Source of the DNA: Eledone cirrhosa | Taxonomy: Eukaryota | Assembly (NCBI GenBank): GCA_964016885.1 | Contig: OZ024743.1 | Span: 63,550,001 to 63,614,000, forward strand | DNA length: 64,000 nt | Direction: 5' to 3' | In this document: piece after piece, positions 1-64,000 of the stretch | How the letters are laid out: each line of letters starts with the position of its first letter | Numbering within the stretch: position 1 is the stretch's first letter | The notes under the pieces: generated by a model | Told to the model about the DNA's origin: nothing | Seen by the model: the letters and a program-made list of their open reading frames with translations, nothing else | Databases searched by the model: none | Position numbers and translations under genes: made by a program

Positions 1-79
1 ATTACAAAAACAGGTTGCAACATGAATGTAGGAGTTTAAATGGAAGTGCAGAAAATAATTAACCATAATAATATGTCAC

Positions 80-297
<218 letters not shown>

Positions 298-299
<2 letters not shown>

Positions 300-760
300 T
301 CATCATCATCATCATCATCAACGTTTAACGTCCGTGTTCCACGCTTGCATGGGTTTGGACGGGGGTAGTCCCACTTGAGGCAAGAGTGATTGTCTTGCTC
401 GCATAGGACTGTCTGGAAGGTTTTCTACAGTTGGATGCCCTTCCTAACACCAACCACATTTACAGTGTGGGTCTGGGAGGTTTTTACCGTGTTGCCTACA
501 CGGCCACATTACAGCGTGGACTGTGTGTTTTTTTGTCGTGACACCTACACGATCTCATTTGTTTCGGCCTGGATGGCGCGGCACCAACATAACTTTACAT
601 AGAACGGGGTGGTGTGGATGGGGTGGGGGTGGTGGCGGGACGGGGTGTATTTTGTTAGAGATGCCTACTGGCAAGGCGGGTCTTCTCTGTTACTGAGTAC
701 CGCCAAAGGTCTCGGTCCAGTGACATTGTCTTGGAGAGGTGTAAGTGTGTGAGGTCGGAA
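298..760 (-). mobile_element. RTE-clade LINE family R1, 5'-truncated 3' stub with (GAT)n tail
   Basis: (CAT)n at 298-320, then sequence closely matching 53735-54225; encodes the ORF C-terminus SDLTHLHLSKTMSLDRDLWRY; flanked by (TA)n on both sides. Confidence 0.85.
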
Positions 761-802
761 TATATATATATATATATGCATGTATATATATATATATATA
801 TG

Positions 803-841
<39 letters not shown>

Positions 842-843
842 AT

Positions 844-1967
844 GAAAGGAGTAGGCAGAAACTCCATTTTATGTCCCAAATGCAAAGTATGGGTGCATAA
901 AAGATGTAGTGGGATCACAGGTAAGCTAACTAAGAACATAGATTTTATATATGTGGCCAGTGCTCTGGTGCAATAAGTAGCAGCAAGTGCCCACAGAATA
1001 CTAGCTCATTCCATTGCACAGATGGTTCTATAGAAATAGTGGACACCTTCAGTTACTTGGGTGACAAAATCAGCAGTGGTGGAGGGTGCTCTGAAAGTAC
1101 AGTAGCTAGTGTCAGAACTGGATGGAAAAAGTTCAGAGAGCTTATACCACTATTAGCTGCTAAACGGTTCTCTCTAAAAATGAAAGGCAGGCTGTATGAT
1201 GCCTGCATACGAACAGCAATGTTACATGGCAGTGAGACCTGGGCATTGTGTGCAGAGGATATACGCAGACTGGAGAGAAACGAAGCTTGCATGGTCCGTT
1301 GGATGTGTAATAGTAATATACGTGAACGGCAAAGCATAAACGAACTAAGGGAAAAATTAGAAATATGAGGGATCAGATGTTGTTTACTCGAGAGAAGACT
1401 ACGTTGGTACGGTCACGTGATGCGCATGAAAGACGACAGCTGTATAAAAAAGTGCAGGGCAATAAAAATAGACAGTAGCCACGGAGTAGGCAGACCCAGA
1501 AAAACCTGGGATGACCTGATAAATTCCGACCTCACACACTTACACCTCTCCAAGACAATGTCACTGGACCGAGATCTTTGGCACTACACAGTAATACAGA
1601 AGACCCGCCTTGCCTAAGTACAAAGCGAAACCTACAGTCAGTAGGCACCTCTTAACAAAAATACACCCCGTCCCACTACCCCCACCCCATCCACACCACC
1701 CCTTTCAATGTAAAGTTATGTTGGTACCACAACATCCAGTCCGAAACAAATGAGGTCGTGTAGGTGTCATGACAAAAAAAACACACAGTCCACGCTGTAA
1801 TGTGGCCGTGTAGGTAAAAACCTCCCAGTCCACACTGTAAACGTGGTTGGTGTTAGGAAGGGCATCTAGCCATAGAAAACCCGCCAGACAGTCCTATGCG
1901 AGCAAGACAACCATTCTTGCCTCAAGTGGGAAAACTCCCGTCCAAACCCATGCAAGCATGGAAGATG
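844..1967 (+). mobile_element. RTE-clade LINE family R1, 5'-truncated, degraded
   Basis: Fragments GVGRNSILCPKCKVWVHKRCSG, FSYLGD, LHGSETW, GRPRKTW; 3' UTR is the reverse complement of 320-760; flanked by (TA)n. Confidence 0.88.
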
Positions 1968-2424
1968 TATATATATATAAATACACAATGATACCTCGCA
2001 GTATGAATCTAATTCCTTCCATGACCGAGATCATTTTATGATTTACTCATTTTACAAATCAATTTTTCCCATTGAAATTAATTAAAATATATATAATCTG
2101 TTCCAGCCCCCCCAAAACCACCTGAAAATCATTTTTTATGGGTTTTAAAACAGAAAAGGTGCAGTTACAAGAAAAATTACAATTATAAAAACATAATAAA
2201 AGAGAAGACAAAAGAAATATGTAAACTGGTTTTATTAATTGTATGAAACTTGCTCATACTGCGGATTTCCACTTGTACTACAAGACAAAAATTCGCACAA
2301 GCCTCAGCTCATACAGCAAATTATTTGTACAATGGGGCACTCGTACTGCGAGGTTTAGCATCACACCTGAATAAACTTAATGAAAATTTGACACCTCGTC
2401 CATACTTATTATTATCATCATATA

Positions 2425-2612
2425 GGGCAGTGAATTGGCAGTATCGGTAGAGGGTTGGACGCCATGCTTTGATGCATAGAGTTACGGCCCTTGCCATTCT
2501 GAGTTCAAATCCCGCCTAGGTTAACTTTGCCTTTCATCCTTACGGGGTCGATAAAATAAAGTACCAGTAATGTACTGGGATAATTGCTGGCCTTGTGCCA
2601 AAAGTAGAAACA
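2425..2612 (+). mobile_element. tRNA-derived SINE family S1, full length, with TSD
   Basis: A-box-like TGGCAGTATCGG, B box GAGTTCAAATCCC, central GCCTTTCATCCTTACGGGGTCGATAAAA, 3' end CCTTGTGCCAAAAGTAGAAACA; direct repeat ATTATTATCATCATATA(G) at 2408-2425 and 2613-2630. Confidence 0.9.
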
Positions 2613-3188
2613 ATTATTATCATCATATAGAAATATATATATATAGAATATATATATATATATATATACACACACATATATATATATATGGAGTATCGCT
2701 AAAAGTATGGCCGGAGTATTGCTAAAAGCTTTCTCCGATAATGTATTTATTTATATATATATATATATATATTTTGGTGCGCCCGGCTGACTAAACTCAC
2801 TCGATATGCAAATTAGGCTGCTCAGCCATTAATATGCATAAGGAAAGTATATACTTTCAGACGTTCAACCATCTGGCAAGAAGGTATACGATGTTGACGA
2901 TAGCTAATAAGCTTGAAACTACTACATCGTTCCTGTGTCAGTATTGAACAAAAAGGTGATGTGGTTGCATAATTCGGGCTATTTGTTTGTTTACAAACAA
3001 ACCGAGCATTATAATAAATGTTCGGTAAACTGATACGTGCATATATATATGTGTGCATGTATGTATATATATACATACTACTGTACGTCTGTATACATAT
3101 ATGTATGTACGTATACATACATACATACTTACATTTAAGTAACTGCCGTACTAAGAGTGAGAAAGGAAATTTCGTTTCATTCTATTCC

Positions 3189-3229
<41 letters not shown>

Positions 3230-3940
3230 ATATATATATATAGGATTATGGTTTCCATTTATTAATATATTGTATATATAGAAATATATATGTGTCTTCA
3301 ACTCTTTAAAATTTTTGTGCAAACATTGACATACATATACACTCAATGCATTTCCTGTCTTAATCATGTTACAACAATAAGAAGTTCACTTTCCAATCAC
3401 AAGATCTGGAGTTCTAACCCTACATTTGTCCTTCTAAATAGTTATTTGTAAATATAAGCTGAACTTTCTATAATTATATCCTAGAAATAATTTTTATAGC
3501 CCTTTCTCCTACTTTCCTATACTGTCAGATGTGCCCTTCTCTACCTCCCCCCTTCTGTTGCTTGGTTTCATTTTTATCCATTTTTTCTTTTTTTCTTTTT
3601 CTTTCATATTTCCCTCAATATTTGCAATGTTATTGCGGACTGATTTATTGTCTGTAATTCTATTAAATTATTAAATAAATAAACTGACAATATTAAAAAA
3701 TAAAAGTTGACAGTCTGAAATATTAAAATATCATTCTAATTTTTAATCACTTCCATGTGCCAATCATCAATATAAACTATAGGGTTTCTCTTAGACAAAC
3801 CATTAATTTATCAAAACAAAAGCTTTCCAGTTTATCCAGTAATCCTGGCATACTAATTCTGAACTCCAAAAATTAAATATTTTCAATACAATTGCTATTA
3901 TTATTGATGGCATGAGTGCACTGGCAATGATAATAATAAT

Positions 3941-5976
3941 GATTTCATTTATTAGTCACAAGAGCCGACATGTAGGGGACAATACAAAGACAGAGACAGT
4001 GGGGGTTTACAATAAGGTCGAGTAAAAGTGCACGATGGCAAGACTAATTTAACAATGAAGATATAAAAATATAAAATAAACTATGCATAAATATAACAAA
4101 ATAAATTCCCCGATAGGGGGTGGACGACCCTGGGGTGACTCGGGTACCCCACCAATCCTGAACCGCTTGGTAGAGGGCAGTGAGTGCCTGGCAACATTCC
4201 AGGTGCCAGTCACCCAGTCTCGGTCTCTTCTTGACCCAGGACTGCAGCTCAGTCAGAGAAATGAGCTGCGGAAAGGCCCGTCTGATAAACGGCGACCATA
4301 CCTGTTCACCGTTGAGGCAGAATATCTGGAGATGTCGCAGCCTCAACGCATGTCTGCGCATCATTAGCCACGGCATGCCCAGCCCTCCGTGTAGAGGGTG
4401 CTGGCAACAGATGGACCGCCTCACCAACGGAACTTGATGAGGTGTGGACGGGGGCAAGGCACGATGGTCAGGCGGTAGTAGATGACGGATGCGATGTACG
4501 CATTCGCCACCTCCGCGCGACCTTTCAATGATAGCTTCCTCCCAGCCCATTTTTGGGTGAGACTGGCTACTATGCTCGTTACCTCGTCCCAATTCTTTTC
4601 CACCTGGAGGTCTGGTCCGAACCAAACCCCGCGCGACTTTACCGGTCCGTCCGTCCAGCGCCCCACAACGCTGTTGGACAGCATGGGATTGCCTCTCCAG
4701 ATTCCGAGCTGCAAGCCCACTGACATTTCCGGGTTAAGTTTGGCTCCTGTCAACCTTTCATATTCCTTCAATAAAGTGCCAACCACCTCGATTTCTGAGG
4801 TGTTCGACACCATCATGGTGATGTCGTCCGCATAAGCCAACACCGCCTTTCCACACCCCGTTTGAGCAGGATGCCCTGCAACAGCTCCAGCTTCAGCAGT
4901 AAAGGCTCGAGAGTCAATATGTACAGAAGGGAAGAGAGAGGGCACCCTTGACAGACCAATCGGGAGAGCCGAAATGGTTCCGAGAGGTGGCCATTAACCT
5001 TGACCACCGAGCGTGTGCCGCTGTGCATTGCAGCAATCCAGCTTCTGAAGACAGGACCGAAGCCAGCTGCTTTGAGGACAAACTCCAGATACCGATGGTC
5101 GACCCTATCGAATGCTCTCGATTGATCTAAATTGATCAGTGCCCCACTGAAGCCAGGTTTACACCCTACCCTCTCTATGATGTATCGCATGAGGTGGAGA
5201 TCGTCATGTATGGACCTGGCTGGGATTGTGCAAGTTTGTGCCTCCTGAACCAAATCCTCGACGACAAGCGCCAATCTCTTTGCTAGCACCTTGGCCAAAA
5301 TCTTAAACTCTGTGTTGAGCAGAGTTATGAGCCTGAAGTTGTCTAATGTATCCCTCTTGTTCTCGTCTTTCCTTATCAGTGTCACCACTCTCCTACTCAC
5401 AGAACTGGGAATACTCCCATTCTGCTGCCAGTTGCAGTAGAGTGCTTCGAGGAGATCGGAGAACAAGTCTGGCATATTTACGTAAAGCTCGTAGGGCAGG
5501 CCATCCAAACCGGGTGACTTGCGCCTCATGCAGCTGACAAGGGCGTCCTGAATTTCAGCTGAAGTAATCGGCCTTTCGCAGCGCTCAGCGTCGAGCGTCG
5601 AGATGCGCGGAAAGCCATCAAGGTAGGGACTGAAATCCGCTACTCTCTCTGACTCGTCACTCTCCCCGAACAACCGAGCAAAGTGCTGGCGAAAGGCCTC
5701 ACACATCCGCTTGGAATCGTTTATCTCGTGTCCGTCTCGGTTCACCAAAGACCGAATTGTGGTTTTATTACCATGCTGCACCTCCGCCATGCAGGCCCAT
5801 TGAACAGCTTTGGTTCCCTCATTTCTCAGTGCACCGCCTTAGCTCTGACAATGCAACCTTCGTGTTTCGCATTGAAGAAATGGTCTAATGCCATTCTTGC
5901 CGCTAACACGTCAGTTGCAATGCCACTACAAGAAGCCTCGTCTAACTTATCTATCAGCTCCCCCTCCTTTCTATTT
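3941..5976 (-). mobile_element. Tx1/L1-clade LINE, 5'-truncated, frameshifted and internally deleted copy
   Basis: ORF fragments 4813-5790, 4421-4945 and 4044-4625 are homologous to the intact ORF2 (KSPGLDG, LDQSRAFDRV, YADD); putative TSD TGATAATAATAAT at 3928-3940 and 5977-5989. Confidence 0.92.
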
Positions 5977-5992
5977 TGATAATAATAATAAT

Positions 5993-6197
5993 TTGTAATT
6001 TTAGCAGAAGACCAGCGAGTTAGGTGAATGGAAAGTTGTTTATATCAACCCCAGTACTTTACTGGTACTTATTTTTTTGATCTCAGAAGGATGAAATGCA
6101 AAGTTTACCTCAGCAGGTAATCAGAATGTAAAAAGGTGAACCCAATGCTGCAAAGCATTTCTACCAACACTCTAACGATTCTGTCAATCCACCACAT
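5993..6197 (-). mobile_element. SINE S1-related, older diverged copy
   Basis: Degenerate AAGGATGAAA.GCAAAGTT core and head; preceded by (AAT)4. Confidence 0.7.
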
Positions 6198-6207
6198 ACT
6201 AATAATT

Positions 6208-6395
6208 GTTTCTACTTTTGGCACAAGGTCAGCAAATACTTCAGTGCATTACTGGTGCTTTATTTTATTGACCCCGTAAGGATGAAAGGCAAAATTAACC
6301 TCAGCGGGATTTGAACTTAGATCATAAAGGGCCATAACTCTATGCTACAAAGTATGGCGTCCAACCCTCTACAGATACTGCCAATCCACCGCCCT

Positions 6396-6396
<1 letters not shown>
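6208..6396 (-). mobile_element. SINE S1, full length
   Basis: Reverse complement of 2425-2612; bounded by AAT repeats. Confidence 0.88.
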
Positions 6397-6432
<36 letters not shown>

Positions 6433-6679
6433 GTTTCTTTATTGGCCACAAGGACTGACAGGAAGAAAGACATTAGAGACGGCCGAGGACGATACAATGT
6501 GGGTTTTGGCCATGTAAAAAAGGTTATAACAAGATAGAAATATCAAAAAAATCAAACAACAAAAAATTCCCCAATAGGGGGGAAACTTCCGAGGGTCACT
6601 CATGGCAAAAACCACACAAAAGACCACGGCCACCCTGCCCGCCAGGGCAAGCGCCCTCTCTTAGTTTTCCCACCCTCAG

Positions 6680-9600
6680 TCTACAGGCGCATACTCAGAG
6701 CGGGCCCATTCACTCGGACCAGATTCGCCACTTTCACCCACCTTTCAAGAAACTTACTAGAAGACAGCACTTGCCTCTCCACCCTGATTTTCCTCTTCAA
6801 GTGAAACTTGAAAAAGTTAATCGGGGATTGGCTGAAGAGGAAAGTGTCGTCTTCAACCCTTTCAACCTTGTCCACCACACAATCTCTTTCACTATAGCCA
6901 CCAGGCAGATGAAAACTGCCTGAGGTGTTATATGCACTATGGACTCAGTCGATAACAGGATCCATCCTACACGCGACAGTAGCTGTTCTACATAGCTCCA
7001 CAAGTCAGCAATGCTCGGGCACTGAACGAGTGCGTGCAGCAGAGTTTCGTCGCCCTGTGCGCATCTCGGACAGGCTTGGCTGACAGCACCTCCGTGCCTG
7101 TAGAGCTTATCCCGAACCGGCAACGCTTCCCAGAAGCACTGCCAGGCCAGGGATTTCTGGAAGTTGTCCATAGGCTCCAGTCTGAAAGTTATCTTGAAGA
7201 GAGCAAACAGCTGATCGTCTTCTACGCCCAGAGTCTCCCCAAGAACATTGTTGCTCTTTCCCTCGATTAGCCCTCTATAGAACGCCGAGGTGGATGTTCC
7301 ACTGATACTAGTGCCCAGCTGGTAGAGGGTAGGGAGTGCTTGGAAACATTCCAGCTTCCAAGCGCTATCCCTCTGTCTTTTCCTGATCCAGGACTGCAGC
7401 TCCGTCAAGGAGACGAGCTGGGGAAAAGCGCGTCTGGCAAACGGCGACCACACCTGTTCACCGCCAAGGAAGCACCAGAGATATCGCAGCCTCAGCGCAT
7501 GGTTGCGCATCATCAGCCACGGCATGCCTAGTCCTCCACGCAATGGGTATTGACAGCAAATGGATAGTCTGACCATAGGAGCACGTCCCTTCCACAAAAA
7601 GCGGAAGAGAAGGCGTTCCATTTTGGTCAGAGTTGGGCAGGGGCAAGGTACAACGGTCGGGTGGTAGCAGATGACGGACGGTATGTATGCATTCGCCACT
7701 CCGCCTGACCTTTCAGAGACATCATCCTCTCGGCCCATTTCTGGGTGAGAGAAGCCACCTTGCTCGTCACCTTGCTCCAGTTTTTCTCCATCTGGAGGTC
7801 CGGACCGAACCAGACCCCGAGCAATTTAACCAGTCCTTCTGTCCAGCGCCCCACAACACTTTTGGACGGCATGGACTTGCCTCTCCAGGTGCCGAGTTGC
7901 AAGCCCACTGACTTTTCCTGGTTTATCTTTGCTCCTGTCACCGCTTCGTATTCCTTGAGAGCGGCGCCGAGCATCTGGACGTGTTTGGTGCTCGACACCA
8001 CCATGGTGACGTCATCGGCGTAAGCATCCCAGTTCACGTGGGATCTCCCCTCATCGTCTCCAATTTGTTAAGTAACGGCTCTAGGGCCAGTACGTACAAG
8101 AGGGACGAGAGGGGCAACCCTGGCGGACCGAGCGCATGATGCTGAAATGCTGCGACAGGTGACCATTCACCCTTACAATCGAGCAGATGTCGCTGTGCAT
8201 CGCAGCGATCCAGCCCCTAAAAACGGGCCTGAAGCTGGCCACCTCGAGGACCGCAGCCAGGTACCGATGGTCGACCCTATCAAATGCTTTAGATTGATCC
8301 AAGTTGATCAGGGCCCCACCCATGTCAGGTTCCTTAACCACCCTCTCTATGATGTATCGCACGGGATGGATCTGTCCGGAATGGCGCAAGTCTGCGCCTC
8401 TCCCACCAGATCACTGATGACAAGCACCAATCTCTTTGCTAACACCTTGGCCAAAATCTTAAACTCTGCGTTTAGCAGAGTTATGGGCCTGAAGTTGTCT
8501 ATATTGTCCCCTTTGTTCGGGTCTTTTCTCAGCAGCATCCTCACTCCCCGGCTCACAAAGCTGGGAATGCTCCCGTTCTGCTGCCAATTGCAGTAGACAT
8601 CTGCCAAGAGGTTGCCGAACAAGTCTGGCATATTCGCATAAAGCTCGTAAGGCAGACTATCCAAACCTGGCGATTTACCCCTCGTACAGTCAGCAGTCAG
8701 ACATTGCTTCCCGTATTTCACCTGCTGTTATCGGCTTTTCGCAGCACTGCACTGCGGTCATCGAGAGCCGCACAGCTGTCCGCCGAGGTATGCATCGAAG
8801 TCCATACTCCGATCCGGCCTGCCGCCGCTCCCGAACAATTGAAAAGCTGCACACATCTGCTCGGGTTCGAGCAACATGCGCCCGTTTTGATCAGGCAAAG
8901 ACTGAATTGTGGACTTGTTGCCACATCGTGCCTCCACCACCTGGGCCCATTGAACGGCTTTCGCTCTAGCTCTGACAACGCAGCCTTCATGCTTTGCGTT
9001 GAAGAATTGGTCGAGTGCCAATCTCGCTGCAAGCACGTTGGTTGCGATGCCTGTCCTAAACGCCTCTTCTAGCTTTCTAACTAACTCTCCTTCTACTCTA
9101 TTTTCCTCTATCACTACTCCTTTGCTAAACCTTATCGATTCTACTCTAATAGCCCCTTTCAGAGTAAACCACCACCTGTTGTTGACGATCGCACCTGTCA
9201 ACGTACGCTTAACTAATTCGCTAATCCGGTCTCTGTAAGCTTTATGCGCCGGGAACGACGCATTCAGCTTCCAGTAGCCGGACCCTTGCCTATGGAGTCT
9301 ATCAAAGTCAACTTCACAGATCACAAATTTGTGGTCCGTGTAGTCGACTACTTTAAATTGTGGACAGCCTACACTAGCCTTATCTGTTTCCCTACAGAAT
9401 GCCCTATCTAAATATAATCTGGATGACCCGATGCGGTTTCCCCATATCCACATTGGCACATTCAGATAATCCAGTCTATACCTGTCAGACAGTTCAAAAC
9501 ATCTGAGCAGGTTGTTGAGGCTTTTACACCCTCCTGCCCTGTCTACTAGCCCCACATAATCCCAGCGTGCATCTAAGATAAATTTGGCCATCCTGCTCCT

Positions 9601-9943
9601 GTTGGGGCGTAGACGGCTACTAGCCTGACAGCATTGCCTTCGCTGCCAGTCATGTCCAGCACCACCGACTTACCGTCTGGGTCCAGAAAGATGGCCCGTA
9701 TGGCAAGATCCAAGCCTCTTCGAAAAAGCACGGCAACCCCTCCCCTTGAACCTGAATGGCTGGGAGATGCGTATACATCGTAGCCGCCGAAGATTGGTGC
9801 GAAGGCTCGTCCTTCGGAGATTCTGGTCTTGCTGATGGCCACCACATCTATATTTAGTGACCTGAAGTCGTTGAGCAGGTGACCCTGCTTCCAAGATTAC
9901 CCAGGCCACGTACATTTATACTGCCTATTCTAAGTATGGCCAA
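6680..9943 (-). pseudogene. ORF2 (APE endonuclease + RT + CCHC) of subfamily A, multiple frameshifts
   Basis: Pieces 9573-9845, 8758-9591, 8347-8721, 8081-8389, 7627-8037 and 6797-7738 are collinear with the intact 1139-aa ORF2. Confidence 0.92.
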
Positions 9944-9975
9944 GTTGGATGAGAAACGGGGTAAGTGAGAAAGGA

Positions 9976-11967
9976 TCACTTACCTTGATTTTGTGGTGAA
10001 GGGACAGTAGAATCGTCCCTTTGGCTGGTCATGGGTGTTTCCAAGAGGATGTCGGTGTAACTGACCCTCTGAAGTCTCCAACTACGTTGGGGAATTTTTC
10101 TTTTAACAGTTTGTAATGTTCTATTTTGATTTCAATTATGTTTATGTTTTTCGAGAGAGTTCTTGGTGTTGGTGGGGTGTAGTAATGTTTTTCTGTGATG
10201 TCTGTGTGCTGCTTTATATGTTGTAAGAGTTCTTTATTTGCCATGTTTATGACTGTGTACTTTTTGGGAGGAGGGGTGATTTTGTTTCTGTTTTCTTGTT
10301 GCTGTTGGGTGTGTGTGTTTTGTTGTGTTTGCGATGTTGGTGTTTTTGGTGATGCTGGTGGTGGTTTGGTTGTTGTTGGTGGTGATGCTTGTGGTGGTGA
10401 TGGTGATGGTGGTGGTGTTGCTGCAAGTCTCCTTGCAGCCTTTACCCCTCTTTGTCTACCTTCGCTTTTGGAGGGTGAAGCTAAGGGGTTTTTCCTTTTT
10501 TGTTTTTTTGTGGCAGACCGTTTGCCACTTCCCTCCCACCTCACACTCCATGTCGGATTCTGTGACGTCTGGGAGGGGTATGAGCTCCACTGCTGTTGGT
10601 GTTGGTAGTGGAGCCCTCTCCGGCGATTTTTCCGCCGGTGTAGCTACTGCGACTGTTGGTGTTGCCGCCACTGCTGCCGCTGTTTTAGTTGTCCGTGGCC
10701 TTGGTATGGGTGCCATGGACGTTGCCCTCCTACTCACCGTGGAAGGGTCTTCTGCCTCTGTTGCCTGCCCTGCTCTTGGTAGCAACGGATCAGGCGTTGG
10801 AAGGAGGGGGCCCTCTTATTGGCTGTCTTCTGCGGGCAGAAGGTCCTGAGGTGACCCTTCTGCCCACAGAGATAGCACTTTGGGCGCCTTCCTTCCATGC
10901 TTATAGGGAGTTGGAGCCCTTCTTCGAGGTCTATGATGTCTGGGATGGCCTCAATGCACTCCTGGTCAGTTTGTATTAGCATTTGCATGCCTATTCCTGA
11001 CCAGTTCTCTCTTCCCATTCCCTGTATTTGCAGTATGGTGGTCTTCTCCTCGATTCCAGCCAGTACAGACGCGGTCAGCCAAGGTATGGGCACGTTGGGT
11101 GGGACCTGGGTCACTTTGACCCTCCTAATTTTCTGCCCGCAGTAGGAGAGCACCAAGACTATCTCCTCACTCTTTAGGGTTTCCAAAGAGTGAGATTCCG
11201 CCTCTTGGAGGGTGGAAAAAAGTACGTCTACAGTGGCGTACTTTTTGCCTCGGGTGATGTGGGTTTTGCACGCCCAGACACACCCCAAGGCCTTTTGGAT
11301 TTGAGCGTCTGTGGCTCTCTCCACCTGATGTGACATTTTGCTTACAGTGCGGTAAGTCACCATGCGCAACTTTGAAGAAATCGGGTGGAGGTTTCAGGGA
11401 AACTCTATTGTCGTTTCTTGACACCATGGCTCTTGCGACTGCCATCTCCTCCTCCGTGACTAGCACTGTCTTTATATTTCGGGCCACATCTGCGAAAGAT
11501 GTGGCCCCTTTTTCAGCGGCACCATTATTGCTGCTACTACTGCTGCTACTGGCCTTGTTGTTGGTGCTGTTGTTATTGCTATTGCTACAAACGGTGTTGT
11601 TGGTGTTGTTGCTGTTATCACTGTTGTAGTTGGTTGTGTTTTTGGTGCCACCGTTGTTGTTGTTTTCGGTGCAATTTGTATTGTTGCTGTTGGTGTTGTC
11701 GTTGTTTATTTTCTTGTTAGTGGTATTAATATCGTTGTTGCATTTGTTGTCATTTTTTTCTGTTGTCTGTATTTTGGTTGACGCTGTTATTATTGTAGTT
11801 GGTGTGGTAATTTTTTCAAAATTCGTGTTCTCAGTGTTGTTGTCTTTGTTCACGTTGTTTGTGGTGGTGTTTGTTGTATGAATTTCACTAACCCTCCTCT
11901 CAACTGTTACGCCGTTGTCACACGACAGCAGGCATATTGCGGGGGGGGGGGGGGGGGGCTCAGCCAT
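9976..11967 (-). pseudogene. ORF1 (Gag-like nucleic-acid-binding protein) of subfamily A, frameshifted
   Basis: Pieces 11167-11967, 10734-11369, 10456-10785 and 10029-10544 share ERATDAQIQKALG, THITRGKKYATVDVLF and LPDVTESDMECEVG with the young ORF1. Confidence 0.9.
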
Positions 11968-12181
11968 GTTTTTTTTGTTTTTCTTTAAATTTTCAAAAGT
12001 AAAATGTTCAAATATTGTTCAAATATTTGGGCCCCTTCACAGGGCAAAGTCCCTTACACAACAAGAAAAATTTAACAACAAATAATTTTAACAGGCAAAT
12101 AAAGTGACTTACTGGGAGCGAGCAAAAGACGTCTGATTAGACCAATAATAATAATAATCATTTTCCAATAATAATAATAAT

Positions 12182-12284
12182 TGTTTCTACTTTTGGCGGG
12201 ATTTGAACTCAGAATGGAAAGGGACGTAACTATGCTAGAAAGCATGGCGTCCGACCCTCTACCGATACTGCCAATTCACCACCT

Positions 12285-12286
<2 letters not shown>
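12182..12286 (-). mobile_element. SINE S1, internally deleted (tRNA head fused to extreme 3' end)
   Basis: TGTTTCTACTTTTGG joined directly to CGGGATTTGAACTC; central domain absent; AAT tracts on both sides. Confidence 0.82.
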
Positions 12287-12333
<47 letters not shown>

Positions 12334-12593
12334 TTTCTTTATTAACCACAAGGGTTTACATAAAGTAGACATTAAGGACAGTGCAGGACAATGCAGGACG
12401 GTACAAATGGGCATTTCTGCGTGTAAAAAAACAAAAACAGAGGATGTAACAAAAATAACAATGAAAATAACAATGAAAAATTCCCCAATAGGGGGGAGAC
12501 TTCGGAGGGACATTTGTGGAGAAAGCCCAGTAAAAAGCCACAATGACCCTGACCACCAAGGCAAGTGCCCTCTCCCAGTTTTCCACCTTTAGT

Positions 12594-15500
12594 TTACAGA
12601 TATATACTCAGAGTCGGCCCATTCACTCGGGCCATTCTTGCTTCTCTCACCCATCTTTCAACAAAATGCTGGGAAGAGAGCACTTCCTTCTCTACTCTGA
12701 TTTTCCTTTTCAAATGAAATTTGAAAAAGTCAATCAGAGCATCACCGAAGAGGTAAGTGCTCGTCTTCAGCCCTTTCAAACGTGTCCACCATACTATCTC
12801 TTTCGCCATGGCCACCAGACAGATAAAAACTGCCTGCCCTTCCCGGCTAAAGGAGGAGGGCGGGGCAATCCTCACGATAGACTCAGATGATAGCTGGATC
12901 CGTCCTAAACGCGACAGCAGGTGTTCGACATAAACCCACAAGTCAGCAATTTTCGGACACTGGACGAGTGCGTGCAGGACGGTTTCGTCGCCCTGCGCGC
13001 ATCTCGGACATGCCCGGCTGACGGCACCTCCATGCCTGTAGAGTTTATCCCGAACTGGCAAGGCTCCTCGGTAGCACTGCCAGGCCAGAGATTTCTGGAA
13101 GTTGTCCATAGGCCCTGGCCCGAAAGTTCTTCCGAAGAGATTGGCTAGTTGATTTTCGTCGACGCCTAGAGTTTCCCCAAGTACGTCGTCGCTCTTCCCC
13201 TCCACTAATCCTCTATAGAACGCCGAGGTGGAGTTTCCACCGATCACATTGCCCGATTGGTCGAGGGCTGTGAGCGCCTGAAGACATTCCAGTCTCCAGG
13301 CGCTCCCTCTCGGTCTTCGCTTGACCCAGGACTGCAGCTCCGTCAAGGAAACGAGCTGGGGAAAAACGCGTCTAGCAAACGGCGACCACACCTGATCACC
13401 GTCGAGGAAGAGGTGGAGATGTCGTAGCCTGAGCGCGTGCCTGCGCATCATCAGCCACGGCATGCCCAGCCCTCCACGTAGCGGGTGTTGACAACAGATG
13501 GACCGCCTGACCATCGGAGCACGTCCCTTCCACAAAAAGCGAAAGAGCAAACGCTCCAGCGCAGTCAGGCGAGGCTTAGGACAAGGTACGACGGTTAGGC
13601 GGTAGCAGATGACAGACGCGATGTACGCGTTAGCCACCTCCGCTCGACCTTTCAGGGATAGCTTCCTCTCCGCCCATTTCTGGGTGAGAGAAGCCACCCT
13701 GCTCGTCACCTCGTCCCAGTTTTTGTCCGTCTGGAGGTCCGGACCGAACCAGACCCCTAGCAATTTAACCGGTCCGTCCGTCCAGCGCCCGACGACGCTG
13801 TTGGACGGCATGGACCTGCCTCTCCAGGTGCCGAGCTGCAGGCCCACTGACTTTTCCTGGTTGATCATTGCTCCTGTCACCGCTTCGTATTCTCTTAGTG
13901 TAGTGCCGATCGCCTCGATGTGTTTGGCGTTCGACACCACTACGGTGACATCGTCCGCATATGCTGACACGGATCTTCCGCATCCTAGTTCGCGCGGGAC
14001 TCCCCTCAACGTCTCCAGTTTGTGCAGTAATGGCTCGAGAGTCAATACGTACAAGAGGGACGAGAGGGGACATCCTTGGCGGACCGAGCGCATGATGTTG
14101 AACGGTTCCGACAGGTGACCGTTCACTCTCACCACAGAGCAGATGTCGCTGTGCATGGCAGCGATCCAGCCTCTGAAGACGGGCCCAAAGCCAGCCGCCC
14201 TCAGGACTGCCGCTAGGTAACGATGGTCGACCCTATCGAAAGCTTTCGACTGATCTAAATTGATCAAGGACCCACCCGTGCCATGTTCCCTAGCTACCCT
14301 CTCTACGATGTATCGCATGAGGTGGAGGTTGTCGTGGATGGATCTGTCGGGAATGGCGCATGTCTGCGCCTCTCCCACCAGACCACCAACGACAAGCGCC
14401 AACCTCTTTGCTAGCACCTTGGCCAAAATCTTAAACTCTGTGTTTAGCAGAGTTATGGGCCGGAAATTGTCTATGTTATCCCCCTTGTTCGGATCCTTTC
14501 TCAGCAGTGCCACCGCTCCTCGGCTCACAGAACTGGGAATTCTCCCGTTCTGTTGCCAGTTGCAGTAGACGTCCGCCAAGAGGCCTCCGAACAAGTCTGG
14601 CATCTGTACGTAAAGTTCATAGGGCAGACCATCCAAACCAGGCGATTTACCCCTTGTGCAGCCAGTCATTGCCTCCCGTACTTCAGCGGCTGTTATCGGC
14701 TTTTCGCAACACTTCGCCTCAGTGGCCGAGAGCCGCGGCAGTCCGTCGAGGTAGACACTAAAGTCCATCCCTCTACCCGGCCCCCCGCTGCCCCCGAACA
14801 GCTGAGCGAAGTGTCGCTGAAAAGCTTCACACATTTGCCCGGGATCGAGTAGCATGCGCCCGTCGTGGTCCACCAAAGACCGGATCGTGGCTTTGTTGCC
14901 ACGACGCGCCTCCGCCACTCGGGCCCATTGAACGGCTTTCGTCCCCTCGTGTCTGAGAGCACGCACCCTAGCTCTGACAACGCAGCCTTCGTGCTTTGCA
15001 TTGAAGAATTGGTCAAGGGCCAATTTCGCCGCAAGCACGTCGGTCGCAATGCCTTTGCTAAGCGCCTCGTCTAATTTTCTAACTAGTTCTCCCTCTGCTC
15101 TATTTTTCTCTATTGCTAAAGCCTTACTAAACCTAATCGATTCTATTCTAATCGCTCTTTTCAGAGCAAACCACCACTTGTTGTTGACGATGGCCCCCGT
15201 CAACGCCCGCTTAACTAGTTCGCTAATCCGGTCTCTGTAGGCCTTGCGCGCTGGTAAGGACGCGTTTAGCTTCCAGTAGCCGGGTCCTCGTCTATGAAGC
15301 CTATCTAAGTCAAGCACACAGATCACGAATTTGTGGTCCGTGTAGCTGACTATTTTGAATTGTGGACAGCCTATGCTAGACCTATCTATTTCCCTACAAA
15401 ATACTCTATCTAGATATGATCTGGATGACCCTATGCGGTTTGTCCAAGTCCACATTGGCACATTCGGGAAATCCAATCGGTACCTGTCAGACAGTTCAAA

Positions 15501-16013
15501 ACGCCTGAGCAGGTTGGTGAGGCTCTTGCACCCTCCACCCCTATCCGCTAATCCCACACAGTCCCAGCGTGCATCTAAGATCCCGTTCCAGTCGCCCACT
15601 AACACTAAAGAGCGGGACGTTCCAAGAAAGGTCTCCAGACGCCGGAAGAAATCAGGCCGCCCTGCTCCTGTCGGGGCATAGACGGCCACTAGCCTGAAAG
15701 CTTGCCCGTCTCCGCTGGTCACGTCCAGCACCACCAGCTTACCCTCTGGGTCCAGGAAGATAGCCCGTATGGCGAGATCCAAACCTCTCCGAAAAAGCAC
15801 AGCAACTCCTCCACCGGATCCAGGACGGCTGGGAGATGCGTACACATCGAAGCCGCCGAAGATCGGTGCGAAGGCCCGTGCTTCGGAGATTCTGGTCTCG
15901 CTGATGGCCACTACATCTATGTTTAGTGACCTGAGGTCGTTGAGCAGGTGACCCTGCTTCCATGACGACCCCAAGCCACGCGCATTTATGCTGCCTATTC
16001 TGAGTGAGGTCAT
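12594..16013 (-). CDS. ORF2p, 1139 aa: APE endonuclease, reverse transcriptase, C-terminal CCHC
   Basis: SINARG/SET/VYAP/GDWN/YLDR/TDH (APE); KSPGLDG, NFRPITLLN, LDQSKAFDRV, RQGCPLS, YADD (RT); GGLG and CPRC-x8-H-x4-C typical of the L1/Tx1 clade. Confidence 0.96.
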   Translation of the reverse strand: MTSLRIGSINARGLGSSWKQGHLLNDLRSLNIDVVAISETRISEARAFAPIFGGFDVYASPSRPGSGGGVAVLFRRGLDLAIRAIFLDPEGKLVVLDVTSGDGQAFRLVAVYAPTGAGRPDFFRRLETFLGTSRSLVLVGDWNGILDARWDCVGLADRGGGCKSLTNLLRRFELSDRYRLDFPNVPMWTWTNRIGSSRSYLDRVFCREIDRSSIGCPQFKIVSYTDHKFVICVLDLDRLHRRGPGYWKLNASLPARKAYRDRISELVKRALTGAIVNNKWWFALKRAIRIESIRFSKALAIEKNRAEGELVRKLDEALSKGIATDVLAAKLALDQFFNAKHEGCVVRARVRALRHEGTKAVQWARVAEARRGNKATIRSLVDHDGRMLLDPGQMCEAFQRHFAQLFGGSGGPGRGMDFSVYLDGLPRLSATEAKCCEKPITAAEVREAMTGCTRGKSPGLDGLPYELYVQMPDLFGGLLADVYCNWQQNGRIPSSVSRGAVALLRKDPNKGDNIDNFRPITLLNTEFKILAKVLAKRLALVVGGLVGEAQTCAIPDRSIHDNLHLMRYIVERVAREHGTGGSLINLDQSKAFDRVDHRYLAAVLRAAGFGPVFRGWIAAMHSDICSVVRVNGHLSEPFNIMRSVRQGCPLSSLLYVLTLEPLLHKLETLRGVPRELGCGRSVSAYADDVTVVVSNAKHIEAIGTTLREYEAVTGAMINQEKSVGLQLGTWRGRSMPSNSVVGRWTDGPVKLLGVWFGPDLQTDKNWDEVTSRVASLTQKWAERKLSLKGRAEVANAYIASVICYRLTVVPCPKPRLTALERLLFRFLWKGRAPMVRRSICCQHPLRGGLGMPWLMMRRHALRLRHLHLFLDGDQVWSPFARRVFPQLVSLTELQSWVKRRPRGSAWRLECLQALTALDQSGNVIGGNSTSAFYRGLVEGKSDDVLGETLGVDENQLANLFGRTFGPGPMDNFQKSLAWQCYRGALPVRDKLYRHGGAVSRACPRCAQGDETVLHALVQCPKIADLWVYVEHLLSRLGRIQLSSESIVRIAPPSSFSREGQAVFICLVAMAKEIVWWTRLKGLKTSTYLFGDALIDFFKFHLKRKIRVEKEVLSSQHFVERWVREARMARVNGPTLSIYL

Positions 16014-16048
16014 GTTTAAAATAGAGTGGAAAAGATGGGAAAGACCAC

Positions 16049-18148
16049 TTACCGTACTTTTGGTAGAGGAGGGATGGTTTTTACATCCCTTTTCACTTGA
16101 TCGTCTGGTGAAGGGACCGTTGAATCGTCCCTTCGGCTGGTCGTCGGCTCTTCTAAGAGAATGTCTGAGTATACTCTTCGATTGATGGTTCCTCCTAGGT
16201 CCCTGAAATCACCAACTGCGTTGGGGAATTTCGTTTTAATATTTGTGTATTGTTTCTGTGCTATTTTTAGCAGTCTTATGTTAGTTGGCGTTTTGATTGG
16301 TGCTGGTATTATGTAGTCCTGTTGTGAAATGTCTGTGTGTTCAATTATGTAAGTCATTAGTTTCTTGTTGTGTGTATTTATTGCCGTGCATTTGTTTTTC
16401 TGGGGGTGGGGTGTGGTTCTGCTATTTTCTTGTCGTTGTTGCTGGGTGTGTGTGTTTTGTTGTTGTGTTTGCGATGTTGGTGCTTGTGGTGGTGGTGTTG
16501 AAGGTGTTGTTGGCGGTGGGGTTGTCGCCGGTGGTGATGGTGGCGCTAGTGTGGGTGGTGATGGTGTTGGTGTTGTTGCTGCTGTGGGTCTCTTTGCAGT
16601 AGACCTTACCCTTTTCTCATTTCTTTCCTCACTTTTCAAAGGCGACGATGCGCTGCTTCTGCGTTTGTGCCTTCTTACGACCTTTTGCCATCTCTCTCCC
16701 ACCTCACACTCCATGTCTGATTCTGTGAGGTCGGGGAGGGGTACCAACTCCACTCTTTCACTTGTTGTTGTTGGTGATGTTTGCACTGGAGTCTCTGTTG
16801 CAGCTGCATTTGGTATTGCTGTTGTTGTTGTTAGTATTTCCACTGCTGCTGCTGTTTTTGATTTCCGTGGAGTGGGTATGGGTGCCACGGGCCTATCGTT
16901 CCTGGTTGCCGCTTGTCCTGTTGCTGGTAGCCGTGGAGCCGGATTCGGAAGGAGGGGGGTTTTCTCCTTTCTCAGGGTCTTCTCGTTGCAGAAGGCCCTG
17001 AGGTGAGTCTTCGATCCACAGCGAAAGCATTTCGGGCGTTTGCCCTCAACACTTATGGGCAGTTGAGTGCCGTTATCGAAGTCTATCACATCCGGGATAG
17101 CTTCGATGCACTCCTGGTTGGTTTGGATTAGCATCTCAATGGAGGAGCCGACCCAATCTTCTCTTACTTTTTTCTGTACTTGCAGTACAGTTGTTTTGTC
17201 CTCGATTCCGACGAGGACAGACGCGGCCAGCCAAGAAGGGGTCATTCCGGGGGGGACGTGGGTCAGTTTGACCCTCACAATTTTTTGCCCGCAGTAGGAG
17301 GGCACCAACACCATTTCCTCGCTCCTTAGGGTCACTACTGATTGGGCCTTTGCCTCCTGGGGTGTGGCAAAAAGTACGTCTACGGTGGCGTATTTTTTGC
17401 CTCGGGTGATGTGCGTTTTCCTCTGCCACACAGACCCCAAGGCTTTTTGTATTTGGGCCTCTGTGGCTCTTTCCACCCTACGGGATTTTGTACTTACTGT
17501 ACGGTACGTGACCGTACAGTGCTCTTGGGTTTCGAAAAAATTTTTCGCTGCCTTGCAGATTGCTCGGTGTCCGTTCTTTGTCACCATCTTCTTCGCTTCC
17601 TCTAATTCCTCATTTGTTATGAGGATTGTTTCCAGGTTTTTCGCAATACCTGCAAATGAGATTGGTTTTTCTCTGCTGTTGTTGTTGTCGTCGTCAGAGC
17701 TGCTGGTACTTTTGTTGTTGCTGCAGGTACTACGACTACTGCCTCCGCCGCTGTTGCTGTGGTTGTTGTTGGTGTTGCTGCTGCTAATGCTGTTGTTGTT
17801 TATGCTGCTGGTGATGCTGTTGCGGCTGCTACTGTTGTTTTCATTGTCACTGTTGCTGTTGTTATTACGGCTGCTACTGCTATTATTCCTGACGTCAGAC
17901 GAATGAACTGGGTTTTCGTATTTCCCGCACACCTGTTTCGTCGCTGTCGTCGTCGTCGTGGAGAAACCTTGCACGCTTTGCACGAGACTTTTCTTTTCTT
18001 TCGTCGCTTGCGAAAGAGAAGGGAGGGAGAGAGACACATTTAAAGAAGGGAGGGAGAGAGACAATCTTCTCTCTGATGTAGTGATGATTGAGGAAGAAGA
18101 AGACGGAATGAGTGGGAGTGACGTATGAAATTTCTTTTTCGTAGCCAT
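16049..18148 (-). CDS. ORF1p, 699 aa from first ATG: N/S-rich N-terminus, conserved central domain, single CCHC knuckle, P/T/Q-rich tail
   Basis: ATG at 18148 in AAAAACATGG context (the track start 18181 is non-ATG); CFRCGSKTHLRAFC = CX2CX4HX4C. Confidence 0.92.
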   Translation of the reverse strand: MATKKKFHTSLPLIPSSSSSIITTSERRLSLSLPSLNVSLSLPSLSQATKEKKSLVQSVQGFSTTTTTATKQVCGKYENPVHSSDVRNNSSSSRNNNSNSDNENNSSSRNSITSSINNNSISSSNTNNNHSNSGGGSSRSTCSNNKSTSSSDDDNNNSREKPISFAGIAKNLETILITNEELEEAKKMVTKNGHRAICKAAKNFFETQEHCTVTYRTVSTKSRRVERATEAQIQKALGSVWQRKTHITRGKKYATVDVLFATPQEAKAQSVVTLRSEEMVLVPSYCGQKIVRVKLTHVPPGMTPSWLAASVLVGIEDKTTVLQVQKKVREDWVGSSIEMLIQTNQECIEAIPDVIDFDNGTQLPISVEGKRPKCFRCGSKTHLRAFCNEKTLRKEKTPLLPNPAPRLPATGQAATRNDRPVAPIPTPRKSKTAAAVEILTTTTAIPNAAATETPVQTSPTTTSERVELVPLPDLTESDMECEVGERWQKVVRRHKRRSSASSPLKSEERNEKRVRSTAKRPTAATTPTPSPPTLAPPSPPATTPPPTTPSTPPPQAPTSQTQQQNTHTQQQRQENSRTTPHPQKNKCTAINTHNKKLMTYIIEHTDISQQDYIIPAPIKTPTNIRLLKIAQKQYTNIKTKFPNAVGDFRDLGGTINRRVYSDILLEEPTTSRRDDSTVPSPDDQVKRDVKTIPPLPKVR

Positions 18149-18649
18149 GTTTTTTTGTTTAAAATGAAATTTTGGGTACAAAACCCCAATAACTGGTTAT
18201 TTAACCCCGAAGGGCCAAATAACGGACAGAAAGACCCCTCTCACGAGGAGGAGGGTGTCTTTATCAACAATTTGGTTCAAGTTTTAAACAATTTACAATT
18301 GTTTTAACGGTTAAAAATTACTATACCTTACAGAGCCGAGCCTCCGTCAACCATGGCATTCAATAATAATAATAATAATAATAATGATTTCTTTATTAAC
18401 CACAAGGGTTTACATAAAGTAGACATTAAGGACAGTGCAGGACAATGCAGGACGGTACAAATGGGCATTTCTGCGTGTAAAAAAAAACAAAAACAGAGGA
18501 TGTAACAAAAATAACAATGAAAATAACAATGAAAAATTCCCCAATAGGGGGGAGACTTCGGAGGGACATTTGTGGAGAAAGCCCAGTAAAAAGCCACAAT
18601 GACCCTGACCACCAAGGCAAGTGCCCTCTCCCAGTTTTCCACCTTTAGT

Positions 18650-21600
18650 TTACAGATATATACTCAGAGTCGGCCCATTCACTCGGGCCATTCTTGCTTC
18701 TCTCACCCATCTTTCAACAAAATGCTGGGAAGAGAGCACTTCCTTCTCTACTCTGATTTTCCTTTTCAAATGAAATTTGAAAAAGTCAATCAGAGCATCA
18801 CCGAAGAGGTAAGTGCTCGTCTTCAGCCCTTTCAAACGTGTCCACCATACTATCTCTTTCGCCATGGCCACCAGACAGATAAAAACTGCCTGCCCTTCCC
18901 GGCTAAAGGAGGAGGGCGGGGCAATCCTCACGATAGACTCAGATGATAGCTGGATCCGTCCTAAACGCGACAGCAGGTGTTCGACATAAACCCACAAGTC
19001 AGCAATTTTCGGACACTGGACGAGTGCGTGCAGGACGGTTTCGTCGCCCTGCGCGCATCTCGGACATGCCCGGCTGACGGCACCTCCATGCCTGTAGAGT
19101 TTATCCCGAACTGGCAAGGCTCCTCGGTAGCACTGCCAGGCCAGAGATTTCTGGAAGTTGTCCATAGGCCCCGGCCCGAAAGTTCTTCCGAAGAGATTGG
19201 CTAGTTGATTTTCGTCGACGCCTAGAGTTTCCCCAAGTACGTCGTCGCTCTTCCCCTCCACTAATCCTCTATAGAACGCCGAGGTGGAGTTTCCACCGAT
19301 CACATTGCCCGATTGGTCGAGGGCTGTGAGCGCCTGAAGACATTCCAGTCTCCAGGCGCTCCCTCTCGGTCTTCGCTTGACCCAGGACTGCAGCTCCGTC
19401 AAGGAAACGAGCTGGGGAAAAACGCGTCTAGCAAACGGCGACCACACCTGATCACCGTCGAGGAAGAGGTGGAGATGTCGTAGCCTGAGCGCGTGCCTGC
19501 GCATCATCAGCCACGGCATGCCCAGCCCTCCACGTAGCGGGTGTTGACAACAGATGGACCGCCTGACCATCGGAGCACGTCCCTTCCACAAAAAGCGAAA
19601 GAGCAAACGCTCCAGCGCAGTCAGGCGAGGCTTAGGACAAGGTACGACGGTTAGGCGGTAGCAGATGACAGACGCGATGTACGCGTTAGCCACCTCCGCT
19701 CGACCTTTCAGGGATAGCTTCCTCTCCGCCCATTTCTGGGTGAGAGAAGCCACCCTGCTCGTCACCTCGTCCCAGTTTTTGTCCGTCTGGAGGTCCGGAC
19801 CGAACCAGACCCCTAGCAATTTAACCGGTCCGTCCGTCCAGCGCCCGACGACGCTGTTGGACGGCATGGACCTGCCTCTCCAGGTGCCGAGCTGCAGGCC
19901 CACTGACTTTTCCTGGTTGATCATTGCTCCTGTCACCGCTTCGTATTCTCTTAGTGTAGTGCCGATCGCCTCGATGTGTTTGGCGTTCGACACCACTACG
20001 GTGACATCGTCCGCATATGCTGACACGGATCTTCCGCATCCTAGTTCGCGCGGGACTCCCCTCAACGTCTCCAGTTTGTGCAGTAATGGCTCGAGAGTCA
20101 ATACGTACAAGAGGGACGAGAGGGGACATCCTTGGCGGACCGAGCGCATGATGTTGAACGGTTCCGACAGGTGACCGTTCACTCTCACCACAGAGCAGAT
20201 GTCGCTGTGCATGGCAGCGATCCAGCCTCTGAAGACGGGCCCAAAGCCAGCCGCCCTCAGGACTGCCGCTAGGTAACGATGGTCGACCCTATCGAAAGCT
20301 TTCGACTGATCTAAATTGATCAAGGACCCACCCGTGCCAGGTTCCCTAGCTACCCTCTCTACGATGTATCGCATGAGGTGGAGGTTGTCGTGGATGGATC
20401 TGTCGGGAATGGCGCATGTCTGCGCCTCTCCCACCAGACCACCAACGACAAGCGCCAACCTCTTTGCTAGCACCTTGGCCAAAATCTTAAACTCTGTGTT
20501 TAGCAGAGTTATGGGCCGGAAATTGTCTATGTTATCCCCCTTGTTCGGATCCTTTCTCAGCAGTGCCACCGCTCCTCGGCTCACAGAACTGGGAATTCTC
20601 CCGTTCTGTTGCCAGTTGCAGTAGACGTCCGCCAAGAGGCCTCCGAACAAGTCTGGCATCTGTACGTAAAGTTCATAGGGCAGACCATCCAAACCAGGCG
20701 ATTTACCCCTTGTGCAGCCAGTCATTGCCTCCCGTACTTCAGCGGCTGTTATCGGCTTTTCGCAACACTTCGCCTCAGTGGCCGAGAGCCGCGGCAGTCC
20801 GTCGAGGTAGACACTAAAGTCCATCCCTCTACCCGGCCCCCCGCTGCCCCCGAACAGCTGAGCGAAGTGTCGCTGAAAAGCTTCACACATTTGCCCGGGA
20901 TCGAGTAGCATGCGCCCGTCGTGGTCCACCAAAGACCGGATCGTGGCTTTGTTGCCACGACGCGCCTCCGCCACTCGGGCCCATTGAACGGCTTTCGTCC
21001 CCTCGTGTCTGAGAGCACGCACCCTAGCTCTGACAACGCAGCCTTCGTGCTTTGCATTGAAGAATTGGTCAAGGGCCAATTTCGCCGCAAGCACGTCGGT
21101 CGCAATGCCTTTGCTAAGCGCCTCGTCTAATTTTCTAACTAGTTCTCCCTCTGCTCTATTTTTCTCTATTGCTAAAGCCTTACTAAACCTAATCGATTCT
21201 ATTCTAATCGCTCTTTTCAGAGCAAACCACCACTTGTTGTTGACGATGGCCCCCGTCAACGCCCGCTTAACTAGTTCGCTAATCCGGTCTCTGTAGGCCT
21301 TGCGCGCTGGTAAGGACGCGTTTAGCTTCCAGTAGCCGGGTCCTCGTCTATGAAGCCTATCTAAGTCAAGCACACAGATCACGAATTTGTGGTCCGTGTA
21401 GCTGACTATCTTGAATTGTGGACAGCCTATGCTAGACCTATCTATTTCCCTACAAAATACTCTATCTAGATATGATCTGGATGACCCTATGCGGTTTGTC
21501 CAAGTCCACATTGGCACATTCGGGAAATCCAATCGGTACCTGTCAGACAGTTCAAAACGCCTGAGCAGGTTGGTGAGGCTCTTGCACCCTCCACCCCTAT

Positions 21601-22069
21601 CCGCTAATCCCACACAGTCCCAGCGTGCATCTAAGATCCCGTTCCAGTCGCCCACTAACACTAAAGAGCGGGACGTTCCAAGAAAGGTCTCCAGACGCCG
21701 GAAGAAATCAGGCCGCCCTGCTCCTGTCGGGGCATAGACGGCCACTAGCCTGAAAGCTTGCCCGTCTCCGCTGGTCACGTCCAGCACCACCAGCTTACCC
21801 TCTGGGTCCAGGAAGATAGCCCGTATGGCGAGATCCAAACCTCTCCGAAAAAGCACAGCAACTCCTCCACCGGATCCAGGACGGCTGGGAGATGCGTACA
21901 CATCGAAGCCGCCGAAGATCGGTGCGAAGGCCCGTGCTTCGGAGATTCTGGTCTCGCTGATGGCCACTACATCTATGTTTAGTGACCTGAGGTCGTTGAG
22001 CAGGTGACCCTGCTTCCATGACGACCCCAAGCCACGCGCATTTATGCTGCCTATTCTGAGTGAGGTCAT
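18650..22069 (-). CDS. ORF2p, 1139 aa (copy 2)
   Basis: Intact; visible difference from copy 1 is AREPG vs AREHG. Confidence 0.95.
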   Translation of the reverse strand: MTSLRIGSINARGLGSSWKQGHLLNDLRSLNIDVVAISETRISEARAFAPIFGGFDVYASPSRPGSGGGVAVLFRRGLDLAIRAIFLDPEGKLVVLDVTSGDGQAFRLVAVYAPTGAGRPDFFRRLETFLGTSRSLVLVGDWNGILDARWDCVGLADRGGGCKSLTNLLRRFELSDRYRLDFPNVPMWTWTNRIGSSRSYLDRVFCREIDRSSIGCPQFKIVSYTDHKFVICVLDLDRLHRRGPGYWKLNASLPARKAYRDRISELVKRALTGAIVNNKWWFALKRAIRIESIRFSKALAIEKNRAEGELVRKLDEALSKGIATDVLAAKLALDQFFNAKHEGCVVRARVRALRHEGTKAVQWARVAEARRGNKATIRSLVDHDGRMLLDPGQMCEAFQRHFAQLFGGSGGPGRGMDFSVYLDGLPRLSATEAKCCEKPITAAEVREAMTGCTRGKSPGLDGLPYELYVQMPDLFGGLLADVYCNWQQNGRIPSSVSRGAVALLRKDPNKGDNIDNFRPITLLNTEFKILAKVLAKRLALVVGGLVGEAQTCAIPDRSIHDNLHLMRYIVERVAREPGTGGSLINLDQSKAFDRVDHRYLAAVLRAAGFGPVFRGWIAAMHSDICSVVRVNGHLSEPFNIMRSVRQGCPLSSLLYVLTLEPLLHKLETLRGVPRELGCGRSVSAYADDVTVVVSNAKHIEAIGTTLREYEAVTGAMINQEKSVGLQLGTWRGRSMPSNSVVGRWTDGPVKLLGVWFGPDLQTDKNWDEVTSRVASLTQKWAERKLSLKGRAEVANAYIASVICYRLTVVPCPKPRLTALERLLFRFLWKGRAPMVRRSICCQHPLRGGLGMPWLMMRRHALRLRHLHLFLDGDQVWSPFARRVFPQLVSLTELQSWVKRRPRGSAWRLECLQALTALDQSGNVIGGNSTSAFYRGLVEGKSDDVLGETLGVDENQLANLFGRTFGPGPMDNFQKSLAWQCYRGALPVRDKLYRHGGAVSRACPRCAQGDETVLHALVQCPKIADLWVYVEHLLSRLGRIQLSSESIVRIAPPSSFSREGQAVFICLVAMAKEIVWWTRLKGLKTSTYLFGDALIDFFKFHLKRKIRVEKEVLSSQHFVERWVREARMARVNGPTLSIYL

Positions 22070-22104
22070 GTTTAAAATAGAGTGGAAAAGATGGGAAAGA
22101 CCAC

Positions 22105-24204
22105 TTACCGTACTTTTGGTAGAGGAGGGATGGTTTTTACATCCCTTTTCACTTGATCGTCTGGTGAAGGGACCGTTGAATCGTCCCTTCGGCTGGTCGT
22201 CGGCTCTTCTAAGAGAATGTCTGAGTATACTCTTCGATTGATGGTTCCTCCTAGGTCCCTGAAATCACCAACTGCGTTGGGGAATTTCGTTTTAATATTT
22301 GTGTATTGTTTCTGTGCTATTTTTAGCAGTCTTATGTTAGTTGGCGTTTTGATTGGTGCTGGTATTATGTAGTCCTGTTGTGAAATGTCTGTGTGTTCAA
22401 TTATGTAAGTCATTAGTTTCTTGTTGTGTGTATTTATTGCCGTGCATTTGTTTTTCTGGGGGTGGGGTGTGGTTCTGCTATTTTCTTGTCGTTGTTGCTG
22501 GGTGTGTGTGTTTTGTTGTTGTGTTTGCGATGTTGGTGCTTGTGGTGGTGGTGTTGAAGGTGTTGTTGGCGGTGGGGTTGTCGCCGGTGGTGATGGTGGC
22601 GCTAGTGTGGGTGGTGATGGTGTTGGTGTTGTTGCTGCTGTGGGTCTCTTTGCAGTAGACCTTACCCTTTTCTCATTTCTTTCCTCACTTTTCAAAGGCG
22701 ACGATGCGCTGCTTCTGCGTTTGTGCCTTCTTACGACCTTTTGCCATCTCTCTCCCACCTCACACTCCATGTCTGATTCTGTGAGGTCGGGGAGGGGTAC
22801 CAACTCCACTCTTTCACTTGTTGTTGTTGGTGATGTTTGCACTGGAGTCTCTGTTGCAGCTGCATTTGGTATTGCTGTTGTTGTTGTTAGTATTTCCACT
22901 GCTGCTGCTGTTTTTGATTTCCGTGGAGTGGGTATGGGTGCCACGGGCCTATCGTTCCTGGTTGCCGCTTGTCCTGTTGCTGGTAGCCGTGGAGCCGGAT
23001 TCGGAAGGAGGGGGGTTTTCTCCTTTCTCAGGGTCTTCTCGTTGCAGAAGGCCCTGAGGTGAGTCTTCGATCCACAGCGAAAGCATTTCGGGCGTTTGCC
23101 CTCAACACTTATGGGCAGTTGAGTGCCGTTATCGAAGTCTATCACATCCGGGATAGCTTCGATGCACTCCTGGTTGGTTTGGATTAGCATCTCAATGGAG
23201 GAGCCGACCCAATCTTCTCTTACTTTTTTCTGTACTTGCAGTACAGTTGTTTTGTCCTCGATTCCGACGAGGACAGACGCGGCCAGCCAAGAAGGGGTCA
23301 TTCCGGGGGGGACGTGGGTCAGTTTGACCCTCACAATTTTTTGCCCGCAGTAGGAGGGCACCAACACCATTTCCTCGCTCCTTAGGGTCACTACTGATTG
23401 GGCCTTTGCCTCCTGGGGTGTGGCAAAAAGTACGTCTACGGTGGCGTATTTTTTGCCTCGGGTGATGTGCGTTTTCCTCTGCCACACAGACCCCAAGGCT
23501 TTTTGTATTTGGGCCTCTGTGGCTCTTTCCACCCTACGGGATTTTGTACTTACTGTACGGTACGTGACCGTACAGTGCTCTTGGGTTTCGAAAAAATTTT
23601 TCGCTGCCTTGCAGATTGCTCGGTGTCCGTTCTTTGTCACCATCTTCTTCGCTTCCTCTAATTCCTCATTTGTTATGAGGATTGTTTCCAGGTTTTTCGC
23701 AATACCTGCAAATGAGATTGGTTTTTCTCTGCTGTTGTTGTTGTCGTCGTCAGAGCTGCTGGTACTTTTGTTGTTGCTGCAGGTACTACGACTACTGCCT
23801 CCGCCGCTGTTGCTGTGGTTGTTGTTGGTGTTGCTGCTGCTAATGCTGTTGTTGTTTATGCTGCTGGTGATGCTGTTGCGGCTGCTACTGTTGTTTTCAT
23901 TGTCACTGTTGCTGTTGTTATTACGGCTGCTACTGCTATTATTCCTGACGTCAGACGAATGAACTGGGTTTTCGTATTTCCCGCACACCTGTTTCGTCGC
24001 TGTCGTCGTCGTCGTGGAGAAACCTTGCACGCTTTGCACGAGACTTTTCTTTTCTTTCGTCGCTTGCGAAAGAGAAGGGAGGGAGAGAGACACATTTAAA
24101 GAAGGGAGGGAGAGAGACAATCTTCTCTCTGATGTAGTGATGATTGAGGAAGAAGAAGACGGAATGAGTGGGAGTGACGTATGAAATTTCTTTTTCGTAG
24201 CCAT
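22105..24204 (-). CDS. ORF1p, 699 aa (copy 2)
   Basis: Translation matches copy 1. Confidence 0.92.
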   Translation of the reverse strand: MATKKKFHTSLPLIPSSSSSIITTSERRLSLSLPSLNVSLSLPSLSQATKEKKSLVQSVQGFSTTTTTATKQVCGKYENPVHSSDVRNNSSSSRNNNSNSDNENNSSSRNSITSSINNNSISSSNTNNNHSNSGGGSSRSTCSNNKSTSSSDDDNNNSREKPISFAGIAKNLETILITNEELEEAKKMVTKNGHRAICKAAKNFFETQEHCTVTYRTVSTKSRRVERATEAQIQKALGSVWQRKTHITRGKKYATVDVLFATPQEAKAQSVVTLRSEEMVLVPSYCGQKIVRVKLTHVPPGMTPSWLAASVLVGIEDKTTVLQVQKKVREDWVGSSIEMLIQTNQECIEAIPDVIDFDNGTQLPISVEGKRPKCFRCGSKTHLRAFCNEKTLRKEKTPLLPNPAPRLPATGQAATRNDRPVAPIPTPRKSKTAAAVEILTTTTAIPNAAATETPVQTSPTTTSERVELVPLPDLTESDMECEVGERWQKVVRRHKRRSSASSPLKSEERNEKRVRSTAKRPTAATTPTPSPPTLAPPSPPATTPPPTTPSTPPPQAPTSQTQQQNTHTQQQRQENSRTTPHPQKNKCTAINTHNKKLMTYIIEHTDISQQDYIIPAPIKTPTNIRLLKIAQKQYTNIKTKFPNAVGDFRDLGGTINRRVYSDILLEEPTTSRRDDSTVPSPDDQVKRDVKTIPPLPKVR

Positions 24205-24705
24205 GTTTTTTTGTTTAAAATGAAATTTTGGGTACAAAACCCCAATAACTGGTTATTTAACCCCGAAGGGCCAAATAACGGACAGAAAGACCCCTCTCAC
24301 GAGGAGGAGGGTGTCTTTATCAACAATTTGGTTCAAGTTTTAAACAATTTACAATTGTTTTAACGGTTAAAAATTACTATACCTTACAGAGCCGAGCCTC
24401 CGTCAACCATGGCATTCAATAATAATAATAATAATAATAATGATTTCTTTATTAACCACAAGGGTTTACATAAAGTAGACATTAAGGACAGTGCAGGACA
24501 ATGCAGGACGGTACAAATGGGCATTTCTGCGTGTAAAAAAAAACAAAAACAGAGGATGTAACAAAAATAACAATGAAAATAACAATGAAAAATTCCCCAA
24601 TAGGGGGGAGACTTCGGAGGGACATTTGTGGAGAAAGCCCAGTAAAAAGCCACAATGACCCTGACCACCAAGGCAAGTGCCCTCTCCCAGTTTTCCACCT
24701 TTAGT

Positions 24706-27700
24706 TTACAGATATATACTCAGAGTCGGCCCATTCACTCGGGCCATTCTTGCTTCTCTCACCCATCTTTCAACAAAATGCTGGGAAGAGAGCACTTCCT
24801 TCTCTACTCTGATTTTCCTTTTCAAATGAAATTTGAAAAAGTCAATCAGAGCATCACCGAAGAGGTAAGTGCTCGTCTTCAGCCCTTTCAAACGTGTCCA
24901 CCATACTATCTCTTTCGCCATGGCCACCAGACAGATAAAAACTGCCTGCCCTTCCCGGCTAAAGGAGGAGGGCGGGGCAATCCTCACGATAGACTCAGAT
25001 GATAGCTGGATCCGTCCTAAACGCGACAGCAGGTGTTCGACATAAACCCACAAGTCAGCAATTTTCGGACACTGGACGAGTGCGTGCAGGACGGTTTCGT
25101 CGCCCTGCGCGCATCTCGGACATGCCCGGCTGACGGCACCTCCATGCCTGTAGAGTTTATCCCGAACTGGCAAGGCTCCTCGGTAGCACTGCCAGGCCAG
25201 AGATTTCTGGAAGTTGTCCATAGGCCCCGGCCCGAAAGTTCTTCCGAAGAGATTGGCTAGTTGATTTTCGTCGACGCCTAGAGTTTCCCCAAGTACGTCG
25301 TCGCTCTTCCCCTCCACTAATCCTCTATAGAACGCCGAGGTGGAGTTTCCACCGATCACATTGCCCGATTGGTCGAGGGCTGTGAGCGCCTGAAGACATT
25401 CCAGTCTCCAGGCGCTCCCTCTCGGTCTTCGCTTGACCCAGGACTGCAGCTCCGTCAAGGAAACGAGCTGGGGAAAAACGCGTCTAGCAAACGGCGACCA
25501 CACCTGATCACCGTCGAGGAAGAGGTGGAGATGTCGTAGCCTGAGCGCGTGCCTGCGCATCATCAGCCACGGCATGCCCAGCCCTCCACGTAGCGGGTGT
25601 TGACAACAGATGGACCGCCTGACCATCGGAGCACGTCCCTTCCACAAAAAGCGAAAGAGCAAACGCTCCAGCGCAGTCAGGCGAGGCTTAGGACAAGGTA
25701 CGACGGTTAGGCGGTAGCAGATGACAGACGCGATGTACGCGTTAGCCACCTCCGCTCGACCTTTCAGGGATAGCTTCCTCTCCGCCCATTTCTGGGTGAG
25801 AGAAGCCACCCTGCTCGTCACCTCGTCCCAGTTTTTGTCCGTCTGGAGGTCCGGACCGAACCAGACCCCTAGCAATTTAACCGGTCCGTCCGTCCAGCGC
25901 CCGACGACGCTGTTGGACGGCATGGACCTGCCTCTCCAGGTGCCGAGCTGCAGGCCCACTGACTTTTCCTGGTTGATCATTGCTCCTGTCACCGCTTCGT
26001 ATTCTCTTAGTGTAGTGCCGATCGCCTCGATGTGTTTGGCGTTCGACACCACTACGGTGACATCGTCCGCATATGCTGACACGGATCTTCCGCATCCTAG
26101 TTCGCGCGGGACTCCCCTCAACGTCTCCAGTTTGTGCAGTAATGGCTCGAGAGTCAATACGTACAAGAGGGACGAGAGGGGACATCCTTGGCGGACCGAG
26201 CGCATGATGTTGAACGGTTCCGACAGGTGACCGTTCACTCTCACCACAGAGCAGATGTCGCTGTGCATGGCAGCGATCCAGCCTCTGAAGACGGGCCCAA
26301 AGCCAGCCGCCCTCAGGACTGCCGCTAGGTAACGATGGTCGACCCTATCGAAAGCTTTCGACTGATCTAAATTGATCAAGGACCCACCCGTGCCAGGTTC
26401 CCTAGCTACCCTCTCTACGATGTATCGCATGAGGTGGAGGTTGTCGTGGATGGATCTGTCGGGAATGGCGCATGTCTGCGCCTCTCCCACCAGACCACCA
26501 ACGACAAGCGCCAACCTCTTTGCTAGCACCTTGGCCAAAATCTTAAACTCTGTGTTTAGCAGAGTTATGGGCCGGAAATTGTCTATGTTATCCCCCTTGT
26601 TCGGATCCTTTCTCAGCAGTGCCACCGCTCCTCGGCTCACAGAACTGGGAATTCTCCCGTTCTGTTGCCAGTTGCAGTAGACGTCCGCCAAGAGGCCTCC
26701 GAACAAGTCTGGCATCTGTACGTAAAGTTCATAGGGCAGACCATCCAAACCAGGCGATTTACCCCTTGTGCAGCCAGTCATTGCCTCCCGTACTTCAGCG
26801 GCTGTTATCGGCTTTTCGCAACACTTCGCCTCAGTGGCCGAGAGCCGCGGCAGTCCGTCGAGGTAGACACTAAAGTCCATCCCTCTACCCGGCCCCCCGC
26901 TGCCCCCGAACAGCTGAGCGAAGTGTCGCTGAAAAGCTTCACACATTTGCCCGGGATCGAGTAGCATGCGCCCGTCGTGGTCCACCAAAGACCGGATCGT
27001 GGCTTTGTTGCCACGACGCGCCTCCGCCACTCGGGCCCATTGAACGGCTTTCGTCCCCTCGTGTCTGAGAGCACGCACCCTAGCTCTGACAACGCAGCCT
27101 TCGTGCTTTGCATTGAAGAATTGGTCAAGGGCCAATTTCGCCGCAAGCACGTCGGTCGCAATGCCTTTGCTAAGCGCCTCGTCTAATTTTCTAACTAGTT
27201 CTCCCTCTGCTCTATTTTTCTCTATTGCTAAAGCCTTACTAAACCTAATCGATTCTATTCTAATCGCTCTTTTCAGAGCAAACCACCACTTGTTGTTGAC
27301 GATGGCCCCCGTCAACGCCCGCTTAACTAGTTCGCTAATCCGGTCTCTGTAGGCCTTGCGCGCTGGTAAGGACGCGTTTAGCTTCCAGTAGCCGGGTCCT
27401 CGTCTATGAAGCCTATCTAAGTCAAGCACACAGATCACGAATTTGTGGTCCGTGTAGCTGACTATCTTGAATTGTGGACAGCCTATGCTAGACCTATCTA
27501 TTTCCCTACAAAATACTCTATCTAGATATGATCTGGATGACCCTATGCGGTTTGTCCAAGTCCACATTGGCACATTCGGGAAATCCAATCGGTACCTGTC
27601 AGACAGTTCAAAACGCCTGAGCAGGTTGGTGAGGCTCTTGCACCCTCCACCCCTATCCGCTAATCCCACACAGTCCCAGCGTGCATCTAAGATCCCGTTC

Positions 27701-28125
27701 CAGTCGCCCACTAACACTAAAGAGCGGGACGTTCCAAGAAAGGTCTCCAGACGCCGGAAGAAATCAGGCCGCCCTGCTCCTGTCGGGGCATAGACGGCCA
27801 CTAGCCTGAAAGCTTGCCCGTCTCCGCTGGTCACGTCCAGCACCACCAGCTTACCCTCTGGGTCCAGGAAGATGGCCCGTATGGCGAGATCCAAACCTCT
27901 CCGAAAAAGCACAGCAACTCCTCCACCCGATCCAGGACGGCTGGGAGATGCGTACACATCGTAGCCGCCGAAGATCGGTGCGAAGGCCCGTGCTTCGGAG
28001 ATTCTGGTCTCGCTGATGGCCACTACATCTATGTTTAGTGACCTGAGGTCGTTGAGCAGGTGACCCTGTTTCCATGACGACCCCAAGCCACGCGCATTTA
28101 TGCTGCCTATTCTGAGTGAGGTCAT
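24706..28125 (-). CDS. ORF2p, 1139 aa (copy 3)
   Basis: Intact open frame with all APE/RT/CCHC motifs. Confidence 0.93.
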   Translation of the reverse strand: MTSLRIGSINARGLGSSWKQGHLLNDLRSLNIDVVAISETRISEARAFAPIFGGYDVYASPSRPGSGGGVAVLFRRGLDLAIRAIFLDPEGKLVVLDVTSGDGQAFRLVAVYAPTGAGRPDFFRRLETFLGTSRSLVLVGDWNGILDARWDCVGLADRGGGCKSLTNLLRRFELSDRYRLDFPNVPMWTWTNRIGSSRSYLDRVFCREIDRSSIGCPQFKIVSYTDHKFVICVLDLDRLHRRGPGYWKLNASLPARKAYRDRISELVKRALTGAIVNNKWWFALKRAIRIESIRFSKALAIEKNRAEGELVRKLDEALSKGIATDVLAAKLALDQFFNAKHEGCVVRARVRALRHEGTKAVQWARVAEARRGNKATIRSLVDHDGRMLLDPGQMCEAFQRHFAQLFGGSGGPGRGMDFSVYLDGLPRLSATEAKCCEKPITAAEVREAMTGCTRGKSPGLDGLPYELYVQMPDLFGGLLADVYCNWQQNGRIPSSVSRGAVALLRKDPNKGDNIDNFRPITLLNTEFKILAKVLAKRLALVVGGLVGEAQTCAIPDRSIHDNLHLMRYIVERVAREPGTGGSLINLDQSKAFDRVDHRYLAAVLRAAGFGPVFRGWIAAMHSDICSVVRVNGHLSEPFNIMRSVRQGCPLSSLLYVLTLEPLLHKLETLRGVPRELGCGRSVSAYADDVTVVVSNAKHIEAIGTTLREYEAVTGAMINQEKSVGLQLGTWRGRSMPSNSVVGRWTDGPVKLLGVWFGPDLQTDKNWDEVTSRVASLTQKWAERKLSLKGRAEVANAYIASVICYRLTVVPCPKPRLTALERLLFRFLWKGRAPMVRRSICCQHPLRGGLGMPWLMMRRHALRLRHLHLFLDGDQVWSPFARRVFPQLVSLTELQSWVKRRPRGSAWRLECLQALTALDQSGNVIGGNSTSAFYRGLVEGKSDDVLGETLGVDENQLANLFGRTFGPGPMDNFQKSLAWQCYRGALPVRDKLYRHGGAVSRACPRCAQGDETVLHALVQCPKIADLWVYVEHLLSRLGRIQLSSESIVRIAPPSSFSREGQAVFICLVAMAKEIVWWTRLKGLKTSTYLFGDALIDFFKFHLKRKIRVEKEVLSSQHFVERWVREARMARVNGPTLSIYL

Positions 28126-28159
28126 GTTTAAATAGAGTGGAAAAGATGGGAAAGACCAC

Positions 28160-29733
28160 TTACCGTACTTTTGGTAGAGGAGGGATGGTTTTTACATCCC
28201 TTTTCACTTGATCGTCTGGTGAAGGGACCGTTGAATCGTCCCTTCGGCTGGTCGTCGGCTCTTCTAAGAGAATGTCTGAATATACTCTTCGATTGATGGT
28301 TCCTCCTAGGTCCCTGAAATCACCAACTGCGTTGGGGAATTTCGTTTTAATGTTTGTGTATTGTTTCTGTGCTATTTTTAGCAGTCTTATGTTAGTTGGC
28401 GTTTTGATTGGTGCTGGTATTATGTAGTCCTGTTGTGAAATGTCTGTGTGTTCAATTATGTAAGTCATTAGTTTCTTGTTGTGTGTGTTTATTGCCGTGC
28501 ATTTGTTTTTCTGGGGGTGGGGTGTGGTTCTGCTATTTTCTTGTCGTTGTTGCTGGGTGTGTGTGTTTTGTTGTTGTGTTTGCGATGTTGGTGCTTGTGG
28601 TGGTGGTGTTGAAGGTGTTGTTGGCGGTGGGGTTGTCGCCGGTGGTGATGGTGGTGCTGGTGTGGGTGGTGATGGTGTTGGTGGTGTTGCTGCTGTGGGT
28701 CTCTTTGCAGTAGACTTTACCCTTTTCTCATTTCTTTCCTCCCTTTTCAAAGGCGACGATGCGCTGCTTCTGCGTTTGTGCCTTCTTGCGACCTTTTGCC
28801 ATCCCTCTCCCACCTCACACTCCATGTCTGATTCTGTAAGGTCGGGGAGGGGTACCAGCTCCACTCTTTCACTTGTTGTTGTTGGTGATGTTTGCACTGG
28901 AGTCTCTGTTGCAGCTGCATTTGGTATTGCTGTTGTTGTTGTTAATATTTCCACTGCTGCTGCTGTCTTTGATTTCCGTGGAGTGGGTATGGGTGCCACG
29001 GACCTATCGTTCCTGGTTGCCTCTTGTCCTGTTGCTGGTAGCCGTGGAGCCGGATTCGGAAGGAGGGGGGTTTTCTCCTTTCTCAGGGTCTTCTCGTTGC
29101 AGAAGGCCCTGAGGTGAGTCTTCGATCCACAGCGAAAGCATTTCGGGCGTTTGCCCTCAACACTTATGGGCAGTTGAGTGCCGTTATCGAAGTCTATCAC
29201 ATCCGGGATAGCTTCGATGCACTCCTGGTTGGTTTGGATTAGCATCTCAATGGAGGAGCCGACCCAATCTTCTCTTACTTTTTTCTGTACTTGCAGTACA
29301 GTTGTTTTGTCCTCGATTCCGACGAGGACAGACGCGGCCAGCCAAGAAGGGGTCATTCCGGGGGGGACGTGGGTCAGTTTGACCCTCACAATTTTTTGCC
29401 CGCAGTAGGAGGGCACCAACACCATTTCCTCGCTCCTTAGGGTCACTACTGATTGGGCCTTTGCCTCCTGGGGTGTGGCAAAAAGTACGTCTACGGTGGC
29501 GTATTTTTTGCCTCGGGTGATGTGCGTTTTCCTCTGCCACACAGACCCCAAGGCTTTTTGTATTTGGGCCTCTGTGGCTCTTTCCACCCTACGGGATTTT
29601 GTACTTACTGTACGGTACGTGACCGTACAGTGCTCTTGGGTTTCGAAAAAATTTTTCGCTGCCTTGCAGATTGCTCGGTGTCCGTTCTTTGTCACCATCT
29701 TCTTCGCTTCCTCTAATTCCTCATTTGTTATGA
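28160..29733 (-). pseudogene. ORF1, N-terminally truncated (copy 3)
   Basis: Begins at ITNEELEE; lacks the ATG and 5' UTR. Confidence 0.88.
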
Positions 29734-30007
29734 TAATAATAATAATGATTTCTTTATTAACCACAAGGGTTTACATAAAGTAGACATTAAGGACAGTGCA
29801 GGACAATGCAGGACGGTACAAATGGGCATTTCTGCGTGTAAAAAACAAAAACAGAGGATGTAACAAAAATAACAATGAAAATAACAATGAAAAATTCCCC
29901 AATAGGGGGGAGACTTCGGAGGGACATTTGTGGTGAAAGCCCAGTAAAAAGCCACAATGACCCTGACCACCAAGGCAAGTGCCCTCTCCCAGTTTTCCAC
30001 CTTTAAT

Positions 30008-33000
30008 TTACAGATATATACTCAGAGTAGGCCCATTCACTCGGGCCATTCTTGCTTCTCTCACCCATCTTTCAACAAAATGCTGGGAAGAGAGCACTTC
30101 CCTCTCTACTCTGATTTTCCTTTTCAAATGAAATTTGAAAAAGTCAATGAGAGCATCACCGAAGAGGTAAGTGCTCGTCTTCAGCCCTTTCAAACGTGTC
30201 CACCATACTATCTCTTTCACCATGGCCACCAGGCAGATAAAAACTGCCTGCCCTTCCCGGCTAAAGGAGGAGGGCGGGGCAATCCTCACGATGGACTCAG
30301 ATGATAGCCGGATCCGTCCTAAACGCGACAGCAGGTGTTCGACATAAACCCACAAGTCAGCAATTTTCGGACACTGGACGAGTGCGTGCAGGACGGTTTC
30401 GTCGCCCTGCGCGCATCTCGGACATGCCCGGCTGACGGCACCTCCATGCCTGTAGAGTTTATCCCGAACTGGCAAGGCTCCTCGGTAGCACTGCCAGGCC
30501 AGAGATTTCTGGAAGTTGTCCATAGGCCCTGGCCCGAAAGTTCTTCCGAAGAGATTGGCTAGTTGATTTTCGTCGACGCCTAGAGTTTCCCCAAGTACGT
30601 CGTCGCTCTTCCCCTCCACTAATCCTCTATAGAACGCCGAGGTGGAGTTTCCACCGATCACATTACCCGATTGGTCGAGGGCTGTGAGCGCCTGAAGACA
30701 TTCCAGTCTCCAGGCGCTCCCTCTCGGTCTTCGCTTGACCCAGGACTGCAGCTCCGTCAAGGAAACGAGCTGGGGAAAAACGCGTCTAGCAAACGGCGAC
30801 CACACCTGATCACCGTCGAGGAAGAGGTGGAGATGTCGTAGCCTGAGCGCGTGCCTGCGCATCATCAGCCACGGCATGCCCAGCCCTCCACGTAGCGGGT
30901 GTTGACAACAGATGGACCGCCTGACCATCGGAGCACGTCCCTTCCACAAAAAGCGAAAGAGCAAACGCTCCAGCGCAGTCAGGCGAGGCTTAGGACAAGG
31001 TACGACGGTTAGGCGGTAGCAGATGACAGACGCGATGTACGCGTTAGCCACCTCCGCTCGACCTTTCAGGGATAGCTTCCTCTCCGCCCATTTCTGGGTG
31101 AGAGAAGCCACCCTGCTCGTCACCTCGTCCCAGTTTTTGTCCGTCTGGAGGTCCGGACCGAACCAGACCCCTAGCAATTTAACCGGTCCGTCTGTCCAGC
31201 GCCCGACGACGCTGTTGGACGGCATGGACCTGCCTCTCCAGGTGCCGAGCTGCAGGCCCACTGACTTTTCCTGGTTGATCATTGCTCCTGTCACCGCTTC
31301 GTATTCTCTTAGTGTAGTGCCGATCGCCTCGATGTGTTTGGCGTTCGACACCACTACGGTGACATCGTCCGCATATGCTGACACGGATCTTCCGCATCCT
31401 AGTTCGCGCGGGACTCCCCTCAACGTCTCCAGTTTGTGCAGTAATGGCTCGAGAGTCAATACGTACAAGAGGGACGAGAGGGGACATCCTTGGCGGACCG
31501 AGCGCATGATGTTGAACGGTTCCGACAGGTGACCGTTCACTCTCACCACAGAGCAGATGTCGCTGTGCATGGCAGCGATCCAGCCTCTGAAGACGGGCCC
31601 AAAGCCAGCCGCCCTCAGGACTGCCGCTAGGTAACGATGGTCGACCCTATCGAAAGCTTTCGACTGATCTAAATTGATCAAGGACCCACCCGTGCCAGGT
31701 TCCCTAGCTACCCTCTCTACGATGTATCGCATGAGGTGGAGGTTGTCGTGGATGGATCTGTCGGGAATGGCGCATGTCTGCGCCTCTCCCACCAGACCAC
31801 CAACGACAAGCGCCAACCTCTTTGCTAGCACCTTGGCCAAAATCTTAAACTCTGTGTTTAGCAGAGTTATGGGCCGGAAATTGTCTATGTTATCCCCCTT
31901 GTTCGGATCCTTTCTCAGCAGTGCCACCGCTCCTCGGCTCACAGAACTGGGAATTCTCCCGTTCTGTTGCCAGTTGCAGTAGACGTCCGCCAAGAGGCCT
32001 CCGAACAAGTCTGGCATCTGTACGTAAAGTTCATAGGGCAGACCATCCAAACCAGGCGATTTACCCCTTGTGCAGCCAGTCATTGCCTCCCGTACTTCAG
32101 CGGCTGTTATCGGCTTTTCGCAACACTTCGCCTCAGTGGCCGAGAGCCGCGGCAGTCCGTCGAGGTAGACACTAAAGTCCATCCCTCTACCCGGCCCCCC
32201 GCTGCCCCCGAACAGCTGAGCGAAGTGTCGCTGAAAAGCTTCACACATTTGCCCGGGATCGAGTAGCATGCGCCCGTCGTGGTCCACCAAAGACCGGATC
32301 GTGGCTTTGTTACCACGACGCGCCTCCGCCACTCGGGCCCATTGAACGGCTTTCGTTCCCTCGTGTCTGAGAGCACGCACCCTAGCTCTGACAACGCAGC
32401 CTTCGTGCTTTGCATTGAAGAATTGGTCAAGGGCCAATTTCGCCGCAAGCACGTCGGTCGCAATGCCTTTGCTAAGCGCCTCGTCTAATTTTCTAACTAG
32501 TTCTCCCTCTGCTCTATTTTTCTCTATTGCTAAAGCCTTACTAAACCTAATCGATTCTATTCTGATCGCTCTTTTCAGAGCAAACCACCACTTGTTGTTG
32601 ACGATGGCTCCCGTCAACGCCCGCTTAACTAGTTCGCTAATCCGGTCTCTGTAGGCCTTGCGCGCTGGTAAGGACGCGTTTAGCTTCCAGTAGCCGGGTC
32701 CTCGTCTATGAAGCCTATCTAAGTCAAGCACACAGGTCACGAATTTGTGGTCCGTGTAGCTGACTATCTTGAATTGTGGACAGCCTATGCTAGACCTATC
32801 TATTTCCCTACAAAATACTCTATCTAGATATGATCTGGATGACCCTATGCGGTTTGTCCAAGTCCACATTGGCACATTCGGGAAATCCAATCGGTACCTG
32901 TCAGACAGTTCAAAACGCCTGAGCAGGTTGGTGAGGCTCTTGCACCCTCCACCCCTATCCGCTAATCCCACACAGTCCCAGCGTGCATCTAAGATCCCGT

Positions 33001-33427
33001 TCCAGTCGCCCACTAACACTAAAGAGCGGGACGTTCCAAGAAAGGTCTCCAGACGCCGGAAGAAATCAGGCCGCCCTGCTCCTGTCGGGGCATAGACGGC
33101 CACTAGCCTGAAAGCTTGCCCGTCTCCGCTGGTCACGTCCAGCACCACCAGCTTACCCTCTGGGTCCAGGAAGATGGCCCGTATGGCGAGATCCAAACCT
33201 CTCCGAAAAAGCACAGCAACTCCTCCACCCGATCCAGGACGGCTGGGAGATGCGTACACATCGTAGCCGGCGAAGATCGGTGCGAAGGCCCGTGCCTCGG
33301 AGATTCTGGTCTCGCTGATGGCCACTACATCTATGTTTAGTGACCTGAGGTCGTTGAGCAGGTGACCCTGCTTCCATGACGACCCCAAGCCACGCGCATT
33401 TATGCTGCCTATTCTGAGTGAGGTCAT
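30008..33427 (-). CDS. ORF2p, 1139 aa (copy 4)
   Basis: Intact; private residues FAGY, FVTC, RIRL, AMVK, VERE. Confidence 0.94.
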   Translation of the reverse strand: MTSLRIGSINARGLGSSWKQGHLLNDLRSLNIDVVAISETRISEARAFAPIFAGYDVYASPSRPGSGGGVAVLFRRGLDLAIRAIFLDPEGKLVVLDVTSGDGQAFRLVAVYAPTGAGRPDFFRRLETFLGTSRSLVLVGDWNGILDARWDCVGLADRGGGCKSLTNLLRRFELSDRYRLDFPNVPMWTWTNRIGSSRSYLDRVFCREIDRSSIGCPQFKIVSYTDHKFVTCVLDLDRLHRRGPGYWKLNASLPARKAYRDRISELVKRALTGAIVNNKWWFALKRAIRIESIRFSKALAIEKNRAEGELVRKLDEALSKGIATDVLAAKLALDQFFNAKHEGCVVRARVRALRHEGTKAVQWARVAEARRGNKATIRSLVDHDGRMLLDPGQMCEAFQRHFAQLFGGSGGPGRGMDFSVYLDGLPRLSATEAKCCEKPITAAEVREAMTGCTRGKSPGLDGLPYELYVQMPDLFGGLLADVYCNWQQNGRIPSSVSRGAVALLRKDPNKGDNIDNFRPITLLNTEFKILAKVLAKRLALVVGGLVGEAQTCAIPDRSIHDNLHLMRYIVERVAREPGTGGSLINLDQSKAFDRVDHRYLAAVLRAAGFGPVFRGWIAAMHSDICSVVRVNGHLSEPFNIMRSVRQGCPLSSLLYVLTLEPLLHKLETLRGVPRELGCGRSVSAYADDVTVVVSNAKHIEAIGTTLREYEAVTGAMINQEKSVGLQLGTWRGRSMPSNSVVGRWTDGPVKLLGVWFGPDLQTDKNWDEVTSRVASLTQKWAERKLSLKGRAEVANAYIASVICYRLTVVPCPKPRLTALERLLFRFLWKGRAPMVRRSICCQHPLRGGLGMPWLMMRRHALRLRHLHLFLDGDQVWSPFARRVFPQLVSLTELQSWVKRRPRGSAWRLECLQALTALDQSGNVIGGNSTSAFYRGLVEGKSDDVLGETLGVDENQLANLFGRTFGPGPMDNFQKSLAWQCYRGALPVRDKLYRHGGAVSRACPRCAQGDETVLHALVQCPKIADLWVYVEHLLSRLGRIRLSSESIVRIAPPSSFSREGQAVFICLVAMVKEIVWWTRLKGLKTSTYLFGDALIDFFKFHLKRKIRVEREVLSSQHFVERWVREARMARVNGPTLSIYL

Positions 33428-33462
33428 GTTTAAAATAGAGTGGAAAAGATGGGAAAGACCAC

Positions 33463-35560
33463 TTACCGTACTTTTGGTAGAGGAGGGATGGTTTTTACAT
33501 CCCTTTTCACTTGATCGTCTGGTGAAGGGACCGTTGAATCGTCCCTTCGGCTGGTCGTCGGCTCTTCTAAGAGAATGTCTGAGTATACTCTTCGATTGAT
33601 GGTTCCTCCTAGGTCCCTGAAATCACCAACTGCGTTGGGGAATTTCGTTTTAATATTTGTGTATTGTTTCTGTGCTATTTTTAGCAGTCTTATGTTAGTT
33701 GGCGTTTTGATTGGTGCTGGTATTATGTAGTCCTGTTGTGAAATGTCTGTGTGTTCAATTATGTAAGTCATTAGTTTCTTGTTGTGTGTATTTATTGCCG
33801 TGCATTTGTTTTTATGGGGGTGGGGTGTGGTTCTGCTATTTTCTTGTCGTTGTTGCTGGGTGTGTGTGTTTTGTTGTTGTGTTTGCGATGTTGGTGCTTG
33901 TGGTGGTGGTGTTGAAGGTGTTGTTGGCGGTGGGGTTGTCGCCGGTGGTGATGGTGGTGCTGGTGTGGGTGGTGATGGTGTTGGTGGTGTTGCTGCTGTG
34001 GGTCTCTTTGCAGTAGACTTTACCCTTTTCTCATTTCTTTCCTCCCTTTTCAAAGGCGACGATGCGCTGCTTCTGCGTTTGTGCCTTCTTGCGACCTTTT
34101 GCCATCCCTCTCCCACCTCACACTCCATGTCTGATTCTGTAAGGTCGGGGAGGGGTACCAGCTCCACTCTTTCACTTGTTGTTGTTGGTGATGTTTGCAC
34201 TGGAGTCTCTGTTGCAGCTGCATTTGGTATTGCTGTTGTTGTTGTTAATATTTCCACTGCTGCTGCTGTCTTTGATTTCCGTGGAGTGGGTATGGGTGCC
34301 ACGGACCTATCGTTCCTGGTTGCCTCTTGTCCTGTTGCTGGTAGCCGTGGAGCCGGATTCGGAAGGAGGGGGGTTTTCTCCTTTCTCAGGGTCTTCTCGT
34401 TGCAGAAGGCCCTGAGGTGAGTCTTCGATCCACAGCGAAAGCATTTCGGGCGTTTGCCCTCAACACTTATGGGCAGTTGAGTGCCGTTATCGAAGTCTAT
34501 CACATCCGGGATAGCTTCGATGCACTCCTGGTTGGTTTGGATTAGCATCTCAATGGAGGAGCCGACCCAATCTTCTCTTACTTTTTTCTGTACTTGCAGT
34601 ACAGTTGTTTTGTCCTCGATTCCGACGAGGACAGACGCGGCCAGCCAAGAAGGGGTCATTCCGGGGGGGACGTGGGTCAGTTTGACCCTCACAATTTTTT
34701 GCCCGCAGTAGGAGGGCACCAACACCATTTCCTCGCTCCTTAGGGTCACTACTGATTGGGCCTTTGCCTCCTGGGGTGTGGCAAAAAGTACGTCTACGGT
34801 GGCGTATTTTTTTGCCTCGGGTGATGTGCGTTTTCCTCTGCCACACAGACCCCAAGGCTTTTTGTATTTGGGCCTCTGTGGCTCTTTCCACCCTACGGGA
34901 TTTTGTACTTACTGTACGGTACGTGACCGTACAGTGCTCTTGGGTTTCGAAAAAATTTTTCGCTGCCTTGCAGATTGCTCGGTGTCCGTTCTTTGTCACC
35001 ATCTTCTTCGCTTCCTCTAATTCCTCATTTGTTATGAGGATTGTTTCCAAGTTTTTCGCAATACCTGCAAATGAGATTGGTTTTTCTCTGCTGTTGTTGT
35101 TGTCGTCAGAGCTGCTGGTACTTTTGTTGTTGCTGCAGGTACTACGACTACTGCCTCCGCCGCTGTTGCTGTGGTTGTTGTTGGTGTTGCTGCTGCTAAT
35201 GCTGTTGTTGTTTATGCTGCTGGTGATGCTGTTGCGGCTGCTACTGTTGTTTTCATTGTCACTGTTGCTGTTGTTATTACGGCTGCTACTGCTATTATTC
35301 CTGACGTCAGACGAATGAACTGGGTTTTCGTATTTCCCGCACACCTGTTTCGTCGCTGTCGTCGTCGTCGTGGAGAAACCTTGCACGCTTTGCACGAGAC
35401 TTTTCTTTTCTTTCGTCGCTTGCGAAAGAGAAGGGAGGGAGAGAGACACATTTAAAGAAGGGAGGGAGAGAGACAATCTTCTCTCTGCTGTAGTGATGAT
35501 TGAGGAAGAAGAAGACGGAATGAGTGGGAGTGACGTATGAAATTTCTTTTTCGTAGCCAT
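33463..35560 (-). pseudogene. ORF1 with +1 frameshift (copy 4)
   Basis: T7 at 34807-34813 versus T6 in other copies splits the ORF; could be a homopolymer sequencing error. Confidence 0.8.
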
Positions 35561-35773
35561 GTTTTTTTGTTTAAAATGAAATTTTGGGTACAAAACCCCA
35601 ATAACTGGTTATTTAACCCCGAAGGGCCAAATAACGGACAGAAAGACCCCTCTCACGAGGAGGAGGGTGTCTTTATCAACAATTTGGTTCAAGTTTTAAA
35701 CAATTTACAATTGTTTTAACGGTTAAAAATTACTATACCTTACAGAGCCGAGCCTCCGTCAACCATGGCATTC

Positions 35774-35809
<36 letters not shown>

Positions 35810-35811
<2 letters not shown>

Positions 35812-36017
35812 TTTCTTTATTGGCCACAAGGGCTGACATCAAGAAAAATATTACAGACGGCACAGGACGGTACGATGTGGGTTTTGTGTGTGTAAAGATT
35901 TTTATTATTTATATCAGAAAAGAAAAAGAAAAAAGACATAGAAACAGATATATATATATATATATAAACAATAAAAATGAAAATTCAAACAATGAAAAAT
36001 TCCCCAATAGGGGGGAA
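35810..36017 (-). mobile_element. Tx1-family 3' UTR stub (diverged subfamily)
   Basis: GATTTCTTTATTGGCCACAAGG terminus and TTCCCCAATAGGGGGG motif; bounded by AAT tracts. Confidence 0.85.
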
Positions 36018-36029
36018 AATAATAATAAT

Positions 36030-36123
36030 TGTTTTTCTACTTTTTGGCACAAGGCCAGCAATTATCCCAGTGTATTACTGGTACTTTATTTTATCGACCC
36101 CGTAAGGATGAAAGGCAAAGTTA
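36030..36123 (-). mobile_element. SINE S1, 5'-truncated
   Basis: 3' half of S1 following (AAT)4. Confidence 0.85.
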
Positions 36124-36133
36124 TGCTAATAAT

Positions 36134-36494
36134 GTTTTCTTTATTGACCACAAGTGTTGTCAAAAAGTATAACATTAAGGACAGCACAGGATAGAACAAA
36201 TGGGCGTTTCTGCATGTAAAAACAAAAACATAAAATAAAAACAAAGGATGTAACAAAAAAAGGAAACAAAGAAAAGTTCCCCAATAGGGAGGAGACCTCC
36301 AAAGGTCACTCATGGAGAAAGCCCACAAAAAAGCCACAATGACCCTGACCATCAGGGCAAGTGCCCTCTCCCAGTTTTCTACCTCCAATCTACAGGCACA
36401 TACTCAGAGCAGGCCCATTCATTCAGGCTATGCTTACCTCTCTCACCCATATTTCAACAAATTGCTGGGAAGGGAGCACCTCCCTCTCCATTCT
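36134..36494 (-). mobile_element. Tx1-family 3' stub (end of ORF2 + 3' UTR)
   Basis: Homologous to 12332-12695; AAT repeats on both sides. Confidence 0.88.
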
Positions 36495-36852
36495 AATAAT
36501 AATAATAAAGATAACAATCTCCACACACACACTCTATACAATAAGTACCTCATAAAACAAAGCAGCACAACTTGTGCAACATATAATCTACAAGATTTAA
36601 TAACCAATACAATAAAACAGCTCACATTACACATACCATACATGACAGAACAAACACTTAAATAACACAAGAAACAACAAGCTAACCTCCATAACAAAAC
36701 AAATCTGATGCAGTACACTAACAGAAGGAGTCTATACACCCTCAACCCTAACCCCAAAGAAGATGTGTACCTGATATTGTAATAAGAAACTTGCATGAAA
36801 TCGGCAAATAAATAATGATGATAACAACAATGATAAAAATTGTATCAATAAT

Positions 36853-37350
36853 TGTGTCTGCATTTTGGACAAGGCCAGCAATTTTAAGGGAAGGGAAAAG
36901 TTGATTAAATCGACACCAGTGTGTTACTGGTGCTTTATTTTATCGACCCCTTAAGGATGAAAGGCAAAGCTAACCTCAGCAGGATTTGAACTCAAAACAT
37001 AAAGGGCCATAAGTATTTGCCAATACTGCTAATAATAATTTAATTTATTTGCCACAAGGGCACAATATATGGGGACAGATACAACACAACCCAAAGTAGA
37101 GTTAGCATCAAATAAAGGAGAGAGGGGAAATCAACAATAAAATGTAGATACAACAATGACAATAGTAATAATTGTTTCTACGTTTGGCACAAGGCCAGCA
37201 ATTATCCCAGTGCATTACTAGTACTTTATTTTATCGACCCCGTAAGGATGAAAGGCAAAGTTAATCTTGGTGGGATTTGAATTCAGACCGTAAAGGGGCG
37301 TAACTCTATGCTAAAAAGCATGGCGTCCGACCCTCCACCGATACTGCCAC
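36853..37350 (-). mobile_element. SINE S1 / Tx1 3' stub / SINE S1 cluster ending the chain
   Basis: S1 at about 36853-37030 and 37172-37350; TTTATTTGCCACAAGGG Tx1-like terminus at about 37040; AAT spacers. Confidence 0.78.
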
Positions 37351-37362
37351 AATAAAGATAAC

Positions 37363-37735
37363 CATATGATTTCAAGTTTGCTCCCACTGCAAGGCACCTT
37401 GAACAAGAGCCTTCTACTATAATCTTGGGTTGACTTGTGACTGACATTTGGTATACAGAAACTGTTTGGAAGCCCATCACAATATATATATATATATATA
37501 TACATATTGAGCACGGCACTTTATTTCATGTTGCTCCCTTTTACTCAGCTGTAGAAATGTGTTGCGACATCACTTGTGCCAAGCTGTATCAGCCTTTACC
37601 TTTCCCTAGGACAACATTGGTAGTATGGAGAGGGGAGGCTGGTATGCATGGGTGACTGCTGGTCTTCCACCAACAACCTTGCCCGGACTTGTGACTCAGA
37701 AGGGTACTTTCTAGGTGCAAATCACATGGTCAATT
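37363..37735 (+). mobile_element. Fragments of two other tRNA-SINE families (S2 then S3)
   Basis: 37363-37480 resembles 44115-44280; 37507-37735 resembles 51820-52125. Confidence 0.65.
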
Positions 37736-39075
37736 TTTTATATATATGTGTGTGTGTGTATGTTTACATTTACTGTTTGTTTATGTCCTGTAACTTAGTG
37801 GTTTGAAAAAAGAGATTGATAAAATAAGTATCAGACTTGAGAAAATATCGAGAAAAAGTTTCTGTTTTTTTTTTGTTTTTTTTGTTAAACTTAAATGACT
37901 TGACTTACAGTTAGTTTTTATGAAGTTCTTTACACACACACACAGAATAACAAATATACATTTATAAACTTGGTGACAAACATTGATATATACACACATA
38001 CTCTGGTTTTCAACTTTTGGGATTGATATGATTGACTAGAAATTCTTTCAAGATGATGTCCCAGCTGGAACCCGCAAAAAAAAAAAAAACTAAAAGACAT
38101 CACCCAAACTATGTCATATAAAACAGGTACATCTCATATCTAAAATAAAATCATTGAAGTGTCATTACATTTCATATCTGTGTTTTTTATCTCTCTTTTT
38201 TAAAAACTTCTTTAGAACAGCAATAGATGATTGAATTGATAGAGTACTTGACAGTAAGCCAAAAGGTCAGTGGTTTATAAACTGTCACTGTCATTGCTGT
38301 GTACTTAGCTCAAGACAAATAGCTCTCATTAGTTTTAACCCGTTCATTAACATATTTCTAATGGAAAATAATCAAGAATTTGAGACGTTTACTGATATAA
38401 CTCATTTTCTCACTATTAATCTTGCATAAAATTATGATGGAAGGTTTTTAGATAAATATAAACACTTTAAAATAAACAGTTTTGTGTTGTAAAAACAGAA
38501 GCAGCTTTGTGTGTTTTGGTAGCAGAAGATTTAAAGCAACACTAGTTGGTTGAATCTATAAAGTATATAACAGTAAACCGAAAGATTAATGGCTTGTATT
38601 CTGTCATTGTCACTGCAATGCACTTAATTAAGCTCAAGAAAAGTAGCTCTCATTAACTTAACACTTTCATGACCATATTGCTAATGATATTTACAGTATT
38701 TCAATTAATTAATAAAGAAATTGGAGCAATTTGCTAAAAGTATTATTTCAATATTATGATGGTATTTGTAATATAACTTAACAAAATGTTCGAATATCAA
38801 ATTATTTTGGTAGATTATAATTTAAATAGGAACCCTTTAAAATGGATTGTTTTGTTTCATAGAATGAAAGGTGGTTTTTGTATCAAAGGGTTAAATGTCT
38901 TATCCACTGACATAAACGGTTTGCTAGCAAGGTACAAGACACAAACTTATGAGCTGAATGTTCAGTTTTCTAATCTGATCCATATATATAATCCTCAAGT
39001 GTTTACTATTTTTGAGAAATATTGATAGAAAGGATTTTAGAAAGACAATAACGATGTTATTATTTTCAAAATAAA

Positions 39076-39260
39076 GGGCGGTGGATTGGCAGTATCGGTA
39101 GCGGGTCGGGTGCCATGCTTTCCAACATAGTTACGTCCCTTTACTATCTGAGTTCAAATCCCGCCGAAGTTGACTTTGCCTTTCATCCTTACGGGGTCGA
39201 TAAAATAAAGTACCAGTAATGCACTGGGTAATTGCTGGCCTTGTACCTAAAGTAGAAACA
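39076..39260 (+). mobile_element. SINE S1, full length, with TSD
   Basis: A/B boxes; direct repeat ATTATTTTCAAAATAAA(GG) at 39059-39077 and 39261-39279. Confidence 0.92.
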
Positions 39261-40851
39261 ATTATTTTCAAAATAAAGGTTTTCATTTTAATTCAAGATT
39301 TTCACTAGTGAATATCATCATCATCATCATTATCATTATCATCATTTTATGTCTGCTTTTCCTGTTATTGTGGGTTCGACAGGTCGTCACAGTCCGAGAC
39401 TAGATGGTTTGGAGAGCAACATCTTGTTCATACGTATATGTTCTCGTTTTTCAGCACAGTTTCTATTGCTGGATGCCTGTCCTATTGCCAACCACTTTGC
39501 AGAGTGTATTATTGGGTTCATTTTATCATGGCACTAGCACTACCACTTTTCAGAGTGTACGGGATGCACATTATCATAGCATCAGCGCTATCACCTTACA
39601 GGGTGTATTGGGTGCATTTTATTGTAGCACCAGTACTTGAGAGATTGTCATGTACTCAGTAAGACCAAGGAGTCCTCACTACCATATATTGTCTCTATTC
39701 AAGACTTCTCTCTCTCATTTTTTTATAATGGCAAATTTCTTAACTCTTGATGTCCCATGCCACATGTAACTGCATTCACAAGACATTCCTGAAAAGTATT
39801 AAATGACACAATGACTCTATCACATTAAAAACTAAAGTCTTTCCTTTAATACTGCGAATATTCACAAAGATCTGTCTAGTAGTAAAGATACTATAAACAC
39901 TTTAAATTTAAAAAATGTTTCTAGATTTTTTCTGCTAAATCATTACAGAATGTTTAGAGTTAAATATATTTTTCATCTGGTACATCAGCATGATTATATT
40001 ACTGATCAATATGGTGACTACAACACTGTGCTTCAATAAGCTTCTGGGTTATTGCATGCAGAAAACACTTTCTTCCCTTTCACTTCCTAATTTACTAAAT
40101 ATGGAATGTTATTCAATTTAAGGCACATAGATCAAAGCCCCCCCCTCTCTCTATATATATAACGAATATAAGAAAAACATAAAAGAATATATATATATAT
40201 GTATATATATATATGATTATGCTTGTGGCACCATTACATATTGTCAATAAAGTTCTAGCTAATAATGTTCAGATATAGATTTTCCTTCTTTTTTTTTATT
40301 CCTACTCTACACAGACAATTGATTTGGGGACCTATAACCCATTAATGTCTTCATCCTTTGTGAATGTAAATCTCATGTAAATTTAAATGTCCCTGCAGGC
40401 CACAGGGGTCTCATAAGTGTTACTGCTTAATTTTGGTTTCATGCTATTAAGTAGATGAAAAAATACATTTCTCAGTCTATCACTGAAGATATTCTAATAT
40501 GATCTGTTGCCTATTTCTGATAACTGGGTGAAATCATACCAAACAAGGAACCACTACATATGCTCATTCTATCTGCTAGAAATAGCATCCACATCACTAA
40601 AAGGAAGAGCTGTGGTGATCAGGCTCTCTGGAATGAGCATCCTGTCTGCATGAACTGCACCATCTGTGTCATCTTTCTGTGACATATTTATATGTATAAA
40701 TGAATATATGAACATTTTTTTCTTTTCGATGTATATATGGTGCCATATAAGTGCTTTATTATTTGCTCAGGCTTTGATGGAAATCCAGGTTTTTGTATGA
40801 ATAGCAGGCTTGCTGCCTGCAGTCTATGGTACTATGCTGCACATATACCAT

Positions 40852-41480
40852 TCAGCTGTCAGGTACTTTTCTGATTTTCTTGGTTGTTCCAAGAAGACAT
40901 ACTTTCTGCAATAGCTCAACATGGTGTATGATGACAATTTTCTTTGGGTGTTTTCTAATATCTTTTGTCACTGATCCCAATGCTCCCAAAATTATTAGTA
41001 CTGTCTCAAAACACTTCATATTCCATATCCACGCAATTTCATATTTCAAAGGATTGTATGTATCTTCCTTTTTCTGCTTCTTTCTTTGTTACTCTTGAAT
41101 CAAATAGGCAAGCCACATCAATTAACCCTTTAGCATTTACATTACTCTATATTTACTATTGTATTTTCATGGTAAAGGCTTTATCTCACATAATTATCTC
41201 ACATAATACTGAATCTATGAGATTTTGATATTGAGGTTTGAACAGAAAGAGGTGAGAGAATTCTGGCCAGATACAGTCAGTTTAAATGCTAAAGGGTTAA
41301 TAGGCATATCTTGTTAACCTTGTCAACCACTGTTATGTCTGGTTTACTGTACTCTAATATTTGGTCAGTCTGTATTGGAAAATCCCAAAGTATTTTACAC
41401 ATTTCTGATTCAATTATTCTTTGCGGCTTATGATCACACCAGATCTTTCCTCTTTTCTCACACAACTTCAAATGTAATCA
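40852..41480 (-). mobile_element. R4/Dong-like non-LTR fragment (restriction-like endonuclease C-terminus), interrupted by a MITE
   Basis: ILWDFPIQTD..KPDITVVDK, then GALG and LQKVCLLGT..IRKV motifs. Confidence 0.75.
41126..41296. mobile_element. piggyBac-like MITE (internally deleted copy)
   Basis: TIR CCCTTTAGCATTTA / TAAATGCTAAAGGG with TTAA on both sides; longer copy at 60658-60878. Confidence 0.85.
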
Positions 41481-41649
41481 TAGCTTGAACTGATTTTGAA
41501 AAGCTATGGTGATCAGGCTTTCTGTAAGTCAGCTCCAACTCTCTGGAATATGCTTCCTCTGTCTGCATGAAATGTCCCATCTGTTTCAGATCAAAGTTAA
41601 TGTGAAATTCTCATGTTTATATGTATAAATGAATATATTATTATCATTT

Positions 41650-42505
41650 AGGTGGGTAATGCAGTCAGTGGAGATTCCACTCTTATTTCTATAGAGGATT
41701 AGAGGGGAGCAAGTGCAATGATGCTCTTGGAGAGGCTCAGGGTGTCAATGAAATCAAACTGACCAGTTTGTTCTGGAGGACTTTTGAACCAGGGACTAAG
41801 AATAACTTCCCTCACTTCGCAGTGCTACCGGGATGCACTGCCTCTTCTGCAGGCATGGAAGTGCTGTCAGACTGACCTGCCTGAGATGCATGCAGAGTAA
41901 CAAAACTATTCTGCATGCACTCGTTCAGTGTCCATGCATTACTGACTTGTGGAGTCAGCTGTTATCACGTGTAGTATGGATCTGACTATCAACTGAGTCC
42001 ATATTGAAGATCACCCTACCACTTTCTTTTGGCCGGGAAGGACAGGCAGTTTTCCTGTCTGGTGGCTGTAGCAAAAGAGGTTGTGTGATGGACTAGGTTA
42101 AAAGGACTGAAGACGGACACTTTTCTCTTCAGCTAATCCATCATCAACTTTTTCAAATTTCACTTTGAAAGGAAGGTGAGGGTGGAGATAGAAGTGGTGT
42201 CCTCCAGTACATTTGCTAAAAGATGGGTGAATGTGGCGAGAATGGCCCGTGTGAATGGGCTTAACTCTGAGCATGCACCTGTAGGCTGGTTGATTTGAGG
42301 AGGAGAAGGGTGCTCTTCCTGGAGGCTCTCAAGGCGTCAAGTGGTTCAGGATTGGTGGGGTACCTGAATTACCCCTGGGTGGTTCTCCTCATTATTGGGG
42401 AATTCTGTTGTTTGTATTTTATTGTTTATTGTTATTGTTGTATTTATTTTTTACTCAATTCTTTTGTAAACTGCCATTGTCTCTGTCTTTTTGCATTGTC
42501 CCCTA
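41650..42505 (+). mobile_element. Old Tx1-family 3' fragment
   Basis: Degenerate match to the ORF2 C-terminus (HALVQC, WTRLKGLKT, RWVNVARMARVNG) and 3' UTR ATTGGGGAATT; preceded by ATTATTAT. Confidence 0.85.
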
Positions 42506-43193
42506 AAACTGTTAGCAGGGAAAGTAGATGTTCAGTGATGGCAATAATGAGGATGATGATGATGATGATGATCATGATAGTCCAATATCTTATCCATTCA
42601 TCCATTTCATAACAGTACTGAATGGTAACTTACAAACATGTAAATTTAAACATAAAATGTTCTTAAAAGCCATAAATGGCTTTTAAAAACTTTACATATA
42701 GCAAACGTTGGTTCCATCCTGTACATCTTGAATTATTTGCAGAGAAATTTTTATTTGGTTTGAAGAAAAATCACATTGGTAGAATCAGCTCAGGTAAGAT
42801 GTAACTTACTGCACAGTAGAATAGCTTGGAGATTTATTGGTAAATAAAGAGGTGTAATTGTGAATGTAGATGTGTATTACTAACTATAGTAGTGATTTCA
42901 TGGTTATAGGGAAGTTCAAGATTAAAGGTTATAATGGAAGTTAGTCTGATAACAGCAAAAGAACAGCATCTATCAATCAAGAACTATTTAAAAAAATATT
43001 ATAAGATGACTAGATTCTTAATATTATAAAAAGACTAAACTCTTCGAACAGTAACTGCAGACAGTTTGAAGACTGCAAAGAGGTGATCAATTATATTGCA
43101 TCAGCTTGTGCAGTCTTAGAAAATATACTGTATATATCTATGATATAACAGAATTTGTTAGTAAATACTCTCTGAATATTAAAAATTAGTATA

Positions 43194-43393
43194 NNNNNNN
43201 NNNNNNNNNNNNNNNNNNNNNNNNNNNNNNNNNNNNNNNNNNNNNNNNNNNNNNNNNNNNNNNNNNNNNNNNNNNNNNNNNNNNNNNNNNNNNNNNNNNN
43301 NNNNNNNNNNNNNNNNNNNNNNNNNNNNNNNNNNNNNNNNNNNNNNNNNNNNNNNNNNNNNNNNNNNNNNNNNNNNNNNNNNNNNNNNNNNNN
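43194..43393. other. Assembly gap (200 N)
   Basis: Run of N; true distance unknown. Confidence 0.99.
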
Positions 43394-44114
43394 AACCCAT
43401 GCTAGCAGAGAAAATAGATGTTAAATGAAGATGGTGGTGATGATAATGATTGTTAAAAAAGCCAGAGACAAAAGCTAAAGCTGGCTCATTCTGTTTCTAT
43501 CATACAAATATCCATATGATTGGTGCTTACCTTAGGCTTATATTAAGCAAGTATAAGAGATATACACATCACTTCCATTATCTTACTACTGCTTGCAAAA
43601 CTGATGTCAAACCACCCTGGTTCTATGATACAAAACTGTTTGTTTTAAAGTGTTTATATTTATCTTAAAAACTGTCATAATTTTGTGTATTTTTATTAAG
43701 CTATGTTAAAAACACCAGTTTAACAATGAGATAGTTATTTGATTAAATTTCCCTAAATCCTTGGTTATTTTCAAAATTATTTGAAAATCATAGGTGGTGT
43801 TTTTCCTGAGAAACATAGCAATGAAAGGGTTAAAATGTGTATCACCCTCTTCATCACCATCATCATTTAATGTCCAATCTCCCTGCTAGCATGATTTGTG
43901 TGCTAAGTAACTGTGGTAAACAAGAAACTAACTTGATTCCTGGTTGTGCAGTTGCCTATTTACTCAACCATCACCCCTCTCACACTGAGACAAAAATCAA
44001 AGAAAGTATTGGAGGAATTCTTTGCATATAAAAACTCAGAAATAGAAATAAACACAAATTGTACCCAATAAATGGTAGGTTTTGTAAGGCTAATATAAAA
44101 AATGTTACAAATAG

Positions 44115-44280
44115 GTGAAGGCATGGGCTGTATGGTTAAGAGTTAACTTCACAACCATGAGGTTTTGAGTACAGTCCTATCACATGACACCTTGGACAAG
44201 TGTCTTCTACTACAGCAATAGGCTGACCACTTTCTCAAGAGTGAAATTTGGCAGACAAAAACTGTATAGAAGCCTTATCA
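44115..44280 (+). mobile_element. tRNA-derived SINE family S2, diverged
   Basis: tRNA-like head, then CACCTTGGACAAGTGTCTTCTACTA; related to 37363-37480. Confidence 0.6.
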
Positions 44281-44989
44281 AGCTGGGTTTTAGAACATAA
44301 CATAACAAAGGTTCTTGCATTAAATTATGATGGAAAGTTTTTAGATAACTATAAACACTTTAAAACAAACACTATCGTATTGTAGAAGCAGAGGTAGTTT
44401 CAGGTGATTTGGCACCAAAGGAGTCAATAACAGACTCTATAGAGTCAGTAAATTCAGCCATAGAAACCATGCCAAATATGGAACATATGAGCAAGATGAG
44501 GTTGTTCTGACCTGTCCAGTCTCAGAGCATGATAACCCGTCCAAATTTTACCAGTGTGGAAAGCTGATGTAAAATGATAATGGTAATTGATAATGATAAA
44601 ACGAAAAAACAAAACAAAAAAAACAAATAAACACTTATTAATTTTACTATGATGTTTCTGTTTACAACAGGGAGGCAATTTAGCATTTGGTGCTCATTCA
44701 TAGTTTATAGAACTGGACCACTATGAGTCATGTGTCATTACCATGAAGAGAGGGCAATACCAATAATAGAATATGAACTATTTGTCCTTTGACTGGTTAG
44801 TGTCCTGTAGCTCACTATCAATACAACTATAAGTGTGAGTTGCTCAGCTATTTTATCAACCTGACTCATATGATGATGAAATGTTGACTGTATATGTACT
44901 AGCAGGCTGAATGATTGTTTCTTTCATTGACCTGAGGTCTAGTATTTAATGGTAGTATGTGTGTATGTGGGGGAGGGGGGGGGGGGGTC

Positions 44990-45310
44990 GGTGTGTCTGT
45001 GTGTCTGTTTATGAATGTATGTATGTGTTTATGCATGTGAGTGTCTGTTTATGCATGTGTGTGTGTGTGTTCATGCATGTGTGTGTATTTATGCATGTGT
45101 GTGTGTGTGCGTGTCTATTTATGCATGTGTGTTTGTGTGTGTGTGTGTTTATGCATGTGCGTGTCGGTTTTTATGCATGTATGTGTGTGTGTTTATGCAT
45201 GTGTGTGTGTGTGAGTGTGTGTCTGTTTATGCATGTGCATGTGTGTTTTCATGCATGTGTGTGTGCGTTTATGCATGTGTGTGTGTCTATTTATGCACAT
45301 GTGTGTGTGA
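44990..45310. repeat. Compound (GT)n/TTTATGCAT minisatellite
   Basis: Recurrent TTTATGCATGTGTGTG units. Confidence 0.92.
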
Positions 45311-45399
45311 TACAGTATTAACAATATAAATAAAGTGAAACCATTACAGTCAGAAATCAAAATTAATATAATAATAATGCAATAGTTGTATGGTTTAAA

Positions 45400-45640
45400 T
45401 GAAGGCTCGTCGCTTAGTGATTAAGGTGCTGGGCTCATAATTGTAAGTTCACGAGTTCAATTCGAGGATCAAGCAGTGCATTGTGTCCTTCAGCATGACA
45501 CTATATTTCACAATGCCGAGCAATACTGACCTTTGCCTTTTTCTTGGACAACATTGATGGCATGGAGAGGGGGAAACGGTCATGCATGGGCAACTGCAGG
45601 TCTTTTATAAGATACCTTGCCTAGGCTTGTGCTTTGACTG
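45400..45640 (+). mobile_element. tRNA-derived SINE family S3, diverged
   Basis: Head with GAGTTCAATTC; body resembles 51820-52125. Confidence 0.65.
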
Positions 45641-45844
45641 ACAGGTGGGGTGAGGAGAGGATGCAGGGATATGCTTTCTTTCTTTTTTGTGCATAGTTTA
45701 GATCCTTCCACTTCAATTCCTAACCCTGAAATATCACGAAACATAAGGTAAAAGTATAAATCATTGTTTTATTTGTTCCTTTACTCCCCTTTTCACTCCT
45801 TTATTTCTCACTTGCACTGAACCAGCTTTGACACTGATGGTTAT

Positions 45845-46010
45845 AATGAGGATGATGATGATGACATCAAAGACAATGATGATGATGATGACATCAAAGA
45901 CAATGATGATGATGATGACATCAAAGACAATGATGATGATGATGATGATGGCATTGAAGACAATGATGATGATGATGATGATGATGATGACATTGAAGAC
46001 CATGATGACC
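45845..46010. repeat. (GAT)n-based higher-order repeat
   Basis: Units of (GAT)4-8 + GACATCAAAGACAAT / GCATTGAAGACAAT. Confidence 0.9.
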
Positions 46011-46448
46011 ACGATTTTCATTTCAAAATCTAGAAACAAAAAAAGAAGAAATGACAAACACAAGAGAGTGAATGAAAGAACAAGACTGAGTGAATGAGTG
46101 AATGAGTGATGGTTTGTTAGTAGAGAGATTTAGTAGTAGCTGCTGTGTATTGTGTCTTGTTCAATGTCACAGTTGCGTGTGTGGAATAGATATTTACACT
46201 ATTTTAACACTAACCTGCTGTCAATCAGCTGCTCTACCTACATTTAAAATATCGATTAAAGACTGCCTGTCTGGCTGACTGTTGTCAGTTGAGATGAGTT
46301 GTAACAGCAATGATTTCTAAACCTGACCTAACTGTATACATATGTTATAATTATTATTTAACTATAAGCAGTGTTGGTTTGTTGTTAAAGCAGTCCTTCG
46401 ATGTAGTAGTGTTTAATGCATATCAGATATCATAGTTATAGTAATAAT

Positions 46449-46630
46449 TGTTTCTACTTTTGGCACAAGGCCAGCAATTATTCCAGTGTATTACTGGTAC
46501 TTTATTTTATCGACCCTGTAAGGATGAAAGGCAAAGTTAACCTCGGTGGGGATTCTTTCTAACATTGACACAACACCAGCAATTTAGAGGAAGGGGAAAG
46601 TCGATTATATTAACCTTAGTACTTGACTGG
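46449..46630 (-). mobile_element. SINE S1 fragments
   Basis: TGTTTCTACTTTTGGCACAAGG 3' end after AATAAT, plus a second partial 3' piece. Confidence 0.8.
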
Positions 46631-46651
46631 TATGTATGTATGTATGTATGT

Positions 46652-47119
46652 TTGTTCTTCATCCTCAGTGTATACTGATTAATGTTCAGAGCCATCCTCA
46701 GCATTCTCGTAAGGTACCCATCCACCATCTGAGTGAGTTTCTTGGTCAGTGTCCAAGTCTCAGACCCGTACAACAGCACAGACTCCACTGTAGCAACGAA
46801 GAACTCCACTGAAGAATTCAGAGCTGTACAGGAGCCTCCCAAAAGTCAGCTCGAAAGTAACACAGAGGAGACTGAGGTTAGCTGGACATCCTCACCAACA
46901 TCCAGAGTTGACACTGCACTCAGTGCTCCTGTGGGAGCTCCTGCACGGACACACTGGAAGAGGAAGACCAAGTTTGACAAGTTGATGCCCTAAGGACAGA
47001 CACTGGTCTCTTGGAGATGCAGGACATGGTAGCGATGATGAGGGATAGAGAACGCTGGAGAGAACTCGTCCATGGATCTCAGGAATTTTACCCGCCTTAG
47101 ATAGATGTATGTATGTATG
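46652..47119 (+). mobile_element. LINE 3' fragment (RTE-like) with inverted 5' segment
   Basis: 46652-46805 minus encodes ESVLLYGSETWTLT..RMLRMALNI; 46812-47075 plus continues NSELY..LPKVS..RRLRLAGH..GRGRP; (TATG)n on both flanks. Confidence 0.75.
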
Positions 47120-47274
47120 AGGCAGTTGTAGGGGTGCCATATTGAGGTACAGCATTTCTAGGGCATTTTATAAATCCTAGCGGAGCCCAACTCCTCTCCA
47201 GGTCTGAATATAGCAGATTTTTTTCCAGAGAAAGATAGAGAGTGAGAGAATGGAAATGAGAAAGAGATATAGAG

Positions 47275-47898
47275 GAAAAATCGACCCCAGTACTTGATTT
47301 GGTACTTTTTTATCGACCTCGAAAGGATTAAAGGCAAAGTTGACCTCAGCATGATTTGAACTCTCTGAGTTGAGAGCTGAAACAAATACCACAAAGCAGT
47401 CTACCTGACGTTCTAATCACTCTGCCAATTAGCTGCCTTACTTGTCTGGTACTTTATTTTATTAATCCCAATAGGATGAAAGGCAAATTTGACCTTGGTG
47501 GAGTTTGAACTCAAAAAGTAAAGGGCCATAACTGAATGCCATGAGTTATTTTGTCTGACACTAACAATTCTGCCAAACCACCACCACTATATAATGATTT
47601 CTATTTTAGGCATAAGGCCAGTAATTTGGGAAGAGGGTAGAAAGTTGATTAAATCAATTCCAGTATTTTATTTTATCAACCCCACAAGGCAAAGTTGATC
47701 TCAGGAATTTGAGCTCAACAATAATAATGGTTTGTGACTTAGGCACAATACCAGCAATTTTTTGGGGGGGGTGGAGAATTCGATTAAATCAACCCCAGTG
47801 TATAGCTGGTATTTTATTTTATCAACCCTGTAAGAATGAAAGGCAAAGCCAACCTCGGTGGGAAATGAACTCAGAACATAAATGGACGTAACTATGCC

Positions 47899-47940
<42 letters not shown>

Positions 47941-47953
47941 GGTGGTGGTGGTG

Positions 47954-48001
<48 letters not shown>

Positions 48002-48045
48002 CATAATTGTTTCTACTTTTGGCACAAGGCCAGCAATTACCCAGT
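47275..48045 (-). mobile_element. Cluster of 4-5 S1-type SINE copies with a (GTA/GTG)n tract
   Basis: Repeated AAGGATGAAAGGCAAAGTTGACCTC cores, all minus strand; microsatellite at 47898-48000. Confidence 0.75.
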
Positions 48046-48119
48046 AGTAGTACATAATGATATAACAACAACTAAACTACTATTGTTAGCAACAACAACA
48101 ACAATATGGCTATCAGATG

Positions 48120-48500
48120 TCCAGTAAGTAAAACCAGCATGTCCTAGAAAGTGTGCTTGATGACAGAGACAAACTGAAGCTACTCTGAGACTTCACTATC
48201 AAAATGGACTGCAGGGTTAAACACAACAGACCCGATATTGTAGTTATGCTGAGGAATAAGTATGAAGACAAAGTTATTGATGTTACCATTCCAGGAGACC
48301 ACAACATAGCTTTAGAAGAAATTGAAAAAAATAACAAAACGTGCTGACTTGAAGATTGAAATTGTCTGAATGTGGTCAATACCACCTAACAACATCAACA
48401 TAATTCAAATTGCCATTGAAGCTTTGGGTTCAATACTGTTAGAATTGAGAGAGTATCTTAAACAAATAGATATCAAATCATTAAGCGAACATTAAGAGAA
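48120..48500 (+). mobile_element. R4/Dong-like RLE fragment, degraded
   Basis: DFTIKMD..KHNRPDIVV..VIDVTIPGD..LKIEI..ALGS motifs. Confidence 0.7.
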
Positions 48501-48504
48501 CAAT

Positions 48505-48780
48505 ACAGTGTGGTTTTTTTTTGTGTAAAAAGAGTTTATAACAAAGACTAGAAAAATAAACATTTAAAATATCAAACATAACAAATTCCCCCAAAATGAG
48601 GAGACCTCCAAGGGTCACACATGTAGAAAGCCCACAAAAAAGTCATGGTAATCTTGATCGCTAGGGCACGTGCCCTCTTTCGGTTGTCCTCCCCCAATTT
48701 ACAGCTGCATACTCAGAACAAGCCTATTCACTTGGACCATGCTTGCCTCTCTCACCCACCTTTCCACAAACTTCTTGAAT
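48505..48780 (-). mobile_element. Old Tx1-family 3' stub
   Basis: Homologous to 6495-6760 and 12480-12670. Confidence 0.8.
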
Positions 48781-49333
48781 ATTAATAATGGATGATGATG
48801 ATAAGAATTCTATTATTGGCAAGAATCCAGACCAGACCAGTCCAGACTAAACCAGATTAGACCAGAAACTCCTGGATCATTCTTACTGATTTGATTGACA
48901 AAATTACCAAATGAAAATTCGAACAACTTTAGATTAAGCATGCTTAACAGCTAACAAACTAACTAACGAACTGCAGTATGTGCCAAAGCTGGACTGAGAT
49001 AACTTATAGGAAAGATATAAAAATAAAGAGAAATGGAATGGGGAATATCACACACACACACACGCATATATACATATATATATAGTGCGGCATAGGGAGA
49101 CTGTCTATCATAGTGATTGCATCGATCGACGGACCATTTCTGTATCAAATTTTTGTTTATATTTTGCTGTAATCCAGTAGTTGATTACTAAATCTTTTAT
49201 GTTAATTACACCAAATGTTTTGCTTCGTGAGCTGATGATGTAAGCCAGCCATAGAAATACGTATTGTTTATTTATGGAACATTAAAGAAATATATTGGAA
49301 TCTGGCCTTCGTTTTTCATTTAATTATATATAT

Positions 49334-51149
49334 CGGTGTACTTAGTGTCACGAATGATCAGAAAAAGGAGGTCTGGAAATGTCATTATGAGAGACTGATG
49401 AATGTGGAGAACGAATGGGAGAGAGAGAAATTACCCTTAGTAGATCCGACAGAGGGACCAGCTATTGAGATTGACGAATATAGGGTCCAAGAGGCGATTA
49501 GGGAAATGTAAAATGGTAAGGCTGCTGGACCATCGGGAATAGTTGCTGAGATGCTGAAGGCATCAGGGGACGTAGGCACTAAACTGGTTGCACGCATCAT
49601 CAATCAGGCTATATATGGTGGTGTCATGCCCAAAGACTGGTGCAGCAGTATTCTCATAAATTGCTACAAAGGTAAAGGGGATGCTCTGGAGAAGAGCAAT
49701 TATAGGGGTATAAAACTGATAGATCAGGTTATGAAAGTGGCAGAAAGGATATTAGCACAACTAATTAGAGAAAGGGTCAAACTAGATGAAATGCAGTTTG
49801 GTTTTGTGACTGGGAAGAGTACAACAGATGCCCTCTTCTTGGTGAGACAATTGCAAGAGAGGTTCTTAGAGAAAAATAAGCCACTATACTTAGCCTTTGT
49901 TGACCTAGAGAAGGCCTTTGATAGGGTACTCCCGATCTGTCATCTGGTGGTCCCTAAGGAAGCTAGGTGTTGAGGAATGGCTTGTGAGGACAGTGCAAAC
50001 TTTGTACAGAGGTACTCTCAGTAAAGTCAGGGTAGGAATGGAGTTTAGTGAAGAATTCCAGATACAAGTAGGAGTACATCAGGGTTCGGTCCTCAGCCCG
50101 CTCTTGTTCATTATAGTCCTCCAAGACTGGCTGTCCATGGGAACTTCTCTATGCTGATGATCTGGTTCTTATAGCAGAATCAGTAGAGGAGCTAGAGAAT
50201 AAATTCTGGCTATGGAAACAGCAGTTGGAAGCAAGAGGACTGAGAGTGAACCTAGCTAAGACAAAAGTGTTGATGAGTAGAAAAGAGGACAAAACCCTGA
50301 TTCCGTCAGGGAAATGGCCATGTTCGATATGCAGAAAAGGAACTGGCATAAATTCTATAAAATGCACACAATGCAGGTCCTGGGTACACAAGAGATGTAG
50401 CGGGATAGCAGGCAAACTAACAGGTAGGGAGAAATATGTATACAGTAGATGTACAGGGAAATTAGACAGTAGAAGTCGCATTGATAGACACATTTTTCAA
50501 ATGCAGGAGGGGGCTTTAGAAGTGGTGGATAGCTTCCGGTACCTAGGAGATCAGATTAGCATGGGAGGAGGGTGTTCCGAGGCCATAGTATCTAGAATAA
50601 GGACGGGTTGGAAGAAGTTTAGGGAGCTGCTTCCTCTGTTGATGAAGAAGGGTTTCTCCCTGCGTACGAAAGGCCGGTTGTATGATGCCTGTGTGAGGAG
50701 CGCGATGCTGCATGGTAGTGAGACATGGGCAGCAACTGCAGAGGATGTGCAACGGCTGGAGAGAAATGAGGCAAGCATGCTCCGTTGGATGTGCAGTGTA
50801 AATGTACGTGAACGACCCAGCATGAATGTGTTGACAGAGAAACTGTGTCTGAGAGGGATAGAATGTAGTGTGCGAGAGAGGAGACTGAGGTGGTATGGAC
50901 ATGTGATGCGCATGGAGGATGACCGATGGGTGAAGAAGTACCAGGAAATGCCAGTTGAAGGAAAACGTGGTAGAGGTAGGCCATGAAAAACATGGGCGGA
51001 GGTGGTGAGAACAGACCTTAGATCATTGAAGCTCACGGTGGAGATGACGAAGGACCGTGACGAGTGGAGAGATGCTGTGCTGAATAAGACCCGTCCCACC
51101 CTTGCAAGCAGGGAAAAGCGGACGTAAAATGATGATGATGATGATGATG
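49334..51149 (+). mobile_element. RTE-clade LINE family R2, 5'-truncated, (GAT)n tail
   Basis: RT motifs NYRGIKL, FVDLEKAFDRV, GVHQGSVLSP, YADD; Cys-rich insert; RRLRWYGHV, GRGRP. Confidence 0.92.
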
Positions 51150-51819
51150 TTCTATTTATAAAAAAAACACAAAAGAATCAATGCATTTTCAAACTAACAT
51201 ATGTTTCAGCCGACCTAAACTTCATCCGGGGTCATACAGTTAAAAAAGTCTCAAAAACTTTTAATTTTAGAATTTTATAAATATTTTTATTTACTAAAAA
51301 ATTTCTCCAAAATTTATATATGGTTTTATACTATGACCTTCAGGAATTGGTTTAATGTTGGATTCCTCAGAGTTTATTTTAGCGCATCGATATTTCACAT
51401 AGGTTTATAACTCATATATCAATCACAACAATGACAACAACAACAACAAGAATACCAAAGATAACAAGAACAACAGATAGCAAGAATACCAAAGAAATTA
51501 CAAGATTTAGAAAAATCTCCAACAACTATAGATTTTCTTTTTTAGAGAACAAAAGAGAGACATTAACTTCAATAATCAGTTTAATTATAATTAGATTGTG
51601 GTGTCTGCGCAGGTATGGTGTGTTTTGTGAGAGGTTTACAAACATACAATCATGATGAGATGGAGTTTCTCATTGATGAAAACTTTAAGAAAAGTTATAG
51701 ACATTATTAAAGAATTAGTTTAAGTGGTATCAAATGTTATTTGTAGTTAGAATCTATCCTGGTTTAGATTTGAATATTACAATTGTTTTGGAACAATATA
51801 TACATATACTATATCATAG

Positions 51820-52125
51820 TGAAGGCATATAATTTAGTAGTTAGAGCATTGGGCTTGCAATCATGAGGTTGTGAGTTTGATTCTCAGACAGGATGATGCA
51901 ATGTGTCCTTGAGCGACACACTTTATTTTCATGTTGACCTAGTTCACTCAGCTGTAGAAATGAGTTGTGATATCACTGGTGCCATTGCCTTTCCCAATAT
52001 TGGTGGTGTGGAGAGGAGGACTGGTATGCATAGGCCACAAACAACATTGCCTGGACTTGTACCTCGGAGGAGAACTTTTTAGGTGCAAATCCTATGGCTA
52101 TTCGTGATCAAAGAAGGTCTTTACC
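51820..52125 (+). mobile_element. tRNA-derived SINE family S3
   Basis: tRNA-like head, TGTGTCCTTGAGC, CACTCAGCTGTAGAAATG; related copies at 37507, 45400 and 56625. Confidence 0.68.
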
Positions 52126-52233
52126 CATTATATTGTATAAAATACATGGCCAACTGGTATATACCTTCCTAGGTACTCCGAGTTTCTCGAAGCAAGTTGA
52201 TCTTACTCCATTCATCAACTTTATTGGTTACAA

Positions 52234-53540
52234 CAGGGGTCGGCAACCTCCGGCCCTCGAGTGATTTTTGTCCGGCCCGCCATCTTACACTGGACACTAA
52301 TTATCTAATTAGTATCGACCTGATGCCCATCACAAATTGCTGCTCATACCGCATATATTTACAGATACCTTTGTAACCTTATTATATTTTCCATTTATTA
52401 TTATTTCTTCTTATCCATCTTTTTTGGGGCTTTCCGCCAACCATTATATCACCTGTATTGTTATTTCCTGTGATTTCATGTATGTGGTTTTGTTCCAGTC
52501 AACAAACACAAATGTTGGCTGGAAGTATGCATGTTCGTCAGCGACTGGAAGTTATACTACCTTACGGTTCGCATGACTCGCTTTTAAACCCATATTTCAT
52601 TCAAAAAAATCACTCGTGAATTATTGTCGTCTTCGTTTGCCTGACCTTACCTGTGCCCCCCGGCACAAGGTAAAGCTGTCCTTGGAAAAATTAGTTCGTT
52701 CCCTCCTCCCCAGAGTATTTTCATTTGAGAGAAAACTTCGACTGTGGGAATCATAACTTCAAAAAGGAAACTACTCTCATTTCCCAAGTCTCCAAAATCA
52801 CAAGAGAGATATAATACCAGACATCTTTGTGAACTCTATTAAGGATTTGAGAAGCAAGTTTTCCTCTCGTTTTGGTGACTTCCGGCAATATGGAACTCTA
52901 TTTAAGTTATTTGGTACTCCGTACGAAACAGATGTGGAGCAAGTGGCAGAAGAATATCAGTTGGAGTTAATTGACTTACAGTGCGACGAATCTTTGAAAT
53001 CAAAATTTCAGTTCGAATCCACTGCTGACTTCTACAAGAAATATATATTGCCAAGCGGAAAATATAAAAACATCTTGACTAATGCGAAACTGATATCAAT
53101 ATTTGGAAGTACATATGCTTGTGAACAACTTTTTTTCCAAAATGAAATATACTAAAAGTTATTTAAGAACAAGGTTGCGTGAAGACCACCTGGATGATGT
53201 TTTGCTCTTGTCATCGACAAATATTTCACCTGATGTGGAGAAGTTATCACACAATAAGCAGAAACAAGTGTCTCATTAAATCATTTACCATTTCTAACTG
53301 TATTTAGTTTGTAGCAAGGAATTTGATTTTTTTTTTGTTAAATGTGTTTGTAGTTTTTTTCTTTTTTATTTTGTTATTCCTCCAGTAAAATAAGGGTCCT
53401 TGTTAAAATAAAATTATATTAAATTCCTTGTTTTGCTTTAAACCTCCAGAAAATTTATTTACATATTTAATAACATGGTCCTCCTCCACGAGACTGCATA
53501 GCTGTTTGGCCCTCTCTCTCCAAAAGGTTGCTGACCCCTG
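52234..53540 (+). mobile_element. Non-autonomous hAT (Buster/Charlie-type) DNA transposon, 1307 bp
   Basis: TIRs CAGGGGTCGGCAACCT / AGGTTGCTGACCCCTG; perfect 8-bp TSD GGTTACAA (52226-52233, 53541-53548); transposase C-terminal remnant ELIDLQCD..FGSTYACEQLF at about 52715-53280. Confidence 0.95.
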
Positions 53541-53734
53541 GGTTACAACCACATATTCAACAAATATATATATAAATATATATTAGTGGAATTAGAGGAT
53601 CTACCGTGAGCTCAGCAGTTTCAGCTAGCTACCTTTTCTAGTCATCATCAGGCAAATCTTTCAAATTTAAGGGAAATGTGAGGAGGGTGTGGTCTTCCTG
53701 ATCCCAATACTCTAGACTATCAATACATATATAT

Positions 53735-56069
53735 CATCATCATCATCATCATCATCATCGTTTAATGTCCATGTTCCACGCTTGCATGGGTTTGGAGGGG
53801 AGTTTTCCCACTTGAGGCAAGAGTGGTTGTCTTGCTCGCATAGGACTGTCTGGCGGGTTTTCTACAGCTGGATGCCCTTCCTAACACCAACCACATTTAC
53901 AGTGTGGGGCTGGGAGGTTTTTACCGTGTTGCCTACACGGCCACATTTACAGCGTGGACTGTGTGTTTTTTGTCGTGACACCTACACGATCTCATTTGTT
54001 TCGGCCTGGATGTTGTGGCACCAACATAACTTTACATTGAAAGGGGCGGTGTAGATGGGGTGGGGGTGGTGGAACGGGGGTGTATTTTGTTAGAGATGCC
54101 TACTGACTGTAGTAGGTTTTACTTTGTATTTAGGTAATACGGGTCTTCTCTATTACTGAGTACCGCCAAAGGTCTCGGTCCAGTGACATTGTCTTGGAGA
54201 GGTGTAAGTGTGTGAGGTCGGAATTTATCAGCTCGTCCCAGGTTTTTCTGGGTCTGCCTACTCCGTGGCTACCGTCTATCTTTATTGCCCTGCACTTTGT
54301 TATACAGCTGTCGTCTTTCATGCGCATCACGTGACCATACCAACGTAGCCTTCTCTCGAGTAAACAACATCTGATCCCTCTTATTTCTAATTTTTTCCTT
54401 AGTTCGTTTATGCTTTGCCGTTCACGTATATTACTATTACACATCCAGCGGAGCATGCAAGCTTCATTCCTCTCTGGTCTGCGTATATCCTCTGCACACA
54501 ATGCCCAGGTCCCACTGCCATGCAACATTGCTGTTCGTATGCAGGCATCATACAACCTGCCTTTCATTTTTAGGGAGAACCCTTTAGCGGCTAATAGTGG
54601 TATAAGCTCTCTGAACTTTTTCCATCCAGTTCTGACTCTAGCTACTGTACTTTCAGAGCACCCGCCCCCACTGCTGATTTTGTCACCCAGGTAACGGAAG
54701 CTGTCCACTATTTCTATAGAACCCTCTGCGCAATTGAAAGAGCTAGTATTTTGTGGGCACTTGCTGCTACTTATTGCACCAGAGCACCGGCCACATGTAA
54801 AATCTGTGTTCTTAGTTAGCTTACCTGTGATCCCACTACATCTTTTAATGCACCCATACTTTGCATTTGGGACATAAAATGGAGTTTCTACCTACGCCTT
54901 TCCTACACACTGAGCATGGCTATTTCCCGGAAGGGACCGGTGCCTTATTTTCTTTCCTACAAACTAGAACTTTAGTCTTAGCCAGGTTAATTTTAAGGCC
55001 TTTTGATTCTAGGCCGTGCTTCCATGTTTGGAATTTCTTCTCTAGCTCGGCCATTGATTCAGCTATGAGCGTTAGATCATCTGCGTATAGGAGTTCCCAT
55101 GGGCAGCCGGTCTTGAACTCCACTGTTATAGCCTGGAGGGCAATAATAAATAGTAAGGGGCTAAGAACAGAGCCCTGATGAACACCAACTTTTACACTAA
55201 ACTCTTCACTATATTCGTTGTTAATTCTAACCTTGCTGACTGTTTCTTTATACATGGCTTGTATAGCTCTCACAAGCCATTCGTCAACACCTAGTTTTCT
55301 AAGAGCCCACCAGTTAATGGAATGGGGGACTCTGTCGAAGGTTTTCTCCAAGTCGACAAAAGCTAAGTATAGGGGTTTACTTTTAGCTAGGTACTTCTCC
55401 TGTAGTTGTCGTACAATGAAAAGAGCGTCTGTGGTACTTTTGCCTGACACAAACCCGAACTGCATTTCATCTAGATCAATTCTCTCTCTGATTAGTTGCG
55501 CTATTACTTTTTCCGTGACCTTCATGACCTGGTCGATTAATTTAATGTCTCTATAGTTATTCCTATCTAGGGCGTCTCCTTTACCCTTGTAACAGTTAAT
55601 GATGATGCTGCTACGCCAGTCCTTCGGAACAACCCCATTCTGTATGACTTGGTTTACTCTCCGGGTGACCATGGTATGTCCCACCGTTCCAGAGGCTTTC
55701 AGCATCTCAGCAACTATTTCCGAAGGCCCAGCCGCCTTACCCGTCTTCATATCTTTGATTGCCTTACTTATTATACTACCTTCGACTAACACTGCTGGTC
55801 CCTCTAATGGGTCGATGTGGGGGAGACTGTCTTTCTCCCATTTATTTTCCTCATTTAGTAGCCTTTCGTAGTGACACTTCCAAGCTACTTTCTTATCAGC
55901 GTCAGTGATGGCAAGTACGCCATCATCGTTAAGTACACACTTCTCCCCGACAATATCACGGTTTTCCTTGACACAATCCTGAACACCTCACGTTTTTGGT
56001 CCTCGCGTTGTAGAATGTGCTTGAACTTTCTTTCCTCTGCTTCCCTTCTTGCGAAGTACACTTGTCTCC
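53735..56069 (-). mobile_element. RTE-clade LINE family R1, 5'-truncated, degraded
   Basis: ORFs 54920-55792 (RT, YADD) and 54130-54708; (CAT)n at the left end. Confidence 0.93.
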
Positions 56070-56075
56070 TATATG

Positions 56076-56305
56076 ATTATAAATATAAGCTATCGCTGTA
56101 TTTTGACTAAAGAAATTAAAGAAATTATTTAGCCTGATAGTGGGGTTAAGAACCCTCAGAGAAATGGAAAAAGATGAGTATTGACGTACATGGGAGTCAA
56201 ACCCACATCTTTGGTTATCCAAAGAGGGTTCTTAACCCCACTATCAGGCTAAATAATTTCTTTAATTTCTTTAGTCAAAATACGGCGATAGCTTATATTT
56301 ATAAT
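56076..56305. repeat. 82-bp inverted repeat with 66-bp spacer (fold-back/MITE-like)
   Basis: 56076-56157 is the reverse complement of 56224-56305 with one visible mismatch. Confidence 0.93.
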
Positions 56306-56624
56306 TTCAAACTCACTCGCTGTTTCGAAAATATTCTTACATATATATATAAATATATATGTATTATATATGTATATATATATGTGTGTGTGTCTATGTC
56401 CTGTAACATAGCATTTCAACAATTAGAGATCAATAAAAAATGTAACAGACAGACTAAAAAAAAAGATAATAAATATTTTGGTTGTCAACATGGTCCTCTA
56501 AATTCCTTCAAGGTGGTCTCCCATCATAGCTGCTGTCTAATGACTGAAATTAGTAAAAGAATAAAAGAAGGTTCCGGTTCTATGAAACAAAACCACCCAT
56601 TTTAAAGGGTACTTATTTAGATTA

Positions 56625-57135
56625 ATGTGTGGCCTAGTGATTAGAGATTTCAGTTCCTGCTTGCAGGGTTGTGAGGTTGTTCCTGAATGAGCTGACCTTG
56701 AGCAAAATTCAATCCAGCTGTTAAAAGTGAGTCATCCCTGCAACAGATTGGCATCACATCCAAGGAGAAGGTGGAATCATTTGCGTAAAATGATACTGAT
56801 GCAAAGCTGTATCAATTTTTTCCTTTCCTTTTGACAACATTGGTGGTGTAGAGAGATGAGACTTGTATGTATGGGGGACTGCTGGTGCTATACAAAACAC
56901 CTTGCTTGGGCTTGTGCCTTGGAGAGGAATTTCCAGATACAAATTTATGGTCAGTAACTACCAAAGGGAGCCTATTATTATTAGCCTTTTATGTTCTGAG
57001 TTCAAATCCCACCGAGCTTAGCTTTGCCTTTCATTCTTATGGGGTCGATAAAATAAAGCACCAGTGAGTACTGGTCGATTTAATTGACTTTCCCTTCCCC
57101 TTCAAATTGCTGGCCTTGTGTGTAAATCAAAAACC
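56625..57135 (+). mobile_element. SINE S3 (about 56625-56970) followed by 5'-truncated SINE S1 (about 56985-57135)
   Basis: S3 body similarity; S1 B box and core following ATTATTATT. Confidence 0.7.
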
Positions 57136-57156
57136 CTTATCATTATATCATTATAT

Positions 57157-59978
57157 CATCATCATCATCATCATCATTTTACGTCTGCTTTTCCCTGCTT
57201 GCAAGGGTGAGATGGGTCTTATTCAGCACAGCATCTCTCCACTCGTCACGGGCCTTTGTCATCACCGTGAGCTTCAGCAACCTGAGGTCTGTTCTCACCA
57301 CCTCCGCCCATGTTTTTCGTGGTCTATCTCTACCACGTCTTCCTTCAACTGGCATTTCCTGGCACTTCTTCACCCATCGGTCATCCTCCATGCGCATCAT
57401 ATGTCCATACCACCTCAGTCTCCTCTCTCGCACACTACATTCTATCCCTCTCAGACACAGTTTCTCTCTCAACACATTCATGCTGGGTCGTTCACGCACA
57501 TTGATATTGCACATCCAATGGAGCATACTTGCCTCATTTCTCTCCAGCCGTCGCATATCCTCTGCAGTTGCTGCCCATGTCTCACTACCATGCAGTATCG
57601 CGCTCCTCACACAAGCATCATATAACTGGCCTTTCGTACGCAGGGAGAAACCCTTCTTCATCAGCAGAGGAAGCAGCTCCCTAAACTTCTTCCAACCTGT
57701 CCTTATTCTAGATACTATGGCCTCTGAAAACTGCCCTCCCATGCTAATCTGATCTCCTAGATACCGGAAGCTATCCGCCACTTCTATAGCACCTGCCTGC
57801 ATTTGAAAAATGTGTCTATCAATGCGACTTCTACTGTCTAATTTTCCTGTACATCTACTGTATACATATTTCTCCCTACCTGTTAGTTTGCCTGCTATCC
57901 CACTACATCTCTTGTGTACCCAGGATCTGCATTGTGTGCATTTTATAGAATTTATGCCAGTTCCTTTTCTATATATCGAACATGGCCATTTCCCTGACAG
58001 GATCAAAGTTTTGTCCTCTTTTCAACTCATCAACACTTTTGTCTTAGCTAGGTTCACTCTCAGTCCTCTTGCTTCCAACTGCTGTTTCCATAGCCAGAAT
58101 TTATTCTCTAGCTCCTCTACTGATTCTGCTATAAGAACCAGATCATCAGCATAGAGAAGTTCCTATAGACAGCCAGTCTTAAACTCCTCTGTTATGCGTG
58201 GAGGACTATAATGAACAAGAGCGGGCTGAGGACCGAACCTTGATGTACTCTTACTTGTATCTGGAATTCCTTACTAAACTCCATTCCTACCCTGACTTTA
58301 CTGACAGTACCTCTGTACAAAGTTTGCACTGTCCTCACCAGCCATTCCTCAACACCTAGTTTCCTTAGGGACCACCAGATGACAGATCGCGGAACCCTAT
58401 CAAAGGCCTTCTCTAGGTCAACAAAGGCCAAGTACAGTGGCTTATTTTTCTCTAAGAACCTCTCTTGTAATTGTCTCACCAAGAAGAGGGCATCTCTTGT
58501 ACTCTTCCCAGTCACAAAACCAAACTGCATTTCATCTAGTTTGACCCTTTCTCTAATTAGTTGTGCTAATATCCTTTCTGCCACTTTCATAACCTGATCC
58601 ATCAGTTTTATACCCCTATAATTGCTCTTCTCCAGAGCATCCCCTTTACCTTTGTAGCAATTTATGAGAATACTGCTGCACCAGTCTTTGGGTATGACAC
58701 CACCATATATAGCCTGATTGATGATGCGTACCATCAGTTTAGTGCCTATGTTCCCTGATCCCTTCAGCATCTCAGCAACTATCCCGATGGTCCAGCAGCC
58801 TTACCATTTTACATTTCCTTAATCGCCTCTTGGACTCTATATTGGTCAATCTCAATAGCTGGTCTCTCTGTTAGATCTACTGAGGGTAATTTCTCTCTTT
58901 CCTATTCGTTCTCCACATTCATCAGTCTCTCATAATGACATTTCCACGCCTCCTTTTTCTGATCATTCGTGACACTAAGTACACCGGCATCATTCCGGAC
59001 ACATTTATCTCCAACAACATCCTGATTTGCATTGACACACTGCCTCGCAATATGGAATACCGCATGCCTCTGATCTTTCCATCGCAGAACATTGGCAAAC
59101 CACCTACTCTCAGCCTCCCTGCGTGCTAAGTACACCTGACGTCTAGCTTCTCTCTTAGCGGCTGTATATCCTTCTCTACTCCCACCCTTTTCCCAAGCCT
59201 TCCATGATAGTCTTTTGTCTCTAATGGCCTTATCTACTGTGCTGTTCCACCACCAGGTCATTCTCTGTCTGGTTGAAGCTCTGCTCTAGCCACAAGTTTC
59301 ATCAGTAGACTGCTGTAACTTGTCACATAAGAAATTCCAGTTATTATCCATGTCATACGTCTCTAAATCGTCTTCTTTTTCGTCATACACATCTTGAAGG
59401 GCTTTCCTAAATTTGTATTTTAGTGAAAGGTCTTTTAGCCTCCAGACCTTTCTTCTCCACACCTTCCTGTATGTCTCATTCCATCTCTTGCTTACTGAGA
59501 TATCACTAATGACTAACCTATGTCTTGGTATTAGACACCATCTGGCTGTCCCGCTGCCTAACTAGTAAGAAGTCAATCTGGTTTATGTGCCCGCCTGATT
59601 TGTAAGTTTTTAGGTGGTTGGCAGGTTTCTGGAAGTTAGTGTTGCAAATAGTCAGTGTACTTGCATCACAAAATTCAAGAAGTCTCACTCCTTCTTCATT
59701 TCTTGAACCGTAACCGTGCCCACCATGTACCCCAGTGTAACCATCCTGGAACTTTGCAACATGACCATTGAAGTCCCCTGCTAGCATAACGATGTCTCCG
59801 TCCTCTGTCATTGCGGTTGTTTGTAAAAGTTGCTTGTAAGAGCAGTCTTTCTCTTCTTTGCCTAGGCCTGCTTGGGGAGCATAGGCAGAGATGATTGTCA
59901 GTAGTCTCCTGCCTACAACTAATCTAAGCTTTATTATTCGATTACTAACTTGAACTACCTCTAGTGTCTTATTGATCC
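57157..59978 (-). mobile_element. RTE-clade LINE family R2, 5'-truncated within the APE domain, degraded
   Basis: APE remnants LAGDFNGHV and NQIDFLLV; TWWWN; RT; inverted relative to 49334-51149; ends at (TA)n. Confidence 0.93.
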
Positions 59979-60348
59979 ATATATATATATATATATATAT
60001 ATAAATCCAAAATGGCTGACTGAATGCGCATGTGTCTTTTCCCCATTTTTTCTCATTTTTTTCCTATTCCTTCCGCTTCTCACTCTTTATCTTCCTATTT
60101 TATCTTTTATTTTTAACTGTCTTCTGATGAAGGAATAGTGTCCAAAACGTTAAGACTCTTTTCCTGATATTTTATGTGTTAAATTAATATATTTCTTCAA
60201 TGTGCTGTGTTATTTGCATTGTTATTTCTGTTTACTTTTTACATACATATATATATCATGATTATCATGATTATGATATACATTATGTATGTATGTATAT
60301 ATATATGTATGTATGTATACATATATATACACAAATAAAGGAATAAAT

Positions 60349-60585
60349 CAGGGGCAGTGGAAACATTTTTGAATGAGGCGTGGGGGGCCAAATTTGGTCA
60401 ATTTCATTGTAGTGATTAGTTTAGCTGTTATCATCAAATATCAACCAAGATATCAAAAAACCTTTGATATGTACATAAATTGTAGTGCATATACAAATAG
60501 ATGTGTTTTGGTAGTTTGGAGAGAAAAATATAATTATTGGGGCGGCCATGCCCCCCCCCCCCACCCCCAAATTCCACCAGCCTTG
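60349..60585. mobile_element. Possible hAT-like MITE
   Basis: Imperfect TIR CAGGGGCAGTGGAA / TTCCACCAGCCTTG; no clean TSD. Confidence 0.4.
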
Positions 60586-60657
60586 TATATATATATATAT
60601 ATTAAAATCTTCCAACATAATTTTATATATAAGAACCACATGTTAACCACATGTTAA

Positions 60658-60878
60658 CCCTTTAGCATTTACATTACTCTATATTTACTATTATATTTTC
60701 ATGGTAAAGGCTTTCCCTCATATAATTATCTCCCATAATATCGAATCTATGAGATTTTGATATTATCTATGTTGAGAACAATACCTTAACATCAGTATGA
60801 GCGGCCAGTTACAGCTGATTTGAACAGAAAGAGGTGAGAGAATTCTGGCCAGATACAGCTGGTTTAAATGCTAAAGGG
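60658..60878. mobile_element. piggyBac-like MITE
   Basis: 14-bp TIR starting CCC; TTAA TSD at 60654-60657 and 60879-60882. Confidence 0.88.
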
Positions 60879-61114
60879 TTAAGTTGTTCTCTTAGTATTA
60901 AAATAATTAATAATTTTAGTATAGCTCTAAAAATTAAATATTTGAATTAGAGTGTATTTCGTTAGATATACTGCTGTAAAAGGGTTAAGATAGTAGCTAG
61001 TTAACAAGGTGACTTCTTCAGCTAAACCAGTAGAAGTGGCATCATTATTCCATTGCAATTTTCTGTAGCTTCTTACAAATATATAGGCTAATAAGAGAAA
61101 TGTAATTGTGTCGT

Positions 61115-62058
61115 TGTATGCTTGTGTGCATGTATGCTTGAGTGTGCATATGTATATGTGTGCATGAACATGTGAGTGTATGAATAAGTGTGTGAGATTG
61201 TGAGTGTGTGTGTGTGTCCCTGTGTATGTATTTATGCGTGTGTGCATGTGTGTGTGAATGTGTGTGTGTGTGTGCATGTATGTGTTTGTGTGTGATTGCA
61301 TGTGTGTGTGCGTGCTTGAATGTGTATGTGCACCTGTGAGTGTGATTGTATGATTGGGAGTGTGTGCATGTGTGTGTGTGTGTGTGTGTCTGTGCATGTA
61401 TGTGTGTGTGTGTATGTATTTATATGTGTGTGAGTGTGTGTGTATGTGTGTGTGTATATGTATGTATGTGTGTGTGTGTATATGTATGTATGTGTGTGTG
61501 TGTGTGTCAGTATGTGTTTGTGCATGTGCATGTGTGTAAGTGTGTGTGTGCATGTATGTGTGTGTGTCAGTATGTGTGTGTGTGTCAGTATATATGTGTG
61601 TGTGTCAGTATATATGTGTGTATGTGTGTATGTGTGTATGTGTGTGTATGTATGCAATTGTATATGAGTATTTGTACTTGATTGCACTCTATGACTTCAT
61701 TGATCAGAGATCACAGCAGTTGTCTCTGTGTTTATGTCAATCTCATATGTGTGTATCTATGTTATGTACATACATCTATATACTGTACAAACATATGTGC
61801 ATGTATATGTATATATCTTTGTATGTGTGTGTATTTATATGTAATATCCTCTCTCACAACACACACACACACATGTATATATACATATATATATACATAC
61901 ATACATACATACATACACACATGTACATATACATATGCATATATGTATATATAAATATATATATGTGTGTGTGTATATGCATACATATTTTTGCATATAT
62001 ATGTATATACATACATGTGTGTACATACTCATACGTATATATATATATATACAGACAT

Positions 62059-62102
<44 letters not shown>

Positions 62103-62201
62103 TATGAAGAGAGAAGAAACATTTAGATATAATTAGTAATAAAATGTATCATACCTAAACTGTTCCTAAATTCCTCGACTACGTAGTTTCGTGGCATAAA
62201 C

Positions 62202-62256
<55 letters not shown>

Positions 62257-62275
62257 TATTTATACACACACACTA
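61115..62275. repeat. (GT)n/(AT)n/(AC)n compound microsatellite field
   Basis: Directly visible; source of the HT/CV low-complexity ORFs. Confidence 0.95.
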
Positions 62276-62706
62276 TATTGACAAGTCTTTTGCCTTGTCA
62301 TAATCATCTGGCTTATTTGCTCTAACATTGGGAACTGCCCATGTAATGGGTTTATTTCCCATGTTTCACTCAGCTTCAGTATTAATTTCTGTTTGTTTAT
62401 TCTTTAGTATTGTTTGATTTCTTTCCTCAATATATGTCCATCTACCATGTAACTGTATATAGATTACTAAATATATTTACCTCTTGTCTCTTGTATATTT
62501 ACTTCTTTGCTGTAGAACATAATGATTTCTTTTCCTTTAGGTGCAAGGTCAACGTTTGTAGGTCTTCCATGCTTGCTGCAGCTGGCAAACTATTTATTCT
62601 TTTTTTTAGTCTGTGGCATTCAAGACATTTAGAAGGAAAGAGAACAGGGCTCTGACTACGAGGTTCTTGTCATTGTTGGAGGATTCACATTACTAATGTA
62701 CTAGAG

Positions 62707-63064
62707 CTGAGATTCTCAAACTTTTAGGGCCACCGCCCCCCTCACAGCCACGTAATAGCCTCAAAGACCCCCACCTTTATCTCCAGAGTGACCTGCCTAC
62801 ACACAAAATGTAAATAATATATAATAAATAAAATCATTGATTGGTATATAATAAATAATATAACATATACTATGTATAAATAAATATTATATATTTTTTA
62901 TTTTACTATATTTATATATAATATGTATCATTTGATATTTAATATACTATTATATCATCTCTACTCCCACCACTTCCCCCCACTGCCTCCATAGGCTACA
63001 GTGGTCCCCTGGACCTTCTCAATGCCCCCAGAGGGGGCGGTAGTACCCACTTTGAGAACCTCTT
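62707..63064. mobile_element. hAT (Charlie-like) MITE
   Basis: TIR CTGAGATTCTCAAA / TTTGAGAACCTCTT; 8-bp TSD TACTAGAG / AACTAGAG (7/8, central TA). Confidence 0.78.
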
Positions 63065-64000
63065 AACTAGAGGATTCCTGTGAGGGTGTTTGGTTCTTGT
63101 AACATCTTAACCTCACTATCACCCATGCCAATACTCCCAAAACTATTAAAGAGAAACTCTAGTGCCCTTCGTTGTGGCATGTGATTGAGTGTGTCTTCTC
63201 CCACATATTTTTTTTTTATAGATTATGTTTATTTATATGCATTCAATGGTGGAATGGTTAAGAAGATAAGAAGTTTTGCTTTGAAATCTTAACCTCCAGT
63301 TTTTTTATTACACTTTCATGGAATCTTTGGCAAGTATCGTTTACCATAGCATAAATATATATATAAACTACATAATGCAATGGTTGTTGCCTGATGATAT
63401 TTGTTGCTCTAGAACTAGTGTAGATTTGGTTGTTATTCTAAGAGTGTTTGGGGAGTAGATCTAAAGGGCATTATCGATTTTATTTTATGTCTAGTATCAT
63501 ATATATCTGGTGAGTAAGGATGAGTGTAGGGTTATGGATTATATTTACTTGAGTTGTTTTAGTGTCGATTTTTTTCCATTTAAATTAGGTCAATTAACAG
63601 TCATAGCTATATATGTGTGTGTATTTCAGTCACACAATGGTCTTCATTTAAGATTTATTTAGCATGAAAATGTGGCATGTTTTCTTCAAAGCAACTATGC
63701 TTTGATCTGGGTTCAGTATGGTTACACTGCTTTAGTAGAAGAAAAAGCATTAAAATATTTGTTGTATTTATGTTTATGTTTATGCAATGGGCTTCATTTA
63801 AGACTTTATTTAGCATAGAAATATGGCATAGGGCTATTATGGAATGCTCCTATCATTTTCCTGACTTCTTTGAAAACTCGCTAGAATTCAGAATACTATA
63901 GCAGCAATGTTGTTTAATAGAATCAAGCAGAAATAAAATGTAGATGAAATATTATTAAAGAGAAATACAAATAGTAACAAAATTTAAATAATATAAAAGC

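Follow-up and report, generated by a model that had tools for sequence, protein, structure and literature searches.

The window analysed here, a stretch of 64,000 nucleotides from Eledone cirrhosa (contig OZ024743.1, positions 63,550,001 to 63,614,000), carries a short interspersed element, S1, close to its beginning and a chain of Tx1-like LINEs behind it. This arrangement raises the question which enzyme copies the SINE. In the initial annotation, the two were viewed as a candidate site-specific SINE/LINE pair in which S1 is mobilised by the ORF2 protein of this very Tx1 element. We conclude that S1 and Tx1 form a real and well-supported candidate pair. In the reading that we regard as probable, S1 is an abundant, dispersed SINE that would be copied by the ORF2 protein of ATT-ending Tx1 elements via a predicted hairpin with a CUUGU loop present at the 3' ends of both; we infer this mobilisation from the sequence match, the covariation, the polarity and the target-site duplications described below. 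If true, this would reveal where one of the largest repeat families in an octopod genome obtains its enzyme. In Octopus vulgaris, about 12% of the genome consists of SINEs, which among recent insertions are mostly unclassified.

The SINE S1, its copies and its abundance

Positions 2408-2630, annotated as a SINE, comprise the element and an exact 18-bp target-site duplication. The element itself occupies 2426-2612 on the plus strand, measures 187 bp and deviates by 5.9% from its family consensus (Table 1). It has the features of a SINE, as it is short, dispersed, present in high copy number, non-coding and flanked by target-site duplications. A TTTT run is absent from its interior. The head of S1 is likely tRNA-derived. 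ARAGORN made a tRNA-like call on positions 15-98 of the S1 consensus at a lowered threshold only; at the default threshold no tRNA call was obtained on the S1 head, and two S1 copies gave no tRNA match in Rfam. In its likely head type, S1 resembles the octopus SINEs OK, OR1 and OR2, which are reported to be tRNA-derived (Ohshima and Okada, 1994), with OR2 being listed as a CORE SINE. The resemblance of the central block to the MetaSINE domain, which had been put forward tentatively, gained no support: five words taken from the block gave 0 matches in the MetaSINE supplement, and the printed alignments of BivaMeta-SINE1 and BivaMD-SINE1 show no resemblance by eye. With regard to the CORE, Ceph, alpha and beta central domains, the supplement of PMC5786205 yielded no match.

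An exact 31-base piece of the S1 tail matches the 3.0-Gb genome 66,175 times (0 matches for the reversed control), which sets the copy number, as counted by this exact tail pattern, at 66,175 or more. Evenly spaced genome stretches totalling 400 kb contain 33 S1 3' ends, and extrapolation from this figure places the genome total roughly at 250,000 copies. The older sister SINE, S2, is represented by at least 6,737 similar ends. Two types of rearranged S1 copies were encountered. Three loci (L016, L048, L271) hold fold-back copies in which an inverted copy of the 3' half precedes the 3' half, and in four others (L022, L024, L025, L026) the first ~43 bases of the head are tandemly repeated upstream of a complete copy.

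Six further SINE copies had been cited as residing within the LINE chain and in its orientation. All of them do share the minus strand with the LINEs and end on ATTAT; however, only four are S1 copies (6208, 12182, 36030, 37172), and the other two are older sisters (5993, 36853). The copy at 2426-2612 is positioned about 1.3 kb outside the LINE chain and on the strand opposite to it.

Table 1. Positions of the SINE and LINE features in the window
Feature	Position	Strand	Remark
S1 target-site duplication, 5' copy	2408..2425	+	18 bp, begins ATTAT, exact match to 2613-2630
S1 A-box-like element	2436..2447	+	1 mismatch to the A-box consensus
S1 B-box-like element	2503..2511	+	matches B box
S1 central block	2529..2570	+	common to older sister SINE S2
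S1 predicted 4-bp hairpin TGGC/GCCA, CTTGT loop	2588..2600	+	16 nt from loop end to ATT tail
S1 target-site duplication, 3' copy	2613..2630	+	18 bp, takes in ATTATT tail
T3, 5'-truncated Tx1-like LINE	3941..5977	-	ATTAT-initiated duplication of 13-14 bp
Older, more diverged SINE of the S1 group	5993..6192	-	73% to S1
S1 copy	6208..6397	-	after T2 tail
T2, older broken Tx1-like LINE	6432..12143	-	3' hairpin 6444-6456; best 3' match to S1
S1 copy without body and hairpin loop	12182..12286	-	joined form single in genome
T1, full-length Tx1-like LINE	12332..18361	-	two open frames
T1 3' hairpin AACC/GGTT, CTTGT loop	12344..12356	-	followed by AATAAA
T1 ORF2 frame	12597-16208	-	APE endonuclease, RT (YADD), C-terminal zinc knuckle
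T1 ORF1 frame	16052-18196	-	CCHC knuckle
T1 5' UTR hairpin GGGT/ACCC, TTTGT loop	18174..18186	-	related to 3' hairpin
Three more T1 copies, head to tail	18386..35773	-	99.9%; 99.5% and 5'-truncated; 99.3%
T2b (Tx1 family) 3' fragment	35810..36018	-	directly after S1 tail
S1 copy, 5'-truncated	36030..36123	-	between two Tx1 fragments
Older sister SINE, S2 type	36853..37030	-	same hairpin, degraded; 83% to S1
S1 copy	37171..37349	-	upstream of LINE chain
S1 copy	39077..39260	+	outside chain, opposite strand; 19-bp ATTAT-initiated duplication

The Tx1-like LINEs of the window and the genome

The chain on the minus strand (3941-35773) is arranged head to tail and is composed of the truncated T3, the broken T2 and T1 in four copies, which are 99.3-99.9% alike. 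T1 possesses all of the features of the L1/Tx1 clade, namely two open reading frames, an APE endonuclease, a reverse transcriptase and zinc knuckles, and its protein scores 297 bits with the ORF2 of Xenopus Tx1 versus 180 bits with human L1 ORF2p. Among named relatives, the one nearest to the LINE protein comes from Argonauta hians (73%). In a quick tree, the elements of the genome form one clade (support 100) among Tx1-like proteins; this tree was built without an L1 reference, and Tx1-like is therefore the safe label for T1. Pieces of both T1 and S1 were recovered from all four contig sets compared, with the tail region being repeat-masked and three of these sets being thin.

Tx1 tail patterns detect 14,571 ATT-followed ends in the genome and 6,707 other ends, of which the 100 listed mostly continue in (ATCT)n. 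When 129 Tx1 tail loci were clustered, six clusters had an ORF2 upstream, three of them ending on ATT and three on ATCT; the identity of their ORF2 C-termini to that of T1 ranges from 56 to 93%, and the hairpin loop and AATAAA are kept in all six. The three ATCT-ending families (L126, L136, L137, L142, L145, L191-L240) carry the same 3' hairpin. The (ATCT)n and (ATT)n ends represent a target switch inside one Tx1 lineage, which should be of use for mapping endonuclease specificity. Microsatellite preference is a trait that this lineage has in common with Kibi, (TC)n, with Koshi, (TTC)n, and with the crocodilian (TTCC)n/(TTTC)n Tx1 families (PMC4494074). The families studied here differ in their targets, (ATT)n and, in the sister families, (ATCT)n, and the accessible part of that paper describes no SINE partner for the Kibi, Koshi and crocodilian families.

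Head-to-tail T1 arrays with a spacing of about 6,056 bp are present in the window (12332-35773) and also in G000:C1 near 55.42-55.45 and 56.17-56.18 Mb. Two junctions of the array in the window are identical, so that both tandem duplication and repeated insertion are possible origins. At three loci (L041, L057, L083), T1-like 3' ends are preceded, at a distance of about 5.9 kb, by a Tx1 5' end whose 5' UTR is a different one and whose ORF1 is 50-56% like that of T1. This arrangement suggests that 5' UTR and ORF1 have been exchanged. ARAGORN reports a tRNA-Thr at 10562-10645, in low-complexity sequence of the T2 ORF1 region; this call is likely spurious.

A common 3' end and its predicted hairpin

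The SINE and LINE ends quoted at the outset are present at their places. That these ends align was upheld in so far as the common end is above chance, but the gaps placed in the alignment are unneeded. In an ungapped comparison of the terminal 30 nt, S1 agrees with T2 and T2b at 19 positions (p<=0.0005 for T2, ending at 6432; 2000 dinucleotide shuffles) and with T1 (12332) at 16 positions (p=0.0015; dinucleotide shuffles), and MAFFT aligned ten Tx1 ends and two SINE ends with zero internal gaps. T3 and the ATCT families reach 11-13/30 when offset by one base. A gapped local score against S1 is significant for T2 (p=0.002) and not significant for T1 (p=0.19). The likeness between S1 and Tx1 is confined to the last ~25 nt, and this brevity counts against the pairing, since the common stretch is shorter than in described pairs; for the SINE/LINE pairs of bivalves, the accessible part of the source gives 35-61 bp.

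Contained in this stretch is a hairpin common to S1 and Tx1, with a stem of 3-4 bp and a CUUGU loop, situated 16 nt before the (ATT)n tail. Its covariation was evaluated in 12 related rows that we had chosen ourselves. All 12 rows close the loop with C-G. At the second pair, the LINEs have C-G, apart from two with U-G, and the two SINEs have G-C. Most rows show G-C as the third pair, the T1 types having A-U instead, and the fourth is unpaired in five of the 12. In total, 85% of the cells are paired, versus 10-54% in slid controls, two-sided changes occur in three of the four pairs, and none of 500 shuffles reaches the score. RNAalifold returns the identical 3-bp stem. The signal from single-sequence folding is weak, with z-scores of -1.9 to +0.5 for the LINE ends and a non-significant +0.31 for S1. 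An additional end with the same hairpin (TGCC/GGCA) and an ATT tail is found at 37040-37130 on the minus strand of the window; no ORF2 was found upstream of ends similar to it.

One might ask if a likeness of about 25 nt could have arisen by chance or convergence in AT-rich sequence, with target sites held in common only through a preference for ATT-rich DNA. The shortness of the match, the non-significant gapped score with T1 and a co-location that is not specific to one partner would all be compatible with such an origin. We nevertheless consider it highly improbable, given that the anchored ungapped comparisons reach p<=0.0015, that the spacing to the tail is equal, that the stem covaries and that two SINE families carry the hairpin.

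Hairpins related to that of the 3' end are also located 30-55 nt ahead of the ORF1 start in five of 12 Tx1 5' UTR regions, that of T1 among them, and in one Tx1 family the 5' UTR hairpin has the stem polarity of S1 itself. The S1 end scores 31 and 26 against the Tx1 5' UTR hairpin (p=0.001 and 0.004) versus at most 21 against any 3' end. The 16-nt spacing and the terminal AGAAAC of S1, on the other hand, fit the Tx1 3' end. Judged by these matches, Tx1 is the apparent donor of the S1 tail, be it from its 5' UTR or from its 3' end. We tentatively put forward a wider possibility, which we ourselves hold to be somewhat doubtful: cephalopod Tx1 might be a stringent L1-clade element of animals whose RNA is gripped by a CUUGU hairpin at both transcript ends, the SINE tail might have been captured from a 5' UTR copy, and the choice of RNA (by the hairpin) and the choice of DNA site (ATT or ATCT, by endonuclease and tail repeat) might be separable modules.

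The position of the hairpin permits a different view of its function. AATAAA follows directly behind it in all Tx1 ends. The same hairpin is present in the ATCT-ending families, so that it does not by itself distinguish the ATT lineage. Its placement before AATAAA, its recurrence in 5' UTRs and its presence in families with different targets would fit a relaxed mobilisation by Tx1, in which solely the pairing of the (AUU)n tail with the nicked target is needed and the hairpin is a captured remnant, or serves the 3' processing or stability of the RNA. SINEU and Tx1-Mar, so far as the accessible text goes, provide a precedent for Tx1 trans-mobilisation without a common tail. In S1 and S2, however, the loop, a paired stem and the spacing of 16 nt have been retained although AATAAA has been lost from both, and a hairpin-less form of S1 has not been amplified, as it has one match genome-wide, the copy at 12182, and no siblings. 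We therefore view relaxed mobilisation as unlikely. The absence of siblings is as expected if the hairpin is needed for copying, although a single deletion proves little.

Two chimeras (L046/L241 and L242) consist of an S1 body and a Tx1 terminus joined at the common hairpin. Since S1 bodies with a Tx1 terminus occur only twice in the genome, they do not form an intermediate subfamily. A SINE with a longer Tx1-like tail was sought as well and rejected: of 35 pattern matches, 30 loci were read, those that could be placed are Tx1 ends, and none has a SINE body that continues into the tail.

Target site, timing and the candidate enzyme

S1 and Tx1 use the same ATTAT target with the same polarity, as had been stated. 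In 400 kb of unbiased stretches, 23 of 24 S1 tails are followed by ATTAT, against a background of 0.32%. Among 125 S1 ends, a set that includes 30 loci picked by a pattern fixing the first three bases, 63 are associated with duplications of 7-20 bp (one of 29 bp; median 15 bp); by column counts, ATTAT occupies positions 1-5 in 59 of these 63, and a C is found at position -1 in 31. A uniform duplication test detected duplications at 64/141 S1 ends (controls 7-10) and at 15/29 unbiased S1 ends (controls 0-2), each with a median of 16 bp, and at 16/60 Tx1 junctions (shuffled controls 7-10, p about 0.11) with a median of 15 bp. In the comparison of duplication lengths that had been called for, the medians are close and both elements give ATTAT-initiated duplications, but the Tx1 count is not clearly above its controls. 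The weakness of this count is due to the exclusion of pure ATT duplications and to the large number of rearranged junctions. Clear single Tx1 duplications of 8-19 bp are present at six loci (L035, L067, L128, L262, L266, L276). ATTAT begins 70 of 76 ATT-type Tx1 ends, most of which were found with ATT-requiring patterns, and the 5' junctions of truncated Tx1 copies often lie within ATT tracts. The target preferences of the two elements are not identical, as the ATT tracts comprise 1-25 units at Tx1 tails versus mostly 1-3 at S1, and R4 ends adjoin 18/76 Tx1 tails versus 1/59 S1 tails.

The term site-specific does not apply to S1, which is dispersed and prefers a motif, the pentamer, rather than a locus. 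ATT-type Tx1 tails are followed by an S-type SINE on the same strand in 19 of 76 cases and on the opposite strand in one, and ATCT-type tails in 0 of 41. Of 73 S1 copies sampled without regard to Tx1, none follows a Tx1 tail, and S1 is found on the same strand after four of 30 tails of the CR1-like family CR1a. Because S1 also sits in CR1 tails, its position in the chain does not name the partner, and we rejected location in the LINE chain as independent evidence.

The ages of the elements bear on the question which Tx1 family was involved. The divergence of 98 near-full S1 copies from their consensus has a median of 7.8% (range 1.6-21%), a figure inflated by subfamilies. Nearest-neighbour divergence of the ends is mostly 0-3% for T1, 2.5-4% for T2b and mostly 4-6% for T3. 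By this measure, most S1 copies are older than the intact T1 of the window, and the assignment of S1 to the ORF2 protein of this particular element is overstated. At four loci (L035, L054, L103, L131), the duplications hold Tx1 sequence, and S1 was thus inserted after Tx1; at L276, the duplication holds S1 sequence, and T3 was inserted after S1. This reciprocal nesting suggests that the activity of S1 overlapped with that of older Tx1 families of the T2b/T3 type. Among the loci examined, none clearly shows S1 inserted after a young T1 copy. S1 was likely carried in the main by older sisters of T1, namely the T2, T2b and T3 families, rather than by the young T1 itself.

By analogy with target-primed reverse transcription and with the L2 elements of zebrafish, the copying of S1 by Tx1 can be pictured as follows. 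RNA polymerase III, directed by the A and B boxes, would transcribe S1 and continue into the (AUU)n tail, and the Tx1 ORF2 protein would bind the hairpin and cut the bottom strand of a (C/T)ATTAT site. The freed ATAAT-3' end could then pair with the AUUAU tail and prime reverse transcription, and a second nick about 15 nt away would give rise to the duplication. Both elements would end in a fresh C/A-ATTAT site onto which further copies may stack head to tail; each insertion would remake the target at its own end, and the chains would thereby be explained. Recognition of a 3' hairpin by ORF2p, specific for the loop and tolerant of stem changes, as in ZfL2-1/ZfL2-2 and UnaL2, serves as the model for this mechanism; in zebrafish ZfL2-1 and ZfL2-2, the loop sets the specificity and the stems are exchangeable (PMC4176376, in the sections available). 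Those elements belong to the L2 clade and were tested by experiment, whereas the S1/Tx1 hairpin is much smaller and predicted.

A partnership of this kind is not as unusual for the L1 clade as had been presumed, since stringent L1 pairs are on record from maize, sorghum and Chlamydomonas, and a Tx1-mobilised SINE from crocodilians. Crocodilian SINEU is inferred to be mobilised by Tx1-group LINEs (Tx1-Mar), and the argument, as in the case of S1, relies on a common target preference and overlapping ages (PMC4494074, accessible part). According to the same text, SINEU carries snRNA heads and poly(A) tails, resembles no LINE at its 3' end and targets a transposon; S1, in contrast, combines a likely tRNA-type head with an (ATT)n tail, has its 3' hairpin in common with Tx1 and prefers a pentamer target. 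The stringent pairs of the L1 clade include ZmSINE2/3 with LINE1-1_ZM and SINEX-3_CR with L1-1_CR and, in the available portions of the surveys, number only three among 58 pairs (PMC3472496, PMC3747384). Like S1 and Tx1, they unite a tRNA-SINE with an L1-clade LINE through a common 3' end, and the monocot pairs likewise have a hairpin with a conserved loop and compensatory stem changes. The plant and algal pairs have 50-80 nt in common (for plant pairs, 50-100 nt is also given) and possess A or T tails, with no target preference stated in those portions (PMC3472496, PMC3747384); S1/Tx1 differs in its animal Tx1 lineage, its ~25 nt and its (ATT)n tail. The kind of partnership is consequently known, and a Tx1-tailed SINE was not found described: our search, which covered full-text literature, retrieved neither a paper on such a SINE nor one on the partner of an octopus SINE. 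If true, S1/Tx1 would provide an animal case for the question if L1-clade elements were ancestrally stringent, which has so far been argued from plants and algae. With an intact young Tx1, a candidate signal of 13 nt, natural compensatory variants and sister families with another target, this question becomes directly testable.

The enzyme might alternatively be supplied by another LINE, be it a young (ATT)n-ending CR1-like element, an R4/Dong-like element or an unsampled family. The comparison outside Tx1 encompasses 12 ends (two RTE, three R4-like, five CR1-like, two I-like) and is an incomplete survey in which no L2, Hero or R2 ends were recovered. Over its last 30 nt, S1 agrees with the RTE and R4-like ends at 7-9 positions and with the CR1-like and I-like ends at 4-11, none of these values being significant. 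None of these other LINE ends matches the S1 3' end better than Tx1 does, and all four groups were rejected as partners on tail sequence. CR1a is young, has intact 957-aa frames and at least 5,320 ends, terminates in (ATT)n and has the same ATT polarity as S1, with ATTAT in 29 of 30 ends. Its tail, however, agrees with S1 at 4/30 positions, and its duplications are not above chance (3/23; controls 2-3), compared with 15/29 for unbiased S1 (p=0.007); a dependence of S1 on CR1a was rejected accordingly. R4-like elements are common in the same tracts, but they carry (AAT)n on the sense strand and match S1 at 8-9/30 positions, and a dependence on R4/Dong was likewise rejected. Taking both sides into account, we judge that a LINE other than Tx1 is an improbable source of the enzyme.

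The sampling of LINE ends produced several observations in their own right. At least three R4/Dong-like families with (AAT)n ends (L031, L032, L037, L168, L182) are placed tail to tail with Tx1 in one microsatellite, on opposite strands. All 18 R4-like ends that adjoin Tx1 tails are on the opposite strand, which follows from the (AAT)n terminus that R4-like elements have in their sense orientation. In the young CR1-like family (L313-L315, L333-L362), a segment of the 3' UTR is duplicated, and the (ATT)n tail is not accompanied by target duplications. The window contains an assembly gap of 200 N at 43194-43393 and, at 286-1967 and 49334-59039, two RTE-like LINE families with (GAT)n ends and a PHD-like cysteine cluster past the reverse transcriptase.

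Follow-up and report, generated by a model that had tools for sequence, protein, structure and literature searches.

Fifteen retrotransposon pieces lie head to tail on a single strand, with ATT repeats at most of their boundaries, in the window analyzed here (the whole 64,000-nucleotide stretch of Eledone cirrhosa DNA). What places them there, and what joins them to the repeat, is the question that this locus raises. An earlier note on this DNA had described a one-strand chain of about 15 insertions, and we confirmed an array of 15 co-oriented pieces on the minus strand at 3941-37352. It comprises four young LINEs (W1-W4, 5.3-6.0 kb), one old full-length LINE that matches W2 at 79% across ORF2 (6432-12143), four LINE 3' stubs and six SINE pieces. 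The stack thus combines subfamilies 70-79% alike with stubs and SINEs, as follows.

3926-3940 (minus): terminal ATT tract, beyond the last element
3941-5977 (minus): old LINE, 5'-truncated, same lineage (75% to the young copies); RT fragment
5981-5992 (minus): (ATT)4 tract
5993-6198 (minus): SINE, older copy
6204-6398 (minus): SINE copy, then just two ATT units
6399-6431 (minus): (ATT)11 tract
6432-12143 (minus): old full-length LINE, subfamily C, broken reading frames
12144-12181 (minus): two (ATT)5 tracts, 8 nt between them
12182-12286 (minus): SINE with internal deletion
12287-12331 (minus): (ATT)15 tract
12332-18361 (minus): W1, young copy, ORF1 and ORF2 open
12594-16013 (minus): ORF2 of W1, 1139 aa, predicted APE endonuclease, RT and C-terminal zinc knuckle
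16049-18148 (minus): ORF1 of W1, 699 aa, predicted CCHC knuckle and RRM-like (ZCCHC3-like) core, low-complexity ends
15355-21817 (unstranded): 6,463-nt stretch repeated exactly 6,056 nt further on
18362-18385 (minus): (ATT)8 spacer W2/W1
18386-24417 (minus): W2, young copy, ORF1 and ORF2 open
24418-24441 (minus): (ATT)8 spacer W3/W2, equal in length to the W2/W1 spacer
24442-29733 (minus): W3, young copy, 5'-truncated at element position 740
29734-29746 (minus): (ATT)4A spacer W4/W3
29747-35773 (minus): W4, young copy, ORF1 frameshifted, ORF2 open
35774-35809 (minus): (ATT)12 tract
35810-36017 (minus): LINE 3' stub, C-like end
36030-36123 (minus): SINE 3' half, then (ATT)4
36136-36494 (minus): LINE 3' stub, 78% to the young copies, (ATT)4 before it
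36852-37030 (minus): SINE fragment beside non-element DNA
37040-37130 (minus): short LINE-like 3' tail, then (ATT)3; 5' limit approximate
37171-37352 (minus): SINE copy at the chain start

Of 16 array boundaries scored by eye, 12 have at least three pure units, two have only two and two are degenerate, so the description of nearly every junction as a pure (AAT)n tract holds for the 12 and not for the rest. The tracts are not there by chance, because non-array DNA nearby has ATTATTATT at only 31 of 239,720 strand-positions (1.3e-4 per site). Non-element DNA at 36507-36850 interrupts the chain at that end. Other features had been read correctly: AATAAA lies 6 nt ahead of the element 3' end with no poly(A) after the array 3' ends, nor at any of 106 sampled 3' ends outside the array; W3 is truncated yet starts directly after (ATT)4, with 1 nt of microhomology; and the site, 63.55 Mb into a 378.8-Mb contig, is interstitial. 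The array is N-free, the sole gap in the window being at 43194-43393. Telomeric HeT-A/TART and SART/TRAS also form unidirectional head-to-tail LINE arrays. The array here differs from these in being interstitial, represented on many contigs and intermixed with SINEs and RLE elements, and a telomeric array was rejected on its position and on the dispersal of the copies.

We classify the family, from its sequence, as an L1-group retrotransposon with a Tx1-type ORF1. ORF2 has Pfam matches to Exo_endo_phos, RVT_1 and zf-RVT; it matches human L1 ORF2p over 850 aa (E 3e-52) and R2 over the RT only (6e-23). Membership of the L1 group follows from the N-terminal APE, the RT, the C-terminal zinc knuckle and this greater nearness to L1 than to R2. 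The group's 5' truncation is present (38 of 106 sampled copies are short of full length), as are its short target duplications, 7-19 nt long, at non-tract sites. A Type I ORF1, with RRM plus CCHC knuckle, is consistent with Tx1 (PMC5203782), and the CCHC motif is found in the ORF1 sequence. Atlas look-alikes of ORF1 (0.90-0.93) have zf-CCHC and ZCCHC3-type RNA-binding domains. ORF1 had no significant match in Pfam, protein searches for relatives had no named Tx1 protein among the matches, and Rfam and NCBIfam searches added nothing. The named relatives are from Argonauta hians (62%) and Acanthosepion pharaonis (49%). The Dong/R4 clade, with its single ORF and C-terminal restriction-like endonuclease, was ruled out by the two ORFs and N-terminal APE. 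Kibi and Koshi themselves were rejected because the target here is (ATT)n rather than (TC)n or (TTC)n, with (CTT)n only beside ATT and at few loci. The family is probably active at present.

Genome copies were located by sequence patterns. They number in the thousands and are almost always in ATT repeats. Genome-wide, 2,416 of 2,505 intact 5' ends (96%) follow an in-phase (ATT)3, and all 30 sampled 5' ends lie behind ATT tracts, in agreement with the proposed (ATT)n targeting. Dispersed copies with random 5' flanks, which would speak against targeting, were looked for; the flanks at these 5' ends are nearly all ATT tracts. At the other end, (ATT)3 follows 3,017 3' ends and the repeat breaks at base 4 or 5 in 48 and 31 (the total was not counted), and 90 of 106 sampled 3' ends carry the repeat. 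Against a threshold of more than 20% of flanks in one repeat (PMC4494074), the values here are 96% of 5' ends and 90/106 3' ends. Among 31 truncated copies (38 minus 7 internal deletions or duplicates), 14 have (ATT)3 no more than 30 nt from the 5' junction, compared with the 1.3e-4 per site of nearby non-array DNA. These and the tract-borne intact 5' ends together indicate that the target is real. The other 17 have no upstream tract and several truncated copies have no duplication, both of which count against the explanation favored below. Sampled 3' tracts run into the end of an RLE-type element on the reverse strand in 25 of 106 cases and into a family 5' end in 29 of 106, which argues that the tracts pre-exist.

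Microsatellite-targeting Tx1 families are already known: Kibi in (TC)n and Koshi in (TTC)n of teleosts, and crocodilian families in (TTCC)n/(TTTC)n (PMC4494074, PMC3812793). Like the family here, these are APE-type L1-group elements in a microsatellite; the family here, a putative relative of theirs, differs in its (ATT)n target, its coleoid cephalopod host and its thousands of copies. An ATT target for such families was not found in the literature searched, and Repbase, Dfam or the supplements of PMC4494074 may list this family or such a target.

The SINE provides a comparison. We take it, from its shape, to be tRNA-like; it had no match in Rfam. Its tail resembles that of the LINE over about 20 nt and ATTA is common to both, which suggests that it is likely a partner of the LINE. 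Of 24 copies with a tail, 18 have a duplication, which begins with ATTA in 17, and only two continue from the tail into (ATT)3. The duplications, 11-20 nt long, are at plain ATTA, and tracts are rarely used. Since a SINE with a similar tail inserts at plain ATTA, the endonuclease may not suffice for tract choice, and the claim that the endonuclease alone sets tract specificity was not upheld. Tx1-Mar and SINEU are likewise a Tx1 LINE and a SINE with a common target preference, having tandem insertions around a duplication and a target that is duplicated, truncated or unchanged (PMC4494074). The pairing, the tandem insertions and the variable target outcome are shared with the pair here; the target there is Mariner, and the SINE here is far less tract-bound than the LINE.

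The LINE itself occasionally inserts at a lone ATTA or ATTC, and the duplications there resemble those of the SINE. At ten non-tract sites, seven of them chosen for absence of a tract, we found by eye duplications of 7-19 nt with no added tail (L056, L043, L070, L164, L195, L262, L265, L285, L286 and L288). That each insertion duplicates its target, as had been supposed, was not supported: none of 15 full-length copies preceding ATT(CTT)n has CTT at its 5' side. Three truncated copies at tract edges (L298, L299 and L206) also have no duplication, so its absence is not peculiar to full-length copies. A later arrival of the (AAG)n-tailed neighbours, splitting an ATT tract, had little support: 13 of 15 lack any run of at least four ATT units over the following 8-10 kb. 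Nor did the duplications of these neighbours reveal the empty site, as none of 15 gave a convincing match. Junctions exactly one unit ahead of (CTT)n occur at 16 loci, compared with 6 across offsets +6 to +36; this excess is left unaccounted for by the explanation favored below and counts against it.

Stacks of 2-5 copies are common genome-wide, so the window locus is long yet not unique. With 46 of 106 sampled 3' ends inside same-strand stacks, the idea of a special landing pad was not supported. Stack neighbours are mostly independent insertions. In 8 of 18 adjacent pairs, the copy lying upstream holds a duplicate of the spacer, of as much as 2.9 kb of its neighbour's 5' end, or of both; the pairs are a non-random set, taken according to spacing among the places listed first on one contig. 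For example, L131 is identical to the copy downstream of it over 1,291 nt but in its body shows 5 differences to a copy that lies 0.9 Mb off, and C1_760 has a repeated spacer (620/621 nt compared) plus 1,515 nt. Only 10 of 2,614 pairs with at least 15 differences open with at least 500 identical nt, and 6 of these 10 belong to a single array each. New copies thus likely often complete their 5' end by copying the neighbour they land ahead of. Chimeric human L1 insertions, the original work on which is said to have been done in cell culture, similarly have a new 3' part, a resident-copied 5' part and an unusually long duplication; they are rare and have a distant donor, whereas the donor here is the next-door copy. 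The origin ascribed to them is retrotransposition combined with SDSA-like copying from a resident L1 (PMC8087252).

On balance, we favor the explanation that the stack consists of insertions of an ATT-tract L1-group element by a two-step process of nicking and homology joining. Its supporting base is fixed orientation and phase, exact 3' ends on ATT free of poly(A), ordinary duplications of 7-19 nt at the rare non-tract sites, and mostly unrelated neighbours. The APE domain would nick the AAT strand ahead of an ATTA motif. The partner-like SINE would accept any such motif, and the LINE would be steered to tracts, most likely by RNA running into AUU repeats that pairs with the nicked primer. 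The 5' end would then be joined through homology and not by a plain staggered cut, annealing to the upstream tract or, with a copy just downstream, by cDNA invading that copy and being extended along its 5' part and across the spacer as far as the nick. The tract left on either side of each insertion would likely serve the next one. Homology joining is suggested by the four subfamilies, which have unlike 5' ends and all begin ATT|G, and by the 15 of 15 ATT(CTT)n-site copies without upstream CTT. That tract specificity comes from RNA-DNA pairing atop the four-base ATTA motif, together with routine 5' rebuilding from a neighbour, is a tentative and somewhat doubtful extension; the AUU tail was never copied at the ten non-tract sites, exceptions that count against pairing.

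The near-exclusive use of tracts at both ends could instead reflect an endonuclease that itself recognizes (ATT)n, with plain target duplication each time and the SINE moved by another, laxer enzyme. The endonuclease hairpin region aligned with the L1 loop is shared unchanged by subfamilies A, B and D and almost unchanged by C, many young copies have a nearest 5' tract of 6-11 units, which fits duplication of the tract start, and the endonuclease mainly determines target choice (PMC4494074). However, duplication of variable length would not yield a single phase in 96% of copies, it is absent at all 15 ATT(CTT)n sites, and the SINE-like duplications at single ATTA/ATTC sites also tell against this reading, which we consider unlikely. 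It is very improbable that there is no targeting and that an RNA bearing ATT repeats at both ends is planted at random sites. The 17 truncated copies with a 3' tract or ATT start and no 5' tract would fit, and a low-complexity spacer recurring in arrays of two contigs suggests read-through RNA carrying flanking DNA. But the 14 truncated copies that adjoin a tract are incapable of a 5' leader, tracts are often part of unrelated RLE element ends, and 57 full-length copies inspected by eye have unique-sequence duplication outside tracts only where a neighbour was copied.

We also weighed a stack made mostly by DNA-level tandem duplication, or near-identical copies mis-assembled. W2 is an exact recombinant of W1 (5') and W3 (3'), with 6,463 identical nt and equal spacers, and array copies on C7 and C2 are 1-7 differences apart. 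The earlier note's reading of all four young copies as separate insertions is therefore not supported. W2 arose by unequal exchange, neighbour-templated insertion or assembly error; for W2 alone, exchange or assembly error is the probable origin. The alleles that mark it are shared with other places (32 and 43 in number). For the stack as a whole this origin is improbable. W3 differs by 9 from a copy located on a different contig and by 21-25 from its array neighbours, and W4 has at least 25 differences from each of 78 other sequences. In the favored explanation, W1, W3 and W4 are independent insertions. The mixture of subfamilies, stubs and SINEs also argues against it, and L132, L302, C1_639, C1_901 and C1_946 have no upstream element available for exchange.

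How LINE 5' ends are joined is a long-standing open question. The family supplies thousands of natural junctions for study of this step and of microsatellite homing, which is not well understood for APE-type retrotransposons (PMC3812793). The LINE and its likely partner SINE have a common short motif and unlike tract use; if pairing and neighbour copying were true, the two would serve as a natural control in studying how APE retrotransposons turn site-specific, and stacking would be a means of mending truncated copies and of mixing promoters and ORF1s. Cephalopod repeat annotation and assembly are affected, as stacks may contain, or pass for, duplications. Dong (R4 clade) is specific for TAA microsatellites in silkworm, mosquito and a snail (PMC3812793); it has the same microsatellite as the family here but another endonuclease class and the opposite orientation on the tract. 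Dong-R4 and L1-Tx1 are both given as recently active in Octopus vulgaris, with no target data (PMC13282606). A further comparison is offered by the unrelated RLE family on the opposite strand of the same repeat: in this genome, elements with RT, CCHC and PD..D..K motifs and (AAT)n flanks adjoin copies of the family.

The array, in C4:63,550,001-63,614,000 of a 3.0-Gb genome, is a real stack, formed by a microsatellite-targeting L1-group element. We identified 15 element pieces between positions 3941 and 37352, all on one strand, in agreement with the co-oriented chain of about 15 insertions described in the earlier note:

3941-37352, minus strand: whole array (young copies W1-W4, an old full-length copy, six SINE pieces and four stubs of the LINE)
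6432-12143, minus strand: old full-length copy, subfamily C
12332-18361, minus strand: W1, young copy
18386-24417, minus strand: W2, young copy
24442-29733, minus strand: W3, young copy, 5'-truncated
29747-35773, minus strand: W4, young copy

An AATAAA was located 6 nt ahead of the 3' end with no poly(A) after it, also as previously claimed. Pure (AAT)n at nearly every junction held with some exceptions: scored by eye, 12 of the 16 boundaries had at least three pure ATT units, two had two units and two were degenerate, one of the latter adjoining a 340-nt non-element gap. With these small limits, the array observation was confirmed. Outside the chain, on the same strand, there were older LINE fragments of the same lineage (~70%; 41654-42288 and 48496-48773). 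A 200-N assembly gap (43194-43393) lies 5.8 kb past the array, and other retrotransposon pieces (RT and PHD-finger hits), which end in (ATC)n tracts, were found at 286-765, 837-1967, 50117-50986, 53723-55987 and 57179-58021.

The element encodes an ORF2 of 1139 aa, with APE, RT and a C-terminal zinc knuckle, that could be aligned with human L1 ORF2p across 850 aa. In its ORF1 (699 aa), a CCHC knuckle accompanies an RRM-like core, a type tied to Tx1 in PMC5203782. The named relatives were from Argonauta hians (62%), a cuttlefish (49%) and a sea cucumber (41%), from which an octopod would be the likely host. Because searches returned no named Tx1 protein, it is the architecture that supports probable membership in the Tx1 clade. 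Both ORFs were open in W1, W2 and 26 of 73 aligned full-length copies, a set that includes loci picked for odd flanks. Subfamilies B, C and D have 5' ends and ORF1s unlike those of the young subfamily (A), and still start at ATT|G (with loci L064 and L100 and positions 6432-12143 of the window as references). ORF2 and the 3' end are common to A, B and D (92-96%), yet these three have unlike 5' UTRs and unlike ORF1s (the ORF1 cores are 36-49% identical in amino acids), with the break near the ORF1/ORF2 border.

The family very probably targets (ATT)n, as had been proposed. A genome-wide pattern match gave 2,824 places for the young-subfamily 5' motif and 9,471 for the 3' motif. Random 5' flanks at dispersed copies, which the earlier note had set against its proposal, were not what we found: an ATT tract preceded all 30 first-listed 5' ends (for 11, this tract belonged to another copy), and an exact genome-wide count gave an in-phase (ATT)3 before 2,416 of 2,505. 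Counts by pattern, which do not include the total of 3' ends, placed (ATT)3 after 3,017 of them, with a break at base 4 in 48 and at base 5 in 31. Because a full-length element could carry its own 5' tract, truncated copies are the real test. After removal from the 38 of seven that were internal deletions or duplicates, (ATT)3 was within 30 nt of the 5' junction in 14 of 31, compared to 31 sites in 239,720 of background DNA. The 17 truncated copies with no such tract are the chief result against a strict targeting rule. Among 106 sampled 3' tracts, 29 reached a family 5' end, 7 a SINE head, and 25 the end of an element on the reverse strand. In elements of this last kind, RT and CCHC are joined by a PD..D..K nuclease, an architecture expected of Dong/R4. 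Since the 3' tracts run into the ends of other elements, these included, the tracts pre-exist and are common to two unrelated element classes in opposite orientation.

The main value of these data lies in the contrast between LINE and SINE and in 5' ends templated by neighbours. The SINE head had 42,051 exact matches, some of them tandem satellites of the head (45-nt satellites at L222-L227 and at ~10.4-10.54 Mb of C1). A tail resembling the LINE end was present in 24 of 30 SINE loci; 18 of these 24 had a duplication of ~11-20 nt, starting ATTA in 17, and only two preceded (ATT)3. We infer that the LINE moved the SINE. If so, the nicking or priming motif would be ATTA and the choice of tracts would need something more. 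On that reading, the endonuclease alone, as had been proposed, would be too simple a source of the LINE's tract specificity. The simplest extra factor would be AUU repeats ending the LINE RNA.

Target duplication at each insertion, also claimed, was not supported. All 15 full-length copies standing before ATT(CTT)n had pure ATT upstream, and some truncated copies at tract edges were alike in lacking a duplication. Ten truncated copies at rare non-tract sites, seven from searches selecting such sites, had 7-19 nt duplications starting ATT, with the element's 3' C fused directly to the target. The absence of duplication at tract edges, with the fixed phase, points to 5' joining by annealing. In 16 copies (L140-L169, L190, L192), exactly one ATT unit lay between the junction and a long (CTT)n, whereas the larger offsets, +6 to +36 taken together, accounted for only 6.

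The array, which had been proposed to be a landing pad, is a long example of stacks ordinary for this genome rather than a unique locus. A same-strand copy was within 7 kb for 46 of 106 sampled 3' ends (13 pairs, five triples and one run of five), whereas uniform placement would give ~0.6 with a neighbor to a given side; six of the 106 had been picked up next to listed ones, which biases the count slightly upward. At L106 (C1, ~45.777 Mb), short 3' stubs recur every 395 nt, with ATT tracts on both sides of each.

Full-length copies next to each other formed 18 pairs, and in eight of these the upstream copy repeated the spacer, the 5' part of its neighbor, or both; the other ten had no sign of this. 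(Pairs were picked by spacing from listed places on C1; one with an internal deletion was left out.) Copy L131 was identical to its downstream neighbor over 1,291 nt and repeated a 42-nt interrupted tract, whereas only 5 differences separated its body from a copy at a distance of 0.9 Mb. L132 had the same pattern over 575 nt. The spacer (620/621 nt compared) and 1,515 nt of the neighbor were repeated in C1_760, 2,923 nt in C1_946, and 501 nt amid 246 differences in C1_639; C1_901, L122 and L302, which had little 5' identity or none, repeated a diagnostic spacer. Where at least 15 differences separated two copies (2,614 pairs), only 10 pairs were identical over their first 500 bases or more, six of them within one array. 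Neighbor-copied pairs might also stem from assembly error, or from duplication with subsequent gene conversion. A single event accounts best for them, because several have no upstream element to serve as exchange partner. In this event, reverse transcription would be primed ahead of a copy already in place, and the cDNA would then invade that copy, with synthesis running back to the nick. The SDSA-like origin proposed for a chimeric human L1 (PMC8087252) is similar. We consider the full mechanism, from ATTA nicking to neighbor copying, moderately probable.

The four young copies had been taken as separate insertions, which holds for W1, W3 and W4, judging from their differences from neighbors and nearest outside copies. 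W3 had 9 differences from a C1 copy compared to 21 and 25 from its array neighbors, W4 was separated by at least 25 from any other row of the 79-row alignment, and the nearest copies to W1 outside the array were 10-12 differences away. In contrast, W2 is identical to W1 as far as position 3007 and to W3 from 2601 onward; the (ATT)8 spacers are the same length, and 6,463 nt are repeated without difference. Unequal exchange, neighbor copying from a W3-like template and mis-assembly are all candidate origins.

PMC4494074 describes Tx1 families that insert in (TC)n, (TTC)n, (TTCC)n/(TTTC)n, U2 and transposons; Dong inserts at TAA (PMC3812793), and R4 bears an RLE (PMC4640811). For O. vulgaris, L1-Tx1 and Dong-R4 are listed as recently active, and the text consulted gives no targets for them (PMC13282606). 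PMC3747384, PMC4758252, PMC9004415 and PMC11203168 served as background only. No ATT-targeting Tx1 was named in the literature searched, in the parts consulted; Repbase or Dfam may list one. Two RT+CCHC+RLE (Dong/R4-like) families, at L002, L007, L016, L032, L035, L038 and L049, touch (AAT)n at 3' ends and truncated 5' ends and face opposite to the LINE.

At least half of the sampled words of W1 were present in 12 public runs (nine organism labels, eight studies, one of which may be the source), and in four runs a 1-kb junction was covered in each of its 30 bins. Words under other organism labels could reflect close kinship or transfer alike. In arrays L291/L292 (C2) and L312-L314 (C7), the copies are set apart by low-complexity spacers (126-218 nt) that resemble each other, which suggests that the spacer was carried along by read-through RNA.
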